Positions 1-64,000 of a stretch of 64,000 bases of DNA are shown here, piece after piece; the first letter of the stretch is position 1, and every line of letters begins with the position of its first letter. The notes under the pieces were generated by a model that worked only from the letters and a program-made list of their open reading frames with translations, was not told the origin of the DNA and ran no database searches. The DNA comes from an uncultured Nitrospiraceae bacterium. GTDB lineage: Bacteria; Nitrospirota; Nitrospiria; Nitrospirales; Nitrospiraceae. The position numbers and the translations under genes are program-made. Location of the stretch: positions 2,816,001 through 2,880,000 of the forward strand of contig CAWJWJ010000002.1 of NCBI GenBank assembly GCA_963846575.1. The letters are read 5' to 3'.

Positions 1-1451
1 CAAGAAGGACAAGACCTGGTGCCTCCGTAATGCAATGCTGGAAACATCAAGCCCCGAAACGGACACGCGAAGCAGTGACAAGGTAATCGAAGATATTGTC
101 GCAAGCTTTGAGGTCTTCATAGGTCCAGAGCTTATGCCCTTTTGGGAGCTGAAAGACATCAAAGGATCCTTTTACGGTCTGCCGCCCTTAGGCCGTGGCC
201 CTGTTCGCGTGTTTGGGGGAGGAACATTACCAGCAATGACATACGAAAAATTTTCGGATGTCAGCTGCCCCTACTGCGGACCAAGAGCACTAAGGCGAAC
301 GCTCTCGTGGCGGCGACTGGTGTACGAGTTCCCGCCTCCACGGCCGGGTGATCCTCTTGCAGTCAGATGTGTTACTGGCCCTGACCTCACGCGTCCAGAC
401 CAACAACCGTCTCTTGTCAAACTGAGATTGATCGGCCCGGGAGGCGACGATCCTCTAATGCCCTCCCGCCGGCTCCCTGAGGTGAACGCACAACCGCTAT
501 GGGGCGCAAGACTGATGTGTACCTGCTCCAGGCCCACACCCTTTCTTTGGGTATGTCCCGCAAGGGACAGCAGGATTCGTGTTAGTCAATTGCAAGGATC
601 TCCAGCGTTCAAAAACGATGACCTGATACATCTAGATTTTCCATTTTAGGTTTGTGATGAGAGGCACACTTATACTAGACAATGAGGCCACTCTGGAACT
701 CAGTGGAGCGACAAGCTCCGACTTCGACATCGTGACCAATACGCCATCGACCCCGTCAACGTGGTCGCGCACGGCTTCGATTCGCGCTCGTTTCGAAGGC
801 ATCAATTTCGGCGTGTTGGGCTCGATCGACAATACCGCCATCACCATGTTTCGTGACGGCACCCCCTGTAATCGAGTCGTTCCTGTGCCAGCCAGCATCA
901 CGTTTGTTAATGCCGAACAGCAGGCCCGAAACATCTCAGTGACCGCCGAGTCTCTCGCGCCAGCGTTGCATGTACAGCCGTTCACGGTCTCCCTGGGTCC
1001 CGGGGAGCGCAAGCAGGTACCGATCCCCATTCAGATCGATTCCTGTCCGGCTGAGGGTGTTGAACATACCGGAACGATAAAATTCAGGTATGCCGGCGTG
1101 GTTCGGCGTGCAGCACTTGGCGTCACGCTCTACACCAACATGCACCATTGGCGGAACGCCTCCAGAAGCGTCGGTTCCTGTGATTACACGTGGGATATCT
1201 ATATTCGCCCGGACGGCAACACCCACCTGACCTACAGTTTACGAAACCGCAATCTCATTTTTCAGAAGCAGTTGGATTTTCGCTTCATGGTACTGGGTCA
1301 GGAAATCGGAAGAGGGGTACTGCGGGACGGTCCAAACACGCTTCATACAAAAACCAACGGGTACAGGCATCCATCCTCATTTGTGAGAGATAATTACGTG
1401 CCAATGCTTTCCGCCCCCGCCAGCGTCAAATTAACCTGTTCGAACTGGTGA
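1..1451 (+). pseudogene. Hypothetical beta-rich protein, probably one gene split by a frameshift near 637-640 (ORFs <1..649 and 654..1451); 5' end is outside the window
   Basis: Frame 2 is open from the window edge to 649. Removing one T from gattttccat joins it to the 654..1451 frame, giving IHLDFHFRFVMRG, which resembles LHLEFHF in the 17729..18712 protein. Confidence 0.45.
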
Positions 1452-1764
1452 CAGCACGCATGGCAGCCGCACTCCGGGATCTGCCTGCATGATGTGAATA
1501 CGTTCCTGAGATCGATAGTCCGGCTTACCCACAGATGGCGACTTTCATTACGTACAGGCGGAGTTCTGGACAAATATAAATACCAGCATTCCCGCATTAC
1601 GTGATTGACCCAGAGGCGTCCACCTGAGTATGCTCCTGCCGTCCTGCAGCACCGGCTACAAAGCGGCATCCGGCGCGCCCTGGGGAGGATCGGAATGATC
1701 GTACAGCCCTCCGGCACATCGCCCTTCCCCGTTTCCTCCCCCTCCTCTCAATCTCCAGCCCAAT

Positions 1765-1790
1765 TGAACCCCACGGGCCTCCGTCCCGAC
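1765..1790 (+). promoter_or_regulatory. Putative ECF sigma promoter TGAACC-N16-CGAC
   Basis: tgaacc ccacgggcctccgtcc cgac, 50 nt before ATG 1841; the motif recurs across the locus. Confidence 0.7.
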
Positions 1791-1840
1791 TCACGAGCCA
1801 GGAACGGAAACCTTCGCAAGCATCGTCCGGGCAGGTTCCA

Positions 1841-2191
1841 ATGAGTACAGGATCACAACGAAGCCTCGCAGTGAGTCTCCTCATCCTTGCTACTCTGGGC
1901 GGTTGGATGACGGCTCAAGCCGGCGATCCTGGTACCGCCCGGATCACTGACAGGCGGCCGGCGGATGCACCCCCGGCCCATGGCCTCGGCAGGAGTATAG
2001 GCGCAACGGCAGAATCGCAAACCTCTATCCTCTCCGCCCACCCGGCAACCCCGGAATGCGATGGAGCAGCGGCTCCAGTTCCGGCGATCACCACGTTCCT
2101 GAACCGGGTCATGGGGCGCTCGCGCCCCGAGGAGGTCAGACTGTGCGCCGTTCCGCCAGACAGCGACAACAGAGACGGAGCCGACAAATAA
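1841..2191 (+). CDS. Small exported hypothetical protein (2 Cys)
   Basis: Sec-type signal peptide ending AQA; lies directly downstream of the promoter motif. Confidence 0.6.
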   Translation: MSTGSQRSLAVSLLILATLGGWMTAQAGDPGTARITDRRPADAPPAHGLGRSIGATAESQTSILSAHPATPECDGAAAPVPAITTFLNRVMGRSRPEEVRLCAVPPDSDNRDGADK

Positions 2192-2204
2192 TGCCGGCTG
2201 AGGA

Positions 2205-2230
2205 TGAACCACAGCGACCGGATCAACGAC
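2205..2230 (+). promoter_or_regulatory. Putative ECF sigma promoter TGAACC-N16-CGAC
   Basis: tgaacc acagcgaccggatcaa cgac, 55 nt before the DsbA-family ATG. Confidence 0.7.
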
Positions 2231-2285
2231 CCATGAATGCGGATACACAGCAGCAACCATCGTCATCAGATTTCAAGGAGGCCCG

Positions 2286-3035
2286 ATGAATCGCCGACGT
2301 TTCGTGAGTATCGCTACTCTGCCCGCCCTTATCCTGGCCTGCGCCCCCCAACTGAGCCTCGCGAAGGAGCCGACGCTCGATCCCGCAGCGAGACAATCGA
2401 TGGAGCAGGTGATCGAGCAGTACATCCGGACTCACCCGGAGGTCATCGAGCAGTCGCTCCAGGCCCTGGAAGCCAAGCGGGAAGCGGAGGAAAAGGAACG
2501 GCAAAAAGCCGCCCTGGGCAAACATCAACAGCAGCTCTTTCAAGATCCCTCGTCGCCGGTCAGCGGCAACCTGTCCGGCGAGGTCACCTTGGTCGAGTTT
2601 TTTGATTATCGCTGCGGGTACTGCAAGCGTGCGGCCGGAGCTGTGACCCAGCTGCAAAAGGACGACCCGCGCGTGCGCGTCGTCTACAAGGATCTGCCGA
2701 TTTTGGGCGAGGCATCCGAACTGGCAGCCAAGGCCGCACTGGCCTCGAAAGCCCAAGGCAAACACCAGGCCTTTCATGAAGCGCTGCTCGCCTCCAAAGG
2801 CGACATGACGAAAGAGTCCATCCTGGCGACCGCAGCCGAAGTCGGTCTGGATCGAACACGCCTGGAAGCCGACATGGCGAATCCCGAATGGCAAGCCGCG
2901 ATCGACCGCAATCGCGACCTGGCCAAAAACCTCGGCATCAGCGGCACGCCGGGGTTCATCGTCGGTACCGAACTCGTCCCCGGCGCGCTGGACGTCAACG
3001 GACTCAAGGAACTCATAGCCCGGGCAGGAAAATAA
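2286..3035 (+). CDS. DsbA-family thiol-disulfide oxidoreductase, Com1/ScsC-like
   Basis: EFFDYRCGYCK active site, GISGTPGF cis-Pro loop, N-terminal helical IEQYIRTHPEVI extension, signal peptide, AAGGAGG RBS. Confidence 0.92.
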   Translation: MNRRRFVSIATLPALILACAPQLSLAKEPTLDPAARQSMEQVIEQYIRTHPEVIEQSLQALEAKREAEEKERQKAALGKHQQQLFQDPSSPVSGNLSGEVTLVEFFDYRCGYCKRAAGAVTQLQKDDPRVRVVYKDLPILGEASELAAKAALASKAQGKHQAFHEALLASKGDMTKESILATAAEVGLDRTRLEADMANPEWQAAIDRNRDLAKNLGISGTPGFIVGTELVPGALDVNGLKELIARAGK

Positions 3036-3082
3036 ATCATGGTGAGGCAGACTCAGGAATCACTTCATTGAAGGAGGATCCT

Positions 3083-3568
3083 ATGACACCGCTTGCCACA
3101 GACTTCGGAATCGTCGGTTGTGCGGGGATCAAGAGTATGCGAGGCGCATGGCTTCCAATAGCCGGTCTGGGAGTCTGTAGCCTCTTGAGCGTCCTCCTGT
3201 CGGCGGACGTCGGTTGGGCAGCACCAAAGAAAGGAAAAACATCTGTGACGTGCAGATGTACCTGCATGTACCAGGACGAAATGGGGAAAGTCCATTATGG
3301 ACCATCGCAGGGTGTGCAGTTCACCGAATCGACAGGAGAAAGATGCCTTGACCACGCGTGTAAATCAGGCAGTCATAGCGGCAGGACCAGAGATTGTCTC
3401 TTTTCGGAAAACCCGAATCAAATGCGTGTCCCGCCGGGAGGGATACCAGGGCAGCTCCAACAGACACCGGCTTCACCGGGCGGCATGGCCGGCCCCGCTC
3501 CGGGAACAGTCTTGCGCCGGGGAGTCGAGGAGGAACAGCCCACGTCCTCAGAAAAAGAGGGGAAGTAA
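3083..3568 (+). CDS. Exported Cys-rich protein (6 Cys core) with C-terminal VLRRGVEEE tail
   Basis: AAGGAGG RBS before ATG 3083; signal peptide ending GWA; CxCxC core; Pro/Gly linker; acidic tail. Confidence 0.8.
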   Translation: MTPLATDFGIVGCAGIKSMRGAWLPIAGLGVCSLLSVLLSADVGWAAPKKGKTSVTCRCTCMYQDEMGKVHYGPSQGVQFTESTGERCLDHACKSGSHSGRTRDCLFSENPNQMRVPPGGIPGQLQQTPASPGGMAGPAPGTVLRRGVEEEQPTSSEKEGK

Positions 3569-3641
3569 GTGCCATTCCATCGGAGCAAACCTCAATGCTG
3601 AGATGGCGACCATGTGGCGGGGCAGCAGGGAGACCATCTTG

Positions 3642-4211
3642 ATGAGACGAGCATGGTACGGGCGGCACATGTTGTTCGGGACGAGCTGCATCCTGGCACT
3701 ATTGTTATCGGCCGCCCTGGAGGCCGCAGAGCCGAAGGATCAGCCGGCCACTCCTGAACAGACGTCTCAGTCACACCCGGTGCAGGAGCCGGATGAGCAT
3801 CCCCTCGCGCCGGTTGACCAGGATGACATCACAGGGCGCGGAATTGACCGCGGGCCGGTGGGAAAGAAGGGCATTCCGCCGTCCGGCAAGAACCCGCCGT
3901 CGCACCTCTGCCGTACGCTGACGCACATGATGACCCAATGCAAATGCTTCAATCAGGCGGAGTGCCAGCCTCTCTCCGCGCTCTTCCCCAACTCCTGCCC
4001 CGCCGGCAGCCAGCACTGCGAGTTTGTCCCGATGAGTCGCGGCACCATGCCTCCCCTCCCGCCGAATCTTTGCGGATATCAGGTGCCGCTGACGCTCACG
4101 GAATGTTCCTGCCATACCGCAGCCGAGTGCCAGTTGCTTTCGCCCTTCTGCCCGGGCTCCTGCCCGGCGGGGAGTCAGAGCTGCACCTGCCGGCCATTAC
4201 GAAGGGGATAA
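3642..4211 (+). CDS. Exported Cys-rich protein with acidic pro-region (ITGRGI) and duplicated Cys domain
   Basis: Signal peptide; two copies of LC..CxC....ECQ.LS...P.SCPAGSQ.C. Confidence 0.8.
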   Translation: MRRAWYGRHMLFGTSCILALLLSAALEAAEPKDQPATPEQTSQSHPVQEPDEHPLAPVDQDDITGRGIDRGPVGKKGIPPSGKNPPSHLCRTLTHMMTQCKCFNQAECQPLSALFPNSCPAGSQHCEFVPMSRGTMPPLPPNLCGYQVPLTLTECSCHTAAECQLLSPFCPGSCPAGSQSCTCRPLRRG

Positions 4212-4247
4212 CATGCTGTCAACGAGCTGGATGAGAGGATCACGGCT

Positions 4248-4679
4248 ATGAGGTATCGAATCACTGTCGTCTATCTCGGCACACTAGTCCTGATGCTGGC
4301 AGTGACCGTGCAGCAGGTCGCCCACGGTGCACCCAGAAGGCCGTCGAACAGTGCGGGTGCCTGTTCCATTTCTGCCGACAAATTCAATCAACTCGCAGCC
4401 AGGAACCCCGCCGGTGCTGCGGCCTGTAAGAACATGGCTGACAACGCGCAGACTCAGGGCGGGTCGTTCTCGTTCATGTGTGATAGCGCGACGGGTGAAA
4501 TCTCCTGCTGTAACGACTCGTCCTGCGTCTCGCTTGGCAGGGCGATGAAAGGCAAGCTTCCCGGCATAATGCCGGAACAGCCGCCCGGTTCCATACAAAT
4601 ACCTCCGCCTCCTTCAGGCGGCAAGCCCGGTACGGCTCCGCCGCCCGGCGGTCCGATGGCACCCTCGCAGGTTCGATAG
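4248..4679 (+). CDS. Exported Cys-rich protein (6 Cys) with Pro-rich tail
   Basis: GAGGA RBS, signal peptide ending AHG, even Cys count in the mature part. Confidence 0.8.
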   Translation: MRYRITVVYLGTLVLMLAVTVQQVAHGAPRRPSNSAGACSISADKFNQLAARNPAGAAACKNMADNAQTQGGSFSFMCDSATGEISCCNDSSCVSLGRAMKGKLPGIMPEQPPGSIQIPPPPSGGKPGTAPPPGGPMAPSQVR

Positions 4680-4744
4680 GTCTCAACCAACATCGTATCG
4701 GAAGGTAGACATCTTCCCCATTTCTCAATCGAAGGAGACAGACC

Positions 4745-5113
4745 ATGAAATTCGCACGGTCCACGGTTTTAGTCTGCATGTTGCTGTTTGCTGCCGGAGT
4801 GGCAGGCTGCGCGGACAATCCCGCCCCTGTGTCAACGATGCACAGCGAGGCGACGGTGGCCGGACATTCCGCTCAGGTACAGGAACGCGCGACGCCGATG
4901 CAGAAGTCGGGTTACATGAACGTCCCTCGGATGCAAGTGACACGGCCGCCGATCCCGCCGAGAGGCGGCGCCATGAATTTTTCCTGCGGCGTGACGTCGT
5001 GCACCTGCCATGGAGACGCCGATTGCAACAACATGTTCAGTTCAAACGTCTGCGGACATTCCGCGGTGTGCGATACCTCCAATGGTGTCGAATGCAGCTG
5101 TTTGAGGAACTGA
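4745..5113 (+). CDS. Cys-rich lipoprotein (8 Cys C-terminal domain) with VQERAT motif
   Basis: AAGGAG RBS; lipobox VAG-C. Confidence 0.8.
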   Translation: MKFARSTVLVCMLLFAAGVAGCADNPAPVSTMHSEATVAGHSAQVQERATPMQKSGYMNVPRMQVTRPPIPPRGGAMNFSCGVTSCTCHGDADCNNMFSSNVCGHSAVCDTSNGVECSCLRN

Positions 5114-5175
5114 CAGTACGCGTCCTGCCAAGCCGCAGGTGAATGATTTCACTCCGCAATTGAGAGGAGATAGTT

Positions 5176-5610
5176 ATGAGGACAAGCATCGTTCGACACA
5201 CTGGCACGGCATTGTTGATCCTGGGAACGTTGCTGGGGCAATCGTTTCCAGCGCAGGCCGTACCCATAAAAAATCCGGAGAACTGCCAAGGCCCCGTCAC
5301 CATCGGGGTCGCGACCTGTCCCGACAAACCCGGCCATTGGGTCGAGTGTCTCCCCAGCGGCGACTACATGTGCTGCACCGGCAACGCCCAAGGTGGTAAA
5401 GACTGTGAGCAGATCGAATCGTTCAAGAATCCCAGAGGCGGGGCGACGAGAATGCCCGGAGGCCTGCTTCAGAATGCGCCGGTGGTATCCCCGCCTCCAA
5501 GCCCACCCCGATTTCCAAGAGCGGGCATGAAGGCGCCGATCACGAGGCGCGGGGTCGAGGGTGAAGGCTCGACGCCATCGCCGACCGTCCCCGAGGAACA
5601 GGGCAAATAA
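5176..5610 (+). CDS. Exported Cys-rich protein (6 Cys) with ITRRGVEGE tail
   Basis: GAGGAG RBS; signal peptide ending AQA. Confidence 0.82.
   Translation: MRTSIVRHTGTALLILGTLLGQSFPAQAVPIKNPENCQGPVTIGVATCPDKPGHWVECLPSGDYMCCTGNAQGGKDCEQIESFKNPRGGATRMPGGLLQNAPVVSPPPSPPRFPRAGMKAPITRRGVEGEGSTPSPTVPEEQGK
5548..5610 (+). repeat. Shared 3' tail cassette, copy 1 (copy 2 at 6050-6112)
   Basis: Encodes RGV[ED]GEG[SA]TPSPTVPEEQGK* in both genes; the distal part is almost identical at DNA level. Confidence 0.9.
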
Positions 5611-5659
5611 AAACCAGCACGTCCGCATTGCGGAACGGGCCTGACTAAAGGAGTTTCCG

Positions 5660-6112
5660 ATGAACATCCCGAACAGAATGCTCGGGCAGAGTCGCCTGTC
5701 ATGCAGCCATCCCCGACGATCCGGCAAGGCACAAACCGTCAATCTCTTCATTTCTCTGATGACCCTGCTGGGGTTTTTTCTGTTGTGGAGCACCCCAACC
5801 ACCGCGTTCGCGGAACGAAAAACCTCGCGCCCCAAAACGGCCGAAGAAAAGAAGACGGATGCCTGCACGAAGCAGAATGTTGAATGTGCAAACGGCTGTA
5901 GAAACGGCACTCATCTACCCATAGGTTCCGCCTCGGACAAGATCCAAACCTGTGATGTGAATTGCGGCAATGCTTTCAACAGATGTATGGCCGCCATGAG
6001 GGGTGGGCCGGCAGGAACATTCTCCGGCACAAACGGCCCCGTCCTGCGCCGCGGCGTCGACGGGGAAGGTGCCACGCCATCTCCGACCGTCCCCGAGGAA
6101 CAGGGCAAGTAG
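5660..6112 (+). CDS. Exported Cys-rich protein (CX6CX3C...CX3CX6C) with VLRRGVDGE tail
   Basis: AAGGAG RBS; long signal peptide ending AFA; helical-hairpin-type Cys spacing. Confidence 0.8.
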   Translation: MNIPNRMLGQSRLSCSHPRRSGKAQTVNLFISLMTLLGFFLLWSTPTTAFAERKTSRPKTAEEKKTDACTKQNVECANGCRNGTHLPIGSASDKIQTCDVNCGNAFNRCMAAMRGGPAGTFSGTNGPVLRRGVDGEGATPSPTVPEEQGK

Positions 6113-6181
6113 ATCGACTGGGAGTTCATCACGTTCCGCCCACGCCGCGGGCATGACGCGCTTGCGGCAGAGGAGGCCATC

Positions 6182-6601
6182 ATGATGCACGCGATTCGAC
6201 CGCTCATGATCCTGGTGGTGCTGGTTCTGTGGACTTTCTCGACGAACCCGGCCTGGGCCGTGCCGAAACTCACGCCCGGCAGCAAGCGGTATTGCTCATG
6301 CACCTGCGCGACACAGGACAGTATCCTGTTCACTCCGTCCTGGGAGAAGCGGTATGACTGCGGCCTCGCCAACAACAAAAAATGCAGGCGAGAAAAAGAC
6401 GGCATGACCGGCAAATTGCACAGCTGCATGGAATGCGAGAAAACGAACAACGGTGGCATGTTCTGCGTCAACCCCGGGCTGGCTACGAAGCCCCCGGGTC
6501 GCGTTCCCGGCGGCAAACTCGAACAGATTGTCCCGCGCGGCATCGAAGGCACACAGGAGATCGAACCGCCGCCCCTGGAATCCGGGGAAAAAGAGAAGTA
6601 A
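6182..6601 (+). CDS. Exported Cys-rich protein (8 Cys) with IVPRGIEG tail
   Basis: GAGGAGG RBS; signal peptide ending AWA; paralog of 7101..7616 (PKL.PG..YCSC.C...WEK). Confidence 0.82.
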   Translation: MMHAIRPLMILVVLVLWTFSTNPAWAVPKLTPGSKRYCSCTCATQDSILFTPSWEKRYDCGLANNKKCRREKDGMTGKLHSCMECEKTNNGGMFCVNPGLATKPPGRVPGGKLEQIVPRGIEGTQEIEPPPLESGEKEK

Positions 6602-6643
6602 CCCCTTTTTCAATCGGTCACGACAAAAGGAGACACAGGAGCC

Positions 6644-7045
6644 ATGACTCATCCTCGTCCCAATTATTGGAGTGGCGGTCTGGCCGTCGGCGTGGTGCTG
6701 GTCCTCGTGACGTCGTTCAGTTGGGCTGCCCCCAACACCGGCAGCGGGCCGCAGAAAACCGAGAAGCAGTGCAAAGACGAACAGGCTAAGTGCAAGAAGG
6801 ACTGCGACCAGTTGATCGACATCGGCAACAACGTCAAAAACTGCAAGGACCGCTGTACGGATGGTTATGTCATTTGCACTCCGGCGCGAGGCACCGTGCC
6901 GCCAGGCACTAGATTCGGCACGGTGCGGCCATATGGTCTCACCAAACAAAACGCGCCGGTTATCCGGCGCGGCATCGAGGGCGAGACACCTGAGGATTCC
7001 GCGCCCAGCACTCACGGCTCATCGGTACCACAGAGTCCGCAGTAA
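6644..7045 (+). CDS. Exported Cys-rich protein (CX6CX3C...CX3CX6C) with VIRRGIEGE tail
   Basis: AGGAG RBS; signal peptide ending SWA; same Cys spacing as 5660..6112. Confidence 0.82.
   Translation: MTHPRPNYWSGGLAVGVVLVLVTSFSWAAPNTGSGPQKTEKQCKDEQAKCKKDCDQLIDIGNNVKNCKDRCTDGYVICTPARGTVPPGTRFGTVRPYGLTKQNAPVIRRGIEGETPEDSAPSTHGSSVPQSPQ
6949..6990 (+). repeat. 42-bp tail cassette, copy 1 (copy 2 at 7535-7576)
   Basis: aaacgc[g/c]ccggtt[a/t]tccggcgcggcatcgagggcgagacacc, 2 mismatches between copies. Confidence 0.9.
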
Positions 7046-7100
7046 ATGGGAGCCGACGAACGTTAACTCTATCGCCAGACACAGCGAGGAAGGGACCACC

Positions 7101-7616
7101 ATGCAGAATCTGCCGTGCATCCATCGCAGCCACGTGAAGGGCTTGTCAATTGGACTTCTTGGGTTAGCGCTGATCATAGGATGGGCCGAGGTCAGTCTGG
7201 CGTTGCCGAAGTTAAAACCGGGAAAAACCTACTGCAGTTGTAGTTGCAAGACCTTCTCGAAAGGCGTGGGGTTGGACTGGGAGAAGGTCGCAAGCTGCAG
7301 TCTGAACGGAAAGAGCTGCAAAGGGAAAAATAGCGCCGGGGTCTTGGAAGACGGCGTCTTGCAGCACTGCAATGAATGTAGGGCCGATTCTTCGGGCCAG
7401 GGTTACTCGAGCTGTACGCCCGTCAAAGACCTGAGTAGACCGAACTTGGGCGGGACGACTCCCCCGGTCCTTCCCGGCACGCTCGACCCGGGCTCGCGGC
7501 AACCCTCCGTAGCCCCGTTCTCACATCAAGGCACAAACGCCCCGGTTTTCCGGCGCGGCATCGAGGGCGAGACACCGGCTCCGTCTTCCACGGAATCGGG
7601 CAACTCAGGAAAGTAA
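7101..7616 (+). CDS. Exported Cys-rich protein (8 Cys) with VFRRGIEGE tail
   Basis: Purine-rich RBS before ATG 7101; signal peptide ending SLA; paralog of 6182..6601. Confidence 0.82.
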   Translation: MQNLPCIHRSHVKGLSIGLLGLALIIGWAEVSLALPKLKPGKTYCSCSCKTFSKGVGLDWEKVASCSLNGKSCKGKNSAGVLEDGVLQHCNECRADSSGQGYSSCTPVKDLSRPNLGGTTPPVLPGTLDPGSRQPSVAPFSHQGTNAPVFRRGIEGETPAPSSTESGNSGK

Positions 7617-7638
7617 CAATTCGGAGAGGAAAGCGAGC

Positions 7639-8718
7639 ATGGCGACGGGAACGACTCAACTGATCACACAGGCGGTTCTAGCAATCGGGCTCTCGACGGC
7701 CCTCCTCACCGGAGCGAAGGCTGACACCAATCCCTCGGCCCCTGACGCCCCGACTCACGAAGAGCCGGCGCCACCAATTACCGAAGCGGAGGCGGCAGAG
7801 GGCGGAGAAGTGCAGGAACGGGCGGTCATCCGCGACCATCGGACGATGCCCGGGACCTTCAGGCCCTCCACTGCTCCCCCATCGGCAGCCACCACCGCTC
7901 CCAAAACCACGATACCCGGCGTTGTCGCGCCGATGGACGGACAACTGCTCCGACCGGACCGACACCAGGCCCCGACCGCCAACCTGACCGTGGTCGCCAA
8001 TGGCTTGCGGTTGAAGCACAAGAGCCTGACCACACTCATCGTCGCGCCTCCCGATTTGCCCGTCACCCGGCCGGTCGAAATCAGCATCGGGTATTACTCC
8101 CCGACCGGCAATCAGCGGATCACGCAGTCCTACGTGCGATCGACCGGGAACCGGTTTCTCTACAACGACAAGGAAGCGGACGGAAAAGCACGTCACATGA
8201 CCATCAGCGTGTCCCTGAGGGAACAGTTGCCAAACGGTGAATGGGCGACCTACGCACTGCCCTGGCAGGCCGATCTGGATCCTCTGTACGACGTGGCGAT
8301 GGGTCCGTTCGCCTTCGACTTGATCAGCAAATGCGACGCCGCCGGAAAAAGCGAAATCCTTTTCGCGTGGCACTCGCCGGAGGGCCAATACCATAAGGTC
8401 AGATTCTCCACCCGCGCCGGATCACGAACCACCATTGGAGCCTTTGCCTGGTCCCGGCCGGAAGTGAGTTGGTCTCAGCGGCTCAACCGCGAGGAACCGG
8501 AGTTTTACGATGAAGATAACGCCGTCACGGAGATGTTGTGGACCTGCCTCCCGGCCGGGTGCGGTTTTCAACTCAATCCCCCCAACTCGAATCACCTCCT
8601 GACGGCCAGGACACAACTGATGAAGGGCAATTTGAAGGCCCGTAACGACAACTGCCAGGCCTATTTTGAGTACCAGATCACTAAAACGCTCCGCTTCTAT
8701 CCCTACCTTGAGCCTTGA
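7639..8718 (+). CDS. Exported beta-rich protein with acidic pro-region ending VQERAV
   Basis: Signal peptide ending AKA; paralog of 12714..13715 (APTANLT..AN.L.L.HKSL, DLDPL.D, C...GKSEI.F.W.SP). Confidence 0.85.
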   Translation: MATGTTQLITQAVLAIGLSTALLTGAKADTNPSAPDAPTHEEPAPPITEAEAAEGGEVQERAVIRDHRTMPGTFRPSTAPPSAATTAPKTTIPGVVAPMDGQLLRPDRHQAPTANLTVVANGLRLKHKSLTTLIVAPPDLPVTRPVEISIGYYSPTGNQRITQSYVRSTGNRFLYNDKEADGKARHMTISVSLREQLPNGEWATYALPWQADLDPLYDVAMGPFAFDLISKCDAAGKSEILFAWHSPEGQYHKVRFSTRAGSRTTIGAFAWSRPEVSWSQRLNREEPEFYDEDNAVTEMLWTCLPAGCGFQLNPPNSNHLLTARTQLMKGNLKARNDNCQAYFEYQITKTLRFYPYLEP

Positions 8719-8728
8719 GGAGGTCGCC

Positions 8729-9172
8729 ATGCAGATGAGAGTTCACGTGCCTGCGCCAATTACCCAATCGAGCCGCCTCCGGTCCCTTCTCCTGGCCGGC
8801 TTTGCCACGATGGTGATCGGCTCATTGATTGGTCCCGGCCTGCAGCCGGCCGCTGCGGCCTGCAGTAACACCGACCAATGTGCGGCCGATCGCGTCTGTC
8901 TCGATTCACGGAAACCCTTCGGTATCGGAAAGGAATGCCAGCCACTTCCCTGTAACGCCGATTCGAATTGCCCCTCGACTCGTCCGCGGTGCCTGATGGG
9001 GATCTGCCAGAATCCCGGCTTCAACCCCAACGCGCCCTCGGGCGCAGGCACGACTCAGGCTGGTGTAGGAGAGACGTGCGGGCCGTATAAGATCGGTCAG
9101 GTGACGAAAAGCCGGGGCTGCAAGCCGGGGCTGCAATGCGTCAACGGACGCTGCCAAAAACCGCTGCAATAG
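8729..9172 (+). CDS. Exported Cys-rich protein (12 Cys, three small disulfide modules)
   Basis: GAGGAGG RBS; signal peptide; repeated C.....C.....C....C units. Confidence 0.82.
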   Translation: MQMRVHVPAPITQSSRLRSLLLAGFATMVIGSLIGPGLQPAAAACSNTDQCAADRVCLDSRKPFGIGKECQPLPCNADSNCPSTRPRCLMGICQNPGFNPNAPSGAGTTQAGVGETCGPYKIGQVTKSRGCKPGLQCVNGRCQKPLQ

Positions 9173-9185
9173 CGGCTGAGACAAT

Positions 9186-9211
9186 TGAACCTCGGGCCAT
9201 ACGGCCCCGAC
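9186..9211 (+). promoter_or_regulatory. Putative ECF sigma promoter TGAACC-N16-CGAC
   Basis: caattgaacc (same 10-mer as at 1761), a 16-nt spacer, then cgac; intergenic. Confidence 0.72.
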
Positions 9212-9287
9212 AGACCGGGTAGCCAGAACGGTGACCGGGTGGGTGGGCAATGTGGACCGCCCTGCACAGAGGAGAAAGGAGAGGGTG

Positions 9288-9821
9288 ATGCAAACAGGAC
9301 TGAAGAAAACATTGGCGATGATCTGGCTACTGGGGTCTTTTCTTGTGATCGGCTGGTCGACGCCATCTCACGCAGCAGAGACCGAAGAACAGTCCTGTGC
9401 GGAAGTCCCCCTGTTACAGGTCGCCGCGGCCGACAGCGGCATGTCCTCGACCGGCGACACCGTTCCGCCGTCCGGCGACGTGCAGGAGCGCGCGGTTCCA
9501 CGGATGGGGCCTGGTGGGATGGCACCGCCTGCGGGACGTCAGGATGTCGGTGGCGGCATCATCGAGGGTAACCGCCTCACGGCCAAGCCTGGGTACGTCG
9601 TTGAAGTCATGCCTAACAATCAAGCCATGCTCAAGCCTGCCGGCGGCGGGACCGGTATCAAGGTCACCTGCCAATGTTCAAAAGGAATGGGCGGCGGATG
9701 CAAACTCGTGGGTGGAAGCGGCAACGCCTACTGCGAGGCCGGTGGGTTTTCAAAATGCCAGGGGACCTGCAAGATGGTGGATGCCCTGAAGGCGGCCAAT
9801 CAGGGTTTGACCATTCAATAA
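9288..9821 (+). CDS. Exported Cys-rich protein, VQERAVPR family, copy 1
   Basis: Signal peptide, acidic pro-region, R...KPGY motif, 6-Cys C-terminal domain. Confidence 0.85.
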   Translation: MQTGLKKTLAMIWLLGSFLVIGWSTPSHAAETEEQSCAEVPLLQVAAADSGMSSTGDTVPPSGDVQERAVPRMGPGGMAPPAGRQDVGGGIIEGNRLTAKPGYVVEVMPNNQAMLKPAGGGTGIKVTCQCSKGMGGGCKLVGGSGNAYCEAGGFSKCQGTCKMVDALKAANQGLTIQ

Positions 9822-9883
9822 ACTTGGCCTCGGCGACAGCACACGGCCGAGGGACCCTTTTCCGGCCATGACAAAAGGAGCGC

Positions 9884-10423
9884 ATGATGAGACTGAGATC
9901 ACGACTGTTCGGCTTCCTCCTGACAAGTGCCGTTCTGGCGGGGACATCCTTGAGCCTGGCAAGTGCCGGGGGAGACGGTGCCTCAGCGACCGCCCCGCTA
10001 CAGTGCGACGCCACGCCGATGCTGGTGGCCGATGCCACGGGCGACAGCCCGTCATCGTCAGATGCCGGCGCAGGTGCTGGAGCCGTTGAAGAGCGGGCAG
10101 TACCCCGAATGTCACCCGGCGCACCGGGAATGACTCCGGTCCTGCCACGACGGGATTTTCCTCAGGCCACCGTCGAAGGGAGCCGCATTACGGCAAAGCC
10201 CGGCTACATCATTCAGGTGTTGCCGAACGGCGAAGGAGTGCTGGCAAAGAAAAAGAACGATGCCCCGGGGACCGGAATCAAATGCGTCTGCACAGGTAAG
10301 GCCGCCTCAGGAAGATGCAAACTCGTCACCACCGGCCCTTCGACGGGAAACTGCGTCTCCGACGGATGCACAAACGGGTATTGCGGCGTGGAACTTGGCG
10401 CCCCCAAAGTGTTGATGCAGTGA
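9884..10423 (+). CDS. Exported Cys-rich protein, VEERAVPR family, copy 2
   Basis: AAGGAG RBS; tandem paralog of 9288 and 10444. Confidence 0.85.
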   Translation: MMRLRSRLFGFLLTSAVLAGTSLSLASAGGDGASATAPLQCDATPMLVADATGDSPSSSDAGAGAGAVEERAVPRMSPGAPGMTPVLPRRDFPQATVEGSRITAKPGYIIQVLPNGEGVLAKKKNDAPGTGIKCVCTGKAASGRCKLVTTGPSTGNCVSDGCTNGYCGVELGAPKVLMQ

Positions 10424-10443
10424 GGATGGGAAAGGAGTTCATC

Positions 10444-10950
10444 ATGGGTAGGTCGAGCATTTACGGAATTTTGATCAGCATCGGTCTTCTCACGGCAAGC
10501 GTAGCCTGGTCCGCGCCGGAGGACGGCGGGCGAAACCCGAGCACAACAGCGGAAGAGACCTGCAGCGACGCGCCGATGGTGGTGGCTCAGCAAGGCGGCG
10601 CCCCCTCGCCGGGCGAATCGGAATCGAGCGACATTCAGGAACGGGCAGTACCCCGGCTCGGGCCCGGCATGGCCCCGCGCATGGAATTCGAAGGTGCCGT
10701 GATGGAAAACAACCGCTTACGGCCCAAGCCAGGGTATGTGCTGGAATTGCTCCCGGGCAACAGAGTCATTGCCAAACGAGCCGGCGGAGGCAGCGGCGGG
10801 ACCTGGGACGTGAAGTGCAGCGCTTGTACGAAGAAGGGCAAATGCGAACCACTCCGAAGCCCCGACGGCATTTTCTGCCTGGGAGAATGTACTGGTTCCT
10901 GTAACATCACCATCAGTCCGGCCGGGGGTGGAAAACTGCAGATCCAATGA
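10444..10950 (+). CDS. Exported Cys-rich protein, IQERAVPR family, copy 3
   Basis: AAGGAG RBS before ATG 10444; tandem paralog. Confidence 0.85.
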   Translation: MGRSSIYGILISIGLLTASVAWSAPEDGGRNPSTTAEETCSDAPMVVAQQGGAPSPGESESSDIQERAVPRLGPGMAPRMEFEGAVMENNRLRPKPGYVLELLPGNRVIAKRAGGGSGGTWDVKCSACTKKGKCEPLRSPDGIFCLGECTGSCNITISPAGGGKLQIQ

Positions 10951-11001
10951 GTGTGTTCCATGAATGAGCGATGCAACGGATCGGGGGGGGAGATAGGGAA
11001 C

Positions 11002-12240
11002 ATGAACGCGAAGGTGCTGCTCATAGTTTCGTTTTGCGCATTGTGCCTGTCCACGGTCGGATGCACGACGAGCGATCGGGGTCCCACTGCTCCTGGGGTG
11101 GGCGCTGAAACGGCCAGAGAAGTCCCCGTCATTCCAGACGGACCGTCTAGCGATCAACCCGTGACGGCGGGGGAGAGCAGAACCGAGGTCCAAGAGCGTG
11201 GAGTGAAGCAGATCGCGCCCGGGGCCTTGGGGTCCGTGATGGCCACGCCGGGCGGTCTCGTCCTCCATCTGACGAGCTCATTCCCCGGCGAGTTCGCGTT
11301 CCGGACTCAAAAGGGATTCTACCTCACGGCGATCAACGGCGGCGGCCGGATCGCCGACCCCGTCGTCGTCGCGTCCGCCACATCGGCCGGAGCCTGGGAG
11401 AAGTTCAAGCTGGCGATCGCGACCCCTCCTTCCCCCTACGACAAAACCATCCAGACAGCGAGCGGGAACTATCTGACCGCCGTGAACGGCGGCGGCATGA
11501 CGGCGAATGTGCTCCATACCGATGCGACGCAACCCAAAGACTGGGAACGGTTCCGGCTCGTGTACCTGGGTACTTCCCCGCCTCCCTACTACGGCATCGG
11601 AACGATCAAGGGGAATTTTCTCACGGCCGTCAACGCCGGAGGCAGGTATCAGGATGCCGTCCACAGCGACGCCAAGCAGATCCAGGCCTGGGAGGAATTC
11701 AGGATCGTGAAATGCGGAGATCCGGGGTCCGGTTATGAGTATGGCGTGATGGCCGCCGACGGCAATTTCCTGGCCGCCACAAAGTACGAGGGAAAGCCCG
11801 GGTTCGGCTTGACGAATTTTTCGCGCGAAGCGGACATGAAATACAAATTCATCCGGCAGGGCGACGGCACCTACGCCCTCCAGACGGCCAACGGCAGGAC
11901 CTACGTCACCGCGCTCGGCGGGGGCGGGCAAGTCGAGAAGTATGACCGGAAGTATCACACGCCGGATTGTGGAGGACTGTTCGGCGGCCCTTGTATCGGT
12001 GGCGCCGCGCCCATCTTTCACACCGACGCGACGCAGGTCCAGGCCTGGGAAAAATTCCGGTTGATCGACCAGGGCAACTGTACCTATGCGATTCAGACCT
12101 CGAGCGGGTTCTTTGCAGGCATCTTCAAAAGTGCGTCGGGAGGCATGATGCTCACCACCAGGCGCGATGGCGCGGCGACGGCGAACGAGAAATTCCAGCT
12201 GGTCGTATTCGGTTTGGCATCGCCGGCCATTATCCAGTAA
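11002..12240 (+). CDS. Lipoprotein with fascin-like beta-trefoil repeats and VQERGV motif
   Basis: Lipobox TVG-C; six repeats of the type T..G.YLTA.NGGG...WE.F.L. Confidence 0.82.
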   Translation: MNAKVLLIVSFCALCLSTVGCTTSDRGPTAPGVGAETAREVPVIPDGPSSDQPVTAGESRTEVQERGVKQIAPGALGSVMATPGGLVLHLTSSFPGEFAFRTQKGFYLTAINGGGRIADPVVVASATSAGAWEKFKLAIATPPSPYDKTIQTASGNYLTAVNGGGMTANVLHTDATQPKDWERFRLVYLGTSPPPYYGIGTIKGNFLTAVNAGGRYQDAVHSDAKQIQAWEEFRIVKCGDPGSGYEYGVMAADGNFLAATKYEGKPGFGLTNFSREADMKYKFIRQGDGTYALQTANGRTYVTALGGGGQVEKYDRKYHTPDCGGLFGGPCIGGAAPIFHTDATQVQAWEKFRLIDQGNCTYAIQTSSGFFAGIFKSASGGMMLTTRRDGAATANEKFQLVVFGLASPAIIQ

Positions 12241-12277
12241 TGGCGGATCGGCTGAGCAAGTCATGGGAGGTGTGACG

Positions 12278-12649
12278 ATGCACCAGGTACTCGCCACGGT
12301 GGGGCTCTTGGCAATGGTTCTGCTCACCCGCGAGTCGCCGGCAGCCGGGGAGACTCCGGCGTCCCTGCCCACAACTCAAGAACAAGGCGCCGCGCCGTCC
12401 GACAGCAGTCAGGTTCAGGAGCGAGCCATTCGACAGGGCGTGGGGGGAGGGAGCGGCAACTGTGTCTGCATGCGTCCCTTGGGACAATGTGTGTTCAGCG
12501 CGCAGGGAGGCTGCGTCCCGCACCAGGGCAATCCCTGCAACGGCGGCTGCATCATGAAACAACCCACGCCCGGGATCGGCCGAATGGCTCCAGCGACACC
12601 AGGCGGGGCGGCTCAGGGCCCTCCAGGCCAGGGGTCCATGACAAAATAG
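12278..12649 (+). CDS. Small exported Cys-rich protein (6 Cys) with VQERAI motif
   Basis: GGAGGTG RBS before ATG 12278; signal peptide. Confidence 0.82.
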   Translation: MHQVLATVGLLAMVLLTRESPAAGETPASLPTTQEQGAAPSDSSQVQERAIRQGVGGGSGNCVCMRPLGQCVFSAQGGCVPHQGNPCNGGCIMKQPTPGIGRMAPATPGGAAQGPPGQGSMTK

Positions 12650-12713
12650 TCACGGCAATCGATGTTGCAAGCAGTGGTTACCTCAGGTCCGTGGATAGAA
12701 CGTGAGGTGCTCC

Positions 12714-13715
12714 ATGGTTGAGTTCAAGGTCGTGACCGGAACCGTGAGCCTCTGTGTTGTCATCCTGAGCACTGTCACATTGTCCACGACGGGGGCAGCG
12801 GATGATCCGCCGGGATCGAATCAGTCCTCTGAAATCCGGGAACGCGGCGTCATCCCCGATCGCCGCGTGCAACCGGGCCTGGTTCAGCCTCCGACGACGC
12901 AAGCGGGAGGAGCCGCGCCCAAGGTTCTGGTGCCTGGCACCACGGGGTTGAGGCCCGGCACCTTAGCCCCTCTTGATCGCTATACCGCACCGACCGCGAA
13001 CCTCACGAAAATCGCGAACGCGTTGCAGCTGCGACACAAGAGTTTGAGCATGCTCATCTCGGCCCCGCCCGGCCTCGCGGTGACCAACCCCGTGAACATC
13101 AAAGTCACCTACAACAGCGCCTCGTCCGGCAGTCGATGGCGGCAGGGTCCTTATAACCCGTCGACCGGATTCCGGGATTTTCAAAACGATCCGGACGGGA
13201 ACCGGTACCCGCGTCACATGGTGCTCGATATCCTCCTGACCGAGCAGCAACCAGGCAATCAGGCCGTGAACTTCGCGATCAAGTGGGAGCTCGATCTCGA
13301 TCCCCTGTTCGATATCACGATCAGCCCGTTGCGGTTCAAACTGAATAGCAACTGCGATCGTTTGGGCAAGAGTGAAATCAGATTCTCGTGGACTTCCCCC
13401 GACGCGGCCTACCACAAGAAAGGCTTCAGCACCAGCAAGGGCAACCACGTCGCGATCAGTGAATTCGCCTGGACAAAGCAGGAAGTGAGTGCATCGGCCG
13501 GTCTCGGCTGGCCTCAATGGGCATTTTACGAAGACGATCCGGTCACACTCAGCGGCGCCTATCTCCAAGGGTTTGGACCGCAACCGCTCAAGCTGCTCCC
13601 GGCCACTGTGAACGGGTATGTCGGTAGGACGATCAAAGACTCGCGCGGGCAATCTTGTACGGCCGACATTGCCTTCGAGGTGACGGTTCGAGTGCGGCAA
13701 TACGTAAACCTCTGA
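12714..13715 (+). CDS. Exported beta-rich protein with IRERGV motif
   Basis: GAGGTG RBS before ATG 12714; paralog of 7639..8718. Confidence 0.85.
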   Translation: MVEFKVVTGTVSLCVVILSTVTLSTTGAADDPPGSNQSSEIRERGVIPDRRVQPGLVQPPTTQAGGAAPKVLVPGTTGLRPGTLAPLDRYTAPTANLTKIANALQLRHKSLSMLISAPPGLAVTNPVNIKVTYNSASSGSRWRQGPYNPSTGFRDFQNDPDGNRYPRHMVLDILLTEQQPGNQAVNFAIKWELDLDPLFDITISPLRFKLNSNCDRLGKSEIRFSWTSPDAAYHKKGFSTSKGNHVAISEFAWTKQEVSASAGLGWPQWAFYEDDPVTLSGAYLQGFGPQPLKLLPATVNGYVGRTIKDSRGQSCTADIAFEVTVRVRQYVNL

Positions 13716-13730
13716 CAGCCCGTGGACGAC
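13705..13730 (+). promoter_or_regulatory. Putative ECF promoter variant TAAACC-N16-CGAC
   Basis: One mismatch to the consensus; 40 nt before GTG 13770 of lnt. Confidence 0.55.
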
Positions 13731-13769
13731 GGCAACGAGGCCCCTCAAGGCGGGCAGAGGACGCGTGAC

Positions 13770-15347
13770 GTGAAACGGGCCGGCGCGGGGGTACGTGTGA
13801 TTGTCGCTAAACTCAGCCTGGCGTTGATCACGTCCGCGCTCTGGACCTGGGCCCTGCCGGAACAGGATCTCGGCTGGCTCGCATGGGTGGCATTCGTGCC
13901 AATGATCATCGCCTGCCATGAGGCCCCTCTCCCCCTGGCCGCAGCGGTCGGATTCGCCGGTGGCCTGGGTGCCGCCTATGGCACGCTTCATTGGGTATTC
14001 GAGGTTCCCGGTTTCGAACTGCAGCACTCACTGTTAGCCGCGAGCTACCTGGCCCTGTATCCCGCTGGCTGGTGTCTGGGCCTCTCGCTCATGACCCGCG
14101 CCGGCGTCACGCCCCTCCTCCCCGCTGCCGCCCTCTGGGTGCTGCTGGATTACGTACGCGCCCATGCGGGATTTCTTGCCTTCCCCTGGGGCACCCTCGC
14201 GCACACCCAGCACCGCAATATTCCCCTGCTGCAGCTTGCCGCGATCACGGGCGAATACGGCGTGACCTTCGTGGTGATGGTCGCAAGCCTCGCGTTTTCC
14301 GGACTCATCCTGCGTCGCGCCTGGCGGGAGGCCGCCTTCGCGGCCGTGCTCCTCGCGATGGCGCAGGGCGGAGGAGCCCTGGCACTTCACGCCGACCCTC
14401 CCGGTCACACGATTCGCCTGGCCGCCCTGCAACCGAATATTCAGATCGGCGAGCAGGATACGCAGGAAGGCCGCCACGCCGCGTTCACGCGCCTCGAGCG
14501 CCTCACATTCACCGCCGCCGCGCAACGGCCCTCCTTGATCGCCTGGCCCGAAACGGCCATTGCCGGAAACCTGCAGGCCGACCCGCTGCTGGCCGCCGAT
14601 CTGCAGGTGTTGGCCCACGAAGCTGGAATGCCGATCGTACTGGGTGTCTCGGAGGTCGAAAAGTTTGCCTCACGCGACGCCTCGGGAACATCACGCCGGC
14701 GGGCCTACAATTCCGCCTATCTCGTCTCCCCCGGGGAACCGCTCCCCCCACCCTACCGCAAACGGCTCCTGGTGCCGTTCGGCGAATATGTCCCGCTGGC
14801 AACGATGGTCCCCTGGCCGGCATGGATGGGCGGGAAGCGCTTCGATTCCGAACCGGGCCAGGCATCTCGTCTCTTCAGCCTTCCGGACGGCAGCCCGTTC
14901 GCCGTGATGATCTGCTGGGAAAGCCTCTTCAGCGATCTCAGTCGAGAATCGGTGCAAGCGGGGGCGCGCCTGCTGGTGCAACTGAACAACCCGGCCTGGT
15001 TCGGCCGGACGGCGGCGGCGAAGCAGCAGAATATTTCCTCCGTCTTCCGGGCCGTTGAAAATCGCGTGCCGGTCCTGCTCGCGTCGAACACCGGACCCTC
15101 GCAGATCATCGATTCCTACGGGCAGGTCGTCGCGGAGAGCGCCACCATCTTCGCTGCCGGCCTGGTGGTTGGCGACGTGGTTCTCGGATCCTCCGGAACC
15201 CTGTACACCCGCATCGGCGATGGCTTCGTGTGGTGTCTGTCAGGTGTCTCACTGCTGCTTGGCCTGGTCCAGGTTCGTCGGACAAGTGTCGCCCCACCGG
15301 TCTCGCGGCGACGCCCATCGTCTCCCGGGGCACCAGCGGTTTCATAA
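13770..15347 (+). CDS. lnt: Apolipoprotein N-acyltransferase
   Basis: Multiple TM helices plus nitrilase triad motifs WPETA, K..LVPFGEY, ICWES and RAVENR. Start placed at GTG 13770 (GAGGA RBS) rather than 13722. Confidence 0.93.
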   Translation: MKRAGAGVRVIVAKLSLALITSALWTWALPEQDLGWLAWVAFVPMIIACHEAPLPLAAAVGFAGGLGAAYGTLHWVFEVPGFELQHSLLAASYLALYPAGWCLGLSLMTRAGVTPLLPAAALWVLLDYVRAHAGFLAFPWGTLAHTQHRNIPLLQLAAITGEYGVTFVVMVASLAFSGLILRRAWREAAFAAVLLAMAQGGGALALHADPPGHTIRLAALQPNIQIGEQDTQEGRHAAFTRLERLTFTAAAQRPSLIAWPETAIAGNLQADPLLAADLQVLAHEAGMPIVLGVSEVEKFASRDASGTSRRRAYNSAYLVSPGEPLPPPYRKRLLVPFGEYVPLATMVPWPAWMGGKRFDSEPGQASRLFSLPDGSPFAVMICWESLFSDLSRESVQAGARLLVQLNNPAWFGRTAAAKQQNISSVFRAVENRVPVLLASNTGPSQIIDSYGQVVAESATIFAAGLVVGDVVLGSSGTLYTRIGDGFVWCLSGVSLLLGLVQVRRTSVAPPVSRRRPSSPGAPAVS

Positions 15348-15357
15348 GGAGGTCCCG

Positions 15358-16407
15358 ATGCACAGGCTCAGACTGTTCGCCATGGCCGCTTGTGCGCTCC
15401 TCATGGTGGTGTCGCCGCGGCAGGCCTCCGGAAAGGGCACGCTCCTCGAGCTTGGGCCGGATTATTTCTGTATCGACCACGCTCCCCAACGCGTCGCGTT
15501 CTCGCCGCCACCCTTCACCTACCTGTTCGGCGGCATCTGCAACCTGCGTCATACGCGATTGCAGATCCCCGTGGACGTCCCCTGGACAGGAACAGGCACC
15601 TACGACCCCGCGACAGGCAAGGTCACCGAGGACATCAACATCCCGGCCCCGACCATCAGCCAGCCCTCCCGCCCATACGGGCGTTTCCTGGCTTATATGC
15701 ACTGTCCGTCCGATCCCTGGCGCGATCCAAACGTGAAATGCGACCAGGTGGCCGCTTCGTCGAAGCCTTCGGCGTCGGACTATCCACCGGGTCCGTACGG
15801 AGATTACGCCCGGAGCGTGGTGTTGCAAATCACCAGCCACATCCAGGGCTATCGGCGGCCCTATACGGCCCGCATGAAGGATACGCATCGGCAATATCTG
15901 AACGCGCAGTACAAGGCCTATGTGACAGCGATGAACAAACAACAGCTGATCCAGAAGGGCGCAGTTCAGTCTGAAGCTTCCGGTGCCTCCGGAGCGGCGG
16001 ACGTCTACCGAACACTGCTCCATCCGTCAGTCCTGTCGCCAAGACCCGGACAAATCCTGCTGTCACAGACCGCGGTTCCTATCAAGCTGGCGGCGCCGAA
16101 CGGGTGGACCGTCACCGGCTATACGGTCACCATCCAAAGACGAGACGCGAAGGGGGCCTGGGTCAATCACGTCACCATCCCGGTGAGTGAAGCCGAGGCG
16201 CGATCACCTGCCGGCTATAAGGGATTCGGGAATGGCGCGCCCCCGGCATTCCTGGTCACGCCGGGGAGGTGGCGTCTGAATGCACAAGTTTCCGTTCCGA
16301 AAAAGTCAGGCGTGAGTGACTGGGTGGAGTTTAACGTGACGCCCCATCAGGATGCCTATCAAGACTCGGCTCAGACGAAAAAGCGCAATCCATTTCTGAA
16401 TCCATGA
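15358..16407 (+). CDS. Exported hypothetical protein, paralog 1
   Basis: AAGGAGG RBS; signal peptide; shares PSRPYGRF, C..DPWRD.NVKCDQV, GFGNGAPPAFL with the next gene. Confidence 0.85.
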   Translation: MHRLRLFAMAACALLMVVSPRQASGKGTLLELGPDYFCIDHAPQRVAFSPPPFTYLFGGICNLRHTRLQIPVDVPWTGTGTYDPATGKVTEDINIPAPTISQPSRPYGRFLAYMHCPSDPWRDPNVKCDQVAASSKPSASDYPPGPYGDYARSVVLQITSHIQGYRRPYTARMKDTHRQYLNAQYKAYVTAMNKQQLIQKGAVQSEASGASGAADVYRTLLHPSVLSPRPGQILLSQTAVPIKLAAPNGWTVTGYTVTIQRRDAKGAWVNHVTIPVSEAEARSPAGYKGFGNGAPPAFLVTPGRWRLNAQVSVPKKSGVSDWVEFNVTPHQDAYQDSAQTKKRNPFLNP

Positions 16408-16591
16408 GGAACCCAGGCACATCGTGAGCAGAAATAGAAACCAGCGGTTCACGAATGACGTCTAGGCGACGAACAACCAAACCGGAGCAATGCCCGCACC
16501 CCATTGTCGTGAGAAGCGCTGAAAGAACCAGATCCGTATCCACTGAGGTTTCAACGATCTGCCGTACCGATTGTCAGAAAAGGAGACTTTC

Positions 16592-17635
16592 ATGAGACTT
16601 GTGAGGATTTCTGTCTGTGGTGTTGGACTGGCGTTCTGCCTGATGATGAGTATGGCGACCCCACAGGGTGCATGGGCATCCGGCAGATTGCTGACAATTG
16701 AGGAAGAGTATTGTTACAAATTCGCCTTGCAAAAAGTCATTCTTTCCCCCACGCCTTCCACCTACTTATTTACCGGAACATGCGACCTGGCCCATACACG
16801 CCTACTTCTCCCCGTTAAGGTCACGTATACCACTGTGGGCAGGTACGACCCCACGAACGGGAACACCACGGAAGAGATTAGTGTGCCCCCGCCCGCGATC
16901 AACGAACCCTCCCGACCCTACGGCCGGTTTTTCGCCTCCATGCGTTGTGCTGCGGATCCGTGGCGGGACCGCAATGTGAAGTGCGATCAGGTCGTCGCCT
17001 CGGTTAATCCCCCCGCGAGTGCCTACCCGCCCAATCAATCGGGGGATCTTTCAAGAAGCTTGATCAGGCAAATCTTTGATCAGATCACCAAGTACTCCCT
17101 ACGGCCGTACACCTCGTCTCTCACCAGCGATCAGAAAAAAGTGGTCGATGCGCAATATGATGCGGCTCTGGCCTCCGAACGGAGATCCCAACAGCTCCAG
17201 CAAGGGGCCAAGAAAACAGAGGGGACATCCTACAGCGCAGGCCTCTCGCCCTCCGTGCTGTCGCCCGCGAGCGGACAAACGGTCGTAGCGCAAACGCCGG
17301 TGCTGATCAAGCTGTCGCCGCCCAAGGGGTGGAATGTGACGGGGTACATGGTCAATATTCAGAGAAAAGATGCGAAGGGGATCTGGGTTCATCACACCAC
17401 CATTCCCGTGAGCGCGGCCGAGGCGCAATCACCCACCGGATACATGGGGTTCGGCAACGGCGCGCCACCGGCATTCTTGATCTTCCCCGGCGCATGGCGG
17501 CTCAACGCCCAGGCCTCGTCTCCCAAACAGTCCGGCACGAGTGATTGGATTCAGTTTTACGCGACGGCCTATCAGGGACCGGTGCAGCAGGCGGCCCCCA
17601 AAAATGGAGCCCACCTTCAGTTCAAGATCCCCTGA
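16592..17635 (+). CDS. Exported hypothetical protein, paralog 2
   Basis: AAGGAG RBS; signal peptide; tandem duplicate of 15358..16407. Confidence 0.85.
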   Translation: MRLVRISVCGVGLAFCLMMSMATPQGAWASGRLLTIEEEYCYKFALQKVILSPTPSTYLFTGTCDLAHTRLLLPVKVTYTTVGRYDPTNGNTTEEISVPPPAINEPSRPYGRFFASMRCAADPWRDRNVKCDQVVASVNPPASAYPPNQSGDLSRSLIRQIFDQITKYSLRPYTSSLTSDQKKVVDAQYDAALASERRSQQLQQGAKKTEGTSYSAGLSPSVLSPASGQTVVAQTPVLIKLSPPKGWNVTGYMVNIQRKDAKGIWVHHTTIPVSAAEAQSPTGYMGFGNGAPPAFLIFPGAWRLNAQASSPKQSGTSDWIQFYATAYQGPVQQAAPKNGAHLQFKIP

Positions 17636-17728
17636 GCCGGCGGGCGGAATGGCTGCGCTGATCGGAACAGGTATGACGACGACAGGGCATCACCGGGGGC
17701 ACAACGCAGGATTCGACGGCCTGTGTGC

Positions 17729-18712
17729 TTACCGCGGCAGGTATTTCACGACATAGTCCGTGCCGTGGAAAGACGATTCGATGACCTGGATCTGGGCGGG
17801 GCTCATGGGGTTGATACCGGCCTGCATAAGCAGATCGCTACGGAGGGTCTGCCAGACCACCTGATCGAACTGGCTGCGGGTTTGCGGATGGCTGAGAGCT
17901 TCGCGCACACCCGTCTCAATGGCGTTGGCGAGACTCTCGAGGTATTTCTTGGACACGTCGCAGATGTTGATCGGAAACAGCACATCGAACCAATAGACGC
18001 ATTTGTCCTGCGCTTTCAACCCTCCGCGAAATCCGGTCCGCACGGCTTGATAGGTCGGAAACCCCCCTTGGTTGGTCGTGGGGATGATGAAGATATCGAC
18101 AATGGCGTTCTCGCCCACGGTATCACCGACCGCTTGATCGCCCTCCGGCGAGTAGTCGCGGTAATAGGTCTTGAATTGTAACGAGGGAAAATGAAACTCC
18201 AAATGGAGTTCCGTGCCTTCCGACTTGACGACCGGCGGATTCGAGAGGCCATTGGCATGCACGTACACACGGCCTCCATTTGAAGCCTCATGCACATAGG
18301 GCGGAACCGTGAATCGTCCGGCCAGACTGCGCCCGATGGTAAAGTTCGAATCGATTTGGCCGCGCAAATTGGTCAGTTGCACGAACGACTTCGAGAGATC
18401 TCCGCCGAGGAGCAGCGCGAGCGGAATTTTTTTGGTGAGAGGCGCGGGAGGCGGCGACTGGTATCGACCGGGCGCGGCACCCTGCGGAGCCAGCCCGTGC
18501 GGCATCGGCTGTTGTCCCGGTGGTGGCGCCGTGTGGGCCTGGCCCGGTGAGAGATTCGGTTGGGCCGGAACCGACGGGGTGTTGGAGCGAGGCGGAAACA
18601 CCTGCCCGAGGGCCGGGGCATCACTCCCCCCGGCGAGCACCACACCCGTCACCAGCATCCAGAGGCCGGCCGTACGCATCGTCGTTTTCATGCGATCCGT
18701 GACGAGCCTCAC
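17729..18712 (-). CDS. Exported hypothetical protein with Pro-rich N-terminal linker
   Basis: Signal peptide; directly follows the upstream stop at 18715; alternative start at ATG 18691. Confidence 0.8.
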   Translation of the reverse strand: MRLVTDRMKTTMRTAGLWMLVTGVVLAGGSDAPALGQVFPPRSNTPSVPAQPNLSPGQAHTAPPPGQQPMPHGLAPQGAAPGRYQSPPPAPLTKKIPLALLLGGDLSKSFVQLTNLRGQIDSNFTIGRSLAGRFTVPPYVHEASNGGRVYVHANGLSNPPVVKSEGTELHLEFHFPSLQFKTYYRDYSPEGDQAVGDTVGENAIVDIFIIPTTNQGGFPTYQAVRTGFRGGLKAQDKCVYWFDVLFPINICDVSKKYLESLANAIETGVREALSHPQTRSQFDQVVWQTLRSDLLMQAGINPMSPAQIQVIESSFHGTDYVVKYLPR

Positions 18713-18714
18713 CC

Positions 18715-20313
18715 CTATTGGTGTTTGAACCAGCGAGTGACCCGCACGTCCTCACCGGGCTTCGCCGCGACGTAGGACAGCGCCGTGACCTGGGCCGGCT
18801 GTTGTGCCTCATCCCGCACCAGCGTCGCATGACCGGCCTGAGTTTTTCCGAACCCGTTGGGGAGCACCGCCGGCTCCTCGACCTGGGCAGCCGCCTGCCC
18901 CGCAGGCCGCTGCTGCCCCGCGAGTTGTGTCAGGATCTCCTCCAGATCGGTACGTCTCGCCGGTGATGCCACCAGAAACAAGGTCTCCACCCCCTTGAAC
19001 TGATCCAGCGTGAACCAGTAGGGCCCGTCTGGAAAGGCCTGTTCGGTTTCGGGCTTCAGGGGATTGACGACCGTGCCGTCGGCGACGGGGAAAATCGGCT
19101 GCGCCCAGCCGGAACCATCCACCGACACGACATAGACGAAACACTCGCAGTTCGTGCGCACGACCAGCTTGAAGCGGTCGCCTTCCGGTCCGCCCTTCAG
19201 CGCTTCACCGTCCTGCATCAGGGAGACTTCTTTTCCGGTCGGAGTCGTCACCTGACGGATCAGCGCGACATCCAACGTGACCGGCTCCGCCGGTCCCGGC
19301 ACCGACCGCGTATAGATCTGACCGGGGTATCCCACGCCCATATTCGGCGCTTGTCCCTGGTAGCCATATTGCTGCCCGCCCATCGGCTGTTGATAGCCCT
19401 GCATGGGCTGCTGTTGGTACCCCGCCGGCATGCCCTGTTGCTGATAACCCTGCATCCCCTGTTGCTGGTAGGGATCCATCGGCTGCTGGTACGCCCCGCC
19501 CATGGCCTGTTGCATCGGTTGTTGCCCATAACCCGGCATGGCCTGACCGCCGGGGTACCCGGGAGCCATCGGCTGTCCCATCGTTCCAGGGGCCGCGGCA
19601 GGATAACCCGGCTGCGGAGGCAGGTTCTGCCCGCCCGGATAGCCCGGTTGCGGCGGATAGCCGCCCATCTGTCCTCCGTATTGGCCCCCATACTGTCCGC
19701 CATATTGCCCGCCGTACTGCTGGTTCATTCCGTAGGCCGGAGCCTGGACGTTCATGCCAGGCACGGAGGCGTAGGGATTGTTCGGATCGTAATACTGTCC
19801 GGCCTGGCCTTGGTAGCCGTACCCCGAACTCTGCGCGGCTCCATACCCGCCCGTTCCGCCGTACCCATAGGCCTGCTGCCCGTAGCCTCCCGGTGGATAG
19901 CCGGCGCCAGGCATCGCGCCGGTGGGATTGTAGGGATCGACATAGCTGCCGCCATATCCAGCGGCGCCGGACTGGCCCGCCATCCCGGGCTGTCCCCCCA
20001 TCTGATTCATCATCGCCTGCTGCTGTTGCTGCAACATCACCGGCGGAACCAGCGCGGCCGGCGACGTCCCCATGGGCAAACCCATGGCCACGTAGGGCGT
20101 ACTCAGACGCACCATGAGCCGATTCATGTCTTCGGAATATTTCCCGCCGTAGTTCTTATTGCCGGTCATGAGCAGATTCCGGGCAAACTCGATTCCAGCG
20201 GGGATGAGGAAGGGAGCGGCAGCGCAGGAGGCTAACAGGAGAAAAGGCAGAAATGCCAGAATTCCCGCATGTTGACCGGTAGAAACTCTGGGCGACCTGT
20301 GACATCCGTTCAT
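18715..20313 (-). CDS. Lipoprotein with Q/G/Y/P/M low-complexity region and C-terminal DUF4384-like domain
   Basis: Lipobox LAS-C; C-terminal GDRFKLVV....CFVYVVSVDGSG....IFP...G.ETLFLVAS pattern. Confidence 0.8.
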   Translation of the reverse strand: MNGCHRSPRVSTGQHAGILAFLPFLLLASCAAAPFLIPAGIEFARNLLMTGNKNYGGKYSEDMNRLMVRLSTPYVAMGLPMGTSPAALVPPVMLQQQQQAMMNQMGGQPGMAGQSGAAGYGGSYVDPYNPTGAMPGAGYPPGGYGQQAYGYGGTGGYGAAQSSGYGYQGQAGQYYDPNNPYASVPGMNVQAPAYGMNQQYGGQYGGQYGGQYGGQMGGYPPQPGYPGGQNLPPQPGYPAAAPGTMGQPMAPGYPGGQAMPGYGQQPMQQAMGGAYQQPMDPYQQQGMQGYQQQGMPAGYQQQPMQGYQQPMGGQQYGYQGQAPNMGVGYPGQIYTRSVPGPAEPVTLDVALIRQVTTPTGKEVSLMQDGEALKGGPEGDRFKLVVRTNCECFVYVVSVDGSGWAQPIFPVADGTVVNPLKPETEQAFPDGPYWFTLDQFKGVETLFLVASPARRTDLEEILTQLAGQQRPAGQAAAQVEEPAVLPNGFGKTQAGHATLVRDEAQQPAQVTALSYVAAKPGEDVRVTRWFKHQ

Positions 20314-20339
20314 CGTAGCACCTCACCGTCTAGCCGTTT

Positions 20340-20364
20340 GTCGCCGCGATCCGGAGAAGGTTCA
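20340..20364 (-). promoter_or_regulatory. Putative ECF sigma promoter TGAACC-N15-CGAC
   Basis: Minus strand tgaacc ttctccggatcgcgg cgac, 26 nt before ATG 20313. Confidence 0.7.
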
Positions 20365-20489
20365 CGGGATTGTAGGCTCCGGGTCCCCGGCGGGTCAACC
20401 GGCTGCTATTGAGAGGCTGCCGGCTTCTATGTTACAGCAGAGGCGCCGGCACGTCGGTACCTCTGCCTTTTTCTCGAACATGTGGGCCC

Positions 20490-21074
20490 ATGAGCGCGAC
20501 TCACGAGCACAACGCGGTGGAGGGCACGCTGGTGATGCGGGCGGCAGGCGGAGACACCCACGCTTTCGAAGCTCTGTACCGACTCTACGAAAAGCGGGTG
20601 TTCCATTATATCTGCACCTTCGTGCGCGACCATTCGCTAGCGGAAGAGGTGGTCGGGGAAGTCATGCTGGCCGTGTGGCGCGGAGCCTGCCACTTTGCGA
20701 ATCAGTCTCGCGTCTCGACATGGATCTTCGGTATCGCCCGTCACAAGGCCCTCGATGCCGTCCGGCGAAGCGGCCGGCCTGATCACAAGGCCGTGACGAT
20801 CGACGACCTGCCCGATCTTCCCAGCCAACAGGACACGCCGATCGAACAGATTCAACGGGAACAGCTCGCCACCGTGATGCGGCAGGCGCTTGGTGCCCTG
20901 TCGCCCGAACATCAGGAAGTGTTGCGATTGGTGTTTTACGAGGAACTTCCCTACGAAGACATCGCGCTGCTGCTCAGCATTCCGGAAAATACCGTCAAAA
21001 CCCGCGTGTTTTACGCCAAGCAACAGCTGAAACGACAGATCAATCGCTCGATCTCCAGAGAGACCGTCTTATGA
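20490..21074 (+). CDS. ECF RNA polymerase sigma factor
   Basis: Region 2 (GD..AFE.LY, AEEVVGEV, STWIFGIARHKALD) and region 4 (LPYEDIA.LL.IPENTVKTRVFYAK). Confidence 0.95.
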   Translation: MSATHEHNAVEGTLVMRAAGGDTHAFEALYRLYEKRVFHYICTFVRDHSLAEEVVGEVMLAVWRGACHFANQSRVSTWIFGIARHKALDAVRRSGRPDHKAVTIDDLPDLPSQQDTPIEQIQREQLATVMRQALGALSPEHQEVLRLVFYEELPYEDIALLLSIPENTVKTRVFYAKQQLKRQINRSISRETVL

Positions 21075-21748
21075 CGACGCCGAACGAAGCCTCCATGGCC
21101 CACCCGGCTGCGACACTCCTTCCCTGGTATCTGACCGGCACCTTGAAGGAGGCCGAACGACGAACGGTGGATGAGCACCTGGCGACCTGCGCCGACTGTC
21201 GCGCTGAACTGGACAGTCTGGCCCAGCTGCGTGCTCCGCTGCAGGCGGCGCTGGCCGCGGAGCCCACGCCGGTCCTGCATGTGAAGGAGGCCGTGATGGC
21301 GCAGGTCCGGACGGAACGGGAGGCTCGTCACAGTCCCAATGCGTCGCCATCTGATGGATGGGCCGGCCATGCGGTGGAGCAGTGGTTTCGCAATCTGTTC
21401 GCACCGCGGTGGGTCCCCGCACTCGCCGCGACCCTGTTGATCGGTCAATTCGCCCTGCTCCTGTGGACGGCCGGCCCGCAAACCATCCCGCCCCCTGACC
21501 AGGTCACCAGCCGGGGTGTTTCGCCGGCGGCCGTCCGCGTCATGTTGGTGTTCCAGAAGTCGGCATCCGAGGCGCGCATCCGGGCCGTCATTTTGAACTT
21601 GAAGGGCCGCCTCGTCGATGGGCCCACCGCGGACGGCGTCTATACCATCACCATCCCGGCGGCCGAATCGGCAGGACTCGAGGCCAGCCTCAAGCGGCTG
21701 CAGCAACAAACCGATCTGATCCGGAAGGCAGAGTTGGTCCGCCGATGA
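21071..21748 (+). CDS. zf-HC2 (ZAS) membrane-anchored anti-sigma factor
   Basis: ATGA overlap with the sigma gene; LLPWY..G.L...E...V..HL..C..C; one TM helix; small C-terminal periplasmic domain. Confidence 0.9.
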   Translation: MTTPNEASMAHPAATLLPWYLTGTLKEAERRTVDEHLATCADCRAELDSLAQLRAPLQAALAAEPTPVLHVKEAVMAQVRTEREARHSPNASPSDGWAGHAVEQWFRNLFAPRWVPALAATLLIGQFALLLWTAGPQTIPPPDQVTSRGVSPAAVRVMLVFQKSASEARIRAVILNLKGRLVDGPTADGVYTITIPAAESAGLEASLKRLQQQTDLIRKAELVRR

Positions 21749-21770
21749 ACCTTTACCCGCGCGATCCGAC
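21746..21770 (+). promoter_or_regulatory. Putative ECF sigma promoter TGAACC-N15-CGAC
   Basis: tgaacc tttacccgcgcgatc cgac, 27 nt before the protease ATG. Confidence 0.7.
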
Positions 21771-21797
21771 CCACGGATCAGGACACGAGGACAGGAC

Positions 21798-24020
21798 ATG
21801 ACCCCACGATCTTTCTGCTGCATGACGCTCGCCTGTGCCATCCTGACCATGGGCGGTGTCGGGCGGGCGGCCGATTCCACCAAGACGGCCACGAAACGCG
21901 CGTTGCTCATCGGCATCAACCGCTACCAGGCGCTGCCCTCGCTCAACGGCTCCCTCAACGACATCGAAACGATGCGGCAGGTCCTCACGACGCGGTGGGG
22001 ATTTCAACCGCAACGCATCACGATGCTCACCGACCAGGCTGCCACCCGCGCGGGGATGCTGGCCGCATTCGACAAGCTGGCCAAGGAGACGGGCCCGGAT
22101 GATGTGGTGTACGTGCACTATTCCGGCCATGGATCCCAGGTCGAAGATTTCAGCGGCGATGAGACGGACGATCACCTGGACGAGACACTGGTTCCGCACG
22201 ACGGCCGGACGGCCAATGTGCGGGATATTACCGATGACGAGTTGGATGAGATCTTCTCCCGGCTCCAGGCCCGAAGCGTCTTGATCGTGCTCGATTCCTG
22301 CCATTCCGGCACGGCGACGAGATCTCTCGATATCCGTACCCGTTCCGTCCCCAAGGACAGCAGGGTAGAGTTGTACCGCCCCTCCGCCGTGCAGACCCGC
22401 CAGGTGGTGCCGGTCGTGGCTTCACGGTATGTCCTCATGAGCGGGGCCGCGGCCAATCAGGAAGCCCTGGATGGTCCGGTTGAAGGACGGTATCACGGAT
22501 TTTTCTCCTACTCCCTGGCCAAGAGCATCGGGAGCGCCGACCGGGCCGCGACTCCGCGCGACATTTTTGCCGGCGTCGAACGCGAAATGCGGCGCATCCA
22601 AACCCATTTCGGTCGCACGTCCATGCCGGAGCCGCAACTGGAAGCTCCCCCCGTTCTGTTGGACAGGCCGCTCCTTCCTTCCTTGAAGGCCCCGGCGTCC
22701 CCGGCGGAGGCTGGCGCCCCGGCGCGTCTTCCCTGGGTGGAAGTGAAAGCCGCCGGAGGCGATGGGTTCCTGCTGCTCCAGGGAGTTCCCCTCGGTGCAC
22801 AGCCCGGGTCCAGCTGGACGGTCTTTCCGCCGAACGAGACGGCATTCGTTCCGGGGCAGGCGCTCGGGGTCCTGACCGTCACGCAGGTTCGTGGGAAAGA
22901 CGCGCTGGCCAAGCCACAGAGTGACCCGTTCTCCATTCCCCCCGGCGCGAGGGCCGTGGCGTTTCTTCCTGCGGCTCCACCGGAGCGCATCCCGATACGC
23001 CTGTTGGATGTCCCGCCCGGCCAACGTTCCAAGATCGAAGCGGTGTTGAAACAGTACGGACGCGACGCCCAGATCGTGGAGGCCGGGCAACCGGCGCAGT
23101 ACCTCGTCGAGGTGAAGGACAACCGCCTGCAACTCTATTCAGCCGACGGCTTACAGGTCATCAGTTCATTCGCCATGGACGGCCCCCAATGGGGCGCCGG
23201 CCTCGCCCTGGTCCTCTCACGTTCCGCGAATGCCTCCGAACTCCTGACCCTGGACAACCCCTCCTCTCAACTGAAGCTCGCCGTCAAAGTGGCGGGCAGC
23301 GCACGCCGGGCCACGCGGGGGATCGCCGTCGTCGCGGATACGCAGCCGGCTCAGTATCATATTCGCCGGAATGGGGAACCCAGAAGCTCGTCCAACAGTC
23401 TGCAACTGGAAATTCAGGCGAGCGGCGATAGCTACATCACGATCGTCGATGTCGATTCCGAGGGCCATCTCAATCTGCTGTTTCCCAACGACCATCAACA
23501 ACCGGCCTTCTATCCCGATGGGCACGTGCGGGCAGGCGAACAGGTGACGATTCCCGATTCTCCACAATCCGGCAACCACGCGGGCTTCCACTGGGATTAT
23601 GCCGATCCGGCCGGGATCGATACCGTTCGTGTCTTCGCGTCCACCGACCTGGACACGGCCCGGGCCATTCGTCAGCGGGTCCGATCCGTTCCGGCACCCG
23701 CCGCCGGTACCGCCCTGGTCATGACCCGATCGGTGGTCGCCAAAGAAGTCATGGACCTTCGACGCGACCTGAGCAAAGTCGCCAGCCGGGGGCTCACGCC
23801 CATTTACGATCCCACGCCGGCCGCCCTCACCAACCAGCCACCGCCGGCCCCTGATCTTCCCCAGCCGCCGGCTCCGCCGGTCGGCGTTCCACCGCCCCAG
23901 CAACAGGCCATGGAGGCATCGAAGCCTCCCGCCCCGGTCCATCCGGTGACGCAAACGGTGGCCGCCGTTCCATCGTCCGATTGGACGGCCACATCGCTCA
24001 CCATTCAGGTCGAACCCTAA
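21798..24020 (+). CDS. Exported caspase-family (peptidase C14) protease with C-terminal DUF4384-like domain
   Basis: KRALLIGIN.Y, L.G..ND, catalytic HYSGHG and DSCHSG, Q.EA and P.PQL motifs; N-terminal signal peptide. Confidence 0.92.
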   Translation: MTPRSFCCMTLACAILTMGGVGRAADSTKTATKRALLIGINRYQALPSLNGSLNDIETMRQVLTTRWGFQPQRITMLTDQAATRAGMLAAFDKLAKETGPDDVVYVHYSGHGSQVEDFSGDETDDHLDETLVPHDGRTANVRDITDDELDEIFSRLQARSVLIVLDSCHSGTATRSLDIRTRSVPKDSRVELYRPSAVQTRQVVPVVASRYVLMSGAAANQEALDGPVEGRYHGFFSYSLAKSIGSADRAATPRDIFAGVEREMRRIQTHFGRTSMPEPQLEAPPVLLDRPLLPSLKAPASPAEAGAPARLPWVEVKAAGGDGFLLLQGVPLGAQPGSSWTVFPPNETAFVPGQALGVLTVTQVRGKDALAKPQSDPFSIPPGARAVAFLPAAPPERIPIRLLDVPPGQRSKIEAVLKQYGRDAQIVEAGQPAQYLVEVKDNRLQLYSADGLQVISSFAMDGPQWGAGLALVLSRSANASELLTLDNPSSQLKLAVKVAGSARRATRGIAVVADTQPAQYHIRRNGEPRSSSNSLQLEIQASGDSYITIVDVDSEGHLNLLFPNDHQQPAFYPDGHVRAGEQVTIPDSPQSGNHAGFHWDYADPAGIDTVRVFASTDLDTARAIRQRVRSVPAPAAGTALVMTRSVVAKEVMDLRRDLSKVASRGLTPIYDPTPAALTNQPPPAPDLPQPPAPPVGVPPPQQQAMEASKPPAPVHPVTQTVAAVPSSDWTATSLTIQVEP

Positions 24021-24230
24021 CCGGCTGCGCGCACGGGTGGCCTGCGGCGCTTACGCGACCTCGACCCGTTCATCCGCGTGACTGAGTAGTTGTGAGTCTC
24101 TAAGCTGGTGCCGGCCGGCTGGGGACTGCGGGTGATCGATCTGAGCGGCGGTGCTTCGAGGATGGCAGGACACTGAATGACAGCGTTCAGGCCCTGCCTC
24201 TGTGTAGTGACCACCGCCGCAACAGGCAGA

Positions 24231-24261
24231 GGGCGGCGCCTCGCTGAGCAAGGCGCCGCCC
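24231..24261 (-). terminator. Hairpin terminator after the multicopper oxidase
   Basis: Perfect 11-bp stem gggcggcgcct / aggcgccgccc, 6 nt past the stop. Confidence 0.65.
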
Positions 24262-24267
24262 GACTCG

Positions 24268-27200
24268 TTACGGCATGGACGCGGTGGAACGGGAAATCTG
24301 TCCCTCCCCCTGTTCCGACTTCGCCCTCTTCGTCGACGGCCCATGCTGACTCAACGGGAGAATCCGTTGGTCGTCCAGCGGGAGGACCTTGAGCAATCCC
24401 CACTGGCCGGACTGGGCGTAGGGCAATCGCTGGTTGCTCCAGACGTAGTCGCCCGGCAGGCGGAAACTTCCGCCAGCGGCGGGAATGAAGGCGTCCAGCG
24501 TCTCGGATGCGGAGAACTCCACGACGCTGATCTGGTCGGCCCCGCGCATGAACGGCTCGATCGGCCATTCATGTTTTTCGACACCGAACATGCCGTTCTG
24601 CTCGTTGCTGGCGCCGAACACATGGATGCGCACGGGATCACCCGCATGCGCCTCAATGAGCGGCGTCGCAAGACTCTCGGGCTGATCCACCGAACAGGGT
24701 TGGAACATCCTGCCTAAGGTACAGCCGTTCGATTCACGGAACTTGTACGGCTCCGACCGGTAGTTCACGGCGGTCAATCCCGCCGTGTTCTGCACATAGG
24801 GCATGAAACTCGTCCCGATGATGTTGTCCTCATCCTGAAAGAACAGGGCGACATCCCGGTAGTTCGAACGATGCTCGTAGCCCTGAATGGTCCGGTCGAC
24901 GATCACGTCCGCGATCCAGCTATTCTTCGTCGAAATATCCGCGCCGGTCTTCGGATCGCGATAGGAGGCTCCCTTGGGGCCGATCACGATTCCGCCGAAC
25001 AGGCCGTTGCGCGGGTTCGTCATCACATTCCCCCAATCCCACACCAGGGAAGCGGTCTCTCCGATGAATGGATCGGCGTAGTAGGTGTACAGCCGGCTCT
25101 CACCGGGCGCGACAGTCTGATCGCCCGGATTGTTGCCGACGTTCGCGCCCAGGGAATCCTTCGGATCGAACGCCAGACCGATCGCCGAGAACGAGGCTCG
25201 GCTCTCCTTCATCCTGTTGGTCAGCTTGACCTTGAGGCAGTCGCCGATATTCGCCCGCAGCGTCAGCGGCATCGGTTGCGCACCGGACGCCACGGTCGCC
25301 ACGTCTTCCTCCAAGACGTAAATCTTGGCCTCGGGGTTGACCATTTGAATGGTCCGCTCGAAATCGACCTCGATGGCGTCCGGCGCCTTCTGGTTCAACT
25401 TCATCGACGGGAAATCGATCGCCGCGACGTTGAAGCTCTTCACCGGCGCATCGGCAGGACAGACCGCCGGTGCCGGCGGAATCACATTGCGTCCGCTGTA
25501 ACCGGAGGGCAACTTCTGCAGATCCGGCACATCCTTATCCAACACCCGCAGGACACCCCAGGCGCCCTCGGAGAACTTGGACGAGCGACCGTTAAAGTGG
25601 ATGTAGTCGCCCGACTGCAGCCTCGGCCCGCCGGCTTGCGGCACCACCAGATCGTACCGCTCGGCGATGCCGATATGAATGGAGTTTTTCCGGTTCGCGT
25701 CGCCGGCATACCGTTCAGTCAAGAAGGTATGACCGGACAGCGTCCAGACCATGCTTTCGTTGGTCATGGTCTGCAACAGCCGGAACACGACCGTATCGCC
25801 CAGGTAGGCCCGCACCATCGGCGTGTAAGGATCGCCGTGTACGGCGCTGCTGAACAGTTTCGACGGATCCGGATCGGCCTTCAGGCGGCCCGAGATCGGT
25901 TCCGCCCTGAAATTGAGGCTGCCGCCGGTCGTATGTGTGCCGCCGTTCAGGAACGGCATCGGTGTCATCTTGATATGGTCCGGAATCGGGAAGGACACGG
26001 TCTTCCCCGCTTCCAACGCCACCTCGATCGGCTGACCGGGCGGGTTGCCCGCCGTGACGATATTGATGGTGTGCGGCACGCTATCGTTCAACTGGACCAT
26101 GAGTTCACGGAAGCTGCCGTTGACGCCATACCCCACCGGCTCCACGGTCCGGATGTCCGCCAGCGGCCCGCTCCGGATCGGTTTCCCGGTTTTCGGATCG
26201 TGGTAGGTGGATCCGACCGGCTCGACGATCATCGTGCCGAACCCGCCATGGCCCCAGGTAATCCGGCCCAACGCATGGTCGTGCCAGAACACGGTGCCGA
26301 CGTCCGAGTCGACCCAGAACCGCTGCCTGACGAATTCCACCGTCACGATATCCTTGACCGGATGATCGTGTTTCAGCGGCCGAACCAGGGTCAGTTCATT
26401 GCCCTTGATCGACTTGATCCGCCCGACTTCATTCCCGCCCACATTGTCCGCGCCGATCAGGATTTCCACTTCGGGATGGTACTGCGCGGCATTCTTGACG
26501 GTAATCACGCGGTCGCCCTTCTTCGCGGCCTTCGTGAACACCGTGTTCAGCGGCAGCGGCAGACCTTTCTTGGTCTTCTTCTCGAGCATGGTGAAGGGAC
26601 GCACCGATTGTTCGTTTGAGAAGCCGGTGATCACGCCGTCCGACGACTGGTTGTCGAACTGCAGGAAGTGCCAATGGGTATTGACCTTGGACGAATGGAA
26701 ATTCGAGTAGTCGTCGTCTTCCCATTCGCTGGTCAACATCCAGTCGACGCAATCGTAAATGTTCGACCGCACGACCAACGGGTACTTCAGGTCGTTGTTC
26801 TTCCTGATCGCGGCCTCTTCTTCATGCAGGACATAAATCAACCCGCCTTCATCCTTGATCGCCGGCGTCTCGCCCTGCTGATCGGCCAGCGTCATCGGCG
26901 TGTTGATGAAGTGCACGTTGTATTTCTTCGAGCCGGCATTCTCAGGACAGAGGCTCCACCGCCCGTTCTCACCGGGCTTCGCAGGATACGAGCTCGGCAA
27001 TCCGTCGTCGTCCAGGTGGATCATTTCCAGCCAGGGAGACGGATTGTGATTTTTTGAAAACGGGACGCGCCGCCCGAAATGCGGCTTCAGATGCGGCCAT
27101 GATACTTTGCCGGTCAAGGGCTCGAAGACAATCGGCAGCCGTTCACCGGGATGGGCCGACTGGTAGCGCGGATTCGGGACGGTGTTTTCCGGCTCGGTCA

Positions 27201-29151
27201 TCGCGCGATTGCCCTGCCAGCCCCAGTTCAACACGCTGGCATCATAGGAACGCGTCTGGTCCCGCTCATCCTGTTTGTGTCCCGGCAGCCCTTGCGGCGG
27301 GAACTGCATGTCGACCCAGTCTTTCAGGGTGACGATGGCCGGTTCCGCCTTCCAATCGGTTTTGCCCTTCTCGATGATCTTGAATTGTTTCCCAAACCAA
27401 TCGACGGTCTTGCCGATCAGCTCATCGGACGTCACGCCCGTCTTGATGCGGCCCTTGCGGTCCGGCAGCTCCAACAGGTCCGGCATGACGTCGTTATGGT
27501 TCGCTCCCTGCTGGATCGTGTTGTACACGCGCCAGTAGCCCCACATCCCGGCGATGTAATGATGGGCGACGTGGCAATGGAACAGAAAATCTCCCGCCAG
27601 TTGCTGACAGAGCCCGGACCCGCACTCGGTTTCCAGATCCATCGTTTCGGACGGGCCGATGACTTCCACGTCGACCCGGTCGGACTTCATCCGGATCACC
27701 GGATATTTCACCGGACCGTTCTTCGCCGCATGCCACAGCGGCATTTCATCGATGGCCCGGGGGCTTCGCGGCCACCGGATGGAGCCGCCATGCGGATGGT
27801 GAGAGTGGAAGACTTCCGACCCGCCGTGCACGAGACGGAACTTGGCCGGGTCGCCGAGGTAACTGCGGGGAATCGTCGTGGCGGGATCGCCGAACGTATA
27901 GGCGCTGTAGGCCATCGATTCGTCCTCGAACCCGAAATATTCGTGCTGGGTCTGCATGTTGTCGACCCCGAACGGCTCGCTGCGGTAATTCAGCGCGCGG
28001 GCCACCGGTCGGTAGACGTCGGTCAGGGGATCGCGCTGCGGAATGAAGTCGCCCTTTTTGTTCAGCGGGCGAAAGGCCTCATCTCCGACCTCATGGTAGA
28101 AGAGGACGAACTCTCGAAAATCCGGGCCGGCTCCGTTCTTGATGATGGCCTGCCACCCGCTCTTGGTCGGCTTGGGATCTCCGGTCCCCAGCGGTTCGAG
28201 ATACTCGGATCCCTTCGGCTCGATCACGAAGGAACCGAACAGTCCCATCACGGTCAACTCACGATCGTTGCTATAGGAATGGAATTGGCGGCTGCCCTCC
28301 TGCTGCGTGGGCGGGATGTACCATTCCATCTCCACCGCCTTTCCCGGCGCGGCGATGCTGTCGGGATTCGTGGTGGTGGCCGGCTGACCGGTCGACGACA
28401 CAATCATGCTGGAGCCATGGATGTTCAAACTGACTTCTTCGTCGCCTTCCAACTGGTTGCGCAGCGTGAGCTTCACGCAATCGCCCTGGTTGCCGCGCAG
28501 GACCAGCGGTTGAATCCATTGATTCTGCAATCCGTTCATCACGGCGCCCGGATCGAATCCGTCCTGCTCGCGCGCGTCACGATTCTTGGTCTCTTCAGCG
28601 CGAACCTGATCAAGCGACTCGGTCAGGGCGTACATATAGCCGGGATAAAAATCGAGCCACATGTTCAGCGTGATCTCGACGTTGATGGCCGAGACGTCGT
28701 AGCTCCGGACCGGCGCGCCAGCGGGACAGCGCCCACCCGACAACGACACGGGCTCGACGCCGCTGTTCGACATCAACAACATGTCCTGGGCCCCGGCCCC
28801 GTACTGATGCAGCATATTGACGTTGTTGTACATCCCATCGGTGCGCTGATGGTTCGAATCCTGCGCGAGCTGATCGTTGATCTTGTCCATGATGCGCTGG
28901 TGCTGCCGCTCCATCATGGCCGTCCGCTCGACATGCCCTTCATGCGCATCTTCGACGATGGTTTGCCCCTTGAGTCGCTCCGCCCAGGCCGGCGTCTCGT
29001 GCGCCGTCGCATGCAGGTCGGCAGGCGCCGCCGAGACGACCTGGAATGCCCCGACGCACAACGATGGCAGCAACAGACCCATGAGGGACATCCAGGCCGC
29101 CGACGGCCTTCGCTGAGACCCCTTGCTCGCCCTAGTTCGTGCCGATTTCAT
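24268..29151 (-). CDS. Large multi-domain multicopper oxidase (MnxG-like), exported
   Basis: HSHHPHG, FHCHVAHHYIAGM, NTHWHF and FWHDH copper motifs; AGGAGG RBS supports ATG 29151. Confidence 0.88.
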   Translation of the reverse strand: MKSARTRASKGSQRRPSAAWMSLMGLLLPSLCVGAFQVVSAAPADLHATAHETPAWAERLKGQTIVEDAHEGHVERTAMMERQHQRIMDKINDQLAQDSNHQRTDGMYNNVNMLHQYGAGAQDMLLMSNSGVEPVSLSGGRCPAGAPVRSYDVSAINVEITLNMWLDFYPGYMYALTESLDQVRAEETKNRDAREQDGFDPGAVMNGLQNQWIQPLVLRGNQGDCVKLTLRNQLEGDEEVSLNIHGSSMIVSSTGQPATTTNPDSIAAPGKAVEMEWYIPPTQQEGSRQFHSYSNDRELTVMGLFGSFVIEPKGSEYLEPLGTGDPKPTKSGWQAIIKNGAGPDFREFVLFYHEVGDEAFRPLNKKGDFIPQRDPLTDVYRPVARALNYRSEPFGVDNMQTQHEYFGFEDESMAYSAYTFGDPATTIPRSYLGDPAKFRLVHGGSEVFHSHHPHGGSIRWPRSPRAIDEMPLWHAAKNGPVKYPVIRMKSDRVDVEVIGPSETMDLETECGSGLCQQLAGDFLFHCHVAHHYIAGMWGYWRVYNTIQQGANHNDVMPDLLELPDRKGRIKTGVTSDELIGKTVDWFGKQFKIIEKGKTDWKAEPAIVTLKDWVDMQFPPQGLPGHKQDERDQTRSYDASVLNWGWQGNRAMTEPENTVPNPRYQSAHPGERLPIVFEPLTGKVSWPHLKPHFGRRVPFSKNHNPSPWLEMIHLDDDGLPSSYPAKPGENGRWSLCPENAGSKKYNVHFINTPMTLADQQGETPAIKDEGGLIYVLHEEEAAIRKNNDLKYPLVVRSNIYDCVDWMLTSEWEDDDYSNFHSSKVNTHWHFLQFDNQSSDGVITGFSNEQSVRPFTMLEKKTKKGLPLPLNTVFTKAAKKGDRVITVKNAAQYHPEVEILIGADNVGGNEVGRIKSIKGNELTLVRPLKHDHPVKDIVTVEFVRQRFWVDSDVGTVFWHDHALGRITWGHGGFGTMIVEPVGSTYHDPKTGKPIRSGPLADIRTVEPVGYGVNGSFRELMVQLNDSVPHTINIVTAGNPPGQPIEVALEAGKTVSFPIPDHIKMTPMPFLNGGTHTTGGSLNFRAEPISGRLKADPDPSKLFSSAVHGDPYTPMVRAYLGDTVVFRLLQTMTNESMVWTLSGHTFLTERYAGDANRKNSIHIGIAERYDLVVPQAGGPRLQSGDYIHFNGRSSKFSEGAWGVLRVLDKDVPDLQKLPSGYSGRNVIPPAPAVCPADAPVKSFNVAAIDFPSMKLNQKAPDAIEVDFERTIQMVNPEAKIYVLEEDVATVASGAQPMPLTLRANIGDCLKVKLTNRMKESRASFSAIGLAFDPKDSLGANVGNNPGDQTVAPGESRLYTYYADPFIGETASLVWDWGNVMTNPRNGLFGGIVIGPKGASYRDPKTGADISTKNSWIADVIVDRTIQGYEHRSNYRDVALFFQDEDNIIGTSFMPYVQNTAGLTAVNYRSEPYKFRESNGCTLGRMFQPCSVDQPESLATPLIEAHAGDPVRIHVFGASNEQNGMFGVEKHEWPIEPFMRGADQISVVEFSASETLDAFIPAAGGSFRLPGDYVWSNQRLPYAQSGQWGLLKVLPLDDQRILPLSQHGPSTKRAKSEQGEGQISRSTASMP

Positions 29152-29339
29152 GCCTCTACCTCCTCGTGAAACCGTCATCACCGTAACCTCAATTCAAAAT
29201 CGTTCGGTCAGGCGCCGCCGAACCTGCCGCTCATGGAGTGGATCACTCCGGAGGCCGGTCCTTTGTTCACTCATCCGTGAACCGGACGGGTGACCTGTGG
29301 TCCTTACACCGTTGGACCTGTACGTACCAACGGCAGTAG

Positions 29340-29355
29340 AGCAACTCCCGTTCCT
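29340..29355 (-). promoter_or_regulatory. Sigma54 -24/-12 promoter
   Basis: Minus strand AGGAACGGGAGTTGCT = GG-N10-GC with TTGC; the adjacent gene is a sigma54 activator. Confidence 0.65.
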
Positions 29356-29427
29356 CATCTGAACAGTCTGAAAAAGCGACAATCCGCCGTGAATTGTGGC
29401 GGAGAACGATCACGGCCGGATCGGGAA

Positions 29428-29539
29428 ATGGGACATCGATGCCCCATCATCAGCGGGTGAAACAGGTGTAAGCGATCGAGTTTGTTATCGAAGTGTGGTG
29501 GTCGGAAGATTGCGCCCGCATGGGACATCGATGCCCCAT
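29428..29539. promoter_or_regulatory. Two identical 20-bp near-palindromes (candidate enhancer sites)
   Basis: atgggacatcgatgccccat at 29428-29447 and 29520-29539. Confidence 0.7.
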
Positions 29540-29632
29540 GGCGGAGGCCGGTCACGTCGAACGAAATGTCCGGCCATCGGAAACGGTGAGTTTTGACCGT
29601 TTCAGGAAACGGCCGGCCTGCTTAACGGGGCA

Positions 29633-31051
29633 TCAACAGAGCGCGCGGAGTCCGTGTTTCTTCACCATGCGCTCGATGGTCTTGCGGTCGACACCGGCCT
29701 CGCGCGCGGCGCGGCCCATGTGCCCTTCGTGCCGCTTCAAGAGCTCGATCAGGAAGCTGCGCTCAAACGTGGTGACGGCCGCTTGTTTCGCATGTTTGAA
29801 CGACGCGGCTTCGCCGGAACCTGCATCATCCGTCTCGATCTTGCGCAGGCGCTCCGGCAGGTGGGCATTCAAGATGAGCGGACCCTCGGCGAGTACCGCA
29901 GCCCGCTCGATGACATTTTGCAGTTCACGGACATTGCCCGGCCAGGAGTACCGGCACAACAGGTCCGTCGCGGACGCACTCAACTCCGGCACGAACGCGG
30001 CGCCGGGTCGTTGTTGTTTCAGGAACCGCCGGAGAAATTCCCTGGCCAGGAGCGGAATATCCCCGTCCCTGTTCCGCAACGGCGGCAGAGCGATGGGAAT
30101 GACGTTCAGGCGGTAATAGAGGTCCTCGCGAAACTCACCGCGCCGGCAGGCCGCTTCGAGATCTTGATTGGAGGCTGCAATCACGCGCACGTCCACCTCC
30201 ATGAACCGGATTCCGCCGACCCGTCGCATGTGCCGCTCCTGCAAGACGCGCAACAGGCGTGACTGCAGGGTCTGGCTCATCCCGCTGACTTCGTCGAGAA
30301 AGACCGTCCCGCCCGACGCCACTTCAAACAACCCTGGTTTTGATACGTGAGCCCCGGTGAAGGCCCCCTTTTCATGGCCGAAGAGTTCCGATTCGAGCAA
30401 GGTATCGGGAAGGGAAACGCAATCCACGGGCACGAAGGGGCGGTCGGCCCGGAGGCTGGCGTCATGAATCGCATGCGCGACCAACTCTTTTCCTGTTCCG
30501 CTTTCCCCGTAGACCAGGACGTTCGAATGGGTGGGGGCGACTTTTTGAATCAGATCAAAGACCGTGTGCATGGCCCGGCTTTCGCCGATGACGGACGCGA
30601 ATCTGGCGGGCCTGCGTGCAGGCATCGGATTCCGGTCCTCCTGTTGTCCGGCCGCTACGGTTTCCGGACCGAGACCCGCGCTCCCTGCCGCGAACGCGCG
30701 ACGGGCCACTTGCAGAAGATCGCTGCTCGCAAACGGCTTGGTGATGTAGTCGAACGCCCCATACCGCATGGAACTCACGGCGGTCTCCACGGTGGCGTGG
30801 GCCGTCAGCAGGACGACCTGCACGGAAGGATCGAGACGCTTGGCGGCCGTCAAGACTTCGATCCCGTCCAGATCGGGCATTCGTAGATCGGTGAGAATCA
30901 GGCCGGGGCGTTCGCGCTGAATGATCTCGAGCGCGCGCACCGGATTACATTCCGTGAGGCAGTCGTACGGGACGCGGCTCAGGATGCGGCGACAATTGTC
31001 CAGTGCATCCTGCTCGTCGTCGACGATCAGGATTTTTCCTGCAATCCCCAT
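29633..31051 (-). CDS. Sigma54-dependent response regulator (NtrC/AtoC family)
   Basis: REC domain, GESGTGKE Walker [18 protein letters not shown], Fis-type HTH. Confidence 0.96.
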
Positions 31052-33066
31052 GGTGCTCCTTCATCAACCGGAATTCCCAGGCCCGTGCCCGGCAGATACA
31101 CATCGAACGTCGCGCCCGCGGTCCCGTTTCGCGCCTCGATCCGGCCGCGGTGGTCCGAGAGAATACCGAAACTGAGAAACAGGCCGAGCCCGGTCCCCTG
31201 ACCGGCCGGCTTGGTGGTGAAGAACGGATCGAACACCCGGTCCAGGATCGCGGCTGGAATGCCCGGCCCGTTGTCAGAGACCGTGACCCGTACCCACTCG
31301 TCTCCATTCATGCGCGCGCGGGCCGTGCTCACCGTGATCACGCCCTGGGCCGTATACCCGGTCACCGCATCAATCGCATTGTTGATGAGATTCAACAGCA
31401 CGGTTTCCAACCGGTCACGATCTCCCATCACCGGCGGTAATTCCGGCGCCAGCCGGGTTTCGAGCCGCATGGCACGCCCGGCCACCCGTTCGCCGGACAT
31501 CGCCACGCAAGTCCGGACCACACAATTCAAGTCGAGCGGTTTCAACGTCGACACCGTGCCGCGGGAAAACGTGAGGATGCTGCGGGTGACCCGGGAAATC
31601 CGCTCCGCCTGAATGCGAATCGTGGCGAGATCCCGCTCGACCTCATGGGTCAGTTGTGTCTGGGCCGCATCGGCCTCCATGCATTCGATCCGGTTCAAGA
31701 TGATGCCGAGCGGATTGTTGATCTCGTGGGCGATCCCGCTGGCGACCTTGCCCAGGGTGGCCAGGCGTTCCGACAGCTCCAGTTTGCGCATGTGCCGGGT
31801 GATCTCAGCCGTTTTTTCTTCCACGCGATGAGTCAGCGCCGCGTTCAGGGACTCCAGCTCCGTTCGTGACGCCTGCAAGCGATCCGCCATGCGATGCACC
31901 GCCCCGGCCAGTTCTTCGAACTCATCTCCGGTTCGCAGATCGAGCGGACCGTCGTAGGTTCCCCGGCTGATGGCTTCGACTCCTGTCTTCAACACCTGGA
32001 TCGGACGCGCAATTCTGGTCGCCACATAGCGCCCGATCGCCCACAGGAGCCCCACCATCACGAGTCCGATCGCCGCCAGGTTGCGGAGCTGGTCTCGAAT
32101 CGGCGCGTAACTCTCCACCGGCTGCTGCCGCACAAAAATATGCCAGCTGTTGTCCGGCAGGGTCAGACCGGTGACGGGCGCATACCCCACCACCGTATCG
32201 GTTCCGCCATGCCCGTCGTCATCGGCAATTCCCCAGCCGGGATCGGACGAGACGATCATGGCCATCAGCTGACCGGGAATGCGATGGGCCTGCCGGGGAA
32301 GGATGGGACAGACCAACGGCTCTCCGGCCGCGTTGAAGAGCATGGCATGCCCGGTTTGCCCGATCCGGATCTGGTTGATCATGCCGAAGAGGGTGTCGAA
32401 CCGGTAGGAGGCTTTGACGGCCCCGATGACGGTATGGTGCCGGTCGTCCAGAATCGGCACCGCGATATCGATCGTTTCTTCCGGCGTACGGAACGACCCT
32501 TCCTTGGCAGGTATCAATCCGCTGACATGCACCCCTTCGGTGCCGCCAGCATGGACCGCATTCCACCAGGGTTCCTGGCTGAACGAATAGTGATCGGGTT
32601 CCGAACTGGCCGCCACCAGTGAGCCGAACCGGTCGACGATCAAGAGGCCCACGACCTTGTTTCCGCTTCGCACCTTCGTGTCGAGGAGGAAGCGAGAAAG
32701 CCCGTCATCCAATAACCGCGCCGCAGCTTCCTTGCCCGTTTCCCAGACCTGCATACGTTCCTGGATGAGCTCAGCAGCCTCGCCGGGCGCTGCGGGATAG
32801 GCGCGGTTGGCGCCCTCCACCGGTTGACGCACCCGGAGCGGAGCAGAACCCAGGAGGCGGACCGCCTGAATTTCGCTCTGGACCAACATCGTCACCCGGT
32901 CGGCTGCTTGCACCGCCACCGCCTGCAGGTTGCCGCCGATGAGGTCCCGCAGCGATTGCATGCCGGACATGTAGGCGAGGACAAGGCCGATCACGAGCGG
33001 GACGCAGCCCACCAGCACAATCGCCAGCACAATGCGGCCCTTGATGGTACGTATCGTCGGTGCCAT
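31027..33066 (-). CDS. Membrane sensor histidine kinase (Cache-like, HAMP, HisKA, HATPase)
   Basis: Two TM helices, AHEINNPL H-box, DNGPGI, FDPFFTTK, GTGLGL. Confidence 0.95.
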   Translation of the reverse strand: MAPTIRTIKGRIVLAIVLVGCVPLVIGLVLAYMSGMQSLRDLIGGNLQAVAVQAADRVTMLVQSEIQAVRLLGSAPLRVRQPVEGANRAYPAAPGEAAELIQERMQVWETGKEAAARLLDDGLSRFLLDTKVRSGNKVVGLLIVDRFGSLVAASSEPDHYSFSQEPWWNAVHAGGTEGVHVSGLIPAKEGSFRTPEETIDIAVPILDDRHHTVIGAVKASYRFDTLFGMINQIRIGQTGHAMLFNAAGEPLVCPILPRQAHRIPGQLMAMIVSSDPGWGIADDDGHGGTDTVVGYAPVTGLTLPDNSWHIFVRQQPVESYAPIRDQLRNLAAIGLVMVGLLWAIGRYVATRIARPIQVLKTGVEAISRGTYDGPLDLRTGDEFEELAGAVHRMADRLQASRTELESLNAALTHRVEEKTAEITRHMRKLELSERLATLGKVASGIAHEINNPLGIILNRIECMEADAAQTQLTHEVERDLATIRIQAERISRVTRSILTFSRGTVSTLKPLDLNCVVRTCVAMSGERVAGRAMRLETRLAPELPPVMGDRDRLETVLLNLINNAIDAVTGYTAQGVITVSTARARMNGDEWVRVTVSDNGPGIPAAILDRVFDPFFTTKPAGQGTGLGLFLSFGILSDHRGRIEARNGTAGATFDVYLPGTGLGIPVDEGAPWGLQEKS

Positions 33067-33150
33067 ACGGTTCCGCACATTGTAAACAGGGGGGAAAAGA
33101 AAACGCCACCGTCCGGGCGCGCGTGGGCCTGGTGGCGGACGATGGCGCGC

Positions 33151-36100
33151 TCAAGCGGCGGGATGGAGGGCGCCGGCACGGGACTTGGCCCAACGGAGCC
33201 GGAGACGGTCGAGATACAAATACACGACCGGGGTCGTGTAGAGGGTCAGCACTTGGCTCACCAGCAGGCCGCCCACGATGGCGATGCCCAGCGGACGCCG
33301 CAGCTCCGACCCCACCCCCGTACCGACGGCCAGCGGAAGCGCGCCCAGCAGAGCGGCCATGGTCGTCATCATGATCGGACGAAACCGCAACAGGCAGGCT
33401 TCGTAAATAGCTTCGGCCGGCGACGTGCCCTCCTCCATGCGCTCCCGTTGCAGCGCGAAGTCGATCATCATGATGGCGTTCTTCTTCACGATGCCGATTA
33501 GCAGCATGATCCCGATGAGAGCGATCATGGTGAGTTCCGTGTCGAACAGCAGCAGGCCGAGCAAGGCGCCGACCCCGGCGGATGGCAGGGTCGAGAGGAT
33601 CGTGAGGGGATGGATATAACTCTCGTAGAGGATCCCCAGCACGATGTACATGGCGAGCAACGCGGCCAGGATCAGCCAGGGCTGATTTCCGACCGAAGAC
33701 TGAAAGGCCTTGGCGGTGCCCTGAAACGTCCCCTGCACGCCGGCCGGCAACGCGAGCTCATGCATGGCCTGGTCGATAGCTCGCACCGCCGCACCGAGCG
33801 ACACGCCCGGCGCCATGGTGAACGACAGGGTCACGCCGGGAAACTGGCCCTGGTGATTCACCGACAGGAGGGTATTGGCCGCCTCGTATCTGGTGACGGC
33901 GCTCAGCGGCACCTGGGCGCCCGTCGGCGCGCGGACATAGATGTCATGGAGGGCGGAGGGGCTCTGCCAATACTGCGGTGCCACTTCCATCACGACGTGG
34001 TATTGATTCAACGGCGTGTAGAGAATCGACACCTGGCGTTGGCCGAACGCGTCATACAGGGTATCGTCGATGAGTTGAGGGCTCAATCCGAGCCGCGACG
34101 CCGTGGCCCGATCGAACACCACCAGCTGTTGCTGCCCCTTGTCCTGCTGGTCGCTGTTGACGTCCACGATCTCCGGCAGGCTTCGCAACTTGGCCTCCAC
34201 GATCGGAGCCCAGGTGTTGAGTTCAGGCAGGTCCACACTCTGCAGCGTATATTGGTATTGTGCGCTGCTGGCCCGGCCTCCGACGCGCAAATCCTGAATC
34301 GGCTGGAAGTAGGTGGGGGCACCGGCAACCTTCGCCAGTTTCGGACGCAGCCTGGCGATGACCTGATCGGAGCTCATACCGCGCTCCTCGAGCGGCTTGA
34401 GCGACACGAACATCCGTCCGGTGTTGGTCGTGCCGTACCCGCCGCCGCCCGTGAAGCCGTTCACCTGGTCCACCGCGGGATCACTTTGCACGATGTCCAT
34501 CACCTCGTTCAGCTTTTCCCGCATGGCTTGAAACGAAATGTCCTGCGCGGCCTGAATGCTGCCGAAGAGCCGGCCCGTATCCTGATGGGGGAAAAACCCT
34601 TTCGGCACGATGATGTACAGATAGACCGTCACGGCCATCGTACCGAGCGTCACCACCAGCATCGTACGAGGGTGCCGCAGCACCCACGTCAGGCTGCTCG
34701 CATACCCGCGGCGCATGGCCACGAAGATCCGCTCGCTCACGCGATAACTCCAGCCATGCGAGCCGTTCGGTTCCGACTTCAACACCCGGGCGCAGAGCAT
34801 CGGAATGGTTGTGAGCGCGACCACCAGGGACACCAGGATCGCCACCGAGAGCGTCACCGCGAATTCCCGGAACAGCCGTCCGAGCATGCCCCCCATGAAA
34901 AAAATCGGGATGAACACCGCCACGAGCGACAGGGTCATCGAGAGCACCGTAAAGGCCACGTCCTTGGCTCCACGGAAGGCGGCCTCCATCGCCGGCATCC
35001 CCTGTTCGCGATAACGTGAAATATTCTCGAGCACCACGATGGCATCGTCCACCACGAACCCGGTGGCGATCGTGAGGGCCATGAGCGAGAGGTTGTCGAG
35101 GCTATAGCCGCCCAGATACATGACCCCGAAGGTGGAGATCAGCGACACGGGGACGGCAATCGTCGGAATCAGCGTGGCCCGCAGGTTGCGGAGAAACACG
35201 AATACCACCAGAATCACCAGCGCGACGGAGATCAGGAGGGTCTTCTCCACCTCATGCAGCGAGGCGCGGATCACCGGGGTGCGATCCATCACGACGGACA
35301 ACGAAATACTGCCCGGGAGCGAAGCGTTCAACTGGGGCACCAGTCCGCGCAGGCGATCGACCGTCTCGATGATGTTCGCGCCGGCCTGCCGGAAGATGAT
35401 CACCAGCACGGCCGGCTTCCCGTTGGTCATCCCCATGTTGCGCAGGTCTTCGACCGACTGTTCGACCGTCGCGACATCGGAGAGGTGAACGGCGCGTCCG
35501 TTGCGATAGGCCACGATCAGGTCCTGATAGTCCTCGGCGCGGTGCAATTGATCGTTGGTCCTGATCTCCCATGTGCGATCATCGGAAGCCAGCTGCCCCT
35601 TCGGACGATTCACGTTGGTCGAGATGAGCACCTGCCGGACATCGCCCAGACCGATGCCGTACTTATTCAGGGCCGTGGGATTGAGGCCGACCCGTATGGC
35701 CGGAAGCGATCCTCCGCCCACATAGACCTGCCCCACCCCTTCCACCTGAGAGAGCTTTTGCTGGAGGATGCTCGACGCCGCGTCATACATCTCTCCCTGG
35801 CTCACGAGTTCGGAGGTTAACGACAAAATGAGAATGGGGCCGTCGGCCGGATTGACCTTGCGGTACCGTGGACTGCTGGGGAGATTGGCCGGCAGGTCGG
35901 CGCGAGCGGCGTTGATGGCCGCCTGCACGTCGCGTGCGGCGCCGTCGATATCGCGGTCCATCTCGAACTGCAGGGTCACGCTGGTCCCCCCGATGGTGCT
36001 CGAAGACGTCATTTCGGTGACGCCGGCGATGCGTGAAAACTGATGTTCGAGCGGCGCCGCCACCGAAGAGGCCATGATCTCGGGACTCGCGCCGGGCAGG

Positions 36101-36249
36101 GAGGCCGACACGCTGATCGTTGGAAACTCCACCTGGGGAAGCGAGGCGACGGGCAGGAAACGAAAGGCCACCAGACCGATCAGCGTGACGCCGATCGTGA
36201 GTAACATCGTCGCGACGGGACGCCGGATGAAGGGAGCCGAGACATTCAT
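33151..36249 (-). CDS. mdtC: RND efflux permease, MdtC-like
   Basis: [36 protein letters not shown]; third gene of an mdtABC-type operon. Confidence 0.9.
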
Positions 36250-39200
36250 GACGGTCCCACCGGCACCCCTACCGGGATCGTGCCGGGGCGAGGGTCGCGA
36301 CGGAATCGGGCCGCGAGCCGATCCAGCGCGAGGTACACCACCGGCGTCGTATAGAGGGTCAGGAGCTGGCTCAATAAGAGGCCGCCGACAATCGACACCC
36401 CGAGCGGCCGCCGCAGCTCCGATCCCACGCCGGAACTCATCGCCAGCGGCAGGGCTGCCAGCAGCGCGGCCATCGTCGTCATCATGATCGGACGGAACCG
36501 GAGCAGCGCCGCCTCATAAATGGCCTCCTCCGGCAACTTGCGCTCGCTCCGTTCCGCATCCAGGGCGAAGTCGATCATCATGATCGCGTTCTTCTTCACG
36601 ATGCCGATCAGCAGGATAATGCCGATGAGCGCAATGACGCTGAACTCCATGCGCAGGACCATCAAGGCCAGCAGCGCGCCGACGCCGGCCGAGGGCAGGG
36701 TGGACAGAATCGTGAGCGGGTGGATGTAACTTTCGTACAAAATGCCGAGCACGATATACACGGTGATCAGAGCAGCCAGGATCAGCAAGGGTTCATTCCC
36801 CAAGGCGGCCTGGAAGGCCTGTGCCGCTCCCTGGAAACTGCCACGGATGCTGGCGGGCAGCCCCAGTTCCTGCTTCACCTGCCGGATCGCCTCCACAGCC
36901 TCTCCGAGCGAACTCCCCGATGCAAGATTGAAGGAGATGGTGACAGCGGGAAACTGGTCCTGCCGGCTGACGACGAGCGGCACCTTGGTTTCCGTCACCG
37001 TCGTGAACACGTTCAAGGGCACCGAACCGCCGCTTCCGCGCACTTCGATCAGCTGCAGCGCGTCCGGCCCCTTTTGAAATTCCGGCATCACTTCGAGAAT
37101 GACGCGGTATTGATTCAACTGCGTGAAGATCGTGGAGACCTGCCGCTGCCCGAAGGCGTCGTACAACGTGTCGGTGATAAGTTGCGGGGTAATGCCCAAC
37201 CGGGAGGCCGTCTTGCGGTCGATTTCGACCAACGAGGCCAACCCCTGGTTTTGCTGATCGCTGCTGACATCCCGAAGTTCAGGCCGTTGTTGGAGCGCTT
37301 CCAACATTTGGACGCCCAGCGGTGCAGCTCGGCGGTATCGGCGTCTTCAAGCGTGTACTGAAACTGGGTGCGACTGACCCGGTCTTCGACCGTCAGATCC
37401 TGCACCGGTTGCATGTGCAGCGTGATCCCGTCCACCCCGGCGGCTCGCGCCGCAAGCCGCCGGATCAGGTCGCGGATCTCCTCCCGCCGCTCATCAGGCG
37501 ACTTCACGTTGATATACATCCGCCCGCTGTTCAGCGTCGCATTCGTGCCATCGACCCCAATGAAGGACGACAGGCCTTCGACCGCCGGTTCTTCCAGAAG
37601 GGCCGTTGCCAGAGCCTGCTGGCGATCGGCCATCGTCTTGAAGGACACGGACTGCGGGGCTTCGGTGATGCCGAGAATCATGCCCGTATCCTGGATCGGA
37701 AAGAAGCCTTTCGGGATGATGACGAACAACATCAGGGTCAGGACCAACGTGCCGGCCGTAAGCACCAACGCCGCCTTCTGCCGACGCAGCACCCAGCGCA
37801 AACTGGTCCCGTAGCCGGCGATGATCCGGTCCAACACCCGTTGCGACGCCCGGGCGAACCGGCCGGGCTCTTCCTCCCGCCGGCCGCGCAACAGCCTGGC
37901 GCACATCATCGGCGTGAGCGTCAGGGAGACGACGGCGGAGATGAGGATGGTAATACTCAGCGTCACGGCAAACTCACGGAACAATCGTCCCACCACATCG
38001 CCCATGAAGAGCAACGGAATCAGCACGGCGATCAGCGAGACGGTCAGGGAGAGAATCGTGAAGCGCAATCTGTTTCGACCCCTTGAGGGCCGCCTGGAGC
38101 GGCGACTCTCCCCGCTCGATGTACCGCACGATGTTCTCGATCATGACGATGGCATCGTCCACCACGAACCCGGTCGAGATCGTGAGGGCCATCAACGTCA
38201 GGTTGTTCAGGCTGAATCCCATCAGGTGCATCACCCCGAAGGTGCCGACCAGCGAGAGGGGAACCGCCGCCGCCGGAATCGCCGTGGCGGACCACGTCCG
38301 CAAGAACAAGAAGATCACGAGAATGACCAGGGCCACCGCCAGGGCCAACTCGACCTGCACGTCGCGGATGGTCGCGCGGATCGACGTCGTGCGGTCGGTC
38401 AATATCGTCGCCTGCACGGCGGGAGGAAGCGTGCCCTCCAACTGCGGCAGGATGCGCTTGACCCGATCGACGACCTCGATGACGTTGGCCCCCGGCTGAC
38501 GTTGTATATTGACGATCACCGCCGGCACATCGTTCTTCCAGGCTGCCTGTTTCGTATTTTCGACGTCGTCGATCACCACGGCGACATCGGACAGGCGCAC
38601 CGGGGCGCCGTTTCGATAGGCGATGATCAAGGCCTCATATTCCCTGCCGGAGAAGAGCTGATCCGTGGCATTGATGATCGAGGACCGGCGCGGGCCGTCG
38701 AATCCGCCCTTTGCCTGATTCACATTGGCGGCCGCGACCACGGATCGCAAATCCTCCAACGTCATCCCGTAGGACGCCAGGGCGCGCGGATTCGCCTGGA
38801 TACGCACCGCCGGACGCTGCCCGCCGCTGATGCTCACCAGACCGACCCCGGAAAGCTGCGAGATCTTCTGCGCGAATCTGGTTTCCGCGAGATCGCGAAC
38901 CTGCGGGAGCGGCAGGGTCGCGGAGGTCAGCGCCAGGGTCAGAATCGGCGCGTCGGCGGGATTGACCTTGCTATAGACGGGCGGAGTCGGCAGGTCGCGC
39001 GGCAGGAAGGTGGCGGCCTGATTCATGGCGGCCTGCACTTCCTGTTCGGCTACATCCAGGTTGATCTCGAGACTGAACTGCAGCGTGACGACCGAACTTC
39101 CGCCTGAACTGACGGAGGTCATCTGGATGAGTCCGGGCATCTGGCCGAACTGGCGTTCCAGCGGTGCGGTGATGGACGACGTCATCACGTCCGGGCCCGC

Positions 39201-39359
39201 CCCGGGGTAAAACGTCATCACCTGAATGGTCGGGTAGTCGACTTGCGGAAGCGCGGAGACCGGCAACTGGCGGTAGGCCACGGCCCCGACGAGCAGGATG
39301 GCAATCATCGTCAGGACCGTTGCGACCGGTCGCACGATGAACAGCCTCGAAGGGTTCAC
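36246..39359 (-). pseudogene. mdtB: RND efflux permease MdtB-like, broken by two frameshifts (about 38065 and 37308)
   Basis: Three overlapping ORF pieces (37974..39359, 37115..38068, 36246..37307) join to a full MNPSRLFI... protein; the total span stays a multiple of 3. Confidence 0.85.
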
Positions 39360-40591
39360 GTCCGCTTCCCCGGTTGTACCGGCGCGGGGCCGGGGGCCGG
39401 ACCTCCCTGACTCGCCGGGACGGCCCCGGGCGCCGGCCGGAGTTCGACCTTGCTGCCCTCGCGTAATTTCTCGGTCCCGTCCACGACGACCTGCTCACCG
39501 GAGGTTAGGCCGCGGTCGATGGAGGATTCTTCTCCCTGCGTCACACCTACCGCGACGTCGCGCACGGTCACGGTCTGATCCTCTTTCACCACATACACGA
39601 AGGGCCCCTTGGGTCCCCGCTGAACGGAGGCGGAAGGTATCAACACCACATCCCGTTTGACATCCAGCAACAGGCGGGCGTTGACGAACTGATTGGGAAA
39701 GAGCTCGCTGTCGTCGTTCGGAAACACGGCCTTCAGCCGGACCGTCCCGGTGGTCGGATCGATTTGATTATCCACGGTCAGCAGGGTTCCGGTCGCCAGC
39801 TTCTCCTTCTGCTCGCGATCGAACGCCTCGACGGTCAGCTGCTTTCCCTGCCTCAGCTGTTCGAACACGGCGGGAAGATGATCCTCCGCCAGGGTGAACA
39901 CGACCGTAATCGGTTGCAGTTGCGTGATGACCAGGAGCCCGTTGGAATCGTTCGCGCGCACGATGTTCCCTGCATCCACGAGACGGAGCCCCACCCGTCC
40001 ATTGATGGGAGCGGTAATGTTGGCATAGGTGAGCTGCAGCTTGGCATTGTCGATCTGCCCCTGGTCGGCCTTCACGACCCCTTCCAGTTGCCGCACCATC
40101 GCCGCCTGAGTATCGAGCTGTTGCTTGGGGATGAAATTCTGTTTGTAGAGGTCCTTGTAGCGCTGCAGATCCAGTTGCGCATTGGTCAATTGCGCCTGGT
40201 CGCGAGCCATCTGGCCCTCGGCCTGCAGCAATTGTACTTCATAAGGGCGTGCATCGATCTGGGCCAGGAGGTCGCCCTTGCGCACGAGCTGGCCCTCCTT
40301 GAAGAGCACCTTCATCAACTGGCCGTCGACGAGACTCTTGACCGTGACCGTGTTCATGGGGATGACCGATCCGAGGCCGTTCAAATAGATACTGATTTCG
40401 CCGGTCCTGGCGGTGGCGGCCACGACGGGCGTGCTTCGCGCCCCCTGTGTGCCACGCCTCTGCGCCCCCTGCGGTTGCGCCTCGTCGGATCTGGTCATCA
40501 CCGCATAGGTCCCCAGGGCGAGTATGCAGGCTGCGGACAAACCGATGAGCCAGCGCTTCACTGAGGACACGAATGAGATCGACTCCGCCAT
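39356..40591 (-). CDS. mdtA: RND membrane fusion protein, MdtA-like
   Basis: [37 protein letters not shown]; start placed at ATG 40591. Confidence 0.9.
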
Positions 40592-40933
40592 ACCGCTATT
40601 CCTTCCGTCCCATTGTATCCTGCGCTTGCTGTAAAGAGTCGCTGGTCCTGGGAGACGCCGTTGAAGCCGGCATGCAATCTGGAGATGTTCCGCATCATAC
40701 CCTATCTGCCCCCGCGACCACAGAAGCCTGGTTGACCGTCCCGCACATGGCCGGAACGCGGCCACGGGCGCCAACGACATTCAAGCATAGGCCCCCCGGA
40801 AGGGGCTGCCTCCGGATGACCGGTCTGAAACAAGAACATCCTCATTGCGGCGCACCGGGGCAGGAACGCGATCAGTTCGTGCAGTCCATCGGCCAGCCCG
40901 GCCACAATCAGGTTGAGGGAGAGATGAATGACT

Positions 40934-41827
40934 CTACCGCCAGCACTCTTTCACGACGGCCCTGACCTGATCGGCCAGCGCCCGGACGGCACCGCTGTGA
41001 TACCCGCCTTTCTTCCACAGGAGCCCGACCGCGCGGCGCGGGGTCGGATGCCTGAGTGGAATGCCCCGGAGCGCACGATTGCGATCGAGCCCCAGGGACA
41101 ATCGCGGCAGGATCGTCGCAAGCTTACTCGTCCGTACGGTAGCCAGAATGCCTTCGATGGAATTCATTTCTACGATGATATTCGGTTGGATGCCGGCCTT
41201 GGCAAAACTCGCATTCAGTAACCGGCGCGTACAAAAGATGCCTGGCAGGAGAATCAGGGGCTCGTCCCCCAGGGCCGAGAGCGAGAGGATCCGTCGCTTG
41301 GACAAACGATGGCGCGGGGACGTGATCAAGACAAAATCTTCCTCGAACATCGTCTGGCTCTCGAGCCGCTCGGAGGTGACCGGCACGAATCCAATACCCA
41401 CGTCCAGCAACCCGCTTTTCACACCGGATTCAATATCGGGACCGGACAGCTCATCCAGCCGTAACGCGACGTGAGGGTGGAGACTCGAGAAGCGGGACAC
41501 GATTTCGGGCACCAGATAGGCGTTCACCGTTTGAACCACACCGACCGCGAGGGTCCCGCTCTGCAGACCTTCCGCCTCGGCAATCGCCACTTGGGCCAGT
41601 TCCATCTCCCGCAACGCGCGCCGGGCATGCTCCCGGAAGATCTCTCCCGCCCGCGTCAGTTGCACTGAACGTCCGACACGATCAAAGAGCGGCACCCCGA
41701 CTTCCTGTTCCAACTGCTTGACCTGTGCAGACAGGGCCGGCTGCGAGACGGGTAGCCCCTCCGCGGCCTTGGTGAAATGAAGGGCGTCCGCCACGGCGAG
41801 AAAATACCGGAGATGTCGGAATTCCAT
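40934..41827 (-). CDS. LysR-family regulator (CynR-like)
   Basis: LRYFLAVA...HFTKAAE..VSQPALS.Q.K.LE HTH. Confidence 0.95.
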   Translation of the reverse strand: MEFRHLRYFLAVADALHFTKAAEGLPVSQPALSAQVKQLEQEVGVPLFDRVGRSVQLTRAGEIFREHARRALREMELAQVAIAEAEGLQSGTLAVGVVQTVNAYLVPEIVSRFSSLHPHVALRLDELSGPDIESGVKSGLLDVGIGFVPVTSERLESQTMFEEDFVLITSPRHRLSKRRILSLSALGDEPLILLPGIFCTRRLLNASFAKAGIQPNIIVEMNSIEGILATVRTSKLATILPRLSLGLDRNRALRGIPLRHPTPRRAVGLLWKKGGYHSGAVRALADQVRAVVKECWR

Positions 41828-41838
41828 GGGCTCTTCTT

Positions 41839-41856
41839 ATCATAACTAGAACTGAT
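41839..41856. promoter_or_regulatory. Candidate LysR T-N11-A site in the divergent promoter
   Basis: atcataactagaactgat with ATCA/TGAT arms in the AT-rich intergenic segment. Confidence 0.4.
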
Positions 41857-41936
41857 CAATCTAATCAGAAGAAACGCTTTGACGCACCCTTCGGCAGGAC
41901 GCTAGGTTGATCAGGCAGATAACCATGGAGCCCTTG

Positions 41937-42761
41937 ATGACTATGATACAGCCTGATGAGGCCGGCACGGTGGCTACGCTATGGCGCTACCCCGTCAAAT
42001 CGATGCGCGGTGAAGAATTAAATGCGGCGGAGATCACCCTGAAGGGGATGGCAGGCGACCGGAGCTACGCTGTCGTCGATGCCTCAAACGGCAAGATCGC
42101 CAGCGCCAAACATCCGAAAAAATGGGGACGCCTGTTCGACTGTCGCGCGGTCCTGGCACCGATGCACACGAATGGCAAGGAGGGCCCCCTGTACGTGATG
42201 TTTCCGGACGGAACCTGGACCACGGGCGGGTCAGCGGACATCGAAACCCGGCTCTCGGCCATACTGGGTCGAGCCGTCCGCCTCACTGGCGTCGTCCCGG
42301 CCTCGCCTCAGCTCGAAGAGTATTGGCCTGACGTACAGGGACGCGCCAGACAGAATGCCGTCACGGATGAAGCCATGCCGGCCGGTACGTTCTTCGATAG
42401 CGCGCTCGTGCACCTCATGACCACCTCCAGCCTGGACGCCCTCAGAGGGCTGTACCCGGCAGGCCGTTTCGAAACGCGGCGGTTTCGACCGAACCTGGTC
42501 GTGGCATCGGCCCAGACGGCGCCGCCCTTCGTCGAAAACGAATGGATCAACCGGACCCTGGCGATCGGCGAAGAGGTCCGGGTGAAGGTGACTGGTCCCT
42601 GCGCGCGTTGCGTCATGACAACCCTGCCGCAAGGAGACTTACCGGAAGATCCCGGCATTCTCCGGACGGCCGTGCAGCACAATCGCGCCGCCGTGGGCGT
42701 CTACGCGACAGTCGTAACACCTGGTCGAGTAGTTCGAGGAGACCGGGTCCGGCTTCTGTAA
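41937..42761 (+). CDS. MOSC domain protein with N-terminal beta-barrel (YcbX-like)
   Basis: LWRYPVKSM.GE, GDR, RRFRPNLVV, PCARCVMTT. Confidence 0.92.
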   Translation: MTMIQPDEAGTVATLWRYPVKSMRGEELNAAEITLKGMAGDRSYAVVDASNGKIASAKHPKKWGRLFDCRAVLAPMHTNGKEGPLYVMFPDGTWTTGGSADIETRLSAILGRAVRLTGVVPASPQLEEYWPDVQGRARQNAVTDEAMPAGTFFDSALVHLMTTSSLDALRGLYPAGRFETRRFRPNLVVASAQTAPPFVENEWINRTLAIGEEVRVKVTGPCARCVMTTLPQGDLPEDPGILRTAVQHNRAAVGVYATVVTPGRVVRGDRVRLL

Positions 42762-42783
42762 GTCTCACCCGGCGTGGCTCATC

Positions 42784-43521
42784 ATGAGGACAGAGCACAG
42801 CACCCGCACGATCACCGGACTGTTGCAGTCCATCCAGATCGGGCTCCCGCGATCGGCACCATCCACTGATGGTGCCGACTCTGCGGAGCGGACCTGGACG
42901 ACGGGGATTTATAAATCACCGGCGCAGGGCCCCGTCTGGCTCAGCCGGAGCAATCTGGCAGGAGACGGGCAGGCAGACCTCGTTCACCATGGAGGACTCG
43001 ACAAGGCGGTGTGCGCCTACCCGGCGGCACACTGGCCCCATTGGACTTCCGTGCTCCCCCCTGACCAGCTCCGTGGAGGGGCGTTCGGAGAAAATTTCAC
43101 GCTGGCACAACTCACGGAAACAGAGGTCTGCATCGGGGACGTGTATTCGGTCGGCTCGGCTATCATTCAAATCTCTCAACCACGCCAGCCCTGCTGGAAA
43201 CTTACCCGCCGGTGGCAGATCAAGGACCTTGCGCTCCAGGTTGAACGGCTGGGCTTCACGGGCTGGTATTTTCGTGTCCTCCAGGAAGGGTTTGTCGATA
43301 CCCGTCAATCCCTTCACCTCATCGACCGCCCTTGTCCCGAATGGACGGTCGCGGCGGCCAACCGCGTCATGCATCATGAGCGGCAGGACCGCACTGCCGC
43401 CGAACGATTAAGCCTCTGCAGTCTCCTCTCTGCCAGCTGGCAGCGGACCCTGCGCCAACGTGCGCTGACGGGGGCGGAACCGACGCACCAGCGACGGCAC
43501 GTTGATGTCGGGCACTCTTAA
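42784..43521 (+). CDS. MOSC domain protein (YiiM-like)
   Basis: GD.QAD..HHGG.DKAV, FGENF, SQPRQPCWKL, TGWYFRVL.EG. Confidence 0.92.
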   Translation: MRTEHSTRTITGLLQSIQIGLPRSAPSTDGADSAERTWTTGIYKSPAQGPVWLSRSNLAGDGQADLVHHGGLDKAVCAYPAAHWPHWTSVLPPDQLRGGAFGENFTLAQLTETEVCIGDVYSVGSAIIQISQPRQPCWKLTRRWQIKDLALQVERLGFTGWYFRVLQEGFVDTRQSLHLIDRPCPEWTVAAANRVMHHERQDRTAAERLSLCSLLSASWQRTLRQRALTGAEPTHQRRHVDVGHS

Positions 43522-43538
43522 CTTTACAGGAGGTTCCC

Positions 43539-43877
43539 ATGAATCGTGTGTTCCTCGCGGCCTGTATCCTGACCCTCGGCGCTGCCGTGGCCCTGAGTTC
43601 AAGCGGTGCAACGCAAGGTCCGGCAAGCATCAGCATTCTCTCGCCTCACAACGGTGAGACTGTGAAGAACACGTTTGCCATCACCTATGAAATCCTCAAT
43701 GCTCCCAAGAATAATCATGCGCATGTCTATCTGGATGGCACCTATCAGAAGGGATTCAAGGGGACCTTTACCCATGTGCCGAAGGGCGAACACACCATTA
43801 CGGTCAAGGTTGCCGATCACGACCATAAAGATGCAGATCTGGCAACGGACAGCATCACGGTCAAGGTCGCCGATTAG
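43539..43877 (+). CDS. Small exported Ig-like, His-rich protein
   Basis: AGGAGG RBS, signal peptide, I.SP.NGE, HAHVYLDG, GEHTITV..ADHDH. Confidence 0.8.
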   Translation: MNRVFLAACILTLGAAVALSSSGATQGPASISILSPHNGETVKNTFAITYEILNAPKNNHAHVYLDGTYQKGFKGTFTHVPKGEHTITVKVADHDHKDADLATDSITVKVAD

Positions 43878-43914
43878 CTCACAGCTACGATGCCGCGCGT
43901 CGGACAGCGCGCCG

Positions 43915-44583
43915 CTACGGTCCGCCCTGAGTCGACGCACGATTCGTGCTGCTCTGCAGGTCCATGTCAAACATGACCGGCCCGGCGGGATTCTTCGGAT
44001 CGAGTTGGATCGGCATGCGGTCGGCCGCCAATTTGACCAATGGCACCGCCACGATATGAGTGGCCTTGTCCGACGGGTTCGAATGAAGCGCCAAGCGGAT
44101 TGTCTTCGGACGGTGCTCCGGGGCCACCTGATTGATGAGATCCATCGACACAAATCCCACCAGCATTCCGCTCCCATCGGCTAATTTATGAACCTCATAC
44201 GCATTGGCCCCAGGCGCCGATCGTTCTAAAGCGAGGTCCGGGCTCCGCGTGACTAACACGAGCCCTAACGGCCTCGGCTCAATGAAACCATAGGCGCCGG
44301 TCGGCGCTTGGGAGAACATCACTTTCGGGGTCGAGGCGCTGAGTTCGAGCACTCCGGTCTTGGTACGGAGTTGTCGTCGTAACTCCGCTTCACTGCCTGT
44401 CGTCTCGATGAATACCGCTGCAGGAGCGGCTTTTTGCACCGGTAGCACTTCGGTCTTGCCTCCTCCCCTTGCCGCCGCAAGCGGAATCGGAAGGAGCCCC
44501 GTGAACAACAGGCCGAGCAGGCCCGCGGCAACCAGGCGATGGGGACAAACGAGTTTAGTCACGTCAGCAAGGGCATGATGCAT
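43915..44583 (-). CDS. Exported hypothetical protein
   Basis: Signal-peptide-like N-terminus; normal globular composition. Confidence 0.7.
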   Translation of the reverse strand: MHHALADVTKLVCPHRLVAAGLLGLLFTGLLPIPLAAARGGGKTEVLPVQKAAPAAVFIETTGSEAELRRQLRTKTGVLELSASTPKVMFSQAPTGAYGFIEPRPLGLVLVTRSPDLALERSAPGANAYEVHKLADGSGMLVGFVSMDLINQVAPEHRPKTIRLALHSNPSDKATHIVAVPLVKLAADRMPIQLDPKNPAGPVMFDMDLQSSTNRASTQGGP

Positions 44584-44745
44584 AACTGCAGATCCTCCTC
44601 AACGGTACGGTCTTGTCGGAGGATTCTAAGAAGCCGCCGGTGGAAAATCAAACCGGCAGGAACAGAACGGAAGGCGTGCAAGCTGGGGCTGCCCATCACC
44701 TGTCCCGTCCATGGTCCTGCTTCGCGTCCGCTGGTCACGAACACA

Positions 44746-45186
44746 TCACGGGTAGAAACTGAACCGGCGGTTGGCGATGGCGCGCGCGACGGAAGCGAGC
44801 ATTCGGTCCCGCTCTGCCGGTTTCTCCAGGTATTCCACAACACCTTCCTTGAGCAGGGAGAAGGCCAGCTGTTCATCATGGTATCCGGTCAGGACAATCA
44901 CCGGCAGGGAGGGGTACTGGGCGCGAAAATAGCTGATCGCCTCCACTCCGTTGATACGGGGCATTCGGATATCACAAATGATGACATCCACCATCAGCGG
45001 ATTATCACCGCTGTTCAATAGTTCGACCGCCTTTCCACCGTCCTCGGCTTCCTCCACATCGTACCCTGCTTGGACTAGCATCATCCGCAACAGACTTCGA
45101 ATTGATTCCTCGTCGTCCACCACCAGCACTCGCCCCAGACATTGTTTGTCACCCGTGCTGAGTCCAAACGGCCAGGCCATCCCCAT
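44746..45186 (-). CDS. Single-domain response regulator
   Basis: VLVVDDE, CDIRMP, LTG, YLEKP; GAGGAGG RBS before ATG 45186. Confidence 0.92.
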   Translation of the reverse strand: MGMAWPFGLSTGDKQCLGRVLVVDDEESIRSLLRMMLVQAGYDVEEAEDGGKAVELLNSGDNPLMVDVIICDIRMPRINGVEAISYFRAQYPSLPVIVLTGYHDEQLAFSLLKEGVVEYLEKPAERDRMLASVARAIANRRFSFYP

Positions 45187-45554
45187 GGGCAACCTCCTCT
45201 CTCTCCCAACATCGTGTTCTCCCTGTCTGAACTGCAAGGACGACGCCCTGAGGATGCTCGAGCGCGGGCATGTGAAATCAGCTGGTTAGAGAGGACGGAC
45301 CCTCTCGAGCGAGGTTGTGTGGAACCCCTCTGGTGGAGGCGCACCACCAGCGGTGTAAATGAACCACCTCGGCCGGCCGAGTGGGAGGGGCAGGCCTCAT
45401 CACGGTATCGGCCCCTGACCGCACGCGGCCCGGTTCAACAGGGTTCGGTGCGACAGCTGTGCCACGCTCGCGTTGGGTGATCGCCGGGCAACCGGAGGCG
45501 AGAGAGGCACATCATTTCACGGGGGAACTGATCGCAGGACAACGCGGAAGGGTC

Positions 45555-46292
45555 TCATCGGGCGTCGTGAAAAATCACCCCGGCCGCGTAGCGATGGCCT
45601 GAGATGAGACGACTTACGCCATGCCGCAGGGTGACGCGGTAATACCCCCGCGCACCTTGGAGGGGACGGTGCCGCACCGCGAAGACGACGGCGTCACCCT
45701 GTCGAAGCGGCACTACCATCGGCCGGGATTGCATCCGCGGGCGCTGCTCGGTCATCACGAACTCGCCGCCGGTGAAATCCTGTCCCGGCCGGGAGAGCAG
45801 AAGCGTCACCTGGAGCGGGAACACATGCTCGCCGTAAAGATCCTGATGCAGGCAATTGAAATCATCCCGACCGTACCGCAGGAGGAGCGGCGTCGGTTTG
45901 ACCTGTCCGTCCCGGTGGCAACGCGAGAGAAACTCCGCATGCCGGTCGGGAAATCGCACGTCGATGCCCATCGCCTCATTCCACCGATTGGCAGTCGGCA
46001 CGAGATGAGGGTAGAGCGCGGTTCGCAAACCGGCGATAGGGTCGGGCAGCGGATAGGCAAAATATTTATACTCCCCTCGCCCGAACCCATGCCGTCCCAT
46101 CACGACATGGCTGCGGAACAGTTCCTCCTGCCGGTAGAGCGCCGCCAGCGCCTCACATTCGTGCGTCGACAAGAGTCCCTCAGCCAAAGCGTAGCCCTGC
46201 CCGTCGAGATCGCGCGACATCCGGTCCCATTCGATTCGCTCCACGCGCTCCGCGACGTGGAAGGGTGATCCCGTCATGCCGCTCCCGGTCAC
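45555..46292 (-). CDS. 2OG-Fe(II) oxygenase (DUF2086-type)
   Basis: HGFGRGEYKYF, LHQDLYGE, GGEFV.TEQRPRMQSR, RHGVS, IFHDA. Confidence 0.9.
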   Translation of the reverse strand: MTGSGMTGSPFHVAERVERIEWDRMSRDLDGQGYALAEGLLSTHECEALAALYRQEELFRSHVVMGRHGFGRGEYKYFAYPLPDPIAGLRTALYPHLVPTANRWNEAMGIDVRFPDRHAEFLSRCHRDGQVKPTPLLLRYGRDDFNCLHQDLYGEHVFPLQVTLLLSRPGQDFTGGEFVMTEQRPRMQSRPMVVPLRQGDAVVFAVRHRPLQGARGYYRVTLRHGVSRLISGHRYAAGVIFHDAR

Positions 46293-46496
46293 GTGCGAGT
46301 CTCCCGGTCAAGGGCTGTGCATTGGCCCGTCATGTGCCAGCGTAACCCGACCAGTTGCCGTCCTGCCGTCGACGTATGCGGTCTCGCCAACGCCCGCCTC
46401 GGGGTTTCAACAACGATGTGCCGGCGGAATCCGCCCAAGGTACTCTCGACGAGCCGGCAGACTCCGGGTCCGACCAGCTGCGACCGCTGACAGCCG

Positions 46497-46883
46497 TCAC
46501 CGTGTCTGCAGGGGCCGCGATAGCTCGAGCAAAGAGGCCCCCAAACCGCTCCTGTCCTGAGCCGCGAGAAGCTCGTACCGTTCCTGTGCGAGCAGGGAAA
46601 ACTCAGGCCGGCGCTCAGGAGCGACAGCCAACAGCTCGCTCGCCGCCTCCAGGTATTCGCCCCGCCCCTTTGCCAGGTCGTCTTTGAGATTCTCCATGTT
46701 GCTCGCCAGAAACACATCCATCTTATGCTCGGCTTTCGGCAACCCGTCACGGCTGTACCAGTCTCCGGGGGAAGTCGACGAGAGGAAATCGTTGATGGTC
46801 TCGGTGGTCGAGCAGCCACTGAGCGTGACGCTCAGCAACGGAATCATCAGCAGCTTGGACAGCGTCAATCTCGAGCAGGACAT
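46497..46883 (-). CDS. DUF3015-like lipoprotein
   Basis: AAAGGAG RBS; lipobox LSG-C; SSTS..., N.ENLK.D.A.G.GEYL. Confidence 0.75.
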   Translation of the reverse strand: MSCSRLTLSKLLMIPLLSVTLSGCSTTETINDFLSSTSPGDWYSRDGLPKAEHKMDVFLASNMENLKDDLAKGRGEYLEAASELLAVAPERRPEFSLLAQERYELLAAQDRSGLGASLLELSRPLQTR

Positions 46884-47240
46884 GACAGGTCTCCTTTCGT
46901 GCATGAGATGGACTTTCAGCGACCCTTCGGCGCTCCGACCTGATTTCCCGCAGCAGGCCTCCTCCAGCATAGGAGGGTGAATGAGTCTATTCAAAGGTTT
47001 TTCGGGCCTCTCTCTGTTGGCCGGAGCCGCAGATCCACCGGTTGCCGGGCACCTGCCACTTGATCAGCGCCGTCACGCCGGATATAGTCGAATGCCGGTC
47101 ATGCCGGTTTCTTCCTTCGTTCAGAATGACCTGTTGCGCCAGTGGCGCAGCGCCGGTTGTCGGCACGCGTCATGGTCTCATGCTGACACCCTTTCCCGCG
47201 CGCGAACCCGACACGGTGATCAACCGGAGTCTGATGCACG

Positions 47241-48596
47241 ATGCCAGATACCCTGCCCGGTCCCCATTCCCCGATTCCAGCCTCTGACTTTCAAACCCTC
47301 TTTGAATCGGCACCAGGACTCTACCTGGTCTTGACTCCGGACTTCCGGACCGTGGCGGTCAGCGATGCCTATCTGAAGGCGACCCTCACGAAACGGAGCG
47401 AAATCCTGGGGCGGGATCTCTTCGAGGTCTTTCCAGACAATCCCGATGATCTTCACGCCACCGGAACCACGAACCTGCGCGCGTCCTTGAACCGGGTCAT
47501 ACAGCAGCGTATCCCGGATGCCATGGCGGTGCAAAAGTACGACATTCGGCGACCGGAGTCCGAGGGGGGTGGATTTGAAGAACGCTATTGGAGTCCGGTG
47601 AACTCCCCCGTGTTCGGGAAGGACGGGCACCTGTGCTATCTCATTCACCGCGTCGAAGACATCACCGAGTTCATCCGACTCAAACAGCGAGGATACGAAC
47701 AGCACCACGCGACTCAAGAGCTGCAGACGCGTGCGCTGGAAATGGAGATCGAAATCTTCCAACGCGCGCAGCAGCTTCAGGAGGTCAACAGTCAACTCCG
47801 CGATGAATTGGCGGCGCGCCGGCAAGCGGAACAGGCGTTGCGGCGGGCGCAGGAAGAACTCGAAGCCCGTGTGGCCGCACGGACAGCGGATCTTTCCCTC
47901 AAGACCCGCGACCTCGAAACGCTGCTCTACGTGACCTCACACGATTTGCGGGAGCCACTCCGATCGATTTCAAATTTCTCCCTGATGGTTCACGACCGGT
48001 ATGCGGCACAACTCGACGACAAAGGCCGTGATTTTCTGCGGCGTATCATCCGTGCGGCACAACGGATGGATCAGTTGATGGCGGATATCCTCGCAGTCTC
48101 GCGCGTGCAGCGGATGGAACTGCTCACGGAGGAGGTGGACGGTGAAAGCCTCGTGCGAGAGGCGCTGCGTCAGCTCGAAGACAAGGTCCGGGAAACCGGT
48201 GCCGTCGTACGCGTGCTCCCGGGTCTCCCCCGACTGAAGGTCAATCGCACATGGGCGACCCAAGGGATGTATAATCTGCTGGTCAATGCGTTGAAATTCC
48301 GCCTGAACGGCGAACCGCCGGATGTGGAGGTGGATGCCTACCGGGCGGAAGGCCTAGAGATTGCGGCGAACGGCATCGTCATCCGGGATCGCGGTCCCGG
48401 TGTGTTGCCTGAGCATGCGGAGCGGATTTTTCAGCTTTTCCAGCGCATGGTCGGCCGGGAAATCGAAGGTACCGGGGCAGGGCTGGCCATTGTCCGACAA
48501 GTCGCCGAGCGCCACGGCGGACGGGCGTGGGTCGAGCCCCGACCGGGTGGCGGCTCTCAATTCATCGTGACATTCGGAGCGCCGAACCCGGCATGA
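47241..48596 (+). CDS. PAS-domain histidine kinase
   Basis: LFESAPGLYLVL PAS domain, SHDLREPL H-box, GTGAGL. Confidence 0.93.
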   Translation: MPDTLPGPHSPIPASDFQTLFESAPGLYLVLTPDFRTVAVSDAYLKATLTKRSEILGRDLFEVFPDNPDDLHATGTTNLRASLNRVIQQRIPDAMAVQKYDIRRPESEGGGFEERYWSPVNSPVFGKDGHLCYLIHRVEDITEFIRLKQRGYEQHHATQELQTRALEMEIEIFQRAQQLQEVNSQLRDELAARRQAEQALRRAQEELEARVAARTADLSLKTRDLETLLYVTSHDLREPLRSISNFSLMVHDRYAAQLDDKGRDFLRRIIRAAQRMDQLMADILAVSRVQRMELLTEEVDGESLVREALRQLEDKVRETGAVVRVLPGLPRLKVNRTWATQGMYNLLVNALKFRLNGEPPDVEVDAYRAEGLEIAANGIVIRDRGPGVLPEHAERIFQLFQRMVGREIEGTGAGLAIVRQVAERHGGRAWVEPRPGGGSQFIVTFGAPNPA

Positions 48597-49039
48597 CACA
48601 CAGGGCCTCGAAACAAGCACTCGAGATCCTGCTGGTGGAAGACAATGAGGACGATATTCTGATCGTGCAGGAAGCGTTTGCGGACATGAACCGCGCCATT
48701 ATGGTCAGCGCGGTCCGGGATGGTGAAGAAGCCCTGCGGTATCTCCGGCGTGAAGGACACTATTCCTCCAGCCCCACCCCGGATGCCGTGCTTCTGGACA
48801 TCAACATGCCCAAAAAGAACGGCTTTGAGGTGCTGGCAGCGCTGAAGCAGGAACCGGCTTTCCATTCCCTGCCGGTCATCATGCTGACCATGAGTGAACG
48901 GGAAGAGGACGTGGTTCGCGCCTATGCGCAGGGAGCCCGCTCGTATATCCAAAAGCCGGTGGACTTAAACGAGTTTAAAACCCAGCTCAGCCGATTTCAT
49001 GATTATTGGACCCAGGTCTCGCGACTTCCCCTCCTCTGA
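48593..49039 (+). CDS. Response regulator (Rcp1-like)
   Basis: ATGA overlap; ILLVEDN, LLDINMPKKNGFEVL, SYIQKP. Confidence 0.93.
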   Translation: MTHRASKQALEILLVEDNEDDILIVQEAFADMNRAIMVSAVRDGEEALRYLRREGHYSSSPTPDAVLLDINMPKKNGFEVLAALKQEPAFHSLPVIMLTMSEREEDVVRAYAQGARSYIQKPVDLNEFKTQLSRFHDYWTQVSRLPLL

Positions 49040-49182
49040 ACTACCGACGCCCTTGCGATTCGTCCTGCCGCTTGCCCGGACTCCCGTCAATATTCGCCTC
49101 TGACACCGGTGCGCGACCGGAGTCATCGCACAAGGAGGGAAGCTGAGCCCCAGCCGGCACATGCGCCCACGAGGTGACGGTG

Positions 49183-49362
49183 TCACGTCGTCAGTTTTCG
49201 CGCGACCACAATTCCTGCGACGAGAAACGTGAAGAAGATCGCCAGGAATATGTAGAACAGGATCTTAGCCACGTCGGCGGCTCCCTCGGCCACTCCGGTA
49301 AATCCGAATGCCGCCGCCACCATGGCAATCACAAAAAATATGGCCGCCCATTTGAGAAACAT
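49183..49362 (-). CDS. DUF1328 (UPF0391) small membrane protein, 59 aa; absent from the ORF track
   Basis: MFLKWAAIFFVIAMVAAAFGFTGVAEGAADVAKILFYIFL...; GGAGG RBS. Confidence 0.9.
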   Translation of the reverse strand: MFLKWAAIFFVIAMVAAAFGFTGVAEGAADVAKILFYIFLAIFFTFLVAGIVVARKLTT

Positions 49363-49590
49363 AAGCCCTCCACCTCATGAGAGTTACGCGAACCGGGTAC
49401 CTCGATGGGCATCGGCGGCACAAACCCGGAGCGCCCCATCCATCACCGTCACATCAACGCCATCCTACTCCCGGGCCGAACCGGTGCCACTGGGGGAATC
49501 CCTGGCCGGTTGCCTTAAATATATTGGAACAGGCCGGCTCCCCGTAGTCCCGCGAGTTAACGCGCCTCCCGGGTCCCCGGCTTGAGATGT

Positions 49591-50946
49591 CTACGCTGCA
49601 GGCTGGTGCAGGAGCCGGGTATAGAGTTCATAATACCGGCGGGCTTGTTGCGTTAAAGAAAAATTCGTGAGCGCGGACTGCCGGCAGTTCTCAGCAAATA
49701 TCAAGCGGCGATCCGGACTCCGAAGCAGCTCCAGCATCGCGGCACCCAAGGCGGTTGCGTCATGGAGTGGAACGAGCAAACCGGTCTTGCGGTGCTCCAC
49801 CATATCCGGAATCCCCCCGACATCGAACCCGACAGCCGGCGTTCCGCAGGCCATGGATTCGAGCACGGTGTTCGGTAGATTGTCTTGCAATGAGGGAATG
49901 ACGAAAAGATCGGCGGCGCTGTAAATATTCGACAACAGGCGATCGTTATTGACGTGCCCTAAGTTGATATGGGGGAGTCTTCCCCCGAGATCAGGGCTGT
50001 TGTGTCCCACCGTAATTAAACGGAGCTTGGGAATTCGGGTGCGCACATGTTCCAGGGCCTGCACCAGGACCTCAAAACCTTTCCTTAGGAGCGGCAGCCC
50101 ATCCGCGACAAACAAGACGACCTTTTCCCCTTGCGGAATGCCGAACACCTCTCTGGCGCTCGTTTTGTCGCGTGGTGCGAATTCCTGAAGATCGATCCCA
50201 TACGGAATCACCGACACAGAGAAGCGACTCAGCATAGGACTTTGCTTCACCTGGTCGGCTAACCACGAGCTGGGTGTCACGAAGTGAATCTGGTCTTTGG
50301 AGAGGCGGTCGAACAGTGATTTCTTCCGGTGCCAGATTTCACGGGACAGATCGTTCATGCCCGACGCGCGTAGGTGGGGGCATTCGCCGCATTGGTCGAG
50401 GTACCGGCCACAGCCCAGATCGTAATGGCACCCGCCCGTAAACGCATTCATATCGTGCAGCGTCCAGACAATCCTCCGTCCCTTCGACAGAGAGGCCACC
50501 AAAGACGGATAGTCCACAAAATCAGCGACCCAGTGAAGGTTGAGGATGTCGTGGGCAGGAAGTTGCGAAAACAAGTCGGGTCCATATTCGGAGCGATCAA
50601 GTCGGAACGGTTCAAACCGTTCGCTCGAGGGATGGAGAGCGGGCCGCAGCTTTCGCTGCAGGTGTTCGCGTCGAAGACGCCGCTCGATTCTGCCCCAGAA
50701 GGTGCCGGATGGTTCAAATTTGATGACCGAGCGATCCTTCGTCGCCGACTCGCGCACAAACATCGAGGAATCGACGCCGGCCTGACGCAATCCCGAATGC
50801 AGACGATAGGCCGCCCGGGCAGCTCCACCTGAAACGTCATACGTACTCAGGTGCACGATCTTTGCCGTCGGACCCTTCGGCGCCAGTGACGTCGTGACAT
50901 AGTTCTGATGTTCGAACGGCTCGAGAGACGGGATCAACTGCGGCAT
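49591..50946 (-). CDS. Glycosyltransferase family 4
   Basis: GGAARAAYRLH, WTLHDM..FTGGCHY, DNLPNTVLESMACGTP. Confidence 0.93.
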   Translation of the reverse strand: MPQLIPSLEPFEHQNYVTTSLAPKGPTAKIVHLSTYDVSGGAARAAYRLHSGLRQAGVDSSMFVRESATKDRSVIKFEPSGTFWGRIERRLRREHLQRKLRPALHPSSERFEPFRLDRSEYGPDLFSQLPAHDILNLHWVADFVDYPSLVASLSKGRRIVWTLHDMNAFTGGCHYDLGCGRYLDQCGECPHLRASGMNDLSREIWHRKKSLFDRLSKDQIHFVTPSSWLADQVKQSPMLSRFSVSVIPYGIDLQEFAPRDKTSAREVFGIPQGEKVVLFVADGLPLLRKGFEVLVQALEHVRTRIPKLRLITVGHNSPDLGGRLPHINLGHVNNDRLLSNIYSAADLFVIPSLQDNLPNTVLESMACGTPAVGFDVGGIPDMVEHRKTGLLVPLHDATALGAAMLELLRSPDRRLIFAENCRQSALTNFSLTQQARRYYELYTRLLHQPAA

Positions 50947-51230
50947 TACTCACTATCCTAATCGAGGGATTTACATCAAAGGGCTTGATCACGGATCAAA
51001 GCAGTGCGCAACGATTTAATTTCAGTACCACCATACGCGCTTGAACCGGTGGTTGCACTAGGTATCACCCTAGCGAGTCATGTTGCGACAACCATGATCG
51101 GCTCATGGCGACGCTCGCACTAAGCGCATTTCAACAGACCCACGCCGCATCGGGGCATTCGGTGACCAGGATGTAGCGAGCTAGAAGTACAGCAGCGGTG
51201 TTTTTTTCGGGCGCGGAAGGGATCCCCGCA

Positions 51231-52523
51231 TCAGCGGCGGGACTGAAGAGCGGCATGGCTCGACTGTTCCCAGTCGTATTTCACGAGAACGCACTTCCCT
51301 CTCCAATTGGGAGGATAGGTTTTTCCCGTGCCGTAGAAATCCCCATCGACGACGACCAGGAGACTCGCATTGTGAATCCAATCCTGAACCTCTCTGTCAC
51401 TCTCGACATAGGACATCACAAAGTATTGTCCGCCGGACAGCGGCAGCTCAGGAATCCGAAAATCGATCCAGCCCTCGCCGTGCAGGTCGAGAGGCGACGG
51501 GTCCACCAGATCCGTGGACATCAGGAAATACGCGGTCTCATAGGGATCTCCGATCTTGGCATGCAGCGAAAGTTCCACCCGGCATTTGCGCACCACTTTG
51601 TCTGGTACGCACCGGTAGTGCCATCTCACAATGGTGTCTCTGCCGCAGATGACGGAGGGAGAAACACGCCCGTTCTGATCCAGTACTTCAATAGAGGTGA
51701 CCCTTACATCCCCCTTCCCCTGCCGATCAGTCCGCTCGTGAACCGCACTTTTGGAGAGGTCCGCCGTCATGCCGGCGTAGGCCTCCACAACTTCCCGGGC
51801 TCCACCCATCAAGGCCACTCGTCCTTTGGAGAGGAGCATGGCCCGCTGGCACAGGTTTTCGATCACGGGCAAATTATGACTGACGATCAAGACCGTGCGG
51901 CCTCCCCGGCTGGCCTGCTGCATTTTCCCGAGGCATTTCTGTTGAAAGCTCGCATCTCCCACCGCCAACACTTCGTCCACAATCAGAATGTCCGGCTCCA
52001 GATGGGCGGCCACTGAAAATGCCAATCGCACATACATCCCGCTGGAGTACCGTTTTACCGGCGTATCGATGAAGTCCTCCACCCCGGAAAAATCAATGAT
52101 CTCGTCGAGCTTCCGCTTCATCTCGGCGCGGCGCATGCCCAGGATGGCACCATTCAGGTAGATGTTTTCGCGTCCCGTCAGCTCCGGGTGAAAGCCGGTT
52201 CCCACTTCGAGGAGTGAACTGATCCGACCATAAATGTCGGCCGTACCCGATGTGGGGACCGTGATCCTCGACAGGATCTTTAACAGCGTACTCTTCCCTG
52301 CCCCATTGTGGCCGATGATCCCGAACACTTCGCCGCGTGTGACGTCGAAAGAGACATCACTGAGCGCCGAAAAGATTGTAGGTTTGTGGCTCTCAGTGGA
52401 ACGCGTCGTTCGCCACGAGGCCATTGCACTGGCCAACCGATCGCGGAGCGTATTGTGCCGGGAAGCGGCGCCGATGCGGTAGCGCTTCGTGAGATGCTCA
52501 ACGTGTAGGGCTATATTTCCCAT
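51231..52523 (-). CDS. wzt: Polysaccharide ABC exporter ATP-binding protein with C-terminal Wzt domain
   Basis: GHNGAGKSTLLK, LEVGTGFHPELTGRENIY, YSSGMYVRLAF, DEVLAVGD. Confidence 0.9.
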   Translation of the reverse strand: MGNIALHVEHLTKRYRIGAASRHNTLRDRLASAMASWRTTRSTESHKPTIFSALSDVSFDVTRGEVFGIIGHNGAGKSTLLKILSRITVPTSGTADIYGRISSLLEVGTGFHPELTGRENIYLNGAILGMRRAEMKRKLDEIIDFSGVEDFIDTPVKRYSSGMYVRLAFSVAAHLEPDILIVDEVLAVGDASFQQKCLGKMQQASRGGRTVLIVSHNLPVIENLCQRAMLLSKGRVALMGGAREVVEAYAGMTADLSKSAVHERTDRQGKGDVRVTSIEVLDQNGRVSPSVICGRDTIVRWHYRCVPDKVVRKCRVELSLHAKIGDPYETAYFLMSTDLVDPSPLDLHGEGWIDFRIPELPLSGGQYFVMSYVESDREVQDWIHNASLLVVVDGDFYGTGKTYPPNWRGKCVLVKYDWEQSSHAALQSRR

Positions 52524-52960
52524 AGGCCTCGTGACATGCTGCGTGACGCGCAGCTGGCGATTATTTGTTCGTTTCCATCCCAGTCGAACTCCCAGAACCG
52601 AGCGCCGTCGAACCGTTTGTCCGGCACCCATGTTATGCACCTGTAGGAGAAAGTTTCGAGGCTTCTCTTCTCGGCTGATGCGCCACCTACATGTGCCACA
52701 ATGGACGGGTTCCATGACCTGGGGGTTCCCCTAGGGGGCTGGGGTTGGTCTGGATTCATGACACGGCGAGGTGTGTGCCTGCCGCATGACCACCATCCGA
52801 CACATTCCGGGGGCACGGTCTCGAGGCCTTTTGGACATCAGCAGGGGCTATTCCCAGTGTCACGCTTCGAGACAGGACGGTAAGCTGAATTGAAAAGTGG
52901 ATGATCGCGCACTAGGCCGACCCCCAATGAGCCAGAAACTTTTACACAACGGAGGTTAGG

Positions 52961-53275
52961 ATGAAACCATTCATGGCATTTTTTGCGGCGCTGTTCGCGG
53001 TGGCCTTATTTGCCGCTCCGGTACAGGCTGCCAATCCCATGGACGACAAGGAAGCGACGCCCTCTTTAAAAGAGCGGCTGATGAAAGACGCGATCAGCGG
53101 AACTCTCATGAACCAGGATGGCGAGTATTACACGATCAAGGACGAGGACGGCAAACAGCACAGGGTTCATGTCGATAAGAGCACCAAGCTGGATAAGGTC
53201 GTTGCGGGCGATCACGTGAAGGCCTACATCACCGAGCAGGGCCACGCGACCACGCTACAACGCAAAGAACATTAA
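52961..53275 (+). CDS. Small exported hypothetical protein
   Basis: GGAGG RBS; signal peptide ending VQA. Confidence 0.85.
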   Translation: MKPFMAFFAALFAVALFAAPVQAANPMDDKEATPSLKERLMKDAISGTLMNQDGEYYTIKDEDGKQHRVHVDKSTKLDKVVAGDHVKAYITEQGHATTLQRKEH

Positions 53276-53300
53276 TATACAGATAGAAGCGGCTCCCTGA

Positions 53301-53345
53301 GGCGGTGAACCTGGCGGCATTTCCTCCGCTGCCAGGTTCGCCGCC
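53301..53345. terminator. Long hairpin between convergent genes
   Basis: ggcggtgaacctggcggc / gctgccaggttcgccgcc 18-bp stem (with G-U pairs). Confidence 0.7.
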
Positions 53346-53414
53346 CGCCGGATTTCCAGACCATCTGCCACGTACCCTCTTCACCTAGCCCTGGCTTCTG
53401 TCATCCCCCTTACC

Positions 53415-53777
53415 TTATTTGGATTCTACTGCCATACCGTATATCTGGGTGCAGGCGCGCGAGAACAGAATGAAGTGCTGGTAATATCCATCCACCGTGA
53501 CCTCTACCAAGGCGTCCGCGAGGATTTTTGTCCGGAGTGCGTCATGGACGGCATTCCGCGTCTCGTTGCCCCCGGTCAGGGGAATCAGTCCGAGAAGATG
53601 ATAGACACAATCCTGCCCTCGCACATTGCCTAGTTCGGTATAGCCGCCCGGGAGCGGTTTAGTCGAGGGCGCGATCCCCCCCGGGTGATGCATACAGCCC
53701 GTGAATAGAGCCGCGCTCAGCAGGGCTGTGGCCATACCCCCCGTCCACCGCGCGACGAAACGTCCCTTCATGATCAT
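53415..53777 (-). CDS. Small lipoprotein
   Basis: AAGGAG RBS; lipobox FTG-C; G..C...LLGLIP...ADALV.VTVD pattern. Confidence 0.8.
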   Translation of the reverse strand: MIMKGRFVARWTGGMATALLSAALFTGCMHHPGGIAPSTKPLPGGYTELGNVRGQDCVYHLLGLIPLTGGNETRNAVHDALRTKILADALVEVTVDGYYQHFILFSRACTQIYGMAVESK

Positions 53778-54117
53778 GCAAATGCTCCTTTCCTGTGCCC
53801 GGACGCCACCGGCCGTACAGTGTCACTCCACGTTCGAGGAGCCATGCGTCGCGGATGTGGCGGAAAATCGGTAAAACGATTTACCCGGCAGGTAAAATTC
53901 TAAAGATCGCGTTCGTTATGTTGCACATCTCACCAGGCATCCTCAACCCTAAACATGCGCCGGCTTCATGATGGCCGCTAACTGGGCAACGTTCGAACGT
54001 GAGACATGTCGCCAACCGTGCGCTCACGGAGCGAGCAGAAAGCATGCGGGTCCTGCGGCCTCCACGCCCGCGTGTGGCAGGTTGTAGCATGACCCTGTGG
54101 GAAGAAGAGTCGCAGCC

Positions 54118-54465
54118 CTACTCGCGAACCCGGCTCCAGCCTTTGTCGGCATGGATCGTTTTGTCGGGATTGATGAGCCTGGCCTTTTCCAGCAGCGATG
54201 CCCTGGATTCCGGATAGCCAGGGTCCGGAATGCAGCAGTCATCCACTGGACAGACCGACGCACATTGCGGCTCGTCGAAATGGCCCACACATTCTGTACA
54301 GCGATCATGAGTTATGACGTACACGCTGTCGCCGACTCCCTGGCCCTTGCCGACGTGATACCCGCCCGCTTCAGCGCTGCTACGCGTTTCAAAAATCGCT
54401 TCATTCGGACACTCCGGCAGACAGGCGCCGCAGGAGATGCAATCATCGGTGATACGCAAGGGCAT
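54118..54465 (-). CDS. 2x[4Fe-4S] ferredoxin (YfhL-like)
   Basis: CISCGACLPECP and CTECVGHFDEPQCASVCP. Confidence 0.95.
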   Translation of the reverse strand: MPLRITDDCISCGACLPECPNEAIFETRSSAEAGGYHVGKGQGVGDSVYVITHDRCTECVGHFDEPQCASVCPVDDCCIPDPGYPESRASLLEKARLINPDKTIHADKGWSRVRE

Positions 54466-55066
54466 GGTGAACTCTCTTCCTCCTGAATGGGCGGAGGGTC
54501 GTCTCCGCCGCCTCAGGTCAAATGATGCCTGTTCCGTTCGTTCCTCTTGCCGTGAATCATCAGGACACCAGCCAATCTTCGACTCGAAGTCTCCCCTTCA
54601 GGCGTCAGCACCATCCCTTTCCCCCGGGCGACCTGTTCCTGCATGCCCCGGCACGTCCCTGGCGCGTCGCCCGGGCCACAACAAACAAGCGGAGCATTGC
54701 CGCTCCTGCTTGCGAAGGCAGCGTGAGACAAGCAGGGACCGCCGAAGGGATTCTCCGCGACTCTCTGAGGAATACCCTGGTTGGAATGGATCTTTGCTCG
54801 AAGGAAGACCATGGCCACCACCTCTCTAACAACAAGGTGGGTAGGAAGGGGAACTATTACTCTACGCCCTGCTCATAGATCGATCAAGCGCAGGGAAAGG
54901 GAGGGGAGGCGCGGGCCAATCAAGAGTGACCATGATGGCGAGTCGGATGGGATCCGGAACCCAGGCCCCTCGCCTGCTTACACGCTGCCGAGTACTGCAG
55001 CCGCGTGGCTGGGATTTGACCGGATCACCGGTATCAGGCCGCCCCTCGTACGAGGCGAAGGATTTG

Positions 55067-55723
55067 CTACGTCTTTAGCGACGGACTGCCAGCGGCAAGA
55101 TCTCTTTTGAGCCTGTCCAGCTTCTCCATCACGGCAACGAGGTCTCGTTTGTCGCCAAGGCTCATCAACTCCAGTTCCGCGAGTGCCTCTCCCAACGCCG
55201 CCTGAACATGGGCGTAATGCCGGCGCATCGACAAACTTAACTCCATCTGCTGGATCACGATTCGGGCCAAGGCCGGAAGAATACTTCGCTGCTGCTCTGT
55301 AAAGAACCGGGGATTCTTGTCAATGACGCAAAAGGTCCCGAGGTTGTATCCGTCTGTCGTATGCAAGGGCGCAGCGGCATAAAAGCGCAGCCCCAAGGCG
55401 CCGGTCACCAGCGGGTTCGCTAAGGTGCGAGGGTCCCGGGACGCATCGTCAACAACATACACCTCATCCCCTAAGATGGCAGAGGCACAGAGTCCTGGCG
55501 CCCGATCGACTTGCTGGGCATCCACGCCGGCCCGTGACTTGAACCAGATACGATCATGGTCCACCAAGCTGATGATCGCAATCGGCACATTAAAGATGTA
55601 TGTCGCCAATTGCGTGAGCTCATCGAACGCACCATCGGGCGGGGTATCCAGAATCTCGTAACGATACAGGGCCCCTAATCGGTCACGTTCATTGGTCGGA
55701 AACGTGTTGCTGGTCTGTGACAT
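55067..55723 (-). CDS. GAF domain protein
   Basis: E..RL.AL..Y.ILDT, ISLVD.DR.WFKS, LRFYAAAPL, LGTFCVID. Confidence 0.9.
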   Translation of the reverse strand: MSQTSNTFPTNERDRLGALYRYEILDTPPDGAFDELTQLATYIFNVPIAIISLVDHDRIWFKSRAGVDAQQVDRAPGLCASAILGDEVYVVDDASRDPRTLANPLVTGALGLRFYAAAPLHTTDGYNLGTFCVIDKNPRFFTEQQRSILPALARIVIQQMELSLSMRRHYAHVQAALGEALAELELMSLGDKRDLVAVMEKLDRLKRDLAAGSPSLKT

Positions 55724-55744
55724 CGCACTCTCCTCCCTGTCGCG

Positions 55745-58540
55745 TTACTCGCGCACGCCCTTCATGGCCTGCTGGATGACAGTATATAACTGGTCTACCG
55801 CGGCTTCTTTTGTCAATAATTGGTAACACCCCGCTTGGATCATGGCTTCGCGGGACTCGCCCTCGGCATTGACCGACAGTCCAATGATAATGGTCTTTGG
55901 GAAACGCTGAGAAATGCGCCTGGTGGCCTCCACGCCGTTCATGCCCGGCATGTTAATGTCCATGAGCACGACATCAGGACGATGTTTCTCAACGGTATCA
56001 AGAGCCTCTTCACCATTGGACGCTTCGCCGATGACTTGTAACACCGGATAGCCCTCCAACAAACTCCGTAAGCCTTGTCGTACCATTGCGTGGTCATCCA
56101 CGAGCAAGACTGTAATGACATCGGGAGATTCCGGCATCGCCACATTGAGCGTCAGCTTACCCGGGAGAAGCGGGGGGTTCCGTTGAGACTCTCCCTGCAT
56201 CGGTATGGCCATACGTGCTCTGGTTCCCGATCCCGGAGCGGATTCAATCTCGAGGGAACCGCCGAGTGCCCGCATCCGTTCCCGGATACTAAACAGTCCG
56301 AACTTCGACGACAATTCAGCCGGCGTTTCGAATGCCGCCTGCTGAAATCCCTTTCCGGAGTCCTGCACCACAATTTCCAACAGGCCGTCGTGTTCCCGGA
56401 GCACGACGGCGGCCTCCCCTGAACCGGAATGTTTCCAGCTATTTATAAGCAGCTCCCGCACGGATTGAAGCAACAACAAGGCTTGTTCATGGGGTACATG
56501 GCCCCTCAGCGTCCCTGGCGCAGACACGGTCACACATAAGTCGTACTTCTTCTTCATATACTCGCGCAACCACTTCACCGCCGCCGGCAGACCGTGATCG
56601 TGAAGAACTGACGGGCTCAGTTCAGAGACAAGCGTCCGTGTATAGTTGAGCGCGTCGGTGAGCACGTGGTTCACCTGTTGCATCACTTCCAGGTTCGACG
56701 CGACGGCCTGCGACGTGCGGACGCCCTGACTCAGCTTCAATTTGGCCAACACCAGAAGTTGCTGCAAGTGGTCGTGAAGCTCATCTGCGAGCCGCTTTCG
56801 CTCGCGTTGCTCGGCTAGATTCAGCTCAGTCGCCATGGCGCGCAGCCACTCCTGTGACTTGACTAACTCGGCCGTTCGTTCGTTGACTCGCACTTCTAAT
56901 TCTTGAGCGAAGAGTTGCAGGCTTTCGGCATGGGCCTTCAGGTCAGTGATGTCATAATTAATGCCGACGAGGCGCTGGGGATGGCCATGAGAGTCCGTGA
57001 GCACCAGCCCTTTACTGGCTAACCACCGTACCTCTCCGTTCTCGCCCACAATACGGAAATGATGCTCCAACTCTCCCCTGCTCTCGATGGCACGACGAAC
57101 GGCCTTTTTCACAGGGAGCCGGTCTTCCTCATGAACACGCGCGTAAAACCCTGCTGCTGAGGGACTGATCGTGAGCGGATACCTCAGTAACGCATATTCC
57201 TTCTCGTCCCAGGTCGTTTCGTCGGTCAACAAATCCACATCCCACGTGCCCATTTGGCCGCCCGATAACGCCAAACGGAGCCGTCTTTCCCTCTCTCGCA
57301 GCGCTTCTTCTGCTCGTTTGCGATCGGTGATGTTCACCAGCTCGATGACCGCTCCGGATGCGACCCCATCGTGATCCACGATCGGACTCGCCGTGAGGGC
57401 CACTTCATAAATCTGGCCATCGTTCCGAATCAACACATTCTCGTGTTGCAGCTTGGTGTCGGCAGCAATCAGGTGCTCCAACGAGCAGGGGACCGAGGGG
57501 CATGATCCTCCGGTACTGCCGCGAACATGCAGAATGTTGTGAAAGCTGGAGCCCTGGACCTGTTGCCGCGTGAACCCCGTCATCTTTTCAGCCGCGGGAT
57601 TCATGAAACGGCAATCCTGGTTGGCGTCGATAATAAACAGCGCGACGGTGGCGTTATCCGTGACTGTCTGGAGCAGTCGTTGATGAGCCCCGAGCGCCTC
57701 TTCCGCGACCCGTTGTTGGGTGACATCTTCAAACGTGACAACCCCGGCAATGATCGCACCATTGGGGTCTCGGATCGGAGTGGAACTCGCCTCAAGAAAG
57801 ACCGTGCGCCCGTCAGGCCGCTCATAGCGGATCTGCTCCCGCGTGACTATTTCGCCCTGCTGGATACTTCTCGCCAATGGCCATTGCGCAGCCGAATAGA
57901 GGCGTCCCTCACGAGTGTAACTTCTATGGCTGGCATACTGCTCGATCCCCTCGGAGGCAATGAAGTGATGTCCGGTAATCTGTTCCACTTGATCGTTGAC
58001 GAGCACGAGGCGTCCGCTCGGTGCCTCCGCAAAGATGACGCCCTGGGGTAACTGCTCAAGAACGGCCTGTAATCGTCCCTGCTCCAAGAGCGCCAGTTCG
58101 TCACTCTGTTTGCGCCGCGTGATGTCTAGAGAAATGCCGGCTAAACGAACGGCTTGTTTTTCTTCTACCGTGACGCTGCCTTTGGCGTGAATCCATCGAA
58201 GCTGCCCGCTTGGCAGCGTGATGCGATACTCGAATTCGTATTCCCGGGTGGTCGCGCTTTTCAAGCATGACTGAACCGCATCATTCACATACACCCGATC
58301 GTCCGAATGGACGGTCCCAAGAAATCGCTTATACGACAAGGGCTCGTATTCAGGGATACCGAACAGACGCCGGCAAGCAGCTGACCAATAGATCTCTTCG
58401 CGTTGAACATCCCAATTCCAGTAGGCAATGTCGGCGCGATCGAGCTGCTCCACGAGCACGCTCACCGCTATGCGCGTTTCTTCGCTCATTCTTGCGATCG
58501 GTGGCGGTAGAAAGGAACCATGCGGCAGGCTACCATCCAT
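55745..58540 (-). CDS. Multi-PAS hybrid histidine kinase (HisKA_3) with C-terminal REC domain
   Basis: Four PAS/PAC units, ERKRLADELHD, FGLFSIRER, LLVDDHAMVRQG. Confidence 0.93.
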   Translation of the reverse strand: MDGSLPHGSFLPPPIARMSEETRIAVSVLVEQLDRADIAYWNWDVQREEIYWSAACRRLFGIPEYEPLSYKRFLGTVHSDDRVYVNDAVQSCLKSATTREYEFEYRITLPSGQLRWIHAKGSVTVEEKQAVRLAGISLDITRRKQSDELALLEQGRLQAVLEQLPQGVIFAEAPSGRLVLVNDQVEQITGHHFIASEGIEQYASHRSYTREGRLYSAAQWPLARSIQQGEIVTREQIRYERPDGRTVFLEASSTPIRDPNGAIIAGVVTFEDVTQQRVAEEALGAHQRLLQTVTDNATVALFIIDANQDCRFMNPAAEKMTGFTRQQVQGSSFHNILHVRGSTGGSCPSVPCSLEHLIAADTKLQHENVLIRNDGQIYEVALTASPIVDHDGVASGAVIELVNITDRKRAEEALRERERRLRLALSGGQMGTWDVDLLTDETTWDEKEYALLRYPLTISPSAAGFYARVHEEDRLPVKKAVRRAIESRGELEHHFRIVGENGEVRWLASKGLVLTDSHGHPQRLVGINYDITDLKAHAESLQLFAQELEVRVNERTAELVKSQEWLRAMATELNLAEQRERKRLADELHDHLQQLLVLAKLKLSQGVRTSQAVASNLEVMQQVNHVLTDALNYTRTLVSELSPSVLHDHGLPAAVKWLREYMKKKYDLCVTVSAPGTLRGHVPHEQALLLLQSVRELLINSWKHSGSGEAAVVLREHDGLLEIVVQDSGKGFQQAAFETPAELSSKFGLFSIRERMRALGGSLEIESAPGSGTRARMAIPMQGESQRNPPLLPGKLTLNVAMPESPDVITVLLVDDHAMVRQGLRSLLEGYPVLQVIGEASNGEEALDTVEKHRPDVVLMDINMPGMNGVEATRRISQRFPKTIIIGLSVNAEGESREAMIQAGCYQLLTKEAAVDQLYTVIQQAMKGVRE

Positions 58541-58699
58541 TTCCCGTGTAGGTAAAGATGGGGAACCCCTGGTTGGACGCAGTCGGGCTGCAGAACGGTT
58601 CCCGTTGATTAAAACTGCTCTTTCTCACCGGGCGCTCCTTATTCCAGTGAAAGTTCTCGGGCTTTGGAGGCCCGGGGGGCATGGAAGGATACCGGAGTC

Positions 58700-58890
58700 A
58701 CCCTACCGGCGGGTCGGGATTCACGATTTGCACGTTCATGACCTCCGGCATACCTTCGCCACCGGGTTGCAGCATATCGGAGTCGACTACCAAGTCCGCA
58801 GGCGCTCCTTGGCCATCGCATGGCATGACGGCCAACTCTTCCCATGGGGCCCGGAGAGCGGATCGAAAGCTGAGATCAGTCGCGGATAGA
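58700..58890 (+). pseudogene. Tyrosine integrase C-terminal remnant 1
   Basis: GIHDLHVHDLRHTFAT (HxxR box), then frameshifted LLGH..MTAN. Confidence 0.75.
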
Positions 58891-59487
58891 TTTAGGAAAC
58901 GTCTACCCGCTTGCACTAAGGTTCCCCCGTTTATTTTATGCATCGCGCAGTGAGTGATGCTCCAACGACTCTATTGCTTCTATTGTGTGTCGAGGTTCTT
59001 GCGGGAGTCAGCACACATCGAGCACAAGTAACTTTGATACCAGATAATCTGGTCCCTCACGAATTGTTGAAAGTGCTTTAACGCCGCCTCTCTCTCTGTC
59101 CTTCCCTCGTGGCATGGGGATCCTTGCTTCTTCCAATCAGCCATCCCATCGTATATTTACAAGTTGTGGCAAGTGCATTAGGGGAAATTAGAAGCCACTG
59201 GAAAAGATAGAGGAAGATATTCCCATGCATCCTTAGGATTACTTAAGCAAGGTGAAGCGATAGCCCGGCGGAGCCGAGAACTCAGGTATCGGGAATTTGG
59301 GGGGCTGGCTACAGTGAGCGGCGCAAACGTATATAATGACCCTCAGAAAGGCATCCTGTGCAAACCTATGCGCGAGGGTTGACAAATGTGCCCCCCTCTA
59401 CTTCACGGCAGATAGCAAGACTCACTCCCACTCGCTCCTCGACGACAAGACGAATAACCGTCGGAACAACCGAAAGGTCCCTGTAGG

Positions 59488-60814
59488 ATGAGCGCACAAT
59501 TACGGGTTGGGTGGCGAGCGGTGCAGGAAAGTTTTTGGTTTGTTCCGTCGCTCATTATCGCCGCCAGCATCGCTCTCGCCCTCGCCTTGATTGAAGTGGA
59601 TTCCACCGGGGACAATCAATGGCTGGAGAACTGGCCCCGCCTCTTCGGCGCCAGTGCGGCAGGCGCACGGGTGATGTTGTCCACGATCGCCGCCTCGATG
59701 ATGACCGTGGTGGGGACCACGTTTTCGATGACCTTGGTGACATTGGCGCTCGCGTCGAGCCAATACACCTCCCGTGTCCTACGCAACTTCATGCGTGATC
59801 GCGTCACCCAGGTCGTGCTTGGCGTCTTCACCGGCATTTTCGTCTATTGCCTGATCGTACTGCGAACCATACGTGGAGGCGAGGAGAGCGGGTTCATTCC
59901 GAGTCTGGCGGTCACGTGCGGCGTCGTCCTGGCGATCGCCGGCATCAGCGTCCTCATTTTCTTTATTCATCACATCGCCTCGTCGATCCAGGCCTCGAGC
60001 ATTATTGCGTCAGTGGCCGCCGAAACAATGCTGGCTATTGACCGGATCTTTCCCGAACCAATCGGACACGAACACGATGACAGCGCGACCAATCAGTCTG
60101 CACTCCTCCGTGCCAACGCAAAGCTGGAAGGCCGTCCGCGCCAATGGGAATGGCTATGTCCAAAACGTGAATGTTGCGGCGATTCTGGATTTGGCGAGAG
60201 CGCAGCAGACCATCGTGCGGATGGAGCGTGGCATCGGCGAGTTTGTGGTGCATGACACCGTGCTGGCCTCGCTTGCGCTCGCGCATCCGCCAGAACAAGA
60301 TATGATCGTCGCCCTGCAGCAAGCCTACAGCCTCAGCCGACACCGCACATTGGAACAGGATGTCACGTTCGGTATCAGACAGATCGTGGATATCGCCTTG
60401 CGAGCGCTCTCACCGGGTGTCAATGACACTACGACGGCGGTGATGTGCGTGGATTATCTCACAGCGATTCTAGCGCACCTAGCCTCACGAGACATCCCTT
60501 CGTTGTACCGCTACGAGGGAGAGGATCTGAGGGTGCTCGCTGTCGGACCGACCTTTGTGAGTCTAGTGGCCGAATCGTTCGACCAAATTCGAGGCAGCGG
60601 TGTCGGCAATGTCGCCATTCTGTTGCGCATGCTAGACGCACTTGAAACCATCGGCAGTCGGACGACCAGCCCGATTCGGCGACGCGTACTCTCTGAACAC
60701 CTCCAGTGGATCACCGAAGTGGCCCAACGCACCGTGGAGTCCCCGCATGACCGGACACGGTTTGAGAGCCGGCTGGCCCGAGTGCAGGGCGCGCTGCAGT
60801 CCGATCCGTCATAG
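59488..60814 (+). pseudogene. DUF2254 membrane protein, frameshifted near 60090-60110
   Basis: SFWFVP, LASSQYTSRVLRNF, FIHHIA in the first frame; GYVQ, QD..FGIRQIVDIALRALSPGVND.TTA in the second. Confidence 0.82.
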
Positions 60815-61387
60815 GCCTTTGCAACAACTGGAATGGGCTTTGAGCGTTCATAGCCCAACGCTCGAACCCTGTTGATGTCCTCTAATACTGCCTTGAAGCT
60901 GGATGCAGCGTCGTGAATATTTTCTCTATATGACGTTCGGCAATGGCACTATTAGACTATATCCGGGATGGGGTGAGCGCTATCGAAGAGACGGGAACTG
61001 CGTTCAGCGATCAACTTCTCGAAAGCTATCGTTCCCTCGCAAGTGCACAAGGGCTCACGCGGGGGGTGACCCACCCGCAGAAGCAGGGCCGGCGGATCGC
61101 GGCCAAGATCCTTTCTAGCGTCGGCCAAGAAAGGCCCTTGTTGGTTGTCATCGAAGCAGACTGGGCTGTGTTACAGGAGGAGGTCTTACAAAGCCCACGC
61201 GCAGCGGCGCTTCCCCAGCTCCTGGTACGTCGGAGCCGCTTTCCCAGATAGCCGACCTGTACGAAGCCGGAGTTGGTCGCCGCCTTTCATGCCAATGAAC
61301 TCTACGTCCTCTTGCCATCTTGTACCCACTGCCTGACCCAGGGGGTACGATGCGCATCGAGGGTCGATACTCCGTACACAGGGCCGC

Positions 61388-61591
61388 GTGGACTACGAAG
61401 CTCGGCAGACGCTCCTTGGCCATCGCATCCCGGGCATGACGGCGAACTATTCCCATGGGGGCCCGGAGTGGGATCGAAAACTGAGATTAGCCGTGGAAGG
61501 ACTCGAAGAAGCCTATCCGTTGTTCTATGGATTGGCCTATGAGACTCAGGCTGCAGCGGGGGGAACTGCAGAAGCTATTAATGAATGGTGA
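61388..61591 (+). pseudogene. Tyrosine integrase C-terminal remnant 2
   Basis: DYEARQTLLGHRIPGMTANYSH (LLGH plus catalytic Tyr); DNA-level similarity to 58784-58887. Confidence 0.75.
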
Positions 61592-61630
61592 GTCGGCTGG
61601 GATTCGAACCCAGGACCCTCGCCTTAAAAG
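61586..61630 (-). mobile_element. 3' half of tRNA-Lys(TTT), probable att-site duplication
   Basis: Minus strand CTTTTAA ggcgagggtc ctgggTTCGAAtcccag ccgactc ACCA. No matching 5' half. Adjoins the integrase remnant. Confidence 0.82.
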
Positions 61631-62056
61631 TTCGGCAAGTGGCATTTTACTAGCGGCTTGATTTTGCGAAGGTTTTCCAGTTTTTTATCTTTTGAATTAG
61701 CTAGTTATGACGTGTCTGTCTGTTCCAATACTTCCATCCTTTGTCATCATTTCGGCAGAGTTTTAGCACAAATTTAGCACGAGGCTTTGGGGTGAACCCC
61801 CGGGTGAGACAGTGTGGTCCTAGCACACTTGGTTAGGGTTAATCCTTGGCTTGAGGCAAGTTTTAGATCAACCACACTTGGTTTCAATAAAATGTTACTC
61901 CTCACACCCTTGAGCTGCTTTCAGGATGTTCTTCCTGTGGACGCCGCTTGAGCAAAGGCTCAAGGCCTGAAAAGCGAATGGGCCTAATACTATGGTTCGA
62001 ACCAACCACAGGGCAAACCGTAGGGTGAGGTACTGGCAGACTAGAGACAGCCCGAC

Positions 62057-63055
62057 CTAGCGCAAAAGGCTTTTCAGATTGGTCGCTTTTCGGAAAAGGC
62101 CTGTGAGAAATCTTTCTGGATACCAGGTGGCAAGCAGGAGCAGGCCGCGTAGCCCTTCCCTAAACCTTCGATTGGAAAGATCCTCTTCAACCTTGCTGAC
62201 TAACGGTTCGCCATAATAGAGCTTCCAATTGATTCTGCCTCGGTTCAATGCCGAAGTGAGATTCGGATTACTCTTAATGAAGGGTCGTTGTTTGTTGAGA
62301 GCCGAGAGGCAGGCTTTGAGCATAATGCCCGGATCGTTGCTCATATTGGCAGCATGACGACGATACTCAATCACCGGATGTCGATGGCATGCGAGAGGGA
62401 ACAATCGTGCGATCCGGAGATAGAGATCATAGTCGCCGGCCGGCCCGTTAACGAGATCGAACCCGCCGACTGCCGAGATCGCCCATCGACGATAGAGGGC
62501 CACCCCTGGATTCCCGATGACGTTCTCTTGCAGTAGTTCCTTATAGCCGTAGGTAAGAGAGGTCAAGGGGAAGGAGGGATTACGACGGTTGCCCTCGGCA
62601 TCAATCATGAAGAAGGTCCCGAACGTCAATGCACAAGAGGGGTGCTCGCTAAGACTGCGTGTGCCTATTTCGATCGCATCCGCAAGAAGGCGGTCATCGG
62701 CATCCAGAAATACTACATATTCACCCCGACTCATTCCGAAGCCAGTGTTTCTCGCATCGGAAACCCCTGCATTGCTTTGGGTCACATAACGGACTGCCGG
62801 ATGTGAAATAGCGACCTCTCTCGTGCGATCCGTCGAGCCGTCATCGACAACGACAATCTCAATATCAGAATAGGTTTGGCGAAGGATGCTGGATATCGCA
62901 TCCGGTAGAAAGTGTGCCTGCTGGTAGCAGGGAATAATGATGGATACCAATCCGGATATGCCTGCTATGGATTCGCCAGAGTCCAAGTCGTGCGAAACAT
63001 GATCCGCGCTTTTGGACATGGCGCGATTCAATTGGGGATGCCCATGGTCCCTCAT
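62057..63055 (-). CDS. Glycosyltransferase family 2
   Basis: VSIIIPCY, VVDDGSTD, NAGVSDARNTG, FLDADD. Confidence 0.93.
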   Translation of the reverse strand: MRDHGHPQLNRAMSKSADHVSHDLDSGESIAGISGLVSIIIPCYQQAHFLPDAISSILRQTYSDIEIVVVDDGSTDRTREVAISHPAVRYVTQSNAGVSDARNTGFGMSRGEYVVFLDADDRLLADAIEIGTRSLSEHPSCALTFGTFFMIDAEGNRRNPSFPLTSLTYGYKELLQENVIGNPGVALYRRWAISAVGGFDLVNGPAGDYDLYLRIARLFPLACHRHPVIEYRRHAANMSNDPGIMLKACLSALNKQRPFIKSNPNLTSALNRGRINWKLYYGEPLVSKVEEDLSNRRFREGLRGLLLLATWYPERFLTGLFRKATNLKSLLR

Positions 63056-64000
63056 GGCCTGTTGTTCTTGGAACGAAAGAGACCTTGATGAGTCATATAC
63101 TGAGCAAAGGCAAGGGCAATTTCAGAAGACGGCTCCCAACCTCTGCTTCCGGGCTGAGGAGGTGATGCGCTCCACGCCTTACCGGGTACGAAGACCTCAG
63201 AAAGATCGTAGTGTTCAATCTGTAATTCCGTGAGCATTGTCAGCAGAGCTTCCCGCCGGGCCATCTCTGACCGGCTCCACTCTTGCCTGGAACTTAGTGC
63301 CGGAAGGACTGCGACACTTAATCGAATATGATCGCGTGTGAGTCTATCCCTGAAAATCTTGAAGCTTTCGTGATATTCCTCCCATAGGCGATTTTGACTC
63401 TCTCGATGTGAGATCGTCAGACCTCTCAAATATCGATAAAGATAGAAATTCTCGAACCGTCCAGGGTCAAGGTCTTTCCGTGGGACGGCAGGACGGTACA
63501 CCTCCAGTTCCGCGGTTTGATTTCTAAAGGCAAAGGGAATGCTCCCCACGTCATCCGGTTCGATGGTCAGGATAACATGATCGGGGGCGATGTGAGTGTT
63601 GGTTATCTGATAGAACGCTATTTGCTGCAGCGTGTTGAATGTTGGCACTCCTGCATTCCAATATTCGAGCATGTCCTCCCCATGGAGGCTTTTTAGAGCA
63701 TGAAGCAATGTTCCCTCATATGTCACTGTGTTGCCGACGAACAGGAGCCGTATATGGCTTGGGTCTTTGATTACGGTATAGGTATTATGCAGTGTCCCAT
63801 ACTCAGAATACCTCCCGGTTCGCAGCCACGGTCGTAGGCCTAACCTGGCATCAGTCGTAAACAGTTGCGCCGCACTGTAGGCCGCGTTCCGAAACCAGTC
63901 GGCTTCCGCTGCGGTCCCGAATCCTTCGCGAGGATAAAAGTTGCGAAGCGCCTGTTCTGCACCCATCAGTCCGAGGCACACCCCGGTGAGGGTCAAGATG
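63052..64000 (-). CDS. SGNH/GDSL-like membrane-anchored protein, 5' end at or beyond the window edge
   Basis: RLLFVGNTVTYEG and WNAGVPTFNT.Q resemble SGNH blocks I and II but are degenerate; ATGA overlap with the GT2 gene. Confidence 0.55.
   Translation of the reverse strand, partial: ILTLTGVCLGLMGAEQALRNFYPREGFGTAAEADWFRNAAYSAAQLFTTDARLGLRPWLRTGRYSEYGTLHNTYTVIKDPSHIRLLFVGNTVTYEGTLLHALKSLHGEDMLEYWNAGVPTFNTLQQIAFYQITNTHIAPDHVILTIEPDDVGSIPFAFRNQTAELEVYRPAVPRKDLDPGRFENFYLYRYLRGLTISHRESQNRLWEEYHESFKIFRDRLTRDHIRLSVAVLPALSSRQEWSRSEMARREALLTMLTELQIEHYDLSEVFVPGKAWSASPPQPGSRGWEPSSEIALAFAQYMTHQGLFRSKNNRP

Follow-up and report, generated by a model that had tools for sequence, protein, structure and literature searches.

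An accessory island of nitrite-oxidising Nitrospira combines an ECF sigma switch, an exported caspase homologue and an array of putative proproteins

The window analysed here is a stretch of 64,000 nucleotides from an uncultured Nitrospiraceae bacterium which contains, between positions 1841 and 17635, 22 co-oriented plus-strand genes, of which 20 encode exported proteins and the other two a DsbA/ScsC-like protein and an additional Lnt. In 20 array genes the product has a hydrophobic, signal-like segment near its N-terminus, and two of them (g06 and g17) have a lipobox, in line with the first-pass annotation, which had counted about 20 co-oriented exported or lipoprotein genes. Visual inspection served to delimit signal peptides and to place cleavage points, with a hydropathy script rather than SignalP also used for the signal segments, and domains were assigned by Pfam and NCBIfam profile searches. 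These searches returned the gene content as first described, with matches to DSBA, Lnt, ECF sigma, zf-HC2, Peptidase_C14 and DUF4384, while the NCBIfam sorting-signal models matched no array protein.

The array opens with g01 (1841..2191), an exported protein of 116 residues with 2 Cys, which has GLGRSI and no strict form of the Arg motif described below, followed by g02 (2286..3035), a DsbA/ScsC-like thiol-disulfide oxidoreductase with DSBA and ScsC_N domains and CGYC. Next come nine small Cys-rich exported proteins, g03-g11 (3083..7616), among which g03 and g07-g11 carry a C-terminal motif (motif B, x-[RP]-R-G-[VI]-[ED]-G-E) plus an acidic tail, 15-24 residues, g04 (ITGRGI) and the lipobox protein g06 (VQERAT) have an N-terminal motif, and g05 is without the strict motif. 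The g12 product (7639..8718) consists of a signal peptide, an acidic disordered pro-region, VQERAV and a beta-sandwich domain; g13 (8729..9172) is exported with 12 Cys and no strict motif; and g14, g15 and g16 (9288..10950) are exported paralogues in which an acidic pro-region is followed by [VI][QE]ERAV, a cationic 6-Cys C-terminal part and a hydrophobic-Q C-terminus. The lipoprotein g17 (11002..12240) has VQERGV in its pro-region and a DUF7910 / beta-trefoil-like domain, and g18 and g19 (12278..13715) are a 6-Cys protein with VQERAI and a g12 paralogue with IRERGV, respectively. The Lnt gene g20, or Lnt2 (13797..15347), matches TIGR00546 at 255 bits, and the array closes with g21 and g22 (15358..17635), strongly cationic exported paralogues of 350 residues, 52% identical to each other, with neither motif nor family.

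Beyond the array, on the minus strand, lie g23 (18715..20313), a lipoprotein in which a long Q/G/Y/P-rich low-complexity tether is followed by IYTRSV and a DUF4384 domain, and, directly after it, g22b (17729..18712), a conserved exported protein of 327 residues with no Pfam family that the first reading had missed. The DUF4384 lipoprotein is present as that reading proposed but is not co-oriented with the other genes, being divergent from the sigma gene; in its family, [VI]-Y-P-R-[SG]-[VIL] stands ahead of DUF4384, with Arg at that column in 32 of 54 sequences. On the plus strand, g24 (20409..21074, with a likely true start at ATG 20490) encodes an ECF sigma factor with regions 2 and 4, g25 (21071..21748) a single-pass anti-sigma factor with zf-HC2 (H-x3-C-x2-C), and g26 (21798..24020) an exported C14 protein of metacaspase type (HYSGHG / DSCHSG) with two beta domains and DUF4384. 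The assignment of g26 as an exported C14 protease with an intact dyad is borne out by its Peptidase_C14 match (PF00656, 99.6 bits) and by the His-Cys dyad kept in 69-70 of 70 orthologues; among solved structures, the closest folds are those of a Geobacter caspase homologue, of Arabidopsis metacaspases 9 and 4, of yeast Yca1 and of MALT1, all ranking ahead of the Asp-specific caspases. A 1637-residue protein with a Cu-oxidase_3 domain adjoins the protease gene.

The recurring Arg-centred peptide motif proposed from the first reading is real and specific, and was found to comprise an N-terminal and a C-terminal class with one common core, a point added to that reading. The core, [VI]-x-x-R-[GAS]-[VIL], lies at the pro-piece junctions of 14-15 array proteins. 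Among ORFs of at least 80 residues in the entire 4.2-Mb genome, the class A expression [VI][QRE]ER[AG]x has 23 matches, 8 of them in the array, and the class B expression [RP]RG[VI][ED][GE]x has 8, of which 6 are in the array; logos built from 139 distinct class A and 18 class B instances share [VI]-x-[ER]-R-[GA]-[VIL]. The strict motif is absent in 6 of the 20 array proteins (g01, g05, g13, g21, g22 and, strictly, also g04). A back-of-envelope estimate from typical residue frequencies gives a chance rate of about 0.1 per 225-residue protein for [VI]xxR[GSA][VIL], and since the core is this short, single occurrences mean little without alignment evidence.

Charge divides at the motif, with 15 of 15 predicted pro-pieces anionic (-2 to -8) and 19 of 20 predicted mature parts cationic, against a control of 167 crude signal-peptide ORFs in the genome, of which 26% are net positive and 2% exceed +3 per 100 residues. 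In g12, residues 25-103, with the motif inside, have low pLDDT and precede a domain at about 110-359 with pLDDT >90, and the pro-region is wholly absent from some g12 homologues. That the Arg motif marks pro-piece junctions is, at the level of sequence, supported.

The motif is also carried by the anti-sigma factor and the protease themselves, which the first reading had missed and which points first to a signalling role. In g25, about 10 residues separate VTSRGV (nt 21503-21520) from the membrane helix on its outer side, and in 65 anti-sigma sequences (that of G000 and those of 64 orthologues at the loci, with identities as low as 28%) V/I at -3, R, G/S/A and I/L/V in this periplasmic juxtamembrane linker are each found in 65/65, the flanking linker not being conserved. 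In g26, motif-like sites occur in predicted disordered linkers as IRTR↓SV (22332-22349), TR↓GI (23310-23327) and SR↓GL (23781-23798), the arrow marking the putative cut. Position R182, 14 residues past the catalytic Cys168, is R in 70/70 orthologues, followed by S/A in 69/70 and V/I in 70/70, and the pattern recurs at R507 (69/70) and R664 (68/70); the three are invariant in a 49-sequence protease alignment, and all three sites fall in segments with pLDDT <50 (170-189, 503-515 and 665-723) between confident domains. For the second and third sites, a structural role could also account for the conservation.

The core module has two copies of DUF4384, the motif flanks the domain both in g23 and in the protease, and the evidence that ties the motif to the C14 active site is indirect, all of which would suit a motif that serves as a docking or recognition element rather than as a C14 cleavage site, the caspase homologue being just another regulon member. 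The motif would then bind either the DUF4384 domains of g23 and of the protease or some other envelope factor, or else be the site of a different, housekeeping protease. We regard this as unlikely, as the best-conserved protease copy, R182, stands in a disordered linker right after the catalytic Cys, which is where caspase-family enzymes self-process. Moreover, C14 genes are the only protease genes in the island, and the residue that never varies is Arg, in keeping with the P1 residue known to be preferred in this branch of proteases, whose orthocaspases are described as cutting after basic residues in the part of the source drawn on here (PMC6426788).

An ECF-type promoter-like sequence, TGAACC-N15/16-CGAC, precedes the array operons, the protease gene and the lipoprotein gene. 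The single recurring promoter motif claimed at first reading stands, with 8 of 40 exact genome-wide sites in the 45-kb island against about 0.4 expected, the pattern having been derived from three of the eight island sites on which it was counted; with one mismatch allowed, the window as a whole has 12 sites against 6.15 expected, not above shuffles (2 of 100 shuffles reach 12). Plus-strand sites lie at 1765..1790 (N16, 51 bp upstream of g01), at 2205..2230 upstream of the DsbA gene and at 21746..21770 (N15, straddling the anti-sigma stop codon at 21746-21748, 27 bp upstream of the protease gene), the last two with orthologous sites in the related genomes G011, G013 and G023. A further plus-strand site at 9186..9211, upstream of g14, has matching sites inside the arrays of G011, G013, G023 and G029, and a minus-strand site at 20340..20364 (N15, 27 bp upstream of g23) is orthologous in the same four genomes. 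Across 1.30 Mb of 77 related loci, 152 sites were counted against about 10 expected, with a site before the protease gene in 33/70 and before g23 in 34/52. No copy was found in front of the sigma gene, which is unusual for an ECF sigma factor; we infer from linkage that the island sigma factor would read these promoters.

The array, the ECF switch and the exported caspase homologue form an accessory island of nitrite-oxidising Nitrospira, about 42 kb in size including a stretch upstream of the window. In an empty-site comparison, about 42 kb are absent at the same site in two related genomes, G007 and G009, which lack the entire island together with the promoter-like site that precedes the DsbA gene. 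Motif arrays were found in 15 genomes, every one with a protease orthologue, whereas the 9 genomes examined that lack the orthologue yielded no motif cluster; wherever both share a contig (8 of 8 genomes), array and protease gene are 6-51 kb apart. The ECF and anti-sigma genes adjoin the protease gene in 65/79 loci. Arrays, sigma/anti-sigma pair and C14-DUF4384 protease therefore travel together as first proposed, in the sense that no arrays were seen without the protease. The reverse, which the first-pass annotation had named as counting against its proposal, is frequent: the ECF/anti-sigma/protease core is far commoner than arrays, and no motif cluster was found anywhere in the genome in 5 of 5 distant module-positive genomes. 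A test for Cys-rich motif arrays beside C14+DUF4384/ECF loci had been proposed, and such neighbours are seen at the 8/79 protease loci with at least two motif ORFs within 10 kb but not at the remainder. Since the module so often occurs without arrays, these are a facultative output, and array maturation cannot be its primary role. What survives of a self-contained pathway is that arrays were seen only in protease-positive genomes, but the module is widespread without them and DsbA belongs to the core genes; release to the outside also lacks support, because the island encodes no route for export across the outer membrane.

The gene make-up of the array differs strongly from genome to genome. 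This variation, together with modules that lack arrays, the placement of the island at a variable site around the core DsbA gene and the part of motif sharing that paralogy accounts for, might suggest that the array has nothing to do with the module and is cargo inserted beside it at a hot spot of recombination, made up of ordinary periplasmic or surface proteins with no special maturation. Its pro-regions would then have multiplied by duplication and would resemble the anti-sigma motif by coincidence. This appears quite improbable, given that mature domains of unrelated kinds (beta-sandwich, beta-trefoil-like and several Cys-rich types) retain the motif while the linkers around it diverge, that array operons and module genes have the same promoter, that clusters were seen in 15 protease-positive genomes and in none of the 9 protease-negative ones examined, and that chance would not be expected to produce so consistent a division into anionic and cationic parts at the motif.

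Both DsbA and Lnt had been called dedicated. For Lnt, genome comparison supports specificity to the island, with two copies in 6/6 array genomes and one in 5/5 array-less complete genomes, and Lnt2, in which the elements WPE, YRKRLLVPFGE and ICWES are present, is a predicted island-specific apolipoprotein N-acyltransferase paralogue. For DsbA it had to be abandoned, as a single orthologue, 67-79% identical, occurs in 10/10 genomes, including 5 without the island, and is present at the empty site; g02 is a core gene of the genus, now heading the array operon. In genomes without the island, the DsbA and oxidase-like genes stand side by side at the empty site; both are core, and their adjacency to the array therefore reflects the insertion point. 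The even-numbered Cys cores noted at first reading were recovered in 20/20 predicted mature parts, and Cys spacing is conserved in array proteins, which would fit disulfides. These observations bear on the alternative that an envelope-stress sigma factor here governs a response to copper or redox stress, whose actors would be a ScsC-type disulfide protein, Cys-rich metal-binding proteins and the giant multicopper-oxidase-like neighbour. The ScsC_N domain of g02 (Pfam, E 4.9e-07), the position of the Cu-oxidase_3 protein and a weak Csp1-family match on g10 speak for such a response, but the Csp1 match is far under its cut-off (18 bits against 100), the DsbA and oxidase-like genes are neighbours without any island, and the cysteine pattern fits disulfides, making this explanation very unlikely.

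We found no published description of this system. In the E. coli sigmaE-RseA-DegS/RseP pathway, a periplasmic site-1 cut of a single-pass anti-sigma factor, made by a serine protease activated by misfolded porin C-termini, releases the ECF sigma factor, whereas in the island the candidate for the site-1 cut is an operon-encoded caspase homologue, whose putative cleavage motif recurs in the output genes. Sortase/LPXTG, exosortase/PEP-CTERM and PorU/T9SS C-terminal domain systems each pair one enzyme with many short-signal substrates that co-occur across genomes, PorU being a clan CD cysteine peptidase; in contrast, the island motif is N- or C-terminal without a sorting signal of membrane-anchor type, and the enzyme is C14 and would be wired to a sigma switch. 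In animal defensin precursors, an acidic pro-segment offsets the charge of a cationic mature part rich in disulfides and is cut off at a basic residue; the array proproteins, which are bacterial and Sec-exported, resemble them in layout only, and homology is not implied. Microcystis MaOC1 is reportedly a prokaryotic C14 orthocaspase with a His-Cys dyad, and to our knowledge characterised orthocaspases are cytoplasmic, without defined physiological substrates. The island protease is likewise a prokaryotic C14 protein with a His-Cys dyad and predicted Arg cleavage, but is exported and has DUF4384 and a candidate substrate set.

Myxococcus xanthus DdvS/DdvA, as far as the part of the account used here goes, shares with the island an ECF sigma factor restrained by a membrane-spanning anti-sigma factor with a zinc finger, a caspase-fold module in the periplasm, proposed in DdvA to start regulated anti-sigma proteolysis, and an accessory island, which the pair controls (PMC11506125). 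In DdvA, a caspase-like TPR-CHAT with an incomplete His-Cys site is fused to the anti-sigma factor and the Ddv regulon comprises CBASS/CRISPR defence (PMC11506125). The Nitrospira protease, in contrast, is an exported C14 protein in its own right, with its dyad intact; the periplasmic part of g25 is only about 90 residues, and the island contains putative secreted proproteins. Metacaspase and sigma-70 family genes in shared predicted operons of Myxococcus and other genera, and a high metacaspase density in Nitrospirae, were reported by Asplund-Samuelsson et al. 2012, where, in the part drawn on here, the remark is purely genomic and comes without motif, promoter, anti-sigma substrate or substrate array (PMC3501461).

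Judging from these sequence patterns, we lean towards the reading that the protease cuts after the motif Arg, both firing the sigma switch and maturing the array proteins. The core would be a trans-envelope switch in which an ECF sigma factor and its single-pass anti-sigma factor of zinc-finger type are combined with an exported caspase homologue specific for Arg (C14-DUF4384), the last reading one short code, aliphatic-x-x-Arg↓small-aliphatic. The protease would mature by cutting itself at inter-domain linkers and would cut the anti-sigma factor just outside the membrane as the site-1 cut, after which ordinary intramembrane proteolysis would free the sigma factor for transcription from TGAACC-N15/16-CGAC promoters before the protease gene, the DUF4384 lipoprotein operon and further exported caspases upstream and, in some lineages, from those that may drive long operons of Sec-exported proproteins. 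Following oxidative folding (even Cys counts; ScsC/DsbA-type gene at the operon head), the proproteins would be trimmed by the same protease, the N-terminal class losing an anionic linker, or a lipid or low-complexity tether, at G-[ED]-[VI]-Q-E-R↓[GA]-[VIL] and the C-terminal class an anionic tail at [VI]-x-R-R↓G-[VI]-E-G-E. The products would be cationic mature proteins, disulfide-rich or beta-sandwich / beta-trefoil, which may act at the cell surface or matrix in binding, adhesion or antimicrobial action, with a possible role for Lnt2 alongside. The island offers bacterial caspase relatives a concrete candidate target set.

The source genome (4.2 Mb, two contigs; window at C2:2816001-2880000) encodes, in this window, proteins whose named homologues are all from Nitrospira. 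The 22 co-oriented array genes (g01 to g22; 1841-17635, forward strand) are mostly spaced by 0-70 bp and have Shine-Dalgarno-like sequences upstream. They encode a DsbA/ScsC-like protein (g02; PF01323 at 93.7 bits, ScsC_N, CGYC motif), an Lnt (g20) and 20 further proteins with signal-like N-termini, two of them with a lipobox. Pfam and NCBIfam searches gave no family for 18 of these 20, the exceptions being g17, with a DUF7910 match (E 4e-13), and g10, with a sub-threshold Csp1 match; in the ESM Atlas the mature part of g14 and g21 matched unnamed clusters only (scores 0.83-0.88). BLASTP grouped the paralogues into the sets g03/g09/g11, g12/g19, g14/g15/g16 and g21/g22, with g07, g08 and g10 joining the first set through their tails. 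The array is followed on the minus strand by g23 (18715-20313), a lipoprotein gene whose product combines a DUF4384 domain with an extended Q/G/Y/P-rich stretch, and by g22b (17729-18712), which starts 3 bp past the g23 stop and encodes an exported protein of 327 aa that has no Pfam family and is 72-83% identical in close relatives. On the forward strand lie an ECF sigma factor (g24), a zf-HC2 anti-sigma factor (g25) whose gene overlaps g24 by 4 bp, and an exported Peptidase_C14-DUF4384 protease of 740 aa (g26); Pfam/NCBIfam matches and the residues read, including the His/Cys dyad, agree with the first-pass annotation of this trio. Further along, an AcrB-type RND transporter (36246-39359, minus strand) reads as three successive ORFs that correspond to profile positions 2-432, 432-692 and 693-1020; it adjoins an intact paralogue (33151-36249), and either gene breakage or an error in sequencing would explain the split.

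Two classes of an Arg-centred peptide motif are found in the array proteins. Class A, [VI]-[QE]-E-R-[AG]-[VI], occurs in g06, g12 and g14-g19, 15-46 residues past the signal peptide and after an acidic Pro/Ala/Ser-rich linker; class B, [VI]-x-[RP]-R-G-[VI]-[ED]-G-E, occurs in g03 and g07-g11, 15-24 residues from the C-terminus, and is followed by an acidic tail. Across all ORFs of at least 80 aa in the genome, the class A expression gave 23 matches, 8 of them within the array, and the class B expression 8 matches, 6 within the array. A degenerate copy, ITGRGI, is present in g04, the orthologues of which in G011 and G023, two related genomes, read VQERG[VI]. From instances in the source genome, its relatives and database homologues, extended consensus sequences of G-[ED]-[VI]-Q-E-R-[GA]-[VIL] (class A; 139 distinct instances) and A-P-[VI]-x-R-R-G-[VI]-E-G-E (class B; 18 instances) were derived, with aliphatic-x-[ER]-R-[GA]-aliphatic common to both. 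The g09 family retrieved by database search shows a P-R-[GS]-I-[ED] site and tail in 15 of 16 members (query counted), the last one stopping short of the site. In the g12 family the strict expression is matched by 65 of 101 members; most others carry near variants, and some are without the whole pro-region. In P0075-P0081, P0086, P0090, P0091 and P0098 of this family, the signal peptide runs nearly straight into the beta-sandwich with no acidic linker or motif, so that the pro-region behaves as a separable module. The g12 model is disordered from about residue 25 to 103, motif included, and continues into a confident beta-rich domain (110-359), for which Foldseek returned no match at E ≤ 0.001 and the VIA wide search only generic FN3/Ig-like beta-sandwiches (best Z 9.5 over 97 residues); as these matches are generic, no function follows from them.

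When the proproteins were cut in silico at a signal-peptidase site chosen by eye and after the motif Arg, the predicted pro-pieces were anionic in 15 of 15 cases (-2 to -8) and the predicted mature parts cationic in 19 of 20 (+1 to +12), g01 being at -2. As a control, 167 long genome ORFs with a crude signal peptide were net positive in 26% of cases and above +3 per 100 residues in 2%. The even number of cysteines previously ascribed to most array proteins extends to all 20 predicted mature parts. Cleavage at the motif would, in the three lipoproteins (g06, g17 and g23), detach the folded domain from the lipid anchor or tether. A protein-sorting system of the Haft type (PEP-CTERM, GlyGly-CTERM), in which substrates with a C-terminal motif, a transmembrane helix and a basic tail are paired with a cognate sortase-like enzyme, was considered and ruled out, since the array proteins have no NCBIfam match and the class B tails are acidic and without a hydrophobic helix. 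Separately, g14-16 and g17 (9288-12240), which belong to unrelated families, and their homologues end in three hydrophobic residues and Gln (LTIQ, VLMQ, LQIQ and AIIQ; MIMQ, PIIQ and VVLQ in relatives), and the protease C-terminus (23982-24020) contains a conserved strand, ...SLTIQVEP; this ending may be a second short signal.

The protease matches PF00656 at 99.6 bits (cut-off 21.4), and its top Foldseek matches (E 4e-13 to 1e-9) comprise metacaspases of bacteria and plants together with Yca1 and MALT1, with a Geobacter homologue among them and all ranked above caspase-6. The dyad motifs HYSGHG and DSCHSG are invariant in alignment A4, with His in 69 and Cys in 70 of 70 orthologues. Orthocaspases are described as cleaving after basic residues (PMC6426788); sequence and model place the protease in this Arg/Lys-specific branch, and from such membership cleavage after Arg/Lys is predicted. 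The protease itself contains three candidate sites, namely R182 ([IV]-R-x-R-S-[VI]-P, 14 residues past the catalytic Cys; Arg in 70 of 70), R507 (V-G-T-R-G-I, ahead of DUF4384; 69 of 70) and R664 (A-T-R-G-[IL], after DUF4384; 68 of 70). In an AlphaFold model built on a 49-sequence alignment (mean pLDDT 74.5), these sites belong to segments with pLDDT below 50 (170-189, 503-515 and 665-723) amid confident domains, and invariant residues within predicted disordered linkers have the look of short functional motifs. A related site, [VI]-Y-P-R-[SG]-[VIL], stands immediately ahead of DUF4384 in g23, where 32 of 54 sequences have Arg at this column, the most distant ones lacking it.

The anti-sigma factor carries [VI]-x-[TES]-R-[GSA]-[ILV] about 10 residues outside its membrane helix in 65 of 65 sequences (g25 and 64 orthologues of related loci, down to 28% identity) among variable neighbouring residues, and in distant Nitrospirales the site reads [VI]-x-E-R-G-[IV]-P, that is, class A. 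The motif may alternatively be read as a docking element or as a site for another protease, which we regard as unlikely; modelling residues 28-300 of the protease (p20 region) in complex with residues 29-110 of g12 (pro-region) gave a score of 0.03, which weighs on neither side, and the predicted specificity of the protease for Arg/Lys is in line with cleavage at the motif. The anti-sigma factor has 225 aa with zf-HC2 (PF13490, 34.8 bits) as its sole Pfam match, and its N-terminal H-x3-C-x2-C, in the form HLATCADC, is that of a ZAS-type class I protein. In the DdvS/DdvA pair, an ECF system described in PMC11506125, the anti-sigma factor has a periplasmic caspase-like domain and is proposed to cleave itself. 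In DdvA a TPR-CHAT domain is fused to the anti-sigma factor, whereas here the protease is a separate gene; with its length and zf-HC2 domain only, g25 was ruled out as an anti-sigma factor of the DdvA type.

The sigma factor g24 consists of regions 2 and 4 only (PF04542, PF08281/PF04545; TIGR02937 at 103 bits, cut-off 42.9). ECF sigma factors read a group-specific -35/-10 promoter, usually including that of their own operon, and the form TGAACC-N15/16-CGAC is typical of such promoters. Exact TGAACC-N16-CGAC sites lie at 1765, 2205 and 9186, with start codons 51-77 bp downstream, and the N15 form lies at 20364 (minus strand, ahead of g23) and 21746 (ahead of the protease gene). Counting exact sites only, 40 occur genome-wide and 8 in the 45-kb island that comprises the array, the module of sigma factor, anti-sigma factor and protease, and a part upstream of the window, against 0.43 expected (Poisson 3e-9; 3 of the 8 are the sites of discovery); a pattern with one mismatch showed no enrichment across the window. 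Matching positions recur in G011, G013, G023 and G029, ahead of g23, the protease gene, the DsbA gene and a WD40-caspase gene and inside arrays, and 77 related loci (1.30 Mb) hold 152 sites against about 10 expected from the source-genome background, one standing ahead of the protease ORF in 33 of 70 and ahead of g23 in 34 of 52. From the linkage of these sites to the module we infer that g24 may read TGAACC-N15/16-CGAC; ahead of g24 itself no copy was found.

The upstream half of the island (L052; G000:C2:2796001-2816000) encodes CHASE2, TPR, FecR-domain and beta-propeller proteins as well as another three exported C14 proteins, of which one contains DUF4384 and one is a WD40-repeat fusion, and has three promoter-pattern sites, one about 90 bp ahead of the WD40-caspase gene. 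In two relatives without the island (G007 and G009), a giant multicopper-oxidase-like gene (91% identity), DsbA (69-79%) and the counterpart of C2:2795973-2797301 (73-77%) stand side by side, and everything corresponding to about 2797.7-2840.0 kb of the source contig is missing, DsbA excepted. This empty site shows no promoter site in the 40 kb examined, and no tRNA gene flanks the island. The bordering oxidase-like gene (24268-29181, minus strand) encodes an exported protein of 1637 aa with one Cu-oxidase_3 domain, 91% identical across genomes of the genus, and is a core gene. Each of the 10 genomes compared, five of them island-less, has one DsbA orthologue, and its presence in the island-less ones and at the empty site makes it a core gene; the assignment to its fold family stands, and the proposal that it is dedicated to the array does not. 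It has come to head the array operon behind an island-borne promoter. The oxidase-like and DsbA genes beside the array might suggest a copper or redox response; because both are core neighbours at the empty site, this reading was set aside as very improbable.

The Lnt encoded in the array differs from DsbA in its distribution. It exceeds the TIGR00546 equivalog cut-off (255 bits against 132.9), as the first-pass annotation had proposed, shows the LNT_N plus CN_hydrolase composition of the family and is the lower-scoring of two copies. WPE, YRKRLLVPFGE and ICWES can be read in its sequence, and we take the Glu-Lys-Cys triad to lie in WPE, the K of YRKRLLVPFGE and the C of ICWES. Two copies each are present in six array genomes (G000, G011, G013, G023, G029 and G051) and one in five complete island-less genomes. 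In five of the six, a distance of 7-21 kb separates the lower-scoring copy and the protease gene; in G029 this copy is on another contig.

Among 41 close genomes, full-length protease orthologues were found in G011 and G013 (69%), G022 (78%, truncated where the contig ends) and G029 (54%), which represents another family of the order; in G023 the orthologue is interrupted by stop codons. All orthologue-bearing close genomes with enough contig have motif arrays, DsbA, the sigma/anti-sigma pair and g23 nearby. In G023 (C21:343-370 kb; L043-L045), the genes for the protease, g12, g13, g17, g23 and the anti-sigma factor are split into several frames with TGA/TAA inside the matches, due either to decay of the island or to assembly indel errors. 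A collection-wide scan yielded 79 protease loci, most labelled Nitrospira or Nitrospirales and a few assigned to Steroidobacteraceae, Gammaproteobacteria, Burkholderiales, Solirubrobacteraceae or Spirochaetales bins. Some of these loci probably come from the genomes already compared, so that the counts are not independent. In the 10 kb around the protease gene they contain the ECF/anti-sigma pair in 65, g23 in 55, at least one promoter site in 70, and at least two motif-bearing ORFs in 8, one in 11 and none in 60; g22b, absent at the empty site, is present in 32 of the 79 and is probably a core member of the module. Nine loci in bins not labelled Nitrospirales (L087, L095, L098, L099, L110, L112, L116, L118 and L127) have a protease 43-55% identical, partly with sigma/anti-sigma genes, and no motif array within 10 kb; horizontal transfer or mis-binning could account for them.

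In a family sample of 201 genomes, which includes three unpublished ones (G046, G092 and G114, none orthologue-positive or high-count), 38 have an orthologue at E ≤ 1e-60, and a degenerate DNA pattern for the class A motif gave at least 9 matches on one strand in 15 genomes, 11 of them orthologue-positive. Tight one-strand clusters were seen in ten positives (G041, G051, G079, G100, G113, G133, G172, G184, G200 and G201), and in the eight with both on one contig, cluster and protease gene are 6-51 kb apart; the two share a strand in six and are on opposite strands in G113 and G133. The four orthologue-negative genomes with high counts (G055, G057, G125 and G210) had scattered matches only, no cluster was found in five complete orthologue-negative genomes of the genus or in five distant module-positive genomes, and several positive family genomes had counts too low for an array (e.g. 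0 and 1 in G189). The co-occurrence of array and module expected at the outset is thus upheld in one direction: every array seen in the genomes examined was accompanied by the module, and the module often stands without arrays. The array might then be coincidental cargo of its island, a reading favoured by the array-less modules and opposed by the promoter and motif that both parts share; we judge it decidedly unlikely. Since array content varies strongly and the island occupies a variable site, an accessory, fast-changing role is suggested.

In the model that we favour, with a confidence not far above even, a protease with one Arg code fires the sigma switch and matures the array proteins. 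The protease would read aliphatic-x-x-R | small-aliphatic, mature itself at its own linkers, make the site-1 cut in the anti-sigma factor and trim the array proproteins, and the freed sigma factor would drive the whole set of genes. With one promoter type and one cleavage code serving module genes and arrays alike, induction would go together with maturation; speculatively, array substrates in large amounts may draw the protease away from the anti-sigma factor and so weaken the switch. Given their cationic charge, disulfides, beta-sandwich and lectin-like folds and fast turnover, the mature proteins may act at the surface, in the matrix or antagonistically, and no outer-membrane secretion system is encoded nearby. 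A bolder version, which we put forward only tentatively and hold to be rather doubtful, is that an exported caspase homologue uses one code to fire an ECF switch and to arm a fast-evolving, cationic, disulfide-rich arsenal by removing anionic pro-pieces or tethers, joining caspase-gated signalling to defensin-like proprotein activation. It is highly improbable, if conceivable by analogy with eukaryotic post-caspase N-myristoylation, that the island-specific Lnt2 N-acylates Gly/Ala N-termini exposed by cleavage.

Sigma factors in metacaspase operons were reported in a 2012 survey (PMC3501461). The main text of the ECF reclassification paper does not mention caspase, C14 or DUF4384, and the consulted part of its supplement has DUF4384 only for the ECF25 anti-sigma factor; a caspase-neighbour group may stand elsewhere in that supplement. 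Literature on ECF sigma/caspase/DUF4384 combinations, periplasmic orthocaspases, Nitrospira metacaspases and ECF classification yielded no description of such arrays, nor of a motif-sharing substrate-like array, a shared promoter, an anionic/cationic proprotein layout or an island-specific Lnt. Two known kinds of system are touched by the locus: anti-sigma factors subject to regulated proteolysis, and processing enzymes dedicated to a family of substrates with a cognate motif.

Bacterial caspase homologues are abundant and, to our knowledge, have almost no defined physiological substrates. The comparison names an explicit cleavage code and three candidate substrate classes, i.e. the protease, its anti-sigma factor and 14-15 secreted proproteins, with many more candidate proproteins in relatives. 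If the model is true, a caspase-type enzyme would act at two levels, making the site-1 cut in an ECF switch and maturing the output of that switch, and Nitrospira, which is central to nitrification in wastewater and soils, would possess cationic disulfide-rich proteins with a possible influence on aggregation, competition or surface chemistry.

Follow-up and report, generated by a model that had tools for sequence, protein, structure and literature searches.

Fifteen of the 17 exported proteins encoded by an array in the 64,000-nucleotide window (the whole stretch of DNA that was analysed) share a short motif, which we lean towards reading, from the sequences, as a site of pro-segment excision that is cut after Arg and formally resembles the PQM and iPQM sites of spider venom precursors. 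These proteins would be made as pro-proteins, in which an acidic, Pro/Glu-rich, disordered segment either separates the folded core from the signal peptide (or lipobox) or forms a C-terminal tail. The conserved motif would lie where this segment borders on the core, and the segment would be cut off by an endoprotease acting after the invariant Arg. The preliminary description had proposed a protease site with an aliphatic P4 residue, Arg at P1, a small P1' and an aliphatic P2' residue. This pattern fits all our findings, and it is indirectly backed by the constancy of the Arg, the predicted disorder, the position at the segment junction, tail-less p03-family genes that end at the Arg, and exported C14 peptidases encoded nearby; we infer that cleavage occurs, at which bond and by which enzyme, and what the cargo does.

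The array and its motif sites

The array (C2:2,819,137-2,829,715 in the source genome, G000) is part of an accessory island. Besides a dedicated DsbA-like oxidoreductase, the island encodes 17 proteins exported via Sec, most of which are small, basic and rich in disulfides. Coordinates without a contig prefix refer to the window, and all genes given with such coordinates lie on the plus strand. The first gene of the island core (2286..3035) encodes a DsbA/ScsC-like thioredoxin-fold oxidoreductase (Pfam DSBA 1.7e-26, ScsC_N 4.9e-07), a homologue of which is present at array loci in 10 of the 12 other genomes examined.

Six array proteins carry the motif near the C-terminus (C-type): p01 (3137..3568; 7 Cys; VLRRGV at 3509-3526, tail EEEQPTSSEKEGK), p05 (5176..5610; ITRRGV at 5539-5556, tail EGEGSTPSPTVPEEQGK), p06 (5660..6112; VLRRGV at 6041-6058), p07 (6182..6601; IVPRGI at 6527-6544), p08 (6644..7045; VIRRGI at 6959-6976) and p09 (7101..7616; VFRRGI at 7545-7562). 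Nine carry it near the N-terminus (N-type): p02 (3642..4211), with 14 Cys in its core and the diverged motif ITGRGI at 3828-3845, in place of which orthologues in other genomes have VQERG[LVI] or IQERGL; the lipobox protein p04 (4745..5113; VQERAT at 4877-4894); p10 (7639..8718; VQERAV at 7810-7827), a paralogue of p17; p12 (9288..9821; VQERAV at 9480-9497); p13 (9884..10423; VEERAV at 10085-10102); p14 (10444..10950; IQERAV at 10633-10650); p15 (11002..12240; VQERGV at 11188-11205), a lipobox protein with DUF7910/beta-trefoil-like repeats (Pfam DUF7910 3.6e-13); p16 (12263..12649; VQERAI at 12413-12430); and p17 (12714..13715; IRERGV at 12834-12851). The remaining two are p03 (4248..4679), which has neither an acidic tail nor a full motif and ends in ...PSQVR-stop, and p11 (8729..9172), which has 12 Cys and a signal peptide, and no spacer or motif. 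Each of the 15 sites listed in the preliminary description was thus recovered where it had been placed. Its premise that the proteins are otherwise unrelated is overstated, judging by BLASTP with motif and spacer removed: p03, p05, p06, p11, p15 and p16 do stand alone, but the rest are linked (p10-p17; p12-p13-p14; p01-p07-p09, with p08 in brackets; weakly p02-p04), giving about 10 sequence families overall.

The strict form [VI]xxR[GA][VI] occurs in 14 of the 17 array proteins, p04 with VQERAT being the fifteenth and p03 and p11 having none. These 14 matches in 3,237 residues compare with a mean of 0.29 and a maximum of 5 when each array protein was shuffled 20,000 times. The motif had been expected to be commoner here than in other exported proteins, and it is: its density is 4.3 per 1000 residues in the array versus 0.16 in other signal-peptide-like proteins (49 matches in 48 proteins and 315,059 residues, from 966 crude gene calls made, like the signal-peptide test, with home-made heuristics). 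In a six-frame scan of the genome, [VI]xER[GA][VIT] occurs 70 times, nine of them within the array, and, judged by eye, none of the other 61 matches is preceded by a signal peptide with an acidic spacer. A corresponding scan for [VI]xxRG[VI] at most 45 residues from a stop gave 117 matches, among which the six array sites are those with an acidic Pro/Ser/Thr-rich tail behind them. A look-alike of the tailed C-type site lies at C2:340352, in a putative frame.

Two conserved modules

Sequence comparison shows that what looks like one motif is two longer modules, distinct but for a common [VI]xxR[GA][VI] core. The N-type module, G-[DE]-[VI]-Q-E-R-[AG]-[VIL], lies downstream of a signal peptide and acidic spacer; the C-type module, [VI]-x-x-R-G-[VI]-E-G-E, lies upstream of an acidic tail whose last residue is usually Lys. 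The two modules recur on unrelated domains in similar arrays of many Nitrospirales genomes. From the Nitrospirales loci fetched we assembled 148 N-type instances, about 8 of which look like chance matches, and 116 C-type instances, all non-redundant. At N-type positions left free by the search, Gly(-5) is found in 86/148, Asp/Glu(-4) in 114/148 and Gln(-2) in 123/148 instances; at C-type positions, Glu(+3) is found in 101/116, Gly(+4) in 82/116 and Glu(+5) in 68/116. When the other motif positions are fixed, the central residue is Arg in 109/111 instances of the N-type and in 53/53 of the C-type, and it is Lys in none. The residue preceding it is Glu in 140/148 N-type instances (the search admitted E, G and A; 8 of 9 in the source genome), and Arg in 55/116 C-type instances, with Ser in 27 and Pro in 17. 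Position 4 of R-G-[VI]-E, for which the search admitted E, D and G, is Asp in 11 C-type instances and otherwise mostly the Glu(+3) counted above.

The spacers have an information content of about 1 bit and the core one of 3 to 4.3 bits, which bears out the earlier observation that the motif is kept while its flanks diverge. E67, R68 and A69 are invariant in all 17 rows of the p12-family alignment (A2), as are R124, R125, G126 and the terminal K144 in all 13 rows of the p05-family alignment (A3). At the nine N-type sites of the source genome, Arg is encoded by CGC, CGG, CGT or CGA and Val by four different codons, and this synonymous variety points to selection on the peptide rather than on the DNA.

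These data bear on whether the motif is a relic of common descent, that is, whether leader and trailer cassettes were spread by duplication or recombination and have no sequence-specific function. Several array proteins are paralogues, and leaders are common to different cargo domains, the leader of p10 for instance matching that of S1 proteases from arrays in other genomes; signal and propeptide parts are shuffled in spider toxin genes as well, according to the sections of PMC6468893 on which we draw. We nevertheless consider such a relic very improbable, because the core is constant where the flanks are free, the codons at the sites differ synonymously, and the motif is retained at the ends of truncated genes. 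Moreover, the Arg is kept across genera and families and is lost in two of three copies transferred to Methylococcaceae. In these DUF7910 homologues from Methylocaldum/Methylococcaceae the leader is kept, with QEDS and QEGG where the Arg is lost; the loss may reflect relaxation after transfer.

Acidic segments, disorder and truncated genes

In the array proteins the motif invariably stands where an acidic segment borders on a basic core. The spacers and tails each have a net charge of -2 to -7, and the cores each of +1 to +8, with 2 to 14 Cys; p03 and p11 lack both the acidic segment and the motif. Among 99 tails, the length is 8-45 residues, Glu makes up 20% and Pro 16%, and the mean net charge is -3.7. 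The final residue is Lys in 67 of the 99, and Lys is present within the last three residues in 86. Both modules are located in predicted disordered segments. In the AF2 model of p12, residues from about 22 to 79 have block-mean pLDDT values of 48-57 and no secondary structure, the motif occupying residues 65-70 and the fold 84-172; in that of p05, residues 83-144 have values of about 42-50, again without secondary structure, and the motif is at 122-127.

Cleavage in the N-terminal class would take place between R and [AG] of G-[DE]-[VI]-Q-E-R-[AG]-[VIL], and in the C-terminal class between R and G of [VI]-x-x-R-G-[VI]-E-G-E. All four tail-less genes of the p03 family end at Arg (...SQVR, ...SQVR, ...LQTR and ...APVR, each followed by a stop), and p03 homologues with a full C-type tail, in L025 and L049, read on as ...R-G-[VI]-E...; the four genes come from related genomes and may stem from a single truncation event. 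Fusion proteins in related genomes (five or six) have a C-type motif, an acidic spacer and an N-type motif in succession, as in VMSRGV-EGESPTVEEEKAGPDPAGE-VQERAV in L026. Here both sites would bracket one acidic linker, so that two cuts would release two domains.

Alternatively, the motif might stay uncut and act as a docking site for a non-proteolytic partner, the acidic segments being retained on the mature protein. Such a partner might be the DsbA-like oxidoreductase of the island, a chaperone, or a factor for sorting or outer-membrane export; in a variant of this idea, the N-type module of one array protein would pair as a strand with the C-type module of another, and the charges of the two (V-Q-E-R-A-V and V-x-R-R-G-V) are indeed complementary. 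A disordered linear motif suits any trans-acting reader, the DsbA-like gene accompanies the arrays in most of the other genomes, and the conserved terminal Lys suggests that something reads the tail itself; if the tail were simply discarded, conservation of its last residue would be left unexplained. We regard docking as unlikely, because it is hard to square with tail-less p03 genes that stop at the Arg, with the G-V-E-G-E half gone, and with an Arg that is never replaced by Lys. The loci read showed neither a sorting enzyme nor a gene for a secretion system.

The array also invites comparison with the C-terminal sorting signals LPXTG, PEP-CTERM and GlyGly-CTERM, in that a short signature is found on many differing secreted proteins of one lineage and a candidate dedicated enzyme is found by co-occurrence. 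The signals recognised by sortase, exosortase and rhombosortase, respectively, have a hydrophobic helix and basic residues after the motif. A signal of this type was rejected for the array, since the tails are acidic, Pro/Glu-rich and devoid of such a helix. NCBIfam models of known C-terminal sorting signals matched none of the 17 array proteins, which likewise speaks against docking to a sorting factor, and half of the array sites are N-terminal.

Candidate processing enzyme

If the motifs are cleaved, the leading candidates for the enzyme are the four exported metacaspase-like C14 peptidases encoded around the array, and we tentatively assign the activity to at least one of them. The first candidate is P0001 (21798..24020), a protein of 740 residues with a signal-peptide-like start, a Peptidase_C14 domain and DUF4384. 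It matches PF00656 over residues 33-279 with 99.6 bits (cut-off 21.4), as expected of a caspase-fold p20 domain. Among solved structures, the best relative is yeast metacaspase-1 (4f6o), and HYSGHG, DSCHSG and the ND of LNGSLND are aligned with it. The His-Cys dyad is present, H111 and C168 being invariant in 13 of 13 orthologues. D55 (in ND) and D166 (in DSC) are likewise invariant among orthologues and aligned with Asp residues of 4f6o; by analogy with metacaspase structures, they may form an acidic S1 pocket that confers Arg/Lys specificity. Characterised C14 members other than caspases cut after Arg or Lys, according to the parts of the review PMC5756287 consulted here, a P1 preference that fits the invariant Arg of the motif.

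Directly 5' of the P0001 gene lie genes for an ECF-type sigma factor (20409..21074; Pfam Sigma70_r2, Sigma70_r4_2) and an anti-sigma factor (21071..21748; Pfam zf-HC2 1.7e-08), and the order sigma, anti-sigma, C14 is repeated in L021. Since the C14-DUF4384 gene follows such a pair, maturation may be conditional. The source genome has five Pfam C14 matches, four of them around the array (C2:2,800,604-2,838,634), and each of the four flanking proteins has the His and Cys motifs and a start that resembles a signal peptide. C14 genes also flank the arrays in G168, G109, G140, G152 and G166.

With p15 as marker, an array is indicated in 9 of 39 genomes of the genus sample. A full-length P0001 orthologue is present in 8 of these 9 and absent from the remaining 30. 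This co-occurrence may reflect one island moving as a unit, and related genomes are non-independent samples. Across the order sample, an orthologue accompanies p15 in 13 of 14 genomes and is also present in 46 of 287 p15-negative ones, so the link is one-directional; in seven genomes of family f2, no array was found within 20 kb of the orthologue. Both findings imply that a protease of the P0001 type is not dedicated to arrays.

The motif might instead be processed by an S1 trypsin-fold protease of the arrays or by an unlinked housekeeping protease, perhaps with a cut after Asp/Glu(-4) or Glu(+3), because the conservation of these acidic residues (114/148 and 101/116) also permits a cut beside them. 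S1 proteases (Pfam Trypsin, 1.3e-27) that have an N-type leader as well as a C-type tail occur in 17 distinct array loci and are encoded in most arrays elsewhere, and the PQM protease of spiders is an S1A serine protease, according to the pertinent sections of PMC6468893. Yet the source genome, with its 15 intact motifs, has no homologue of the S1 domain anywhere, the only match being the leader of p10, and the arrays of the same type in L021, L022, L035, L036 and L040 are likewise without S1. Position 189 of the S1 domain reads Ser and not Asp, as assigned by eye from the GDSG context; the HMMER alignment is unreliable there. The acidic flanking positions vary more than the Arg, and the tail-less p03 homologues terminate at Arg, not at Val or Glu. 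We therefore judge this alternative quite unlikely, and return to C14 peptidases and a cut after Arg below.

Comparison with known systems

In the sections of PMC6832493 on which we draw, the PQM of spider toxin precursors has Arg at -1 together with one or more Glu at -2 to -4 and closes an acidic propeptide, and the iPQM has Arg at position 1 and Glu at positions 2 to 4 and opens a spacer. Together with the corresponding parts of PMC6468893, these describe spacers between iPQM and PQM whose removal frees two chains, one toxin family with 'EVQR' in use, mature parts that are basic and cysteine-rich, and a disulfide isomerase co-expressed in the gland. By this description, the N-type V-Q-E-R fits the PQM, with Glu before Arg in nearly all instances, and the C-type R-G-V-E fits the iPQM by its Glu at position 4. 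The fusion linkers of the arrays are bracketed like spider spacers and would release two chains, the acidic segments lie beside basic Cys-rich cores, and the DsbA-like gene would parallel the disulfide isomerase. However, the spider system is eukaryotic and belongs to the secretory pathway, whereas the array is bacterial and its products are Sec-exported, so the resemblance would be convergent and not homologous. The array motif is also longer and stricter (aliphatic P4, small P1', aliphatic P2'). Where the spider enzyme, as described in these sources, is an S1A serine protease of demonstrated cleavage, the source genome has no array S1 protease, its linked candidates are C14 cysteine peptidases, and cleavage is proposed.

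It is possible, though doubtful as a whole, that C14 peptidases switched by an ECF sigma/anti-sigma pair activate a basic, disulfide-rich cocktail by excising acidic pro-segments at PQM/iPQM-like Arg sites. If so, Nitrospira would have a bacterial counterpart of the venom-gland maturation line. Prokaryotic caspase homologues would then have, for the first time, a defined set of natural substrates and a recognition motif; they would also have an extracytoplasmic maturation role that is unconnected with cell death. The portions of PMC5756287 used here mention a single orthocaspase biochemically characterised at the time of that review and name no natural substrate set. P0001 resembles metacaspases and orthocaspases in its Peptidase_C14 match and His-Cys dyad, but the C14 proteins here are large, are predicted to be exported and carry DUF4384 or WD40 repeats as fusion partners. 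The motif has a strict Arg and never Lys, which is narrower than the Arg/Lys preference given for the family in those portions.

A dibasic site of the kexin/furin type was rejected on the identity of the P2 residue, which is Glu in 140/148 N-type and Arg in just 55/116 C-type instances; the likeness to such sites lies in the Arg-Arg pair that precedes the presumed cut in five of the six C-type sites of the source genome.

Enrichment of the motif in the array

The + strand of the window carries, within positions 2286-15347, a gene for a DsbA/ScsC-like oxidoreductase (2286-3035; Pfam DSBA, 1.7e-26), 17 short open reading frames (p01-p17) and lnt (13722-15347; TIGR00546, 1.1e-75). The 17 frames, whose starts were chosen in this analysis, begin with signal-peptide-like or lipobox sequences. 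When all 17 array proteins were searched with Pfam and NCBIfam, no model for the motif was found and 16 of them were left without any family, the sole match being DUF7910 on p15.

The sites that the preliminary description had listed for a shared motif are all present in the sequence, at the positions it gave. In its strict form, [VI]xxR[GA][VI], the motif occurs once per protein in 14 array proteins; p04 carries VQERAT, and p03 and p11 have none. Upon shuffling each array protein 20,000 times, a mean of 0.29 matches and a maximum of 5 were obtained. The density in the array (14 per 3,237 residues) is about 28-fold higher than in 966 other signal-peptide-like gene calls of the same genome (49 per 315,059 residues), which are crude calls made with a home-made gene caller and signal-peptide test. 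Because the array is so much richer than the rest of the secretome, the observation stands against the suggestion that the motif is equally frequent in other exported proteins, and it is real, far beyond chance.

The array proteins had also been called otherwise unrelated, which holds in part. With the motif and the spacer or tail removed, BLASTP joined p10 with p17 (E 3e-64), p12 with p13 and p14, p01, p07 and p09 with p08, and, weakly, p02 with p04. Several of the 17 proteins are thus relatives, and the set amounts to about 10 families, across which the motif is common. That the sharing reflects pure descent is very improbable. Gene conversion as the source was ruled out by differing codons: the motif codons vary synonymously, with four Arg codons and four Val codons in use, so that it is the protein sequence that is conserved, and recent gene conversion is not the cause.

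Two extended modules

From arrays of the same kind in other genomes, non-redundant sets of 148 N-type and 116 C-type instances were gathered; about 8 of the N-type ones look like chance matches. The N-type module, which follows the signal peptide and an acidic spacer, reads G(86/148)-[DE](114/148)-[VI]-Q(123/148)-E-R-[AG]-[VLI], often then P and R. The C-type module, which precedes an acidic tail, reads [IV]-[ML]-[RSP]-R-G-[VI]-E(101/116)-G(82/116)-E(68/116)-Q-P. In both, positions left free by the search are also conserved. The sequences argue for two modules instead of one motif, the part in common being only the core that had been noticed at first.

With the central position freed and the others fixed, Arg was found in 109 of 111 N-type and all 53 C-type instances, and Lys in none. 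The two N-type exceptions are a Methylocaldum plasmid copy and, in a protein with two leaders in a row, the degenerate first one. Tandem leaders were seen in a p10-like protein (514-aa frame) at about 13409-13640 on the - strand of locus L021, the first degenerate (EIQEQAVIRDHQ) and the second intact (IQERGI).

Acidic segments and disorder

Every N-terminal spacer and C-terminal tail of the array carries a net negative charge (-2 to -7), and the cores, all with 2-14 Cys, carry a net positive one (+1 to +8); p03 and p11, lacking the motif, also have no acidic segment. The 99 terminal tails compared have a median length of 21 residues and a mean charge of -3.7, and are richest in Glu (20%) and Pro (16%). 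Of these tails, 67 finish with Lys and 22 with Pro, mostly as Lys-Pro. This was noted for tails in the window that end at 3566 (p01), 5608 (p05), 6110 (p06), 6599 (p07) and 7614 (p09) and for related loci, and all 13 p05 relatives have the terminal Lys. Plain discarding of the tail does not account for this conserved Lys.

In AlphaFold2 models built from family alignments, the p12 motif (residues 65-70) lies within a stretch (22-79) without secondary structure and with block-mean pLDDT of 48-57, after which comes a confident beta domain (84-172). The p05 motif (122-127) falls in a segment, residues 83-144, where block means are about 42-50. By these models, both are short linear motifs within disordered stretches, placed where acidic segment and core meet. 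A Foldseek search of the p12 model against the PDB gave no match at E <= 0.001, and for the p10 core the best score in the ESM Atlas was 0.77, which provided no lead. The pro-segment of the p12 family (window 9288-9479) has a conserved Cys in 15 of the 17 rows of the family alignment, besides six core Cys, which leaves the precursor with an odd number of Cys.

Truncated and fused copies, and copies outside Nitrospirales

The p03 family includes tailed members, for example in locus L025 (...PPV-LQRRGV-EGERPD...). All four tail-less members (window, L035, L036 and L021) end right at the stop codon, in SQVR, SQVR, LQTR and APVR, respectively. Thus G-V-E-G-E and the tail are gone and Arg is kept as the last residue, although the residues preceding it have changed. 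Such ends are what a mature C-terminus at that Arg would predict. The tail-less genes come from related genomes and may be the result of a single event; no relic of a tail was seen 3' of the p03 stop codon in the window. A non-proteolytic docking role, in which the motif would be bound and not cut, appears rather unlikely. We favour, with moderate confidence, a protease site as the best supported explanation of the motif, the putative cut most likely falling directly after the Arg.

Five or six proteins from other genomes carry a C-type motif, an acidic spacer and an N-type motif as a linker between two domains, as in VMSRGV-EGESPTVEEEKAGPDPAGE-VQERAV of locus L026. Near the orthologue of the C14-DUF4384 peptidase gene (see below) in two loci of genus g10 (L067 and L069), frames of 565-637 aa have an internal linker of the form IR[PS]RG[IVL]-E-[EG]...acidic spacer...GE-IGTRAL, possibly a variant form of the C-type/N-type pair.

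The DUF7910 homologues outside Nitrospirales keep the leader, with a site that reads QEDS, QEGG or QERR. Relatives of p15 with 56-59% identity occur on a Methylocaldum plasmid (L051), in Methylococcaceae (L048) and in a gammaproteobacterial MAG (L052), probably through gene transfer. The altered sites of these homologues suggest that the constraint is relaxed outside Nitrospirales.

Comparison with known processing signals

The closest parallel is found in spider venom precursors, as described in two papers (PMC6832493; PMC6468893). There, the processing quadruplet motif (PQM), with Arg at -1 and Glu at -2 to -4, closes an acidic propeptide, and the inverted PQM, with Arg at 1 and Glu at 2 to 4, opens a spacer; both are cut after Arg, and spacers between an inverted PQM and a PQM allow the chains on either side to come free. 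The presumed role of the acidic parts is to neutralise the basic mature peptides, the venom gland strongly expresses a disulfide isomerase, one toxin family uses EVQR, and the processing enzyme is an S1A serine protease (PMC6832493; PMC6468893). V-Q-E-R and R-G-V-E of the array fit both definitions. The resemblance is one in mode of working, not homology, and if the modules are indeed cleaved, the same logic would have evolved convergently in a bacterium. Glu at P2 of the N-type module excludes a dibasic site of the kexin type, and the acidic tails, which lack a hydrophobic helix, exclude a known C-terminal sorting signal.

Candidate processing enzyme

Between one and three S1 proteases of trypsin fold (Pfam Trypsin, 1.3e-27) are encoded in most arrays elsewhere, and themselves bear an N-type leader and a C-type tail (17 distinct loci). 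No homologue of the S1 domain was found anywhere in the genome of the window, where only the leader matches p10. Since this genome has no array S1 domain, the array S1 protease was ruled out as the general processing enzyme.

The same genome has five Pfam Peptidase_C14 matches in 4.2 Mb, four of which fall within 2,800,604-2,838,634 of the contig; these four genes stand on both sides of the array (2,819,137-2,829,715), and all four proteins have a signal-peptide-like start and G-H-G and D-S-C motifs. The gene for the exported, metacaspase-like C14-DUF4384 peptidase (window 21798-24020, + strand) is preceded by genes for a sigma factor of ECF type and an anti-sigma factor (zf-HC2). Among proteins of solved structure, yeast metacaspase-1 is the best relative of this peptidase; the dyad and two Asp align between them, and these residues are invariant in 13 orthologues. 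According to the portion of a review at hand, characterised C14 members except animal caspases all cut after Arg and/or Lys (PMC5756287).

Arrays in five more complete or near-complete genomes are likewise flanked by C14 genes, of the same two types. Within the genus, a full-length C14-DUF4384 orthologue is present in 8 of 9 genomes with the array marker p15 and in 0 of 30 others, the one p15-positive genome without it being 89% complete (G002). In the order sample of 301 genomes, it is present in 13 of 14 p15-positive and also in 46 of 287 p15-negative genomes, and seven genomes of family f2 have no array within 20 kb of the orthologue. The link between C14 peptidase and array is one-directional; moreover, inheritance of the island as a unit gives co-occurrence by itself, and related genomes are non-independent samples. 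A predicted complex of the C14 domain with the p12 linker (score 0.00, in a run without controls) speaks neither for nor against the pairing. Tentatively, we regard the exported metacaspase-like C14 peptidase of the island as the leading candidate enzyme. Processing by another protease or at another bond seems unlikely.

The roles and substrates of bacterial caspase homologues are largely open: the same part of the review names only one biochemically characterised orthocaspase (PMC5756287), and a 2012 survey gives Nitrospirae the highest metacaspase density of any phylum (PMC3501461). The island supplies 15 candidate substrates and four adjacent candidate enzymes in one genome, and hence a testable substrate set, and the modules would belong with pro-protein processing signals. 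If cleavage occurs, they would constitute a lineage-wide pro-protein signal for Nitrospirales and help to annotate dozens of orphan secreted proteins per genome. The cargo consists of basic cysteine-rich proteins and a beta-trefoil-like lipoprotein, in other genomes also of proteases; we speculate that it may bear on microcolony building or defence by these nitrite oxidisers.

Distribution and neighbouring genes

The array is accessory within the genus (p15 in 9 of 39 genomes), and 4 of the 41 genomes in the relatives sample, that of the window included, have relatives of p12. A search of sequencing runs gave only DNA runs with a small share and no RNA run. Both modules are found together in arrays from several genera of the family and from a second one (G029, G064 and G090). 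Of 12 other genomes inspected, 10 have a DsbA-like gene with the array. In a search of all species genomes, the p15 family was almost restricted to Nitrospirales, with few apparent transfers. No description of the motif or array was found in the literature searched, subscription journals lying outside its reach.

A DNA pattern for VQER[AG][VIM], run over 301 genomes, was noisy, with controls close to the counts in many genomes, and served for cluster-finding only. Its 37 VQER matches in a 16-Mb genome of family f2 (G106) lie on many contigs and are mostly one identical word, and were rejected as a dispersed repeat, not arrays. In the array of the closest relative (L011, from a 79%-complete MAG), the p10 and p15 orthologues are broken by frameshifts or stops, probably through assembly error rather than decay.

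Two paralogous secreted orphans, n1 (15358-16407) and n2 (16592-17635), follow lnt on the + strand, and their relatives adjoin arrays in other genomes. An open reading frame of L021 that overlaps an n1-like match ends with a C-type-like tail (ILGRGI-EGHDQPSS...), which the n1 and n2 copies of the window do not have. Just past the C14-DUF4384 gene, a 1637-aa open reading frame on the - strand (24268-29181) has a multicopper-oxidase domain (Cu-oxidase_3, 1.8e-15). The 20 kb upstream of the window (L031, contig positions 2796001-2816000) hold three exported C14 peptidases, one of them fused to WD40 repeats, together with a YncE-like beta-propeller and a FecR-like protein, both of which are also found beside the array of G029.
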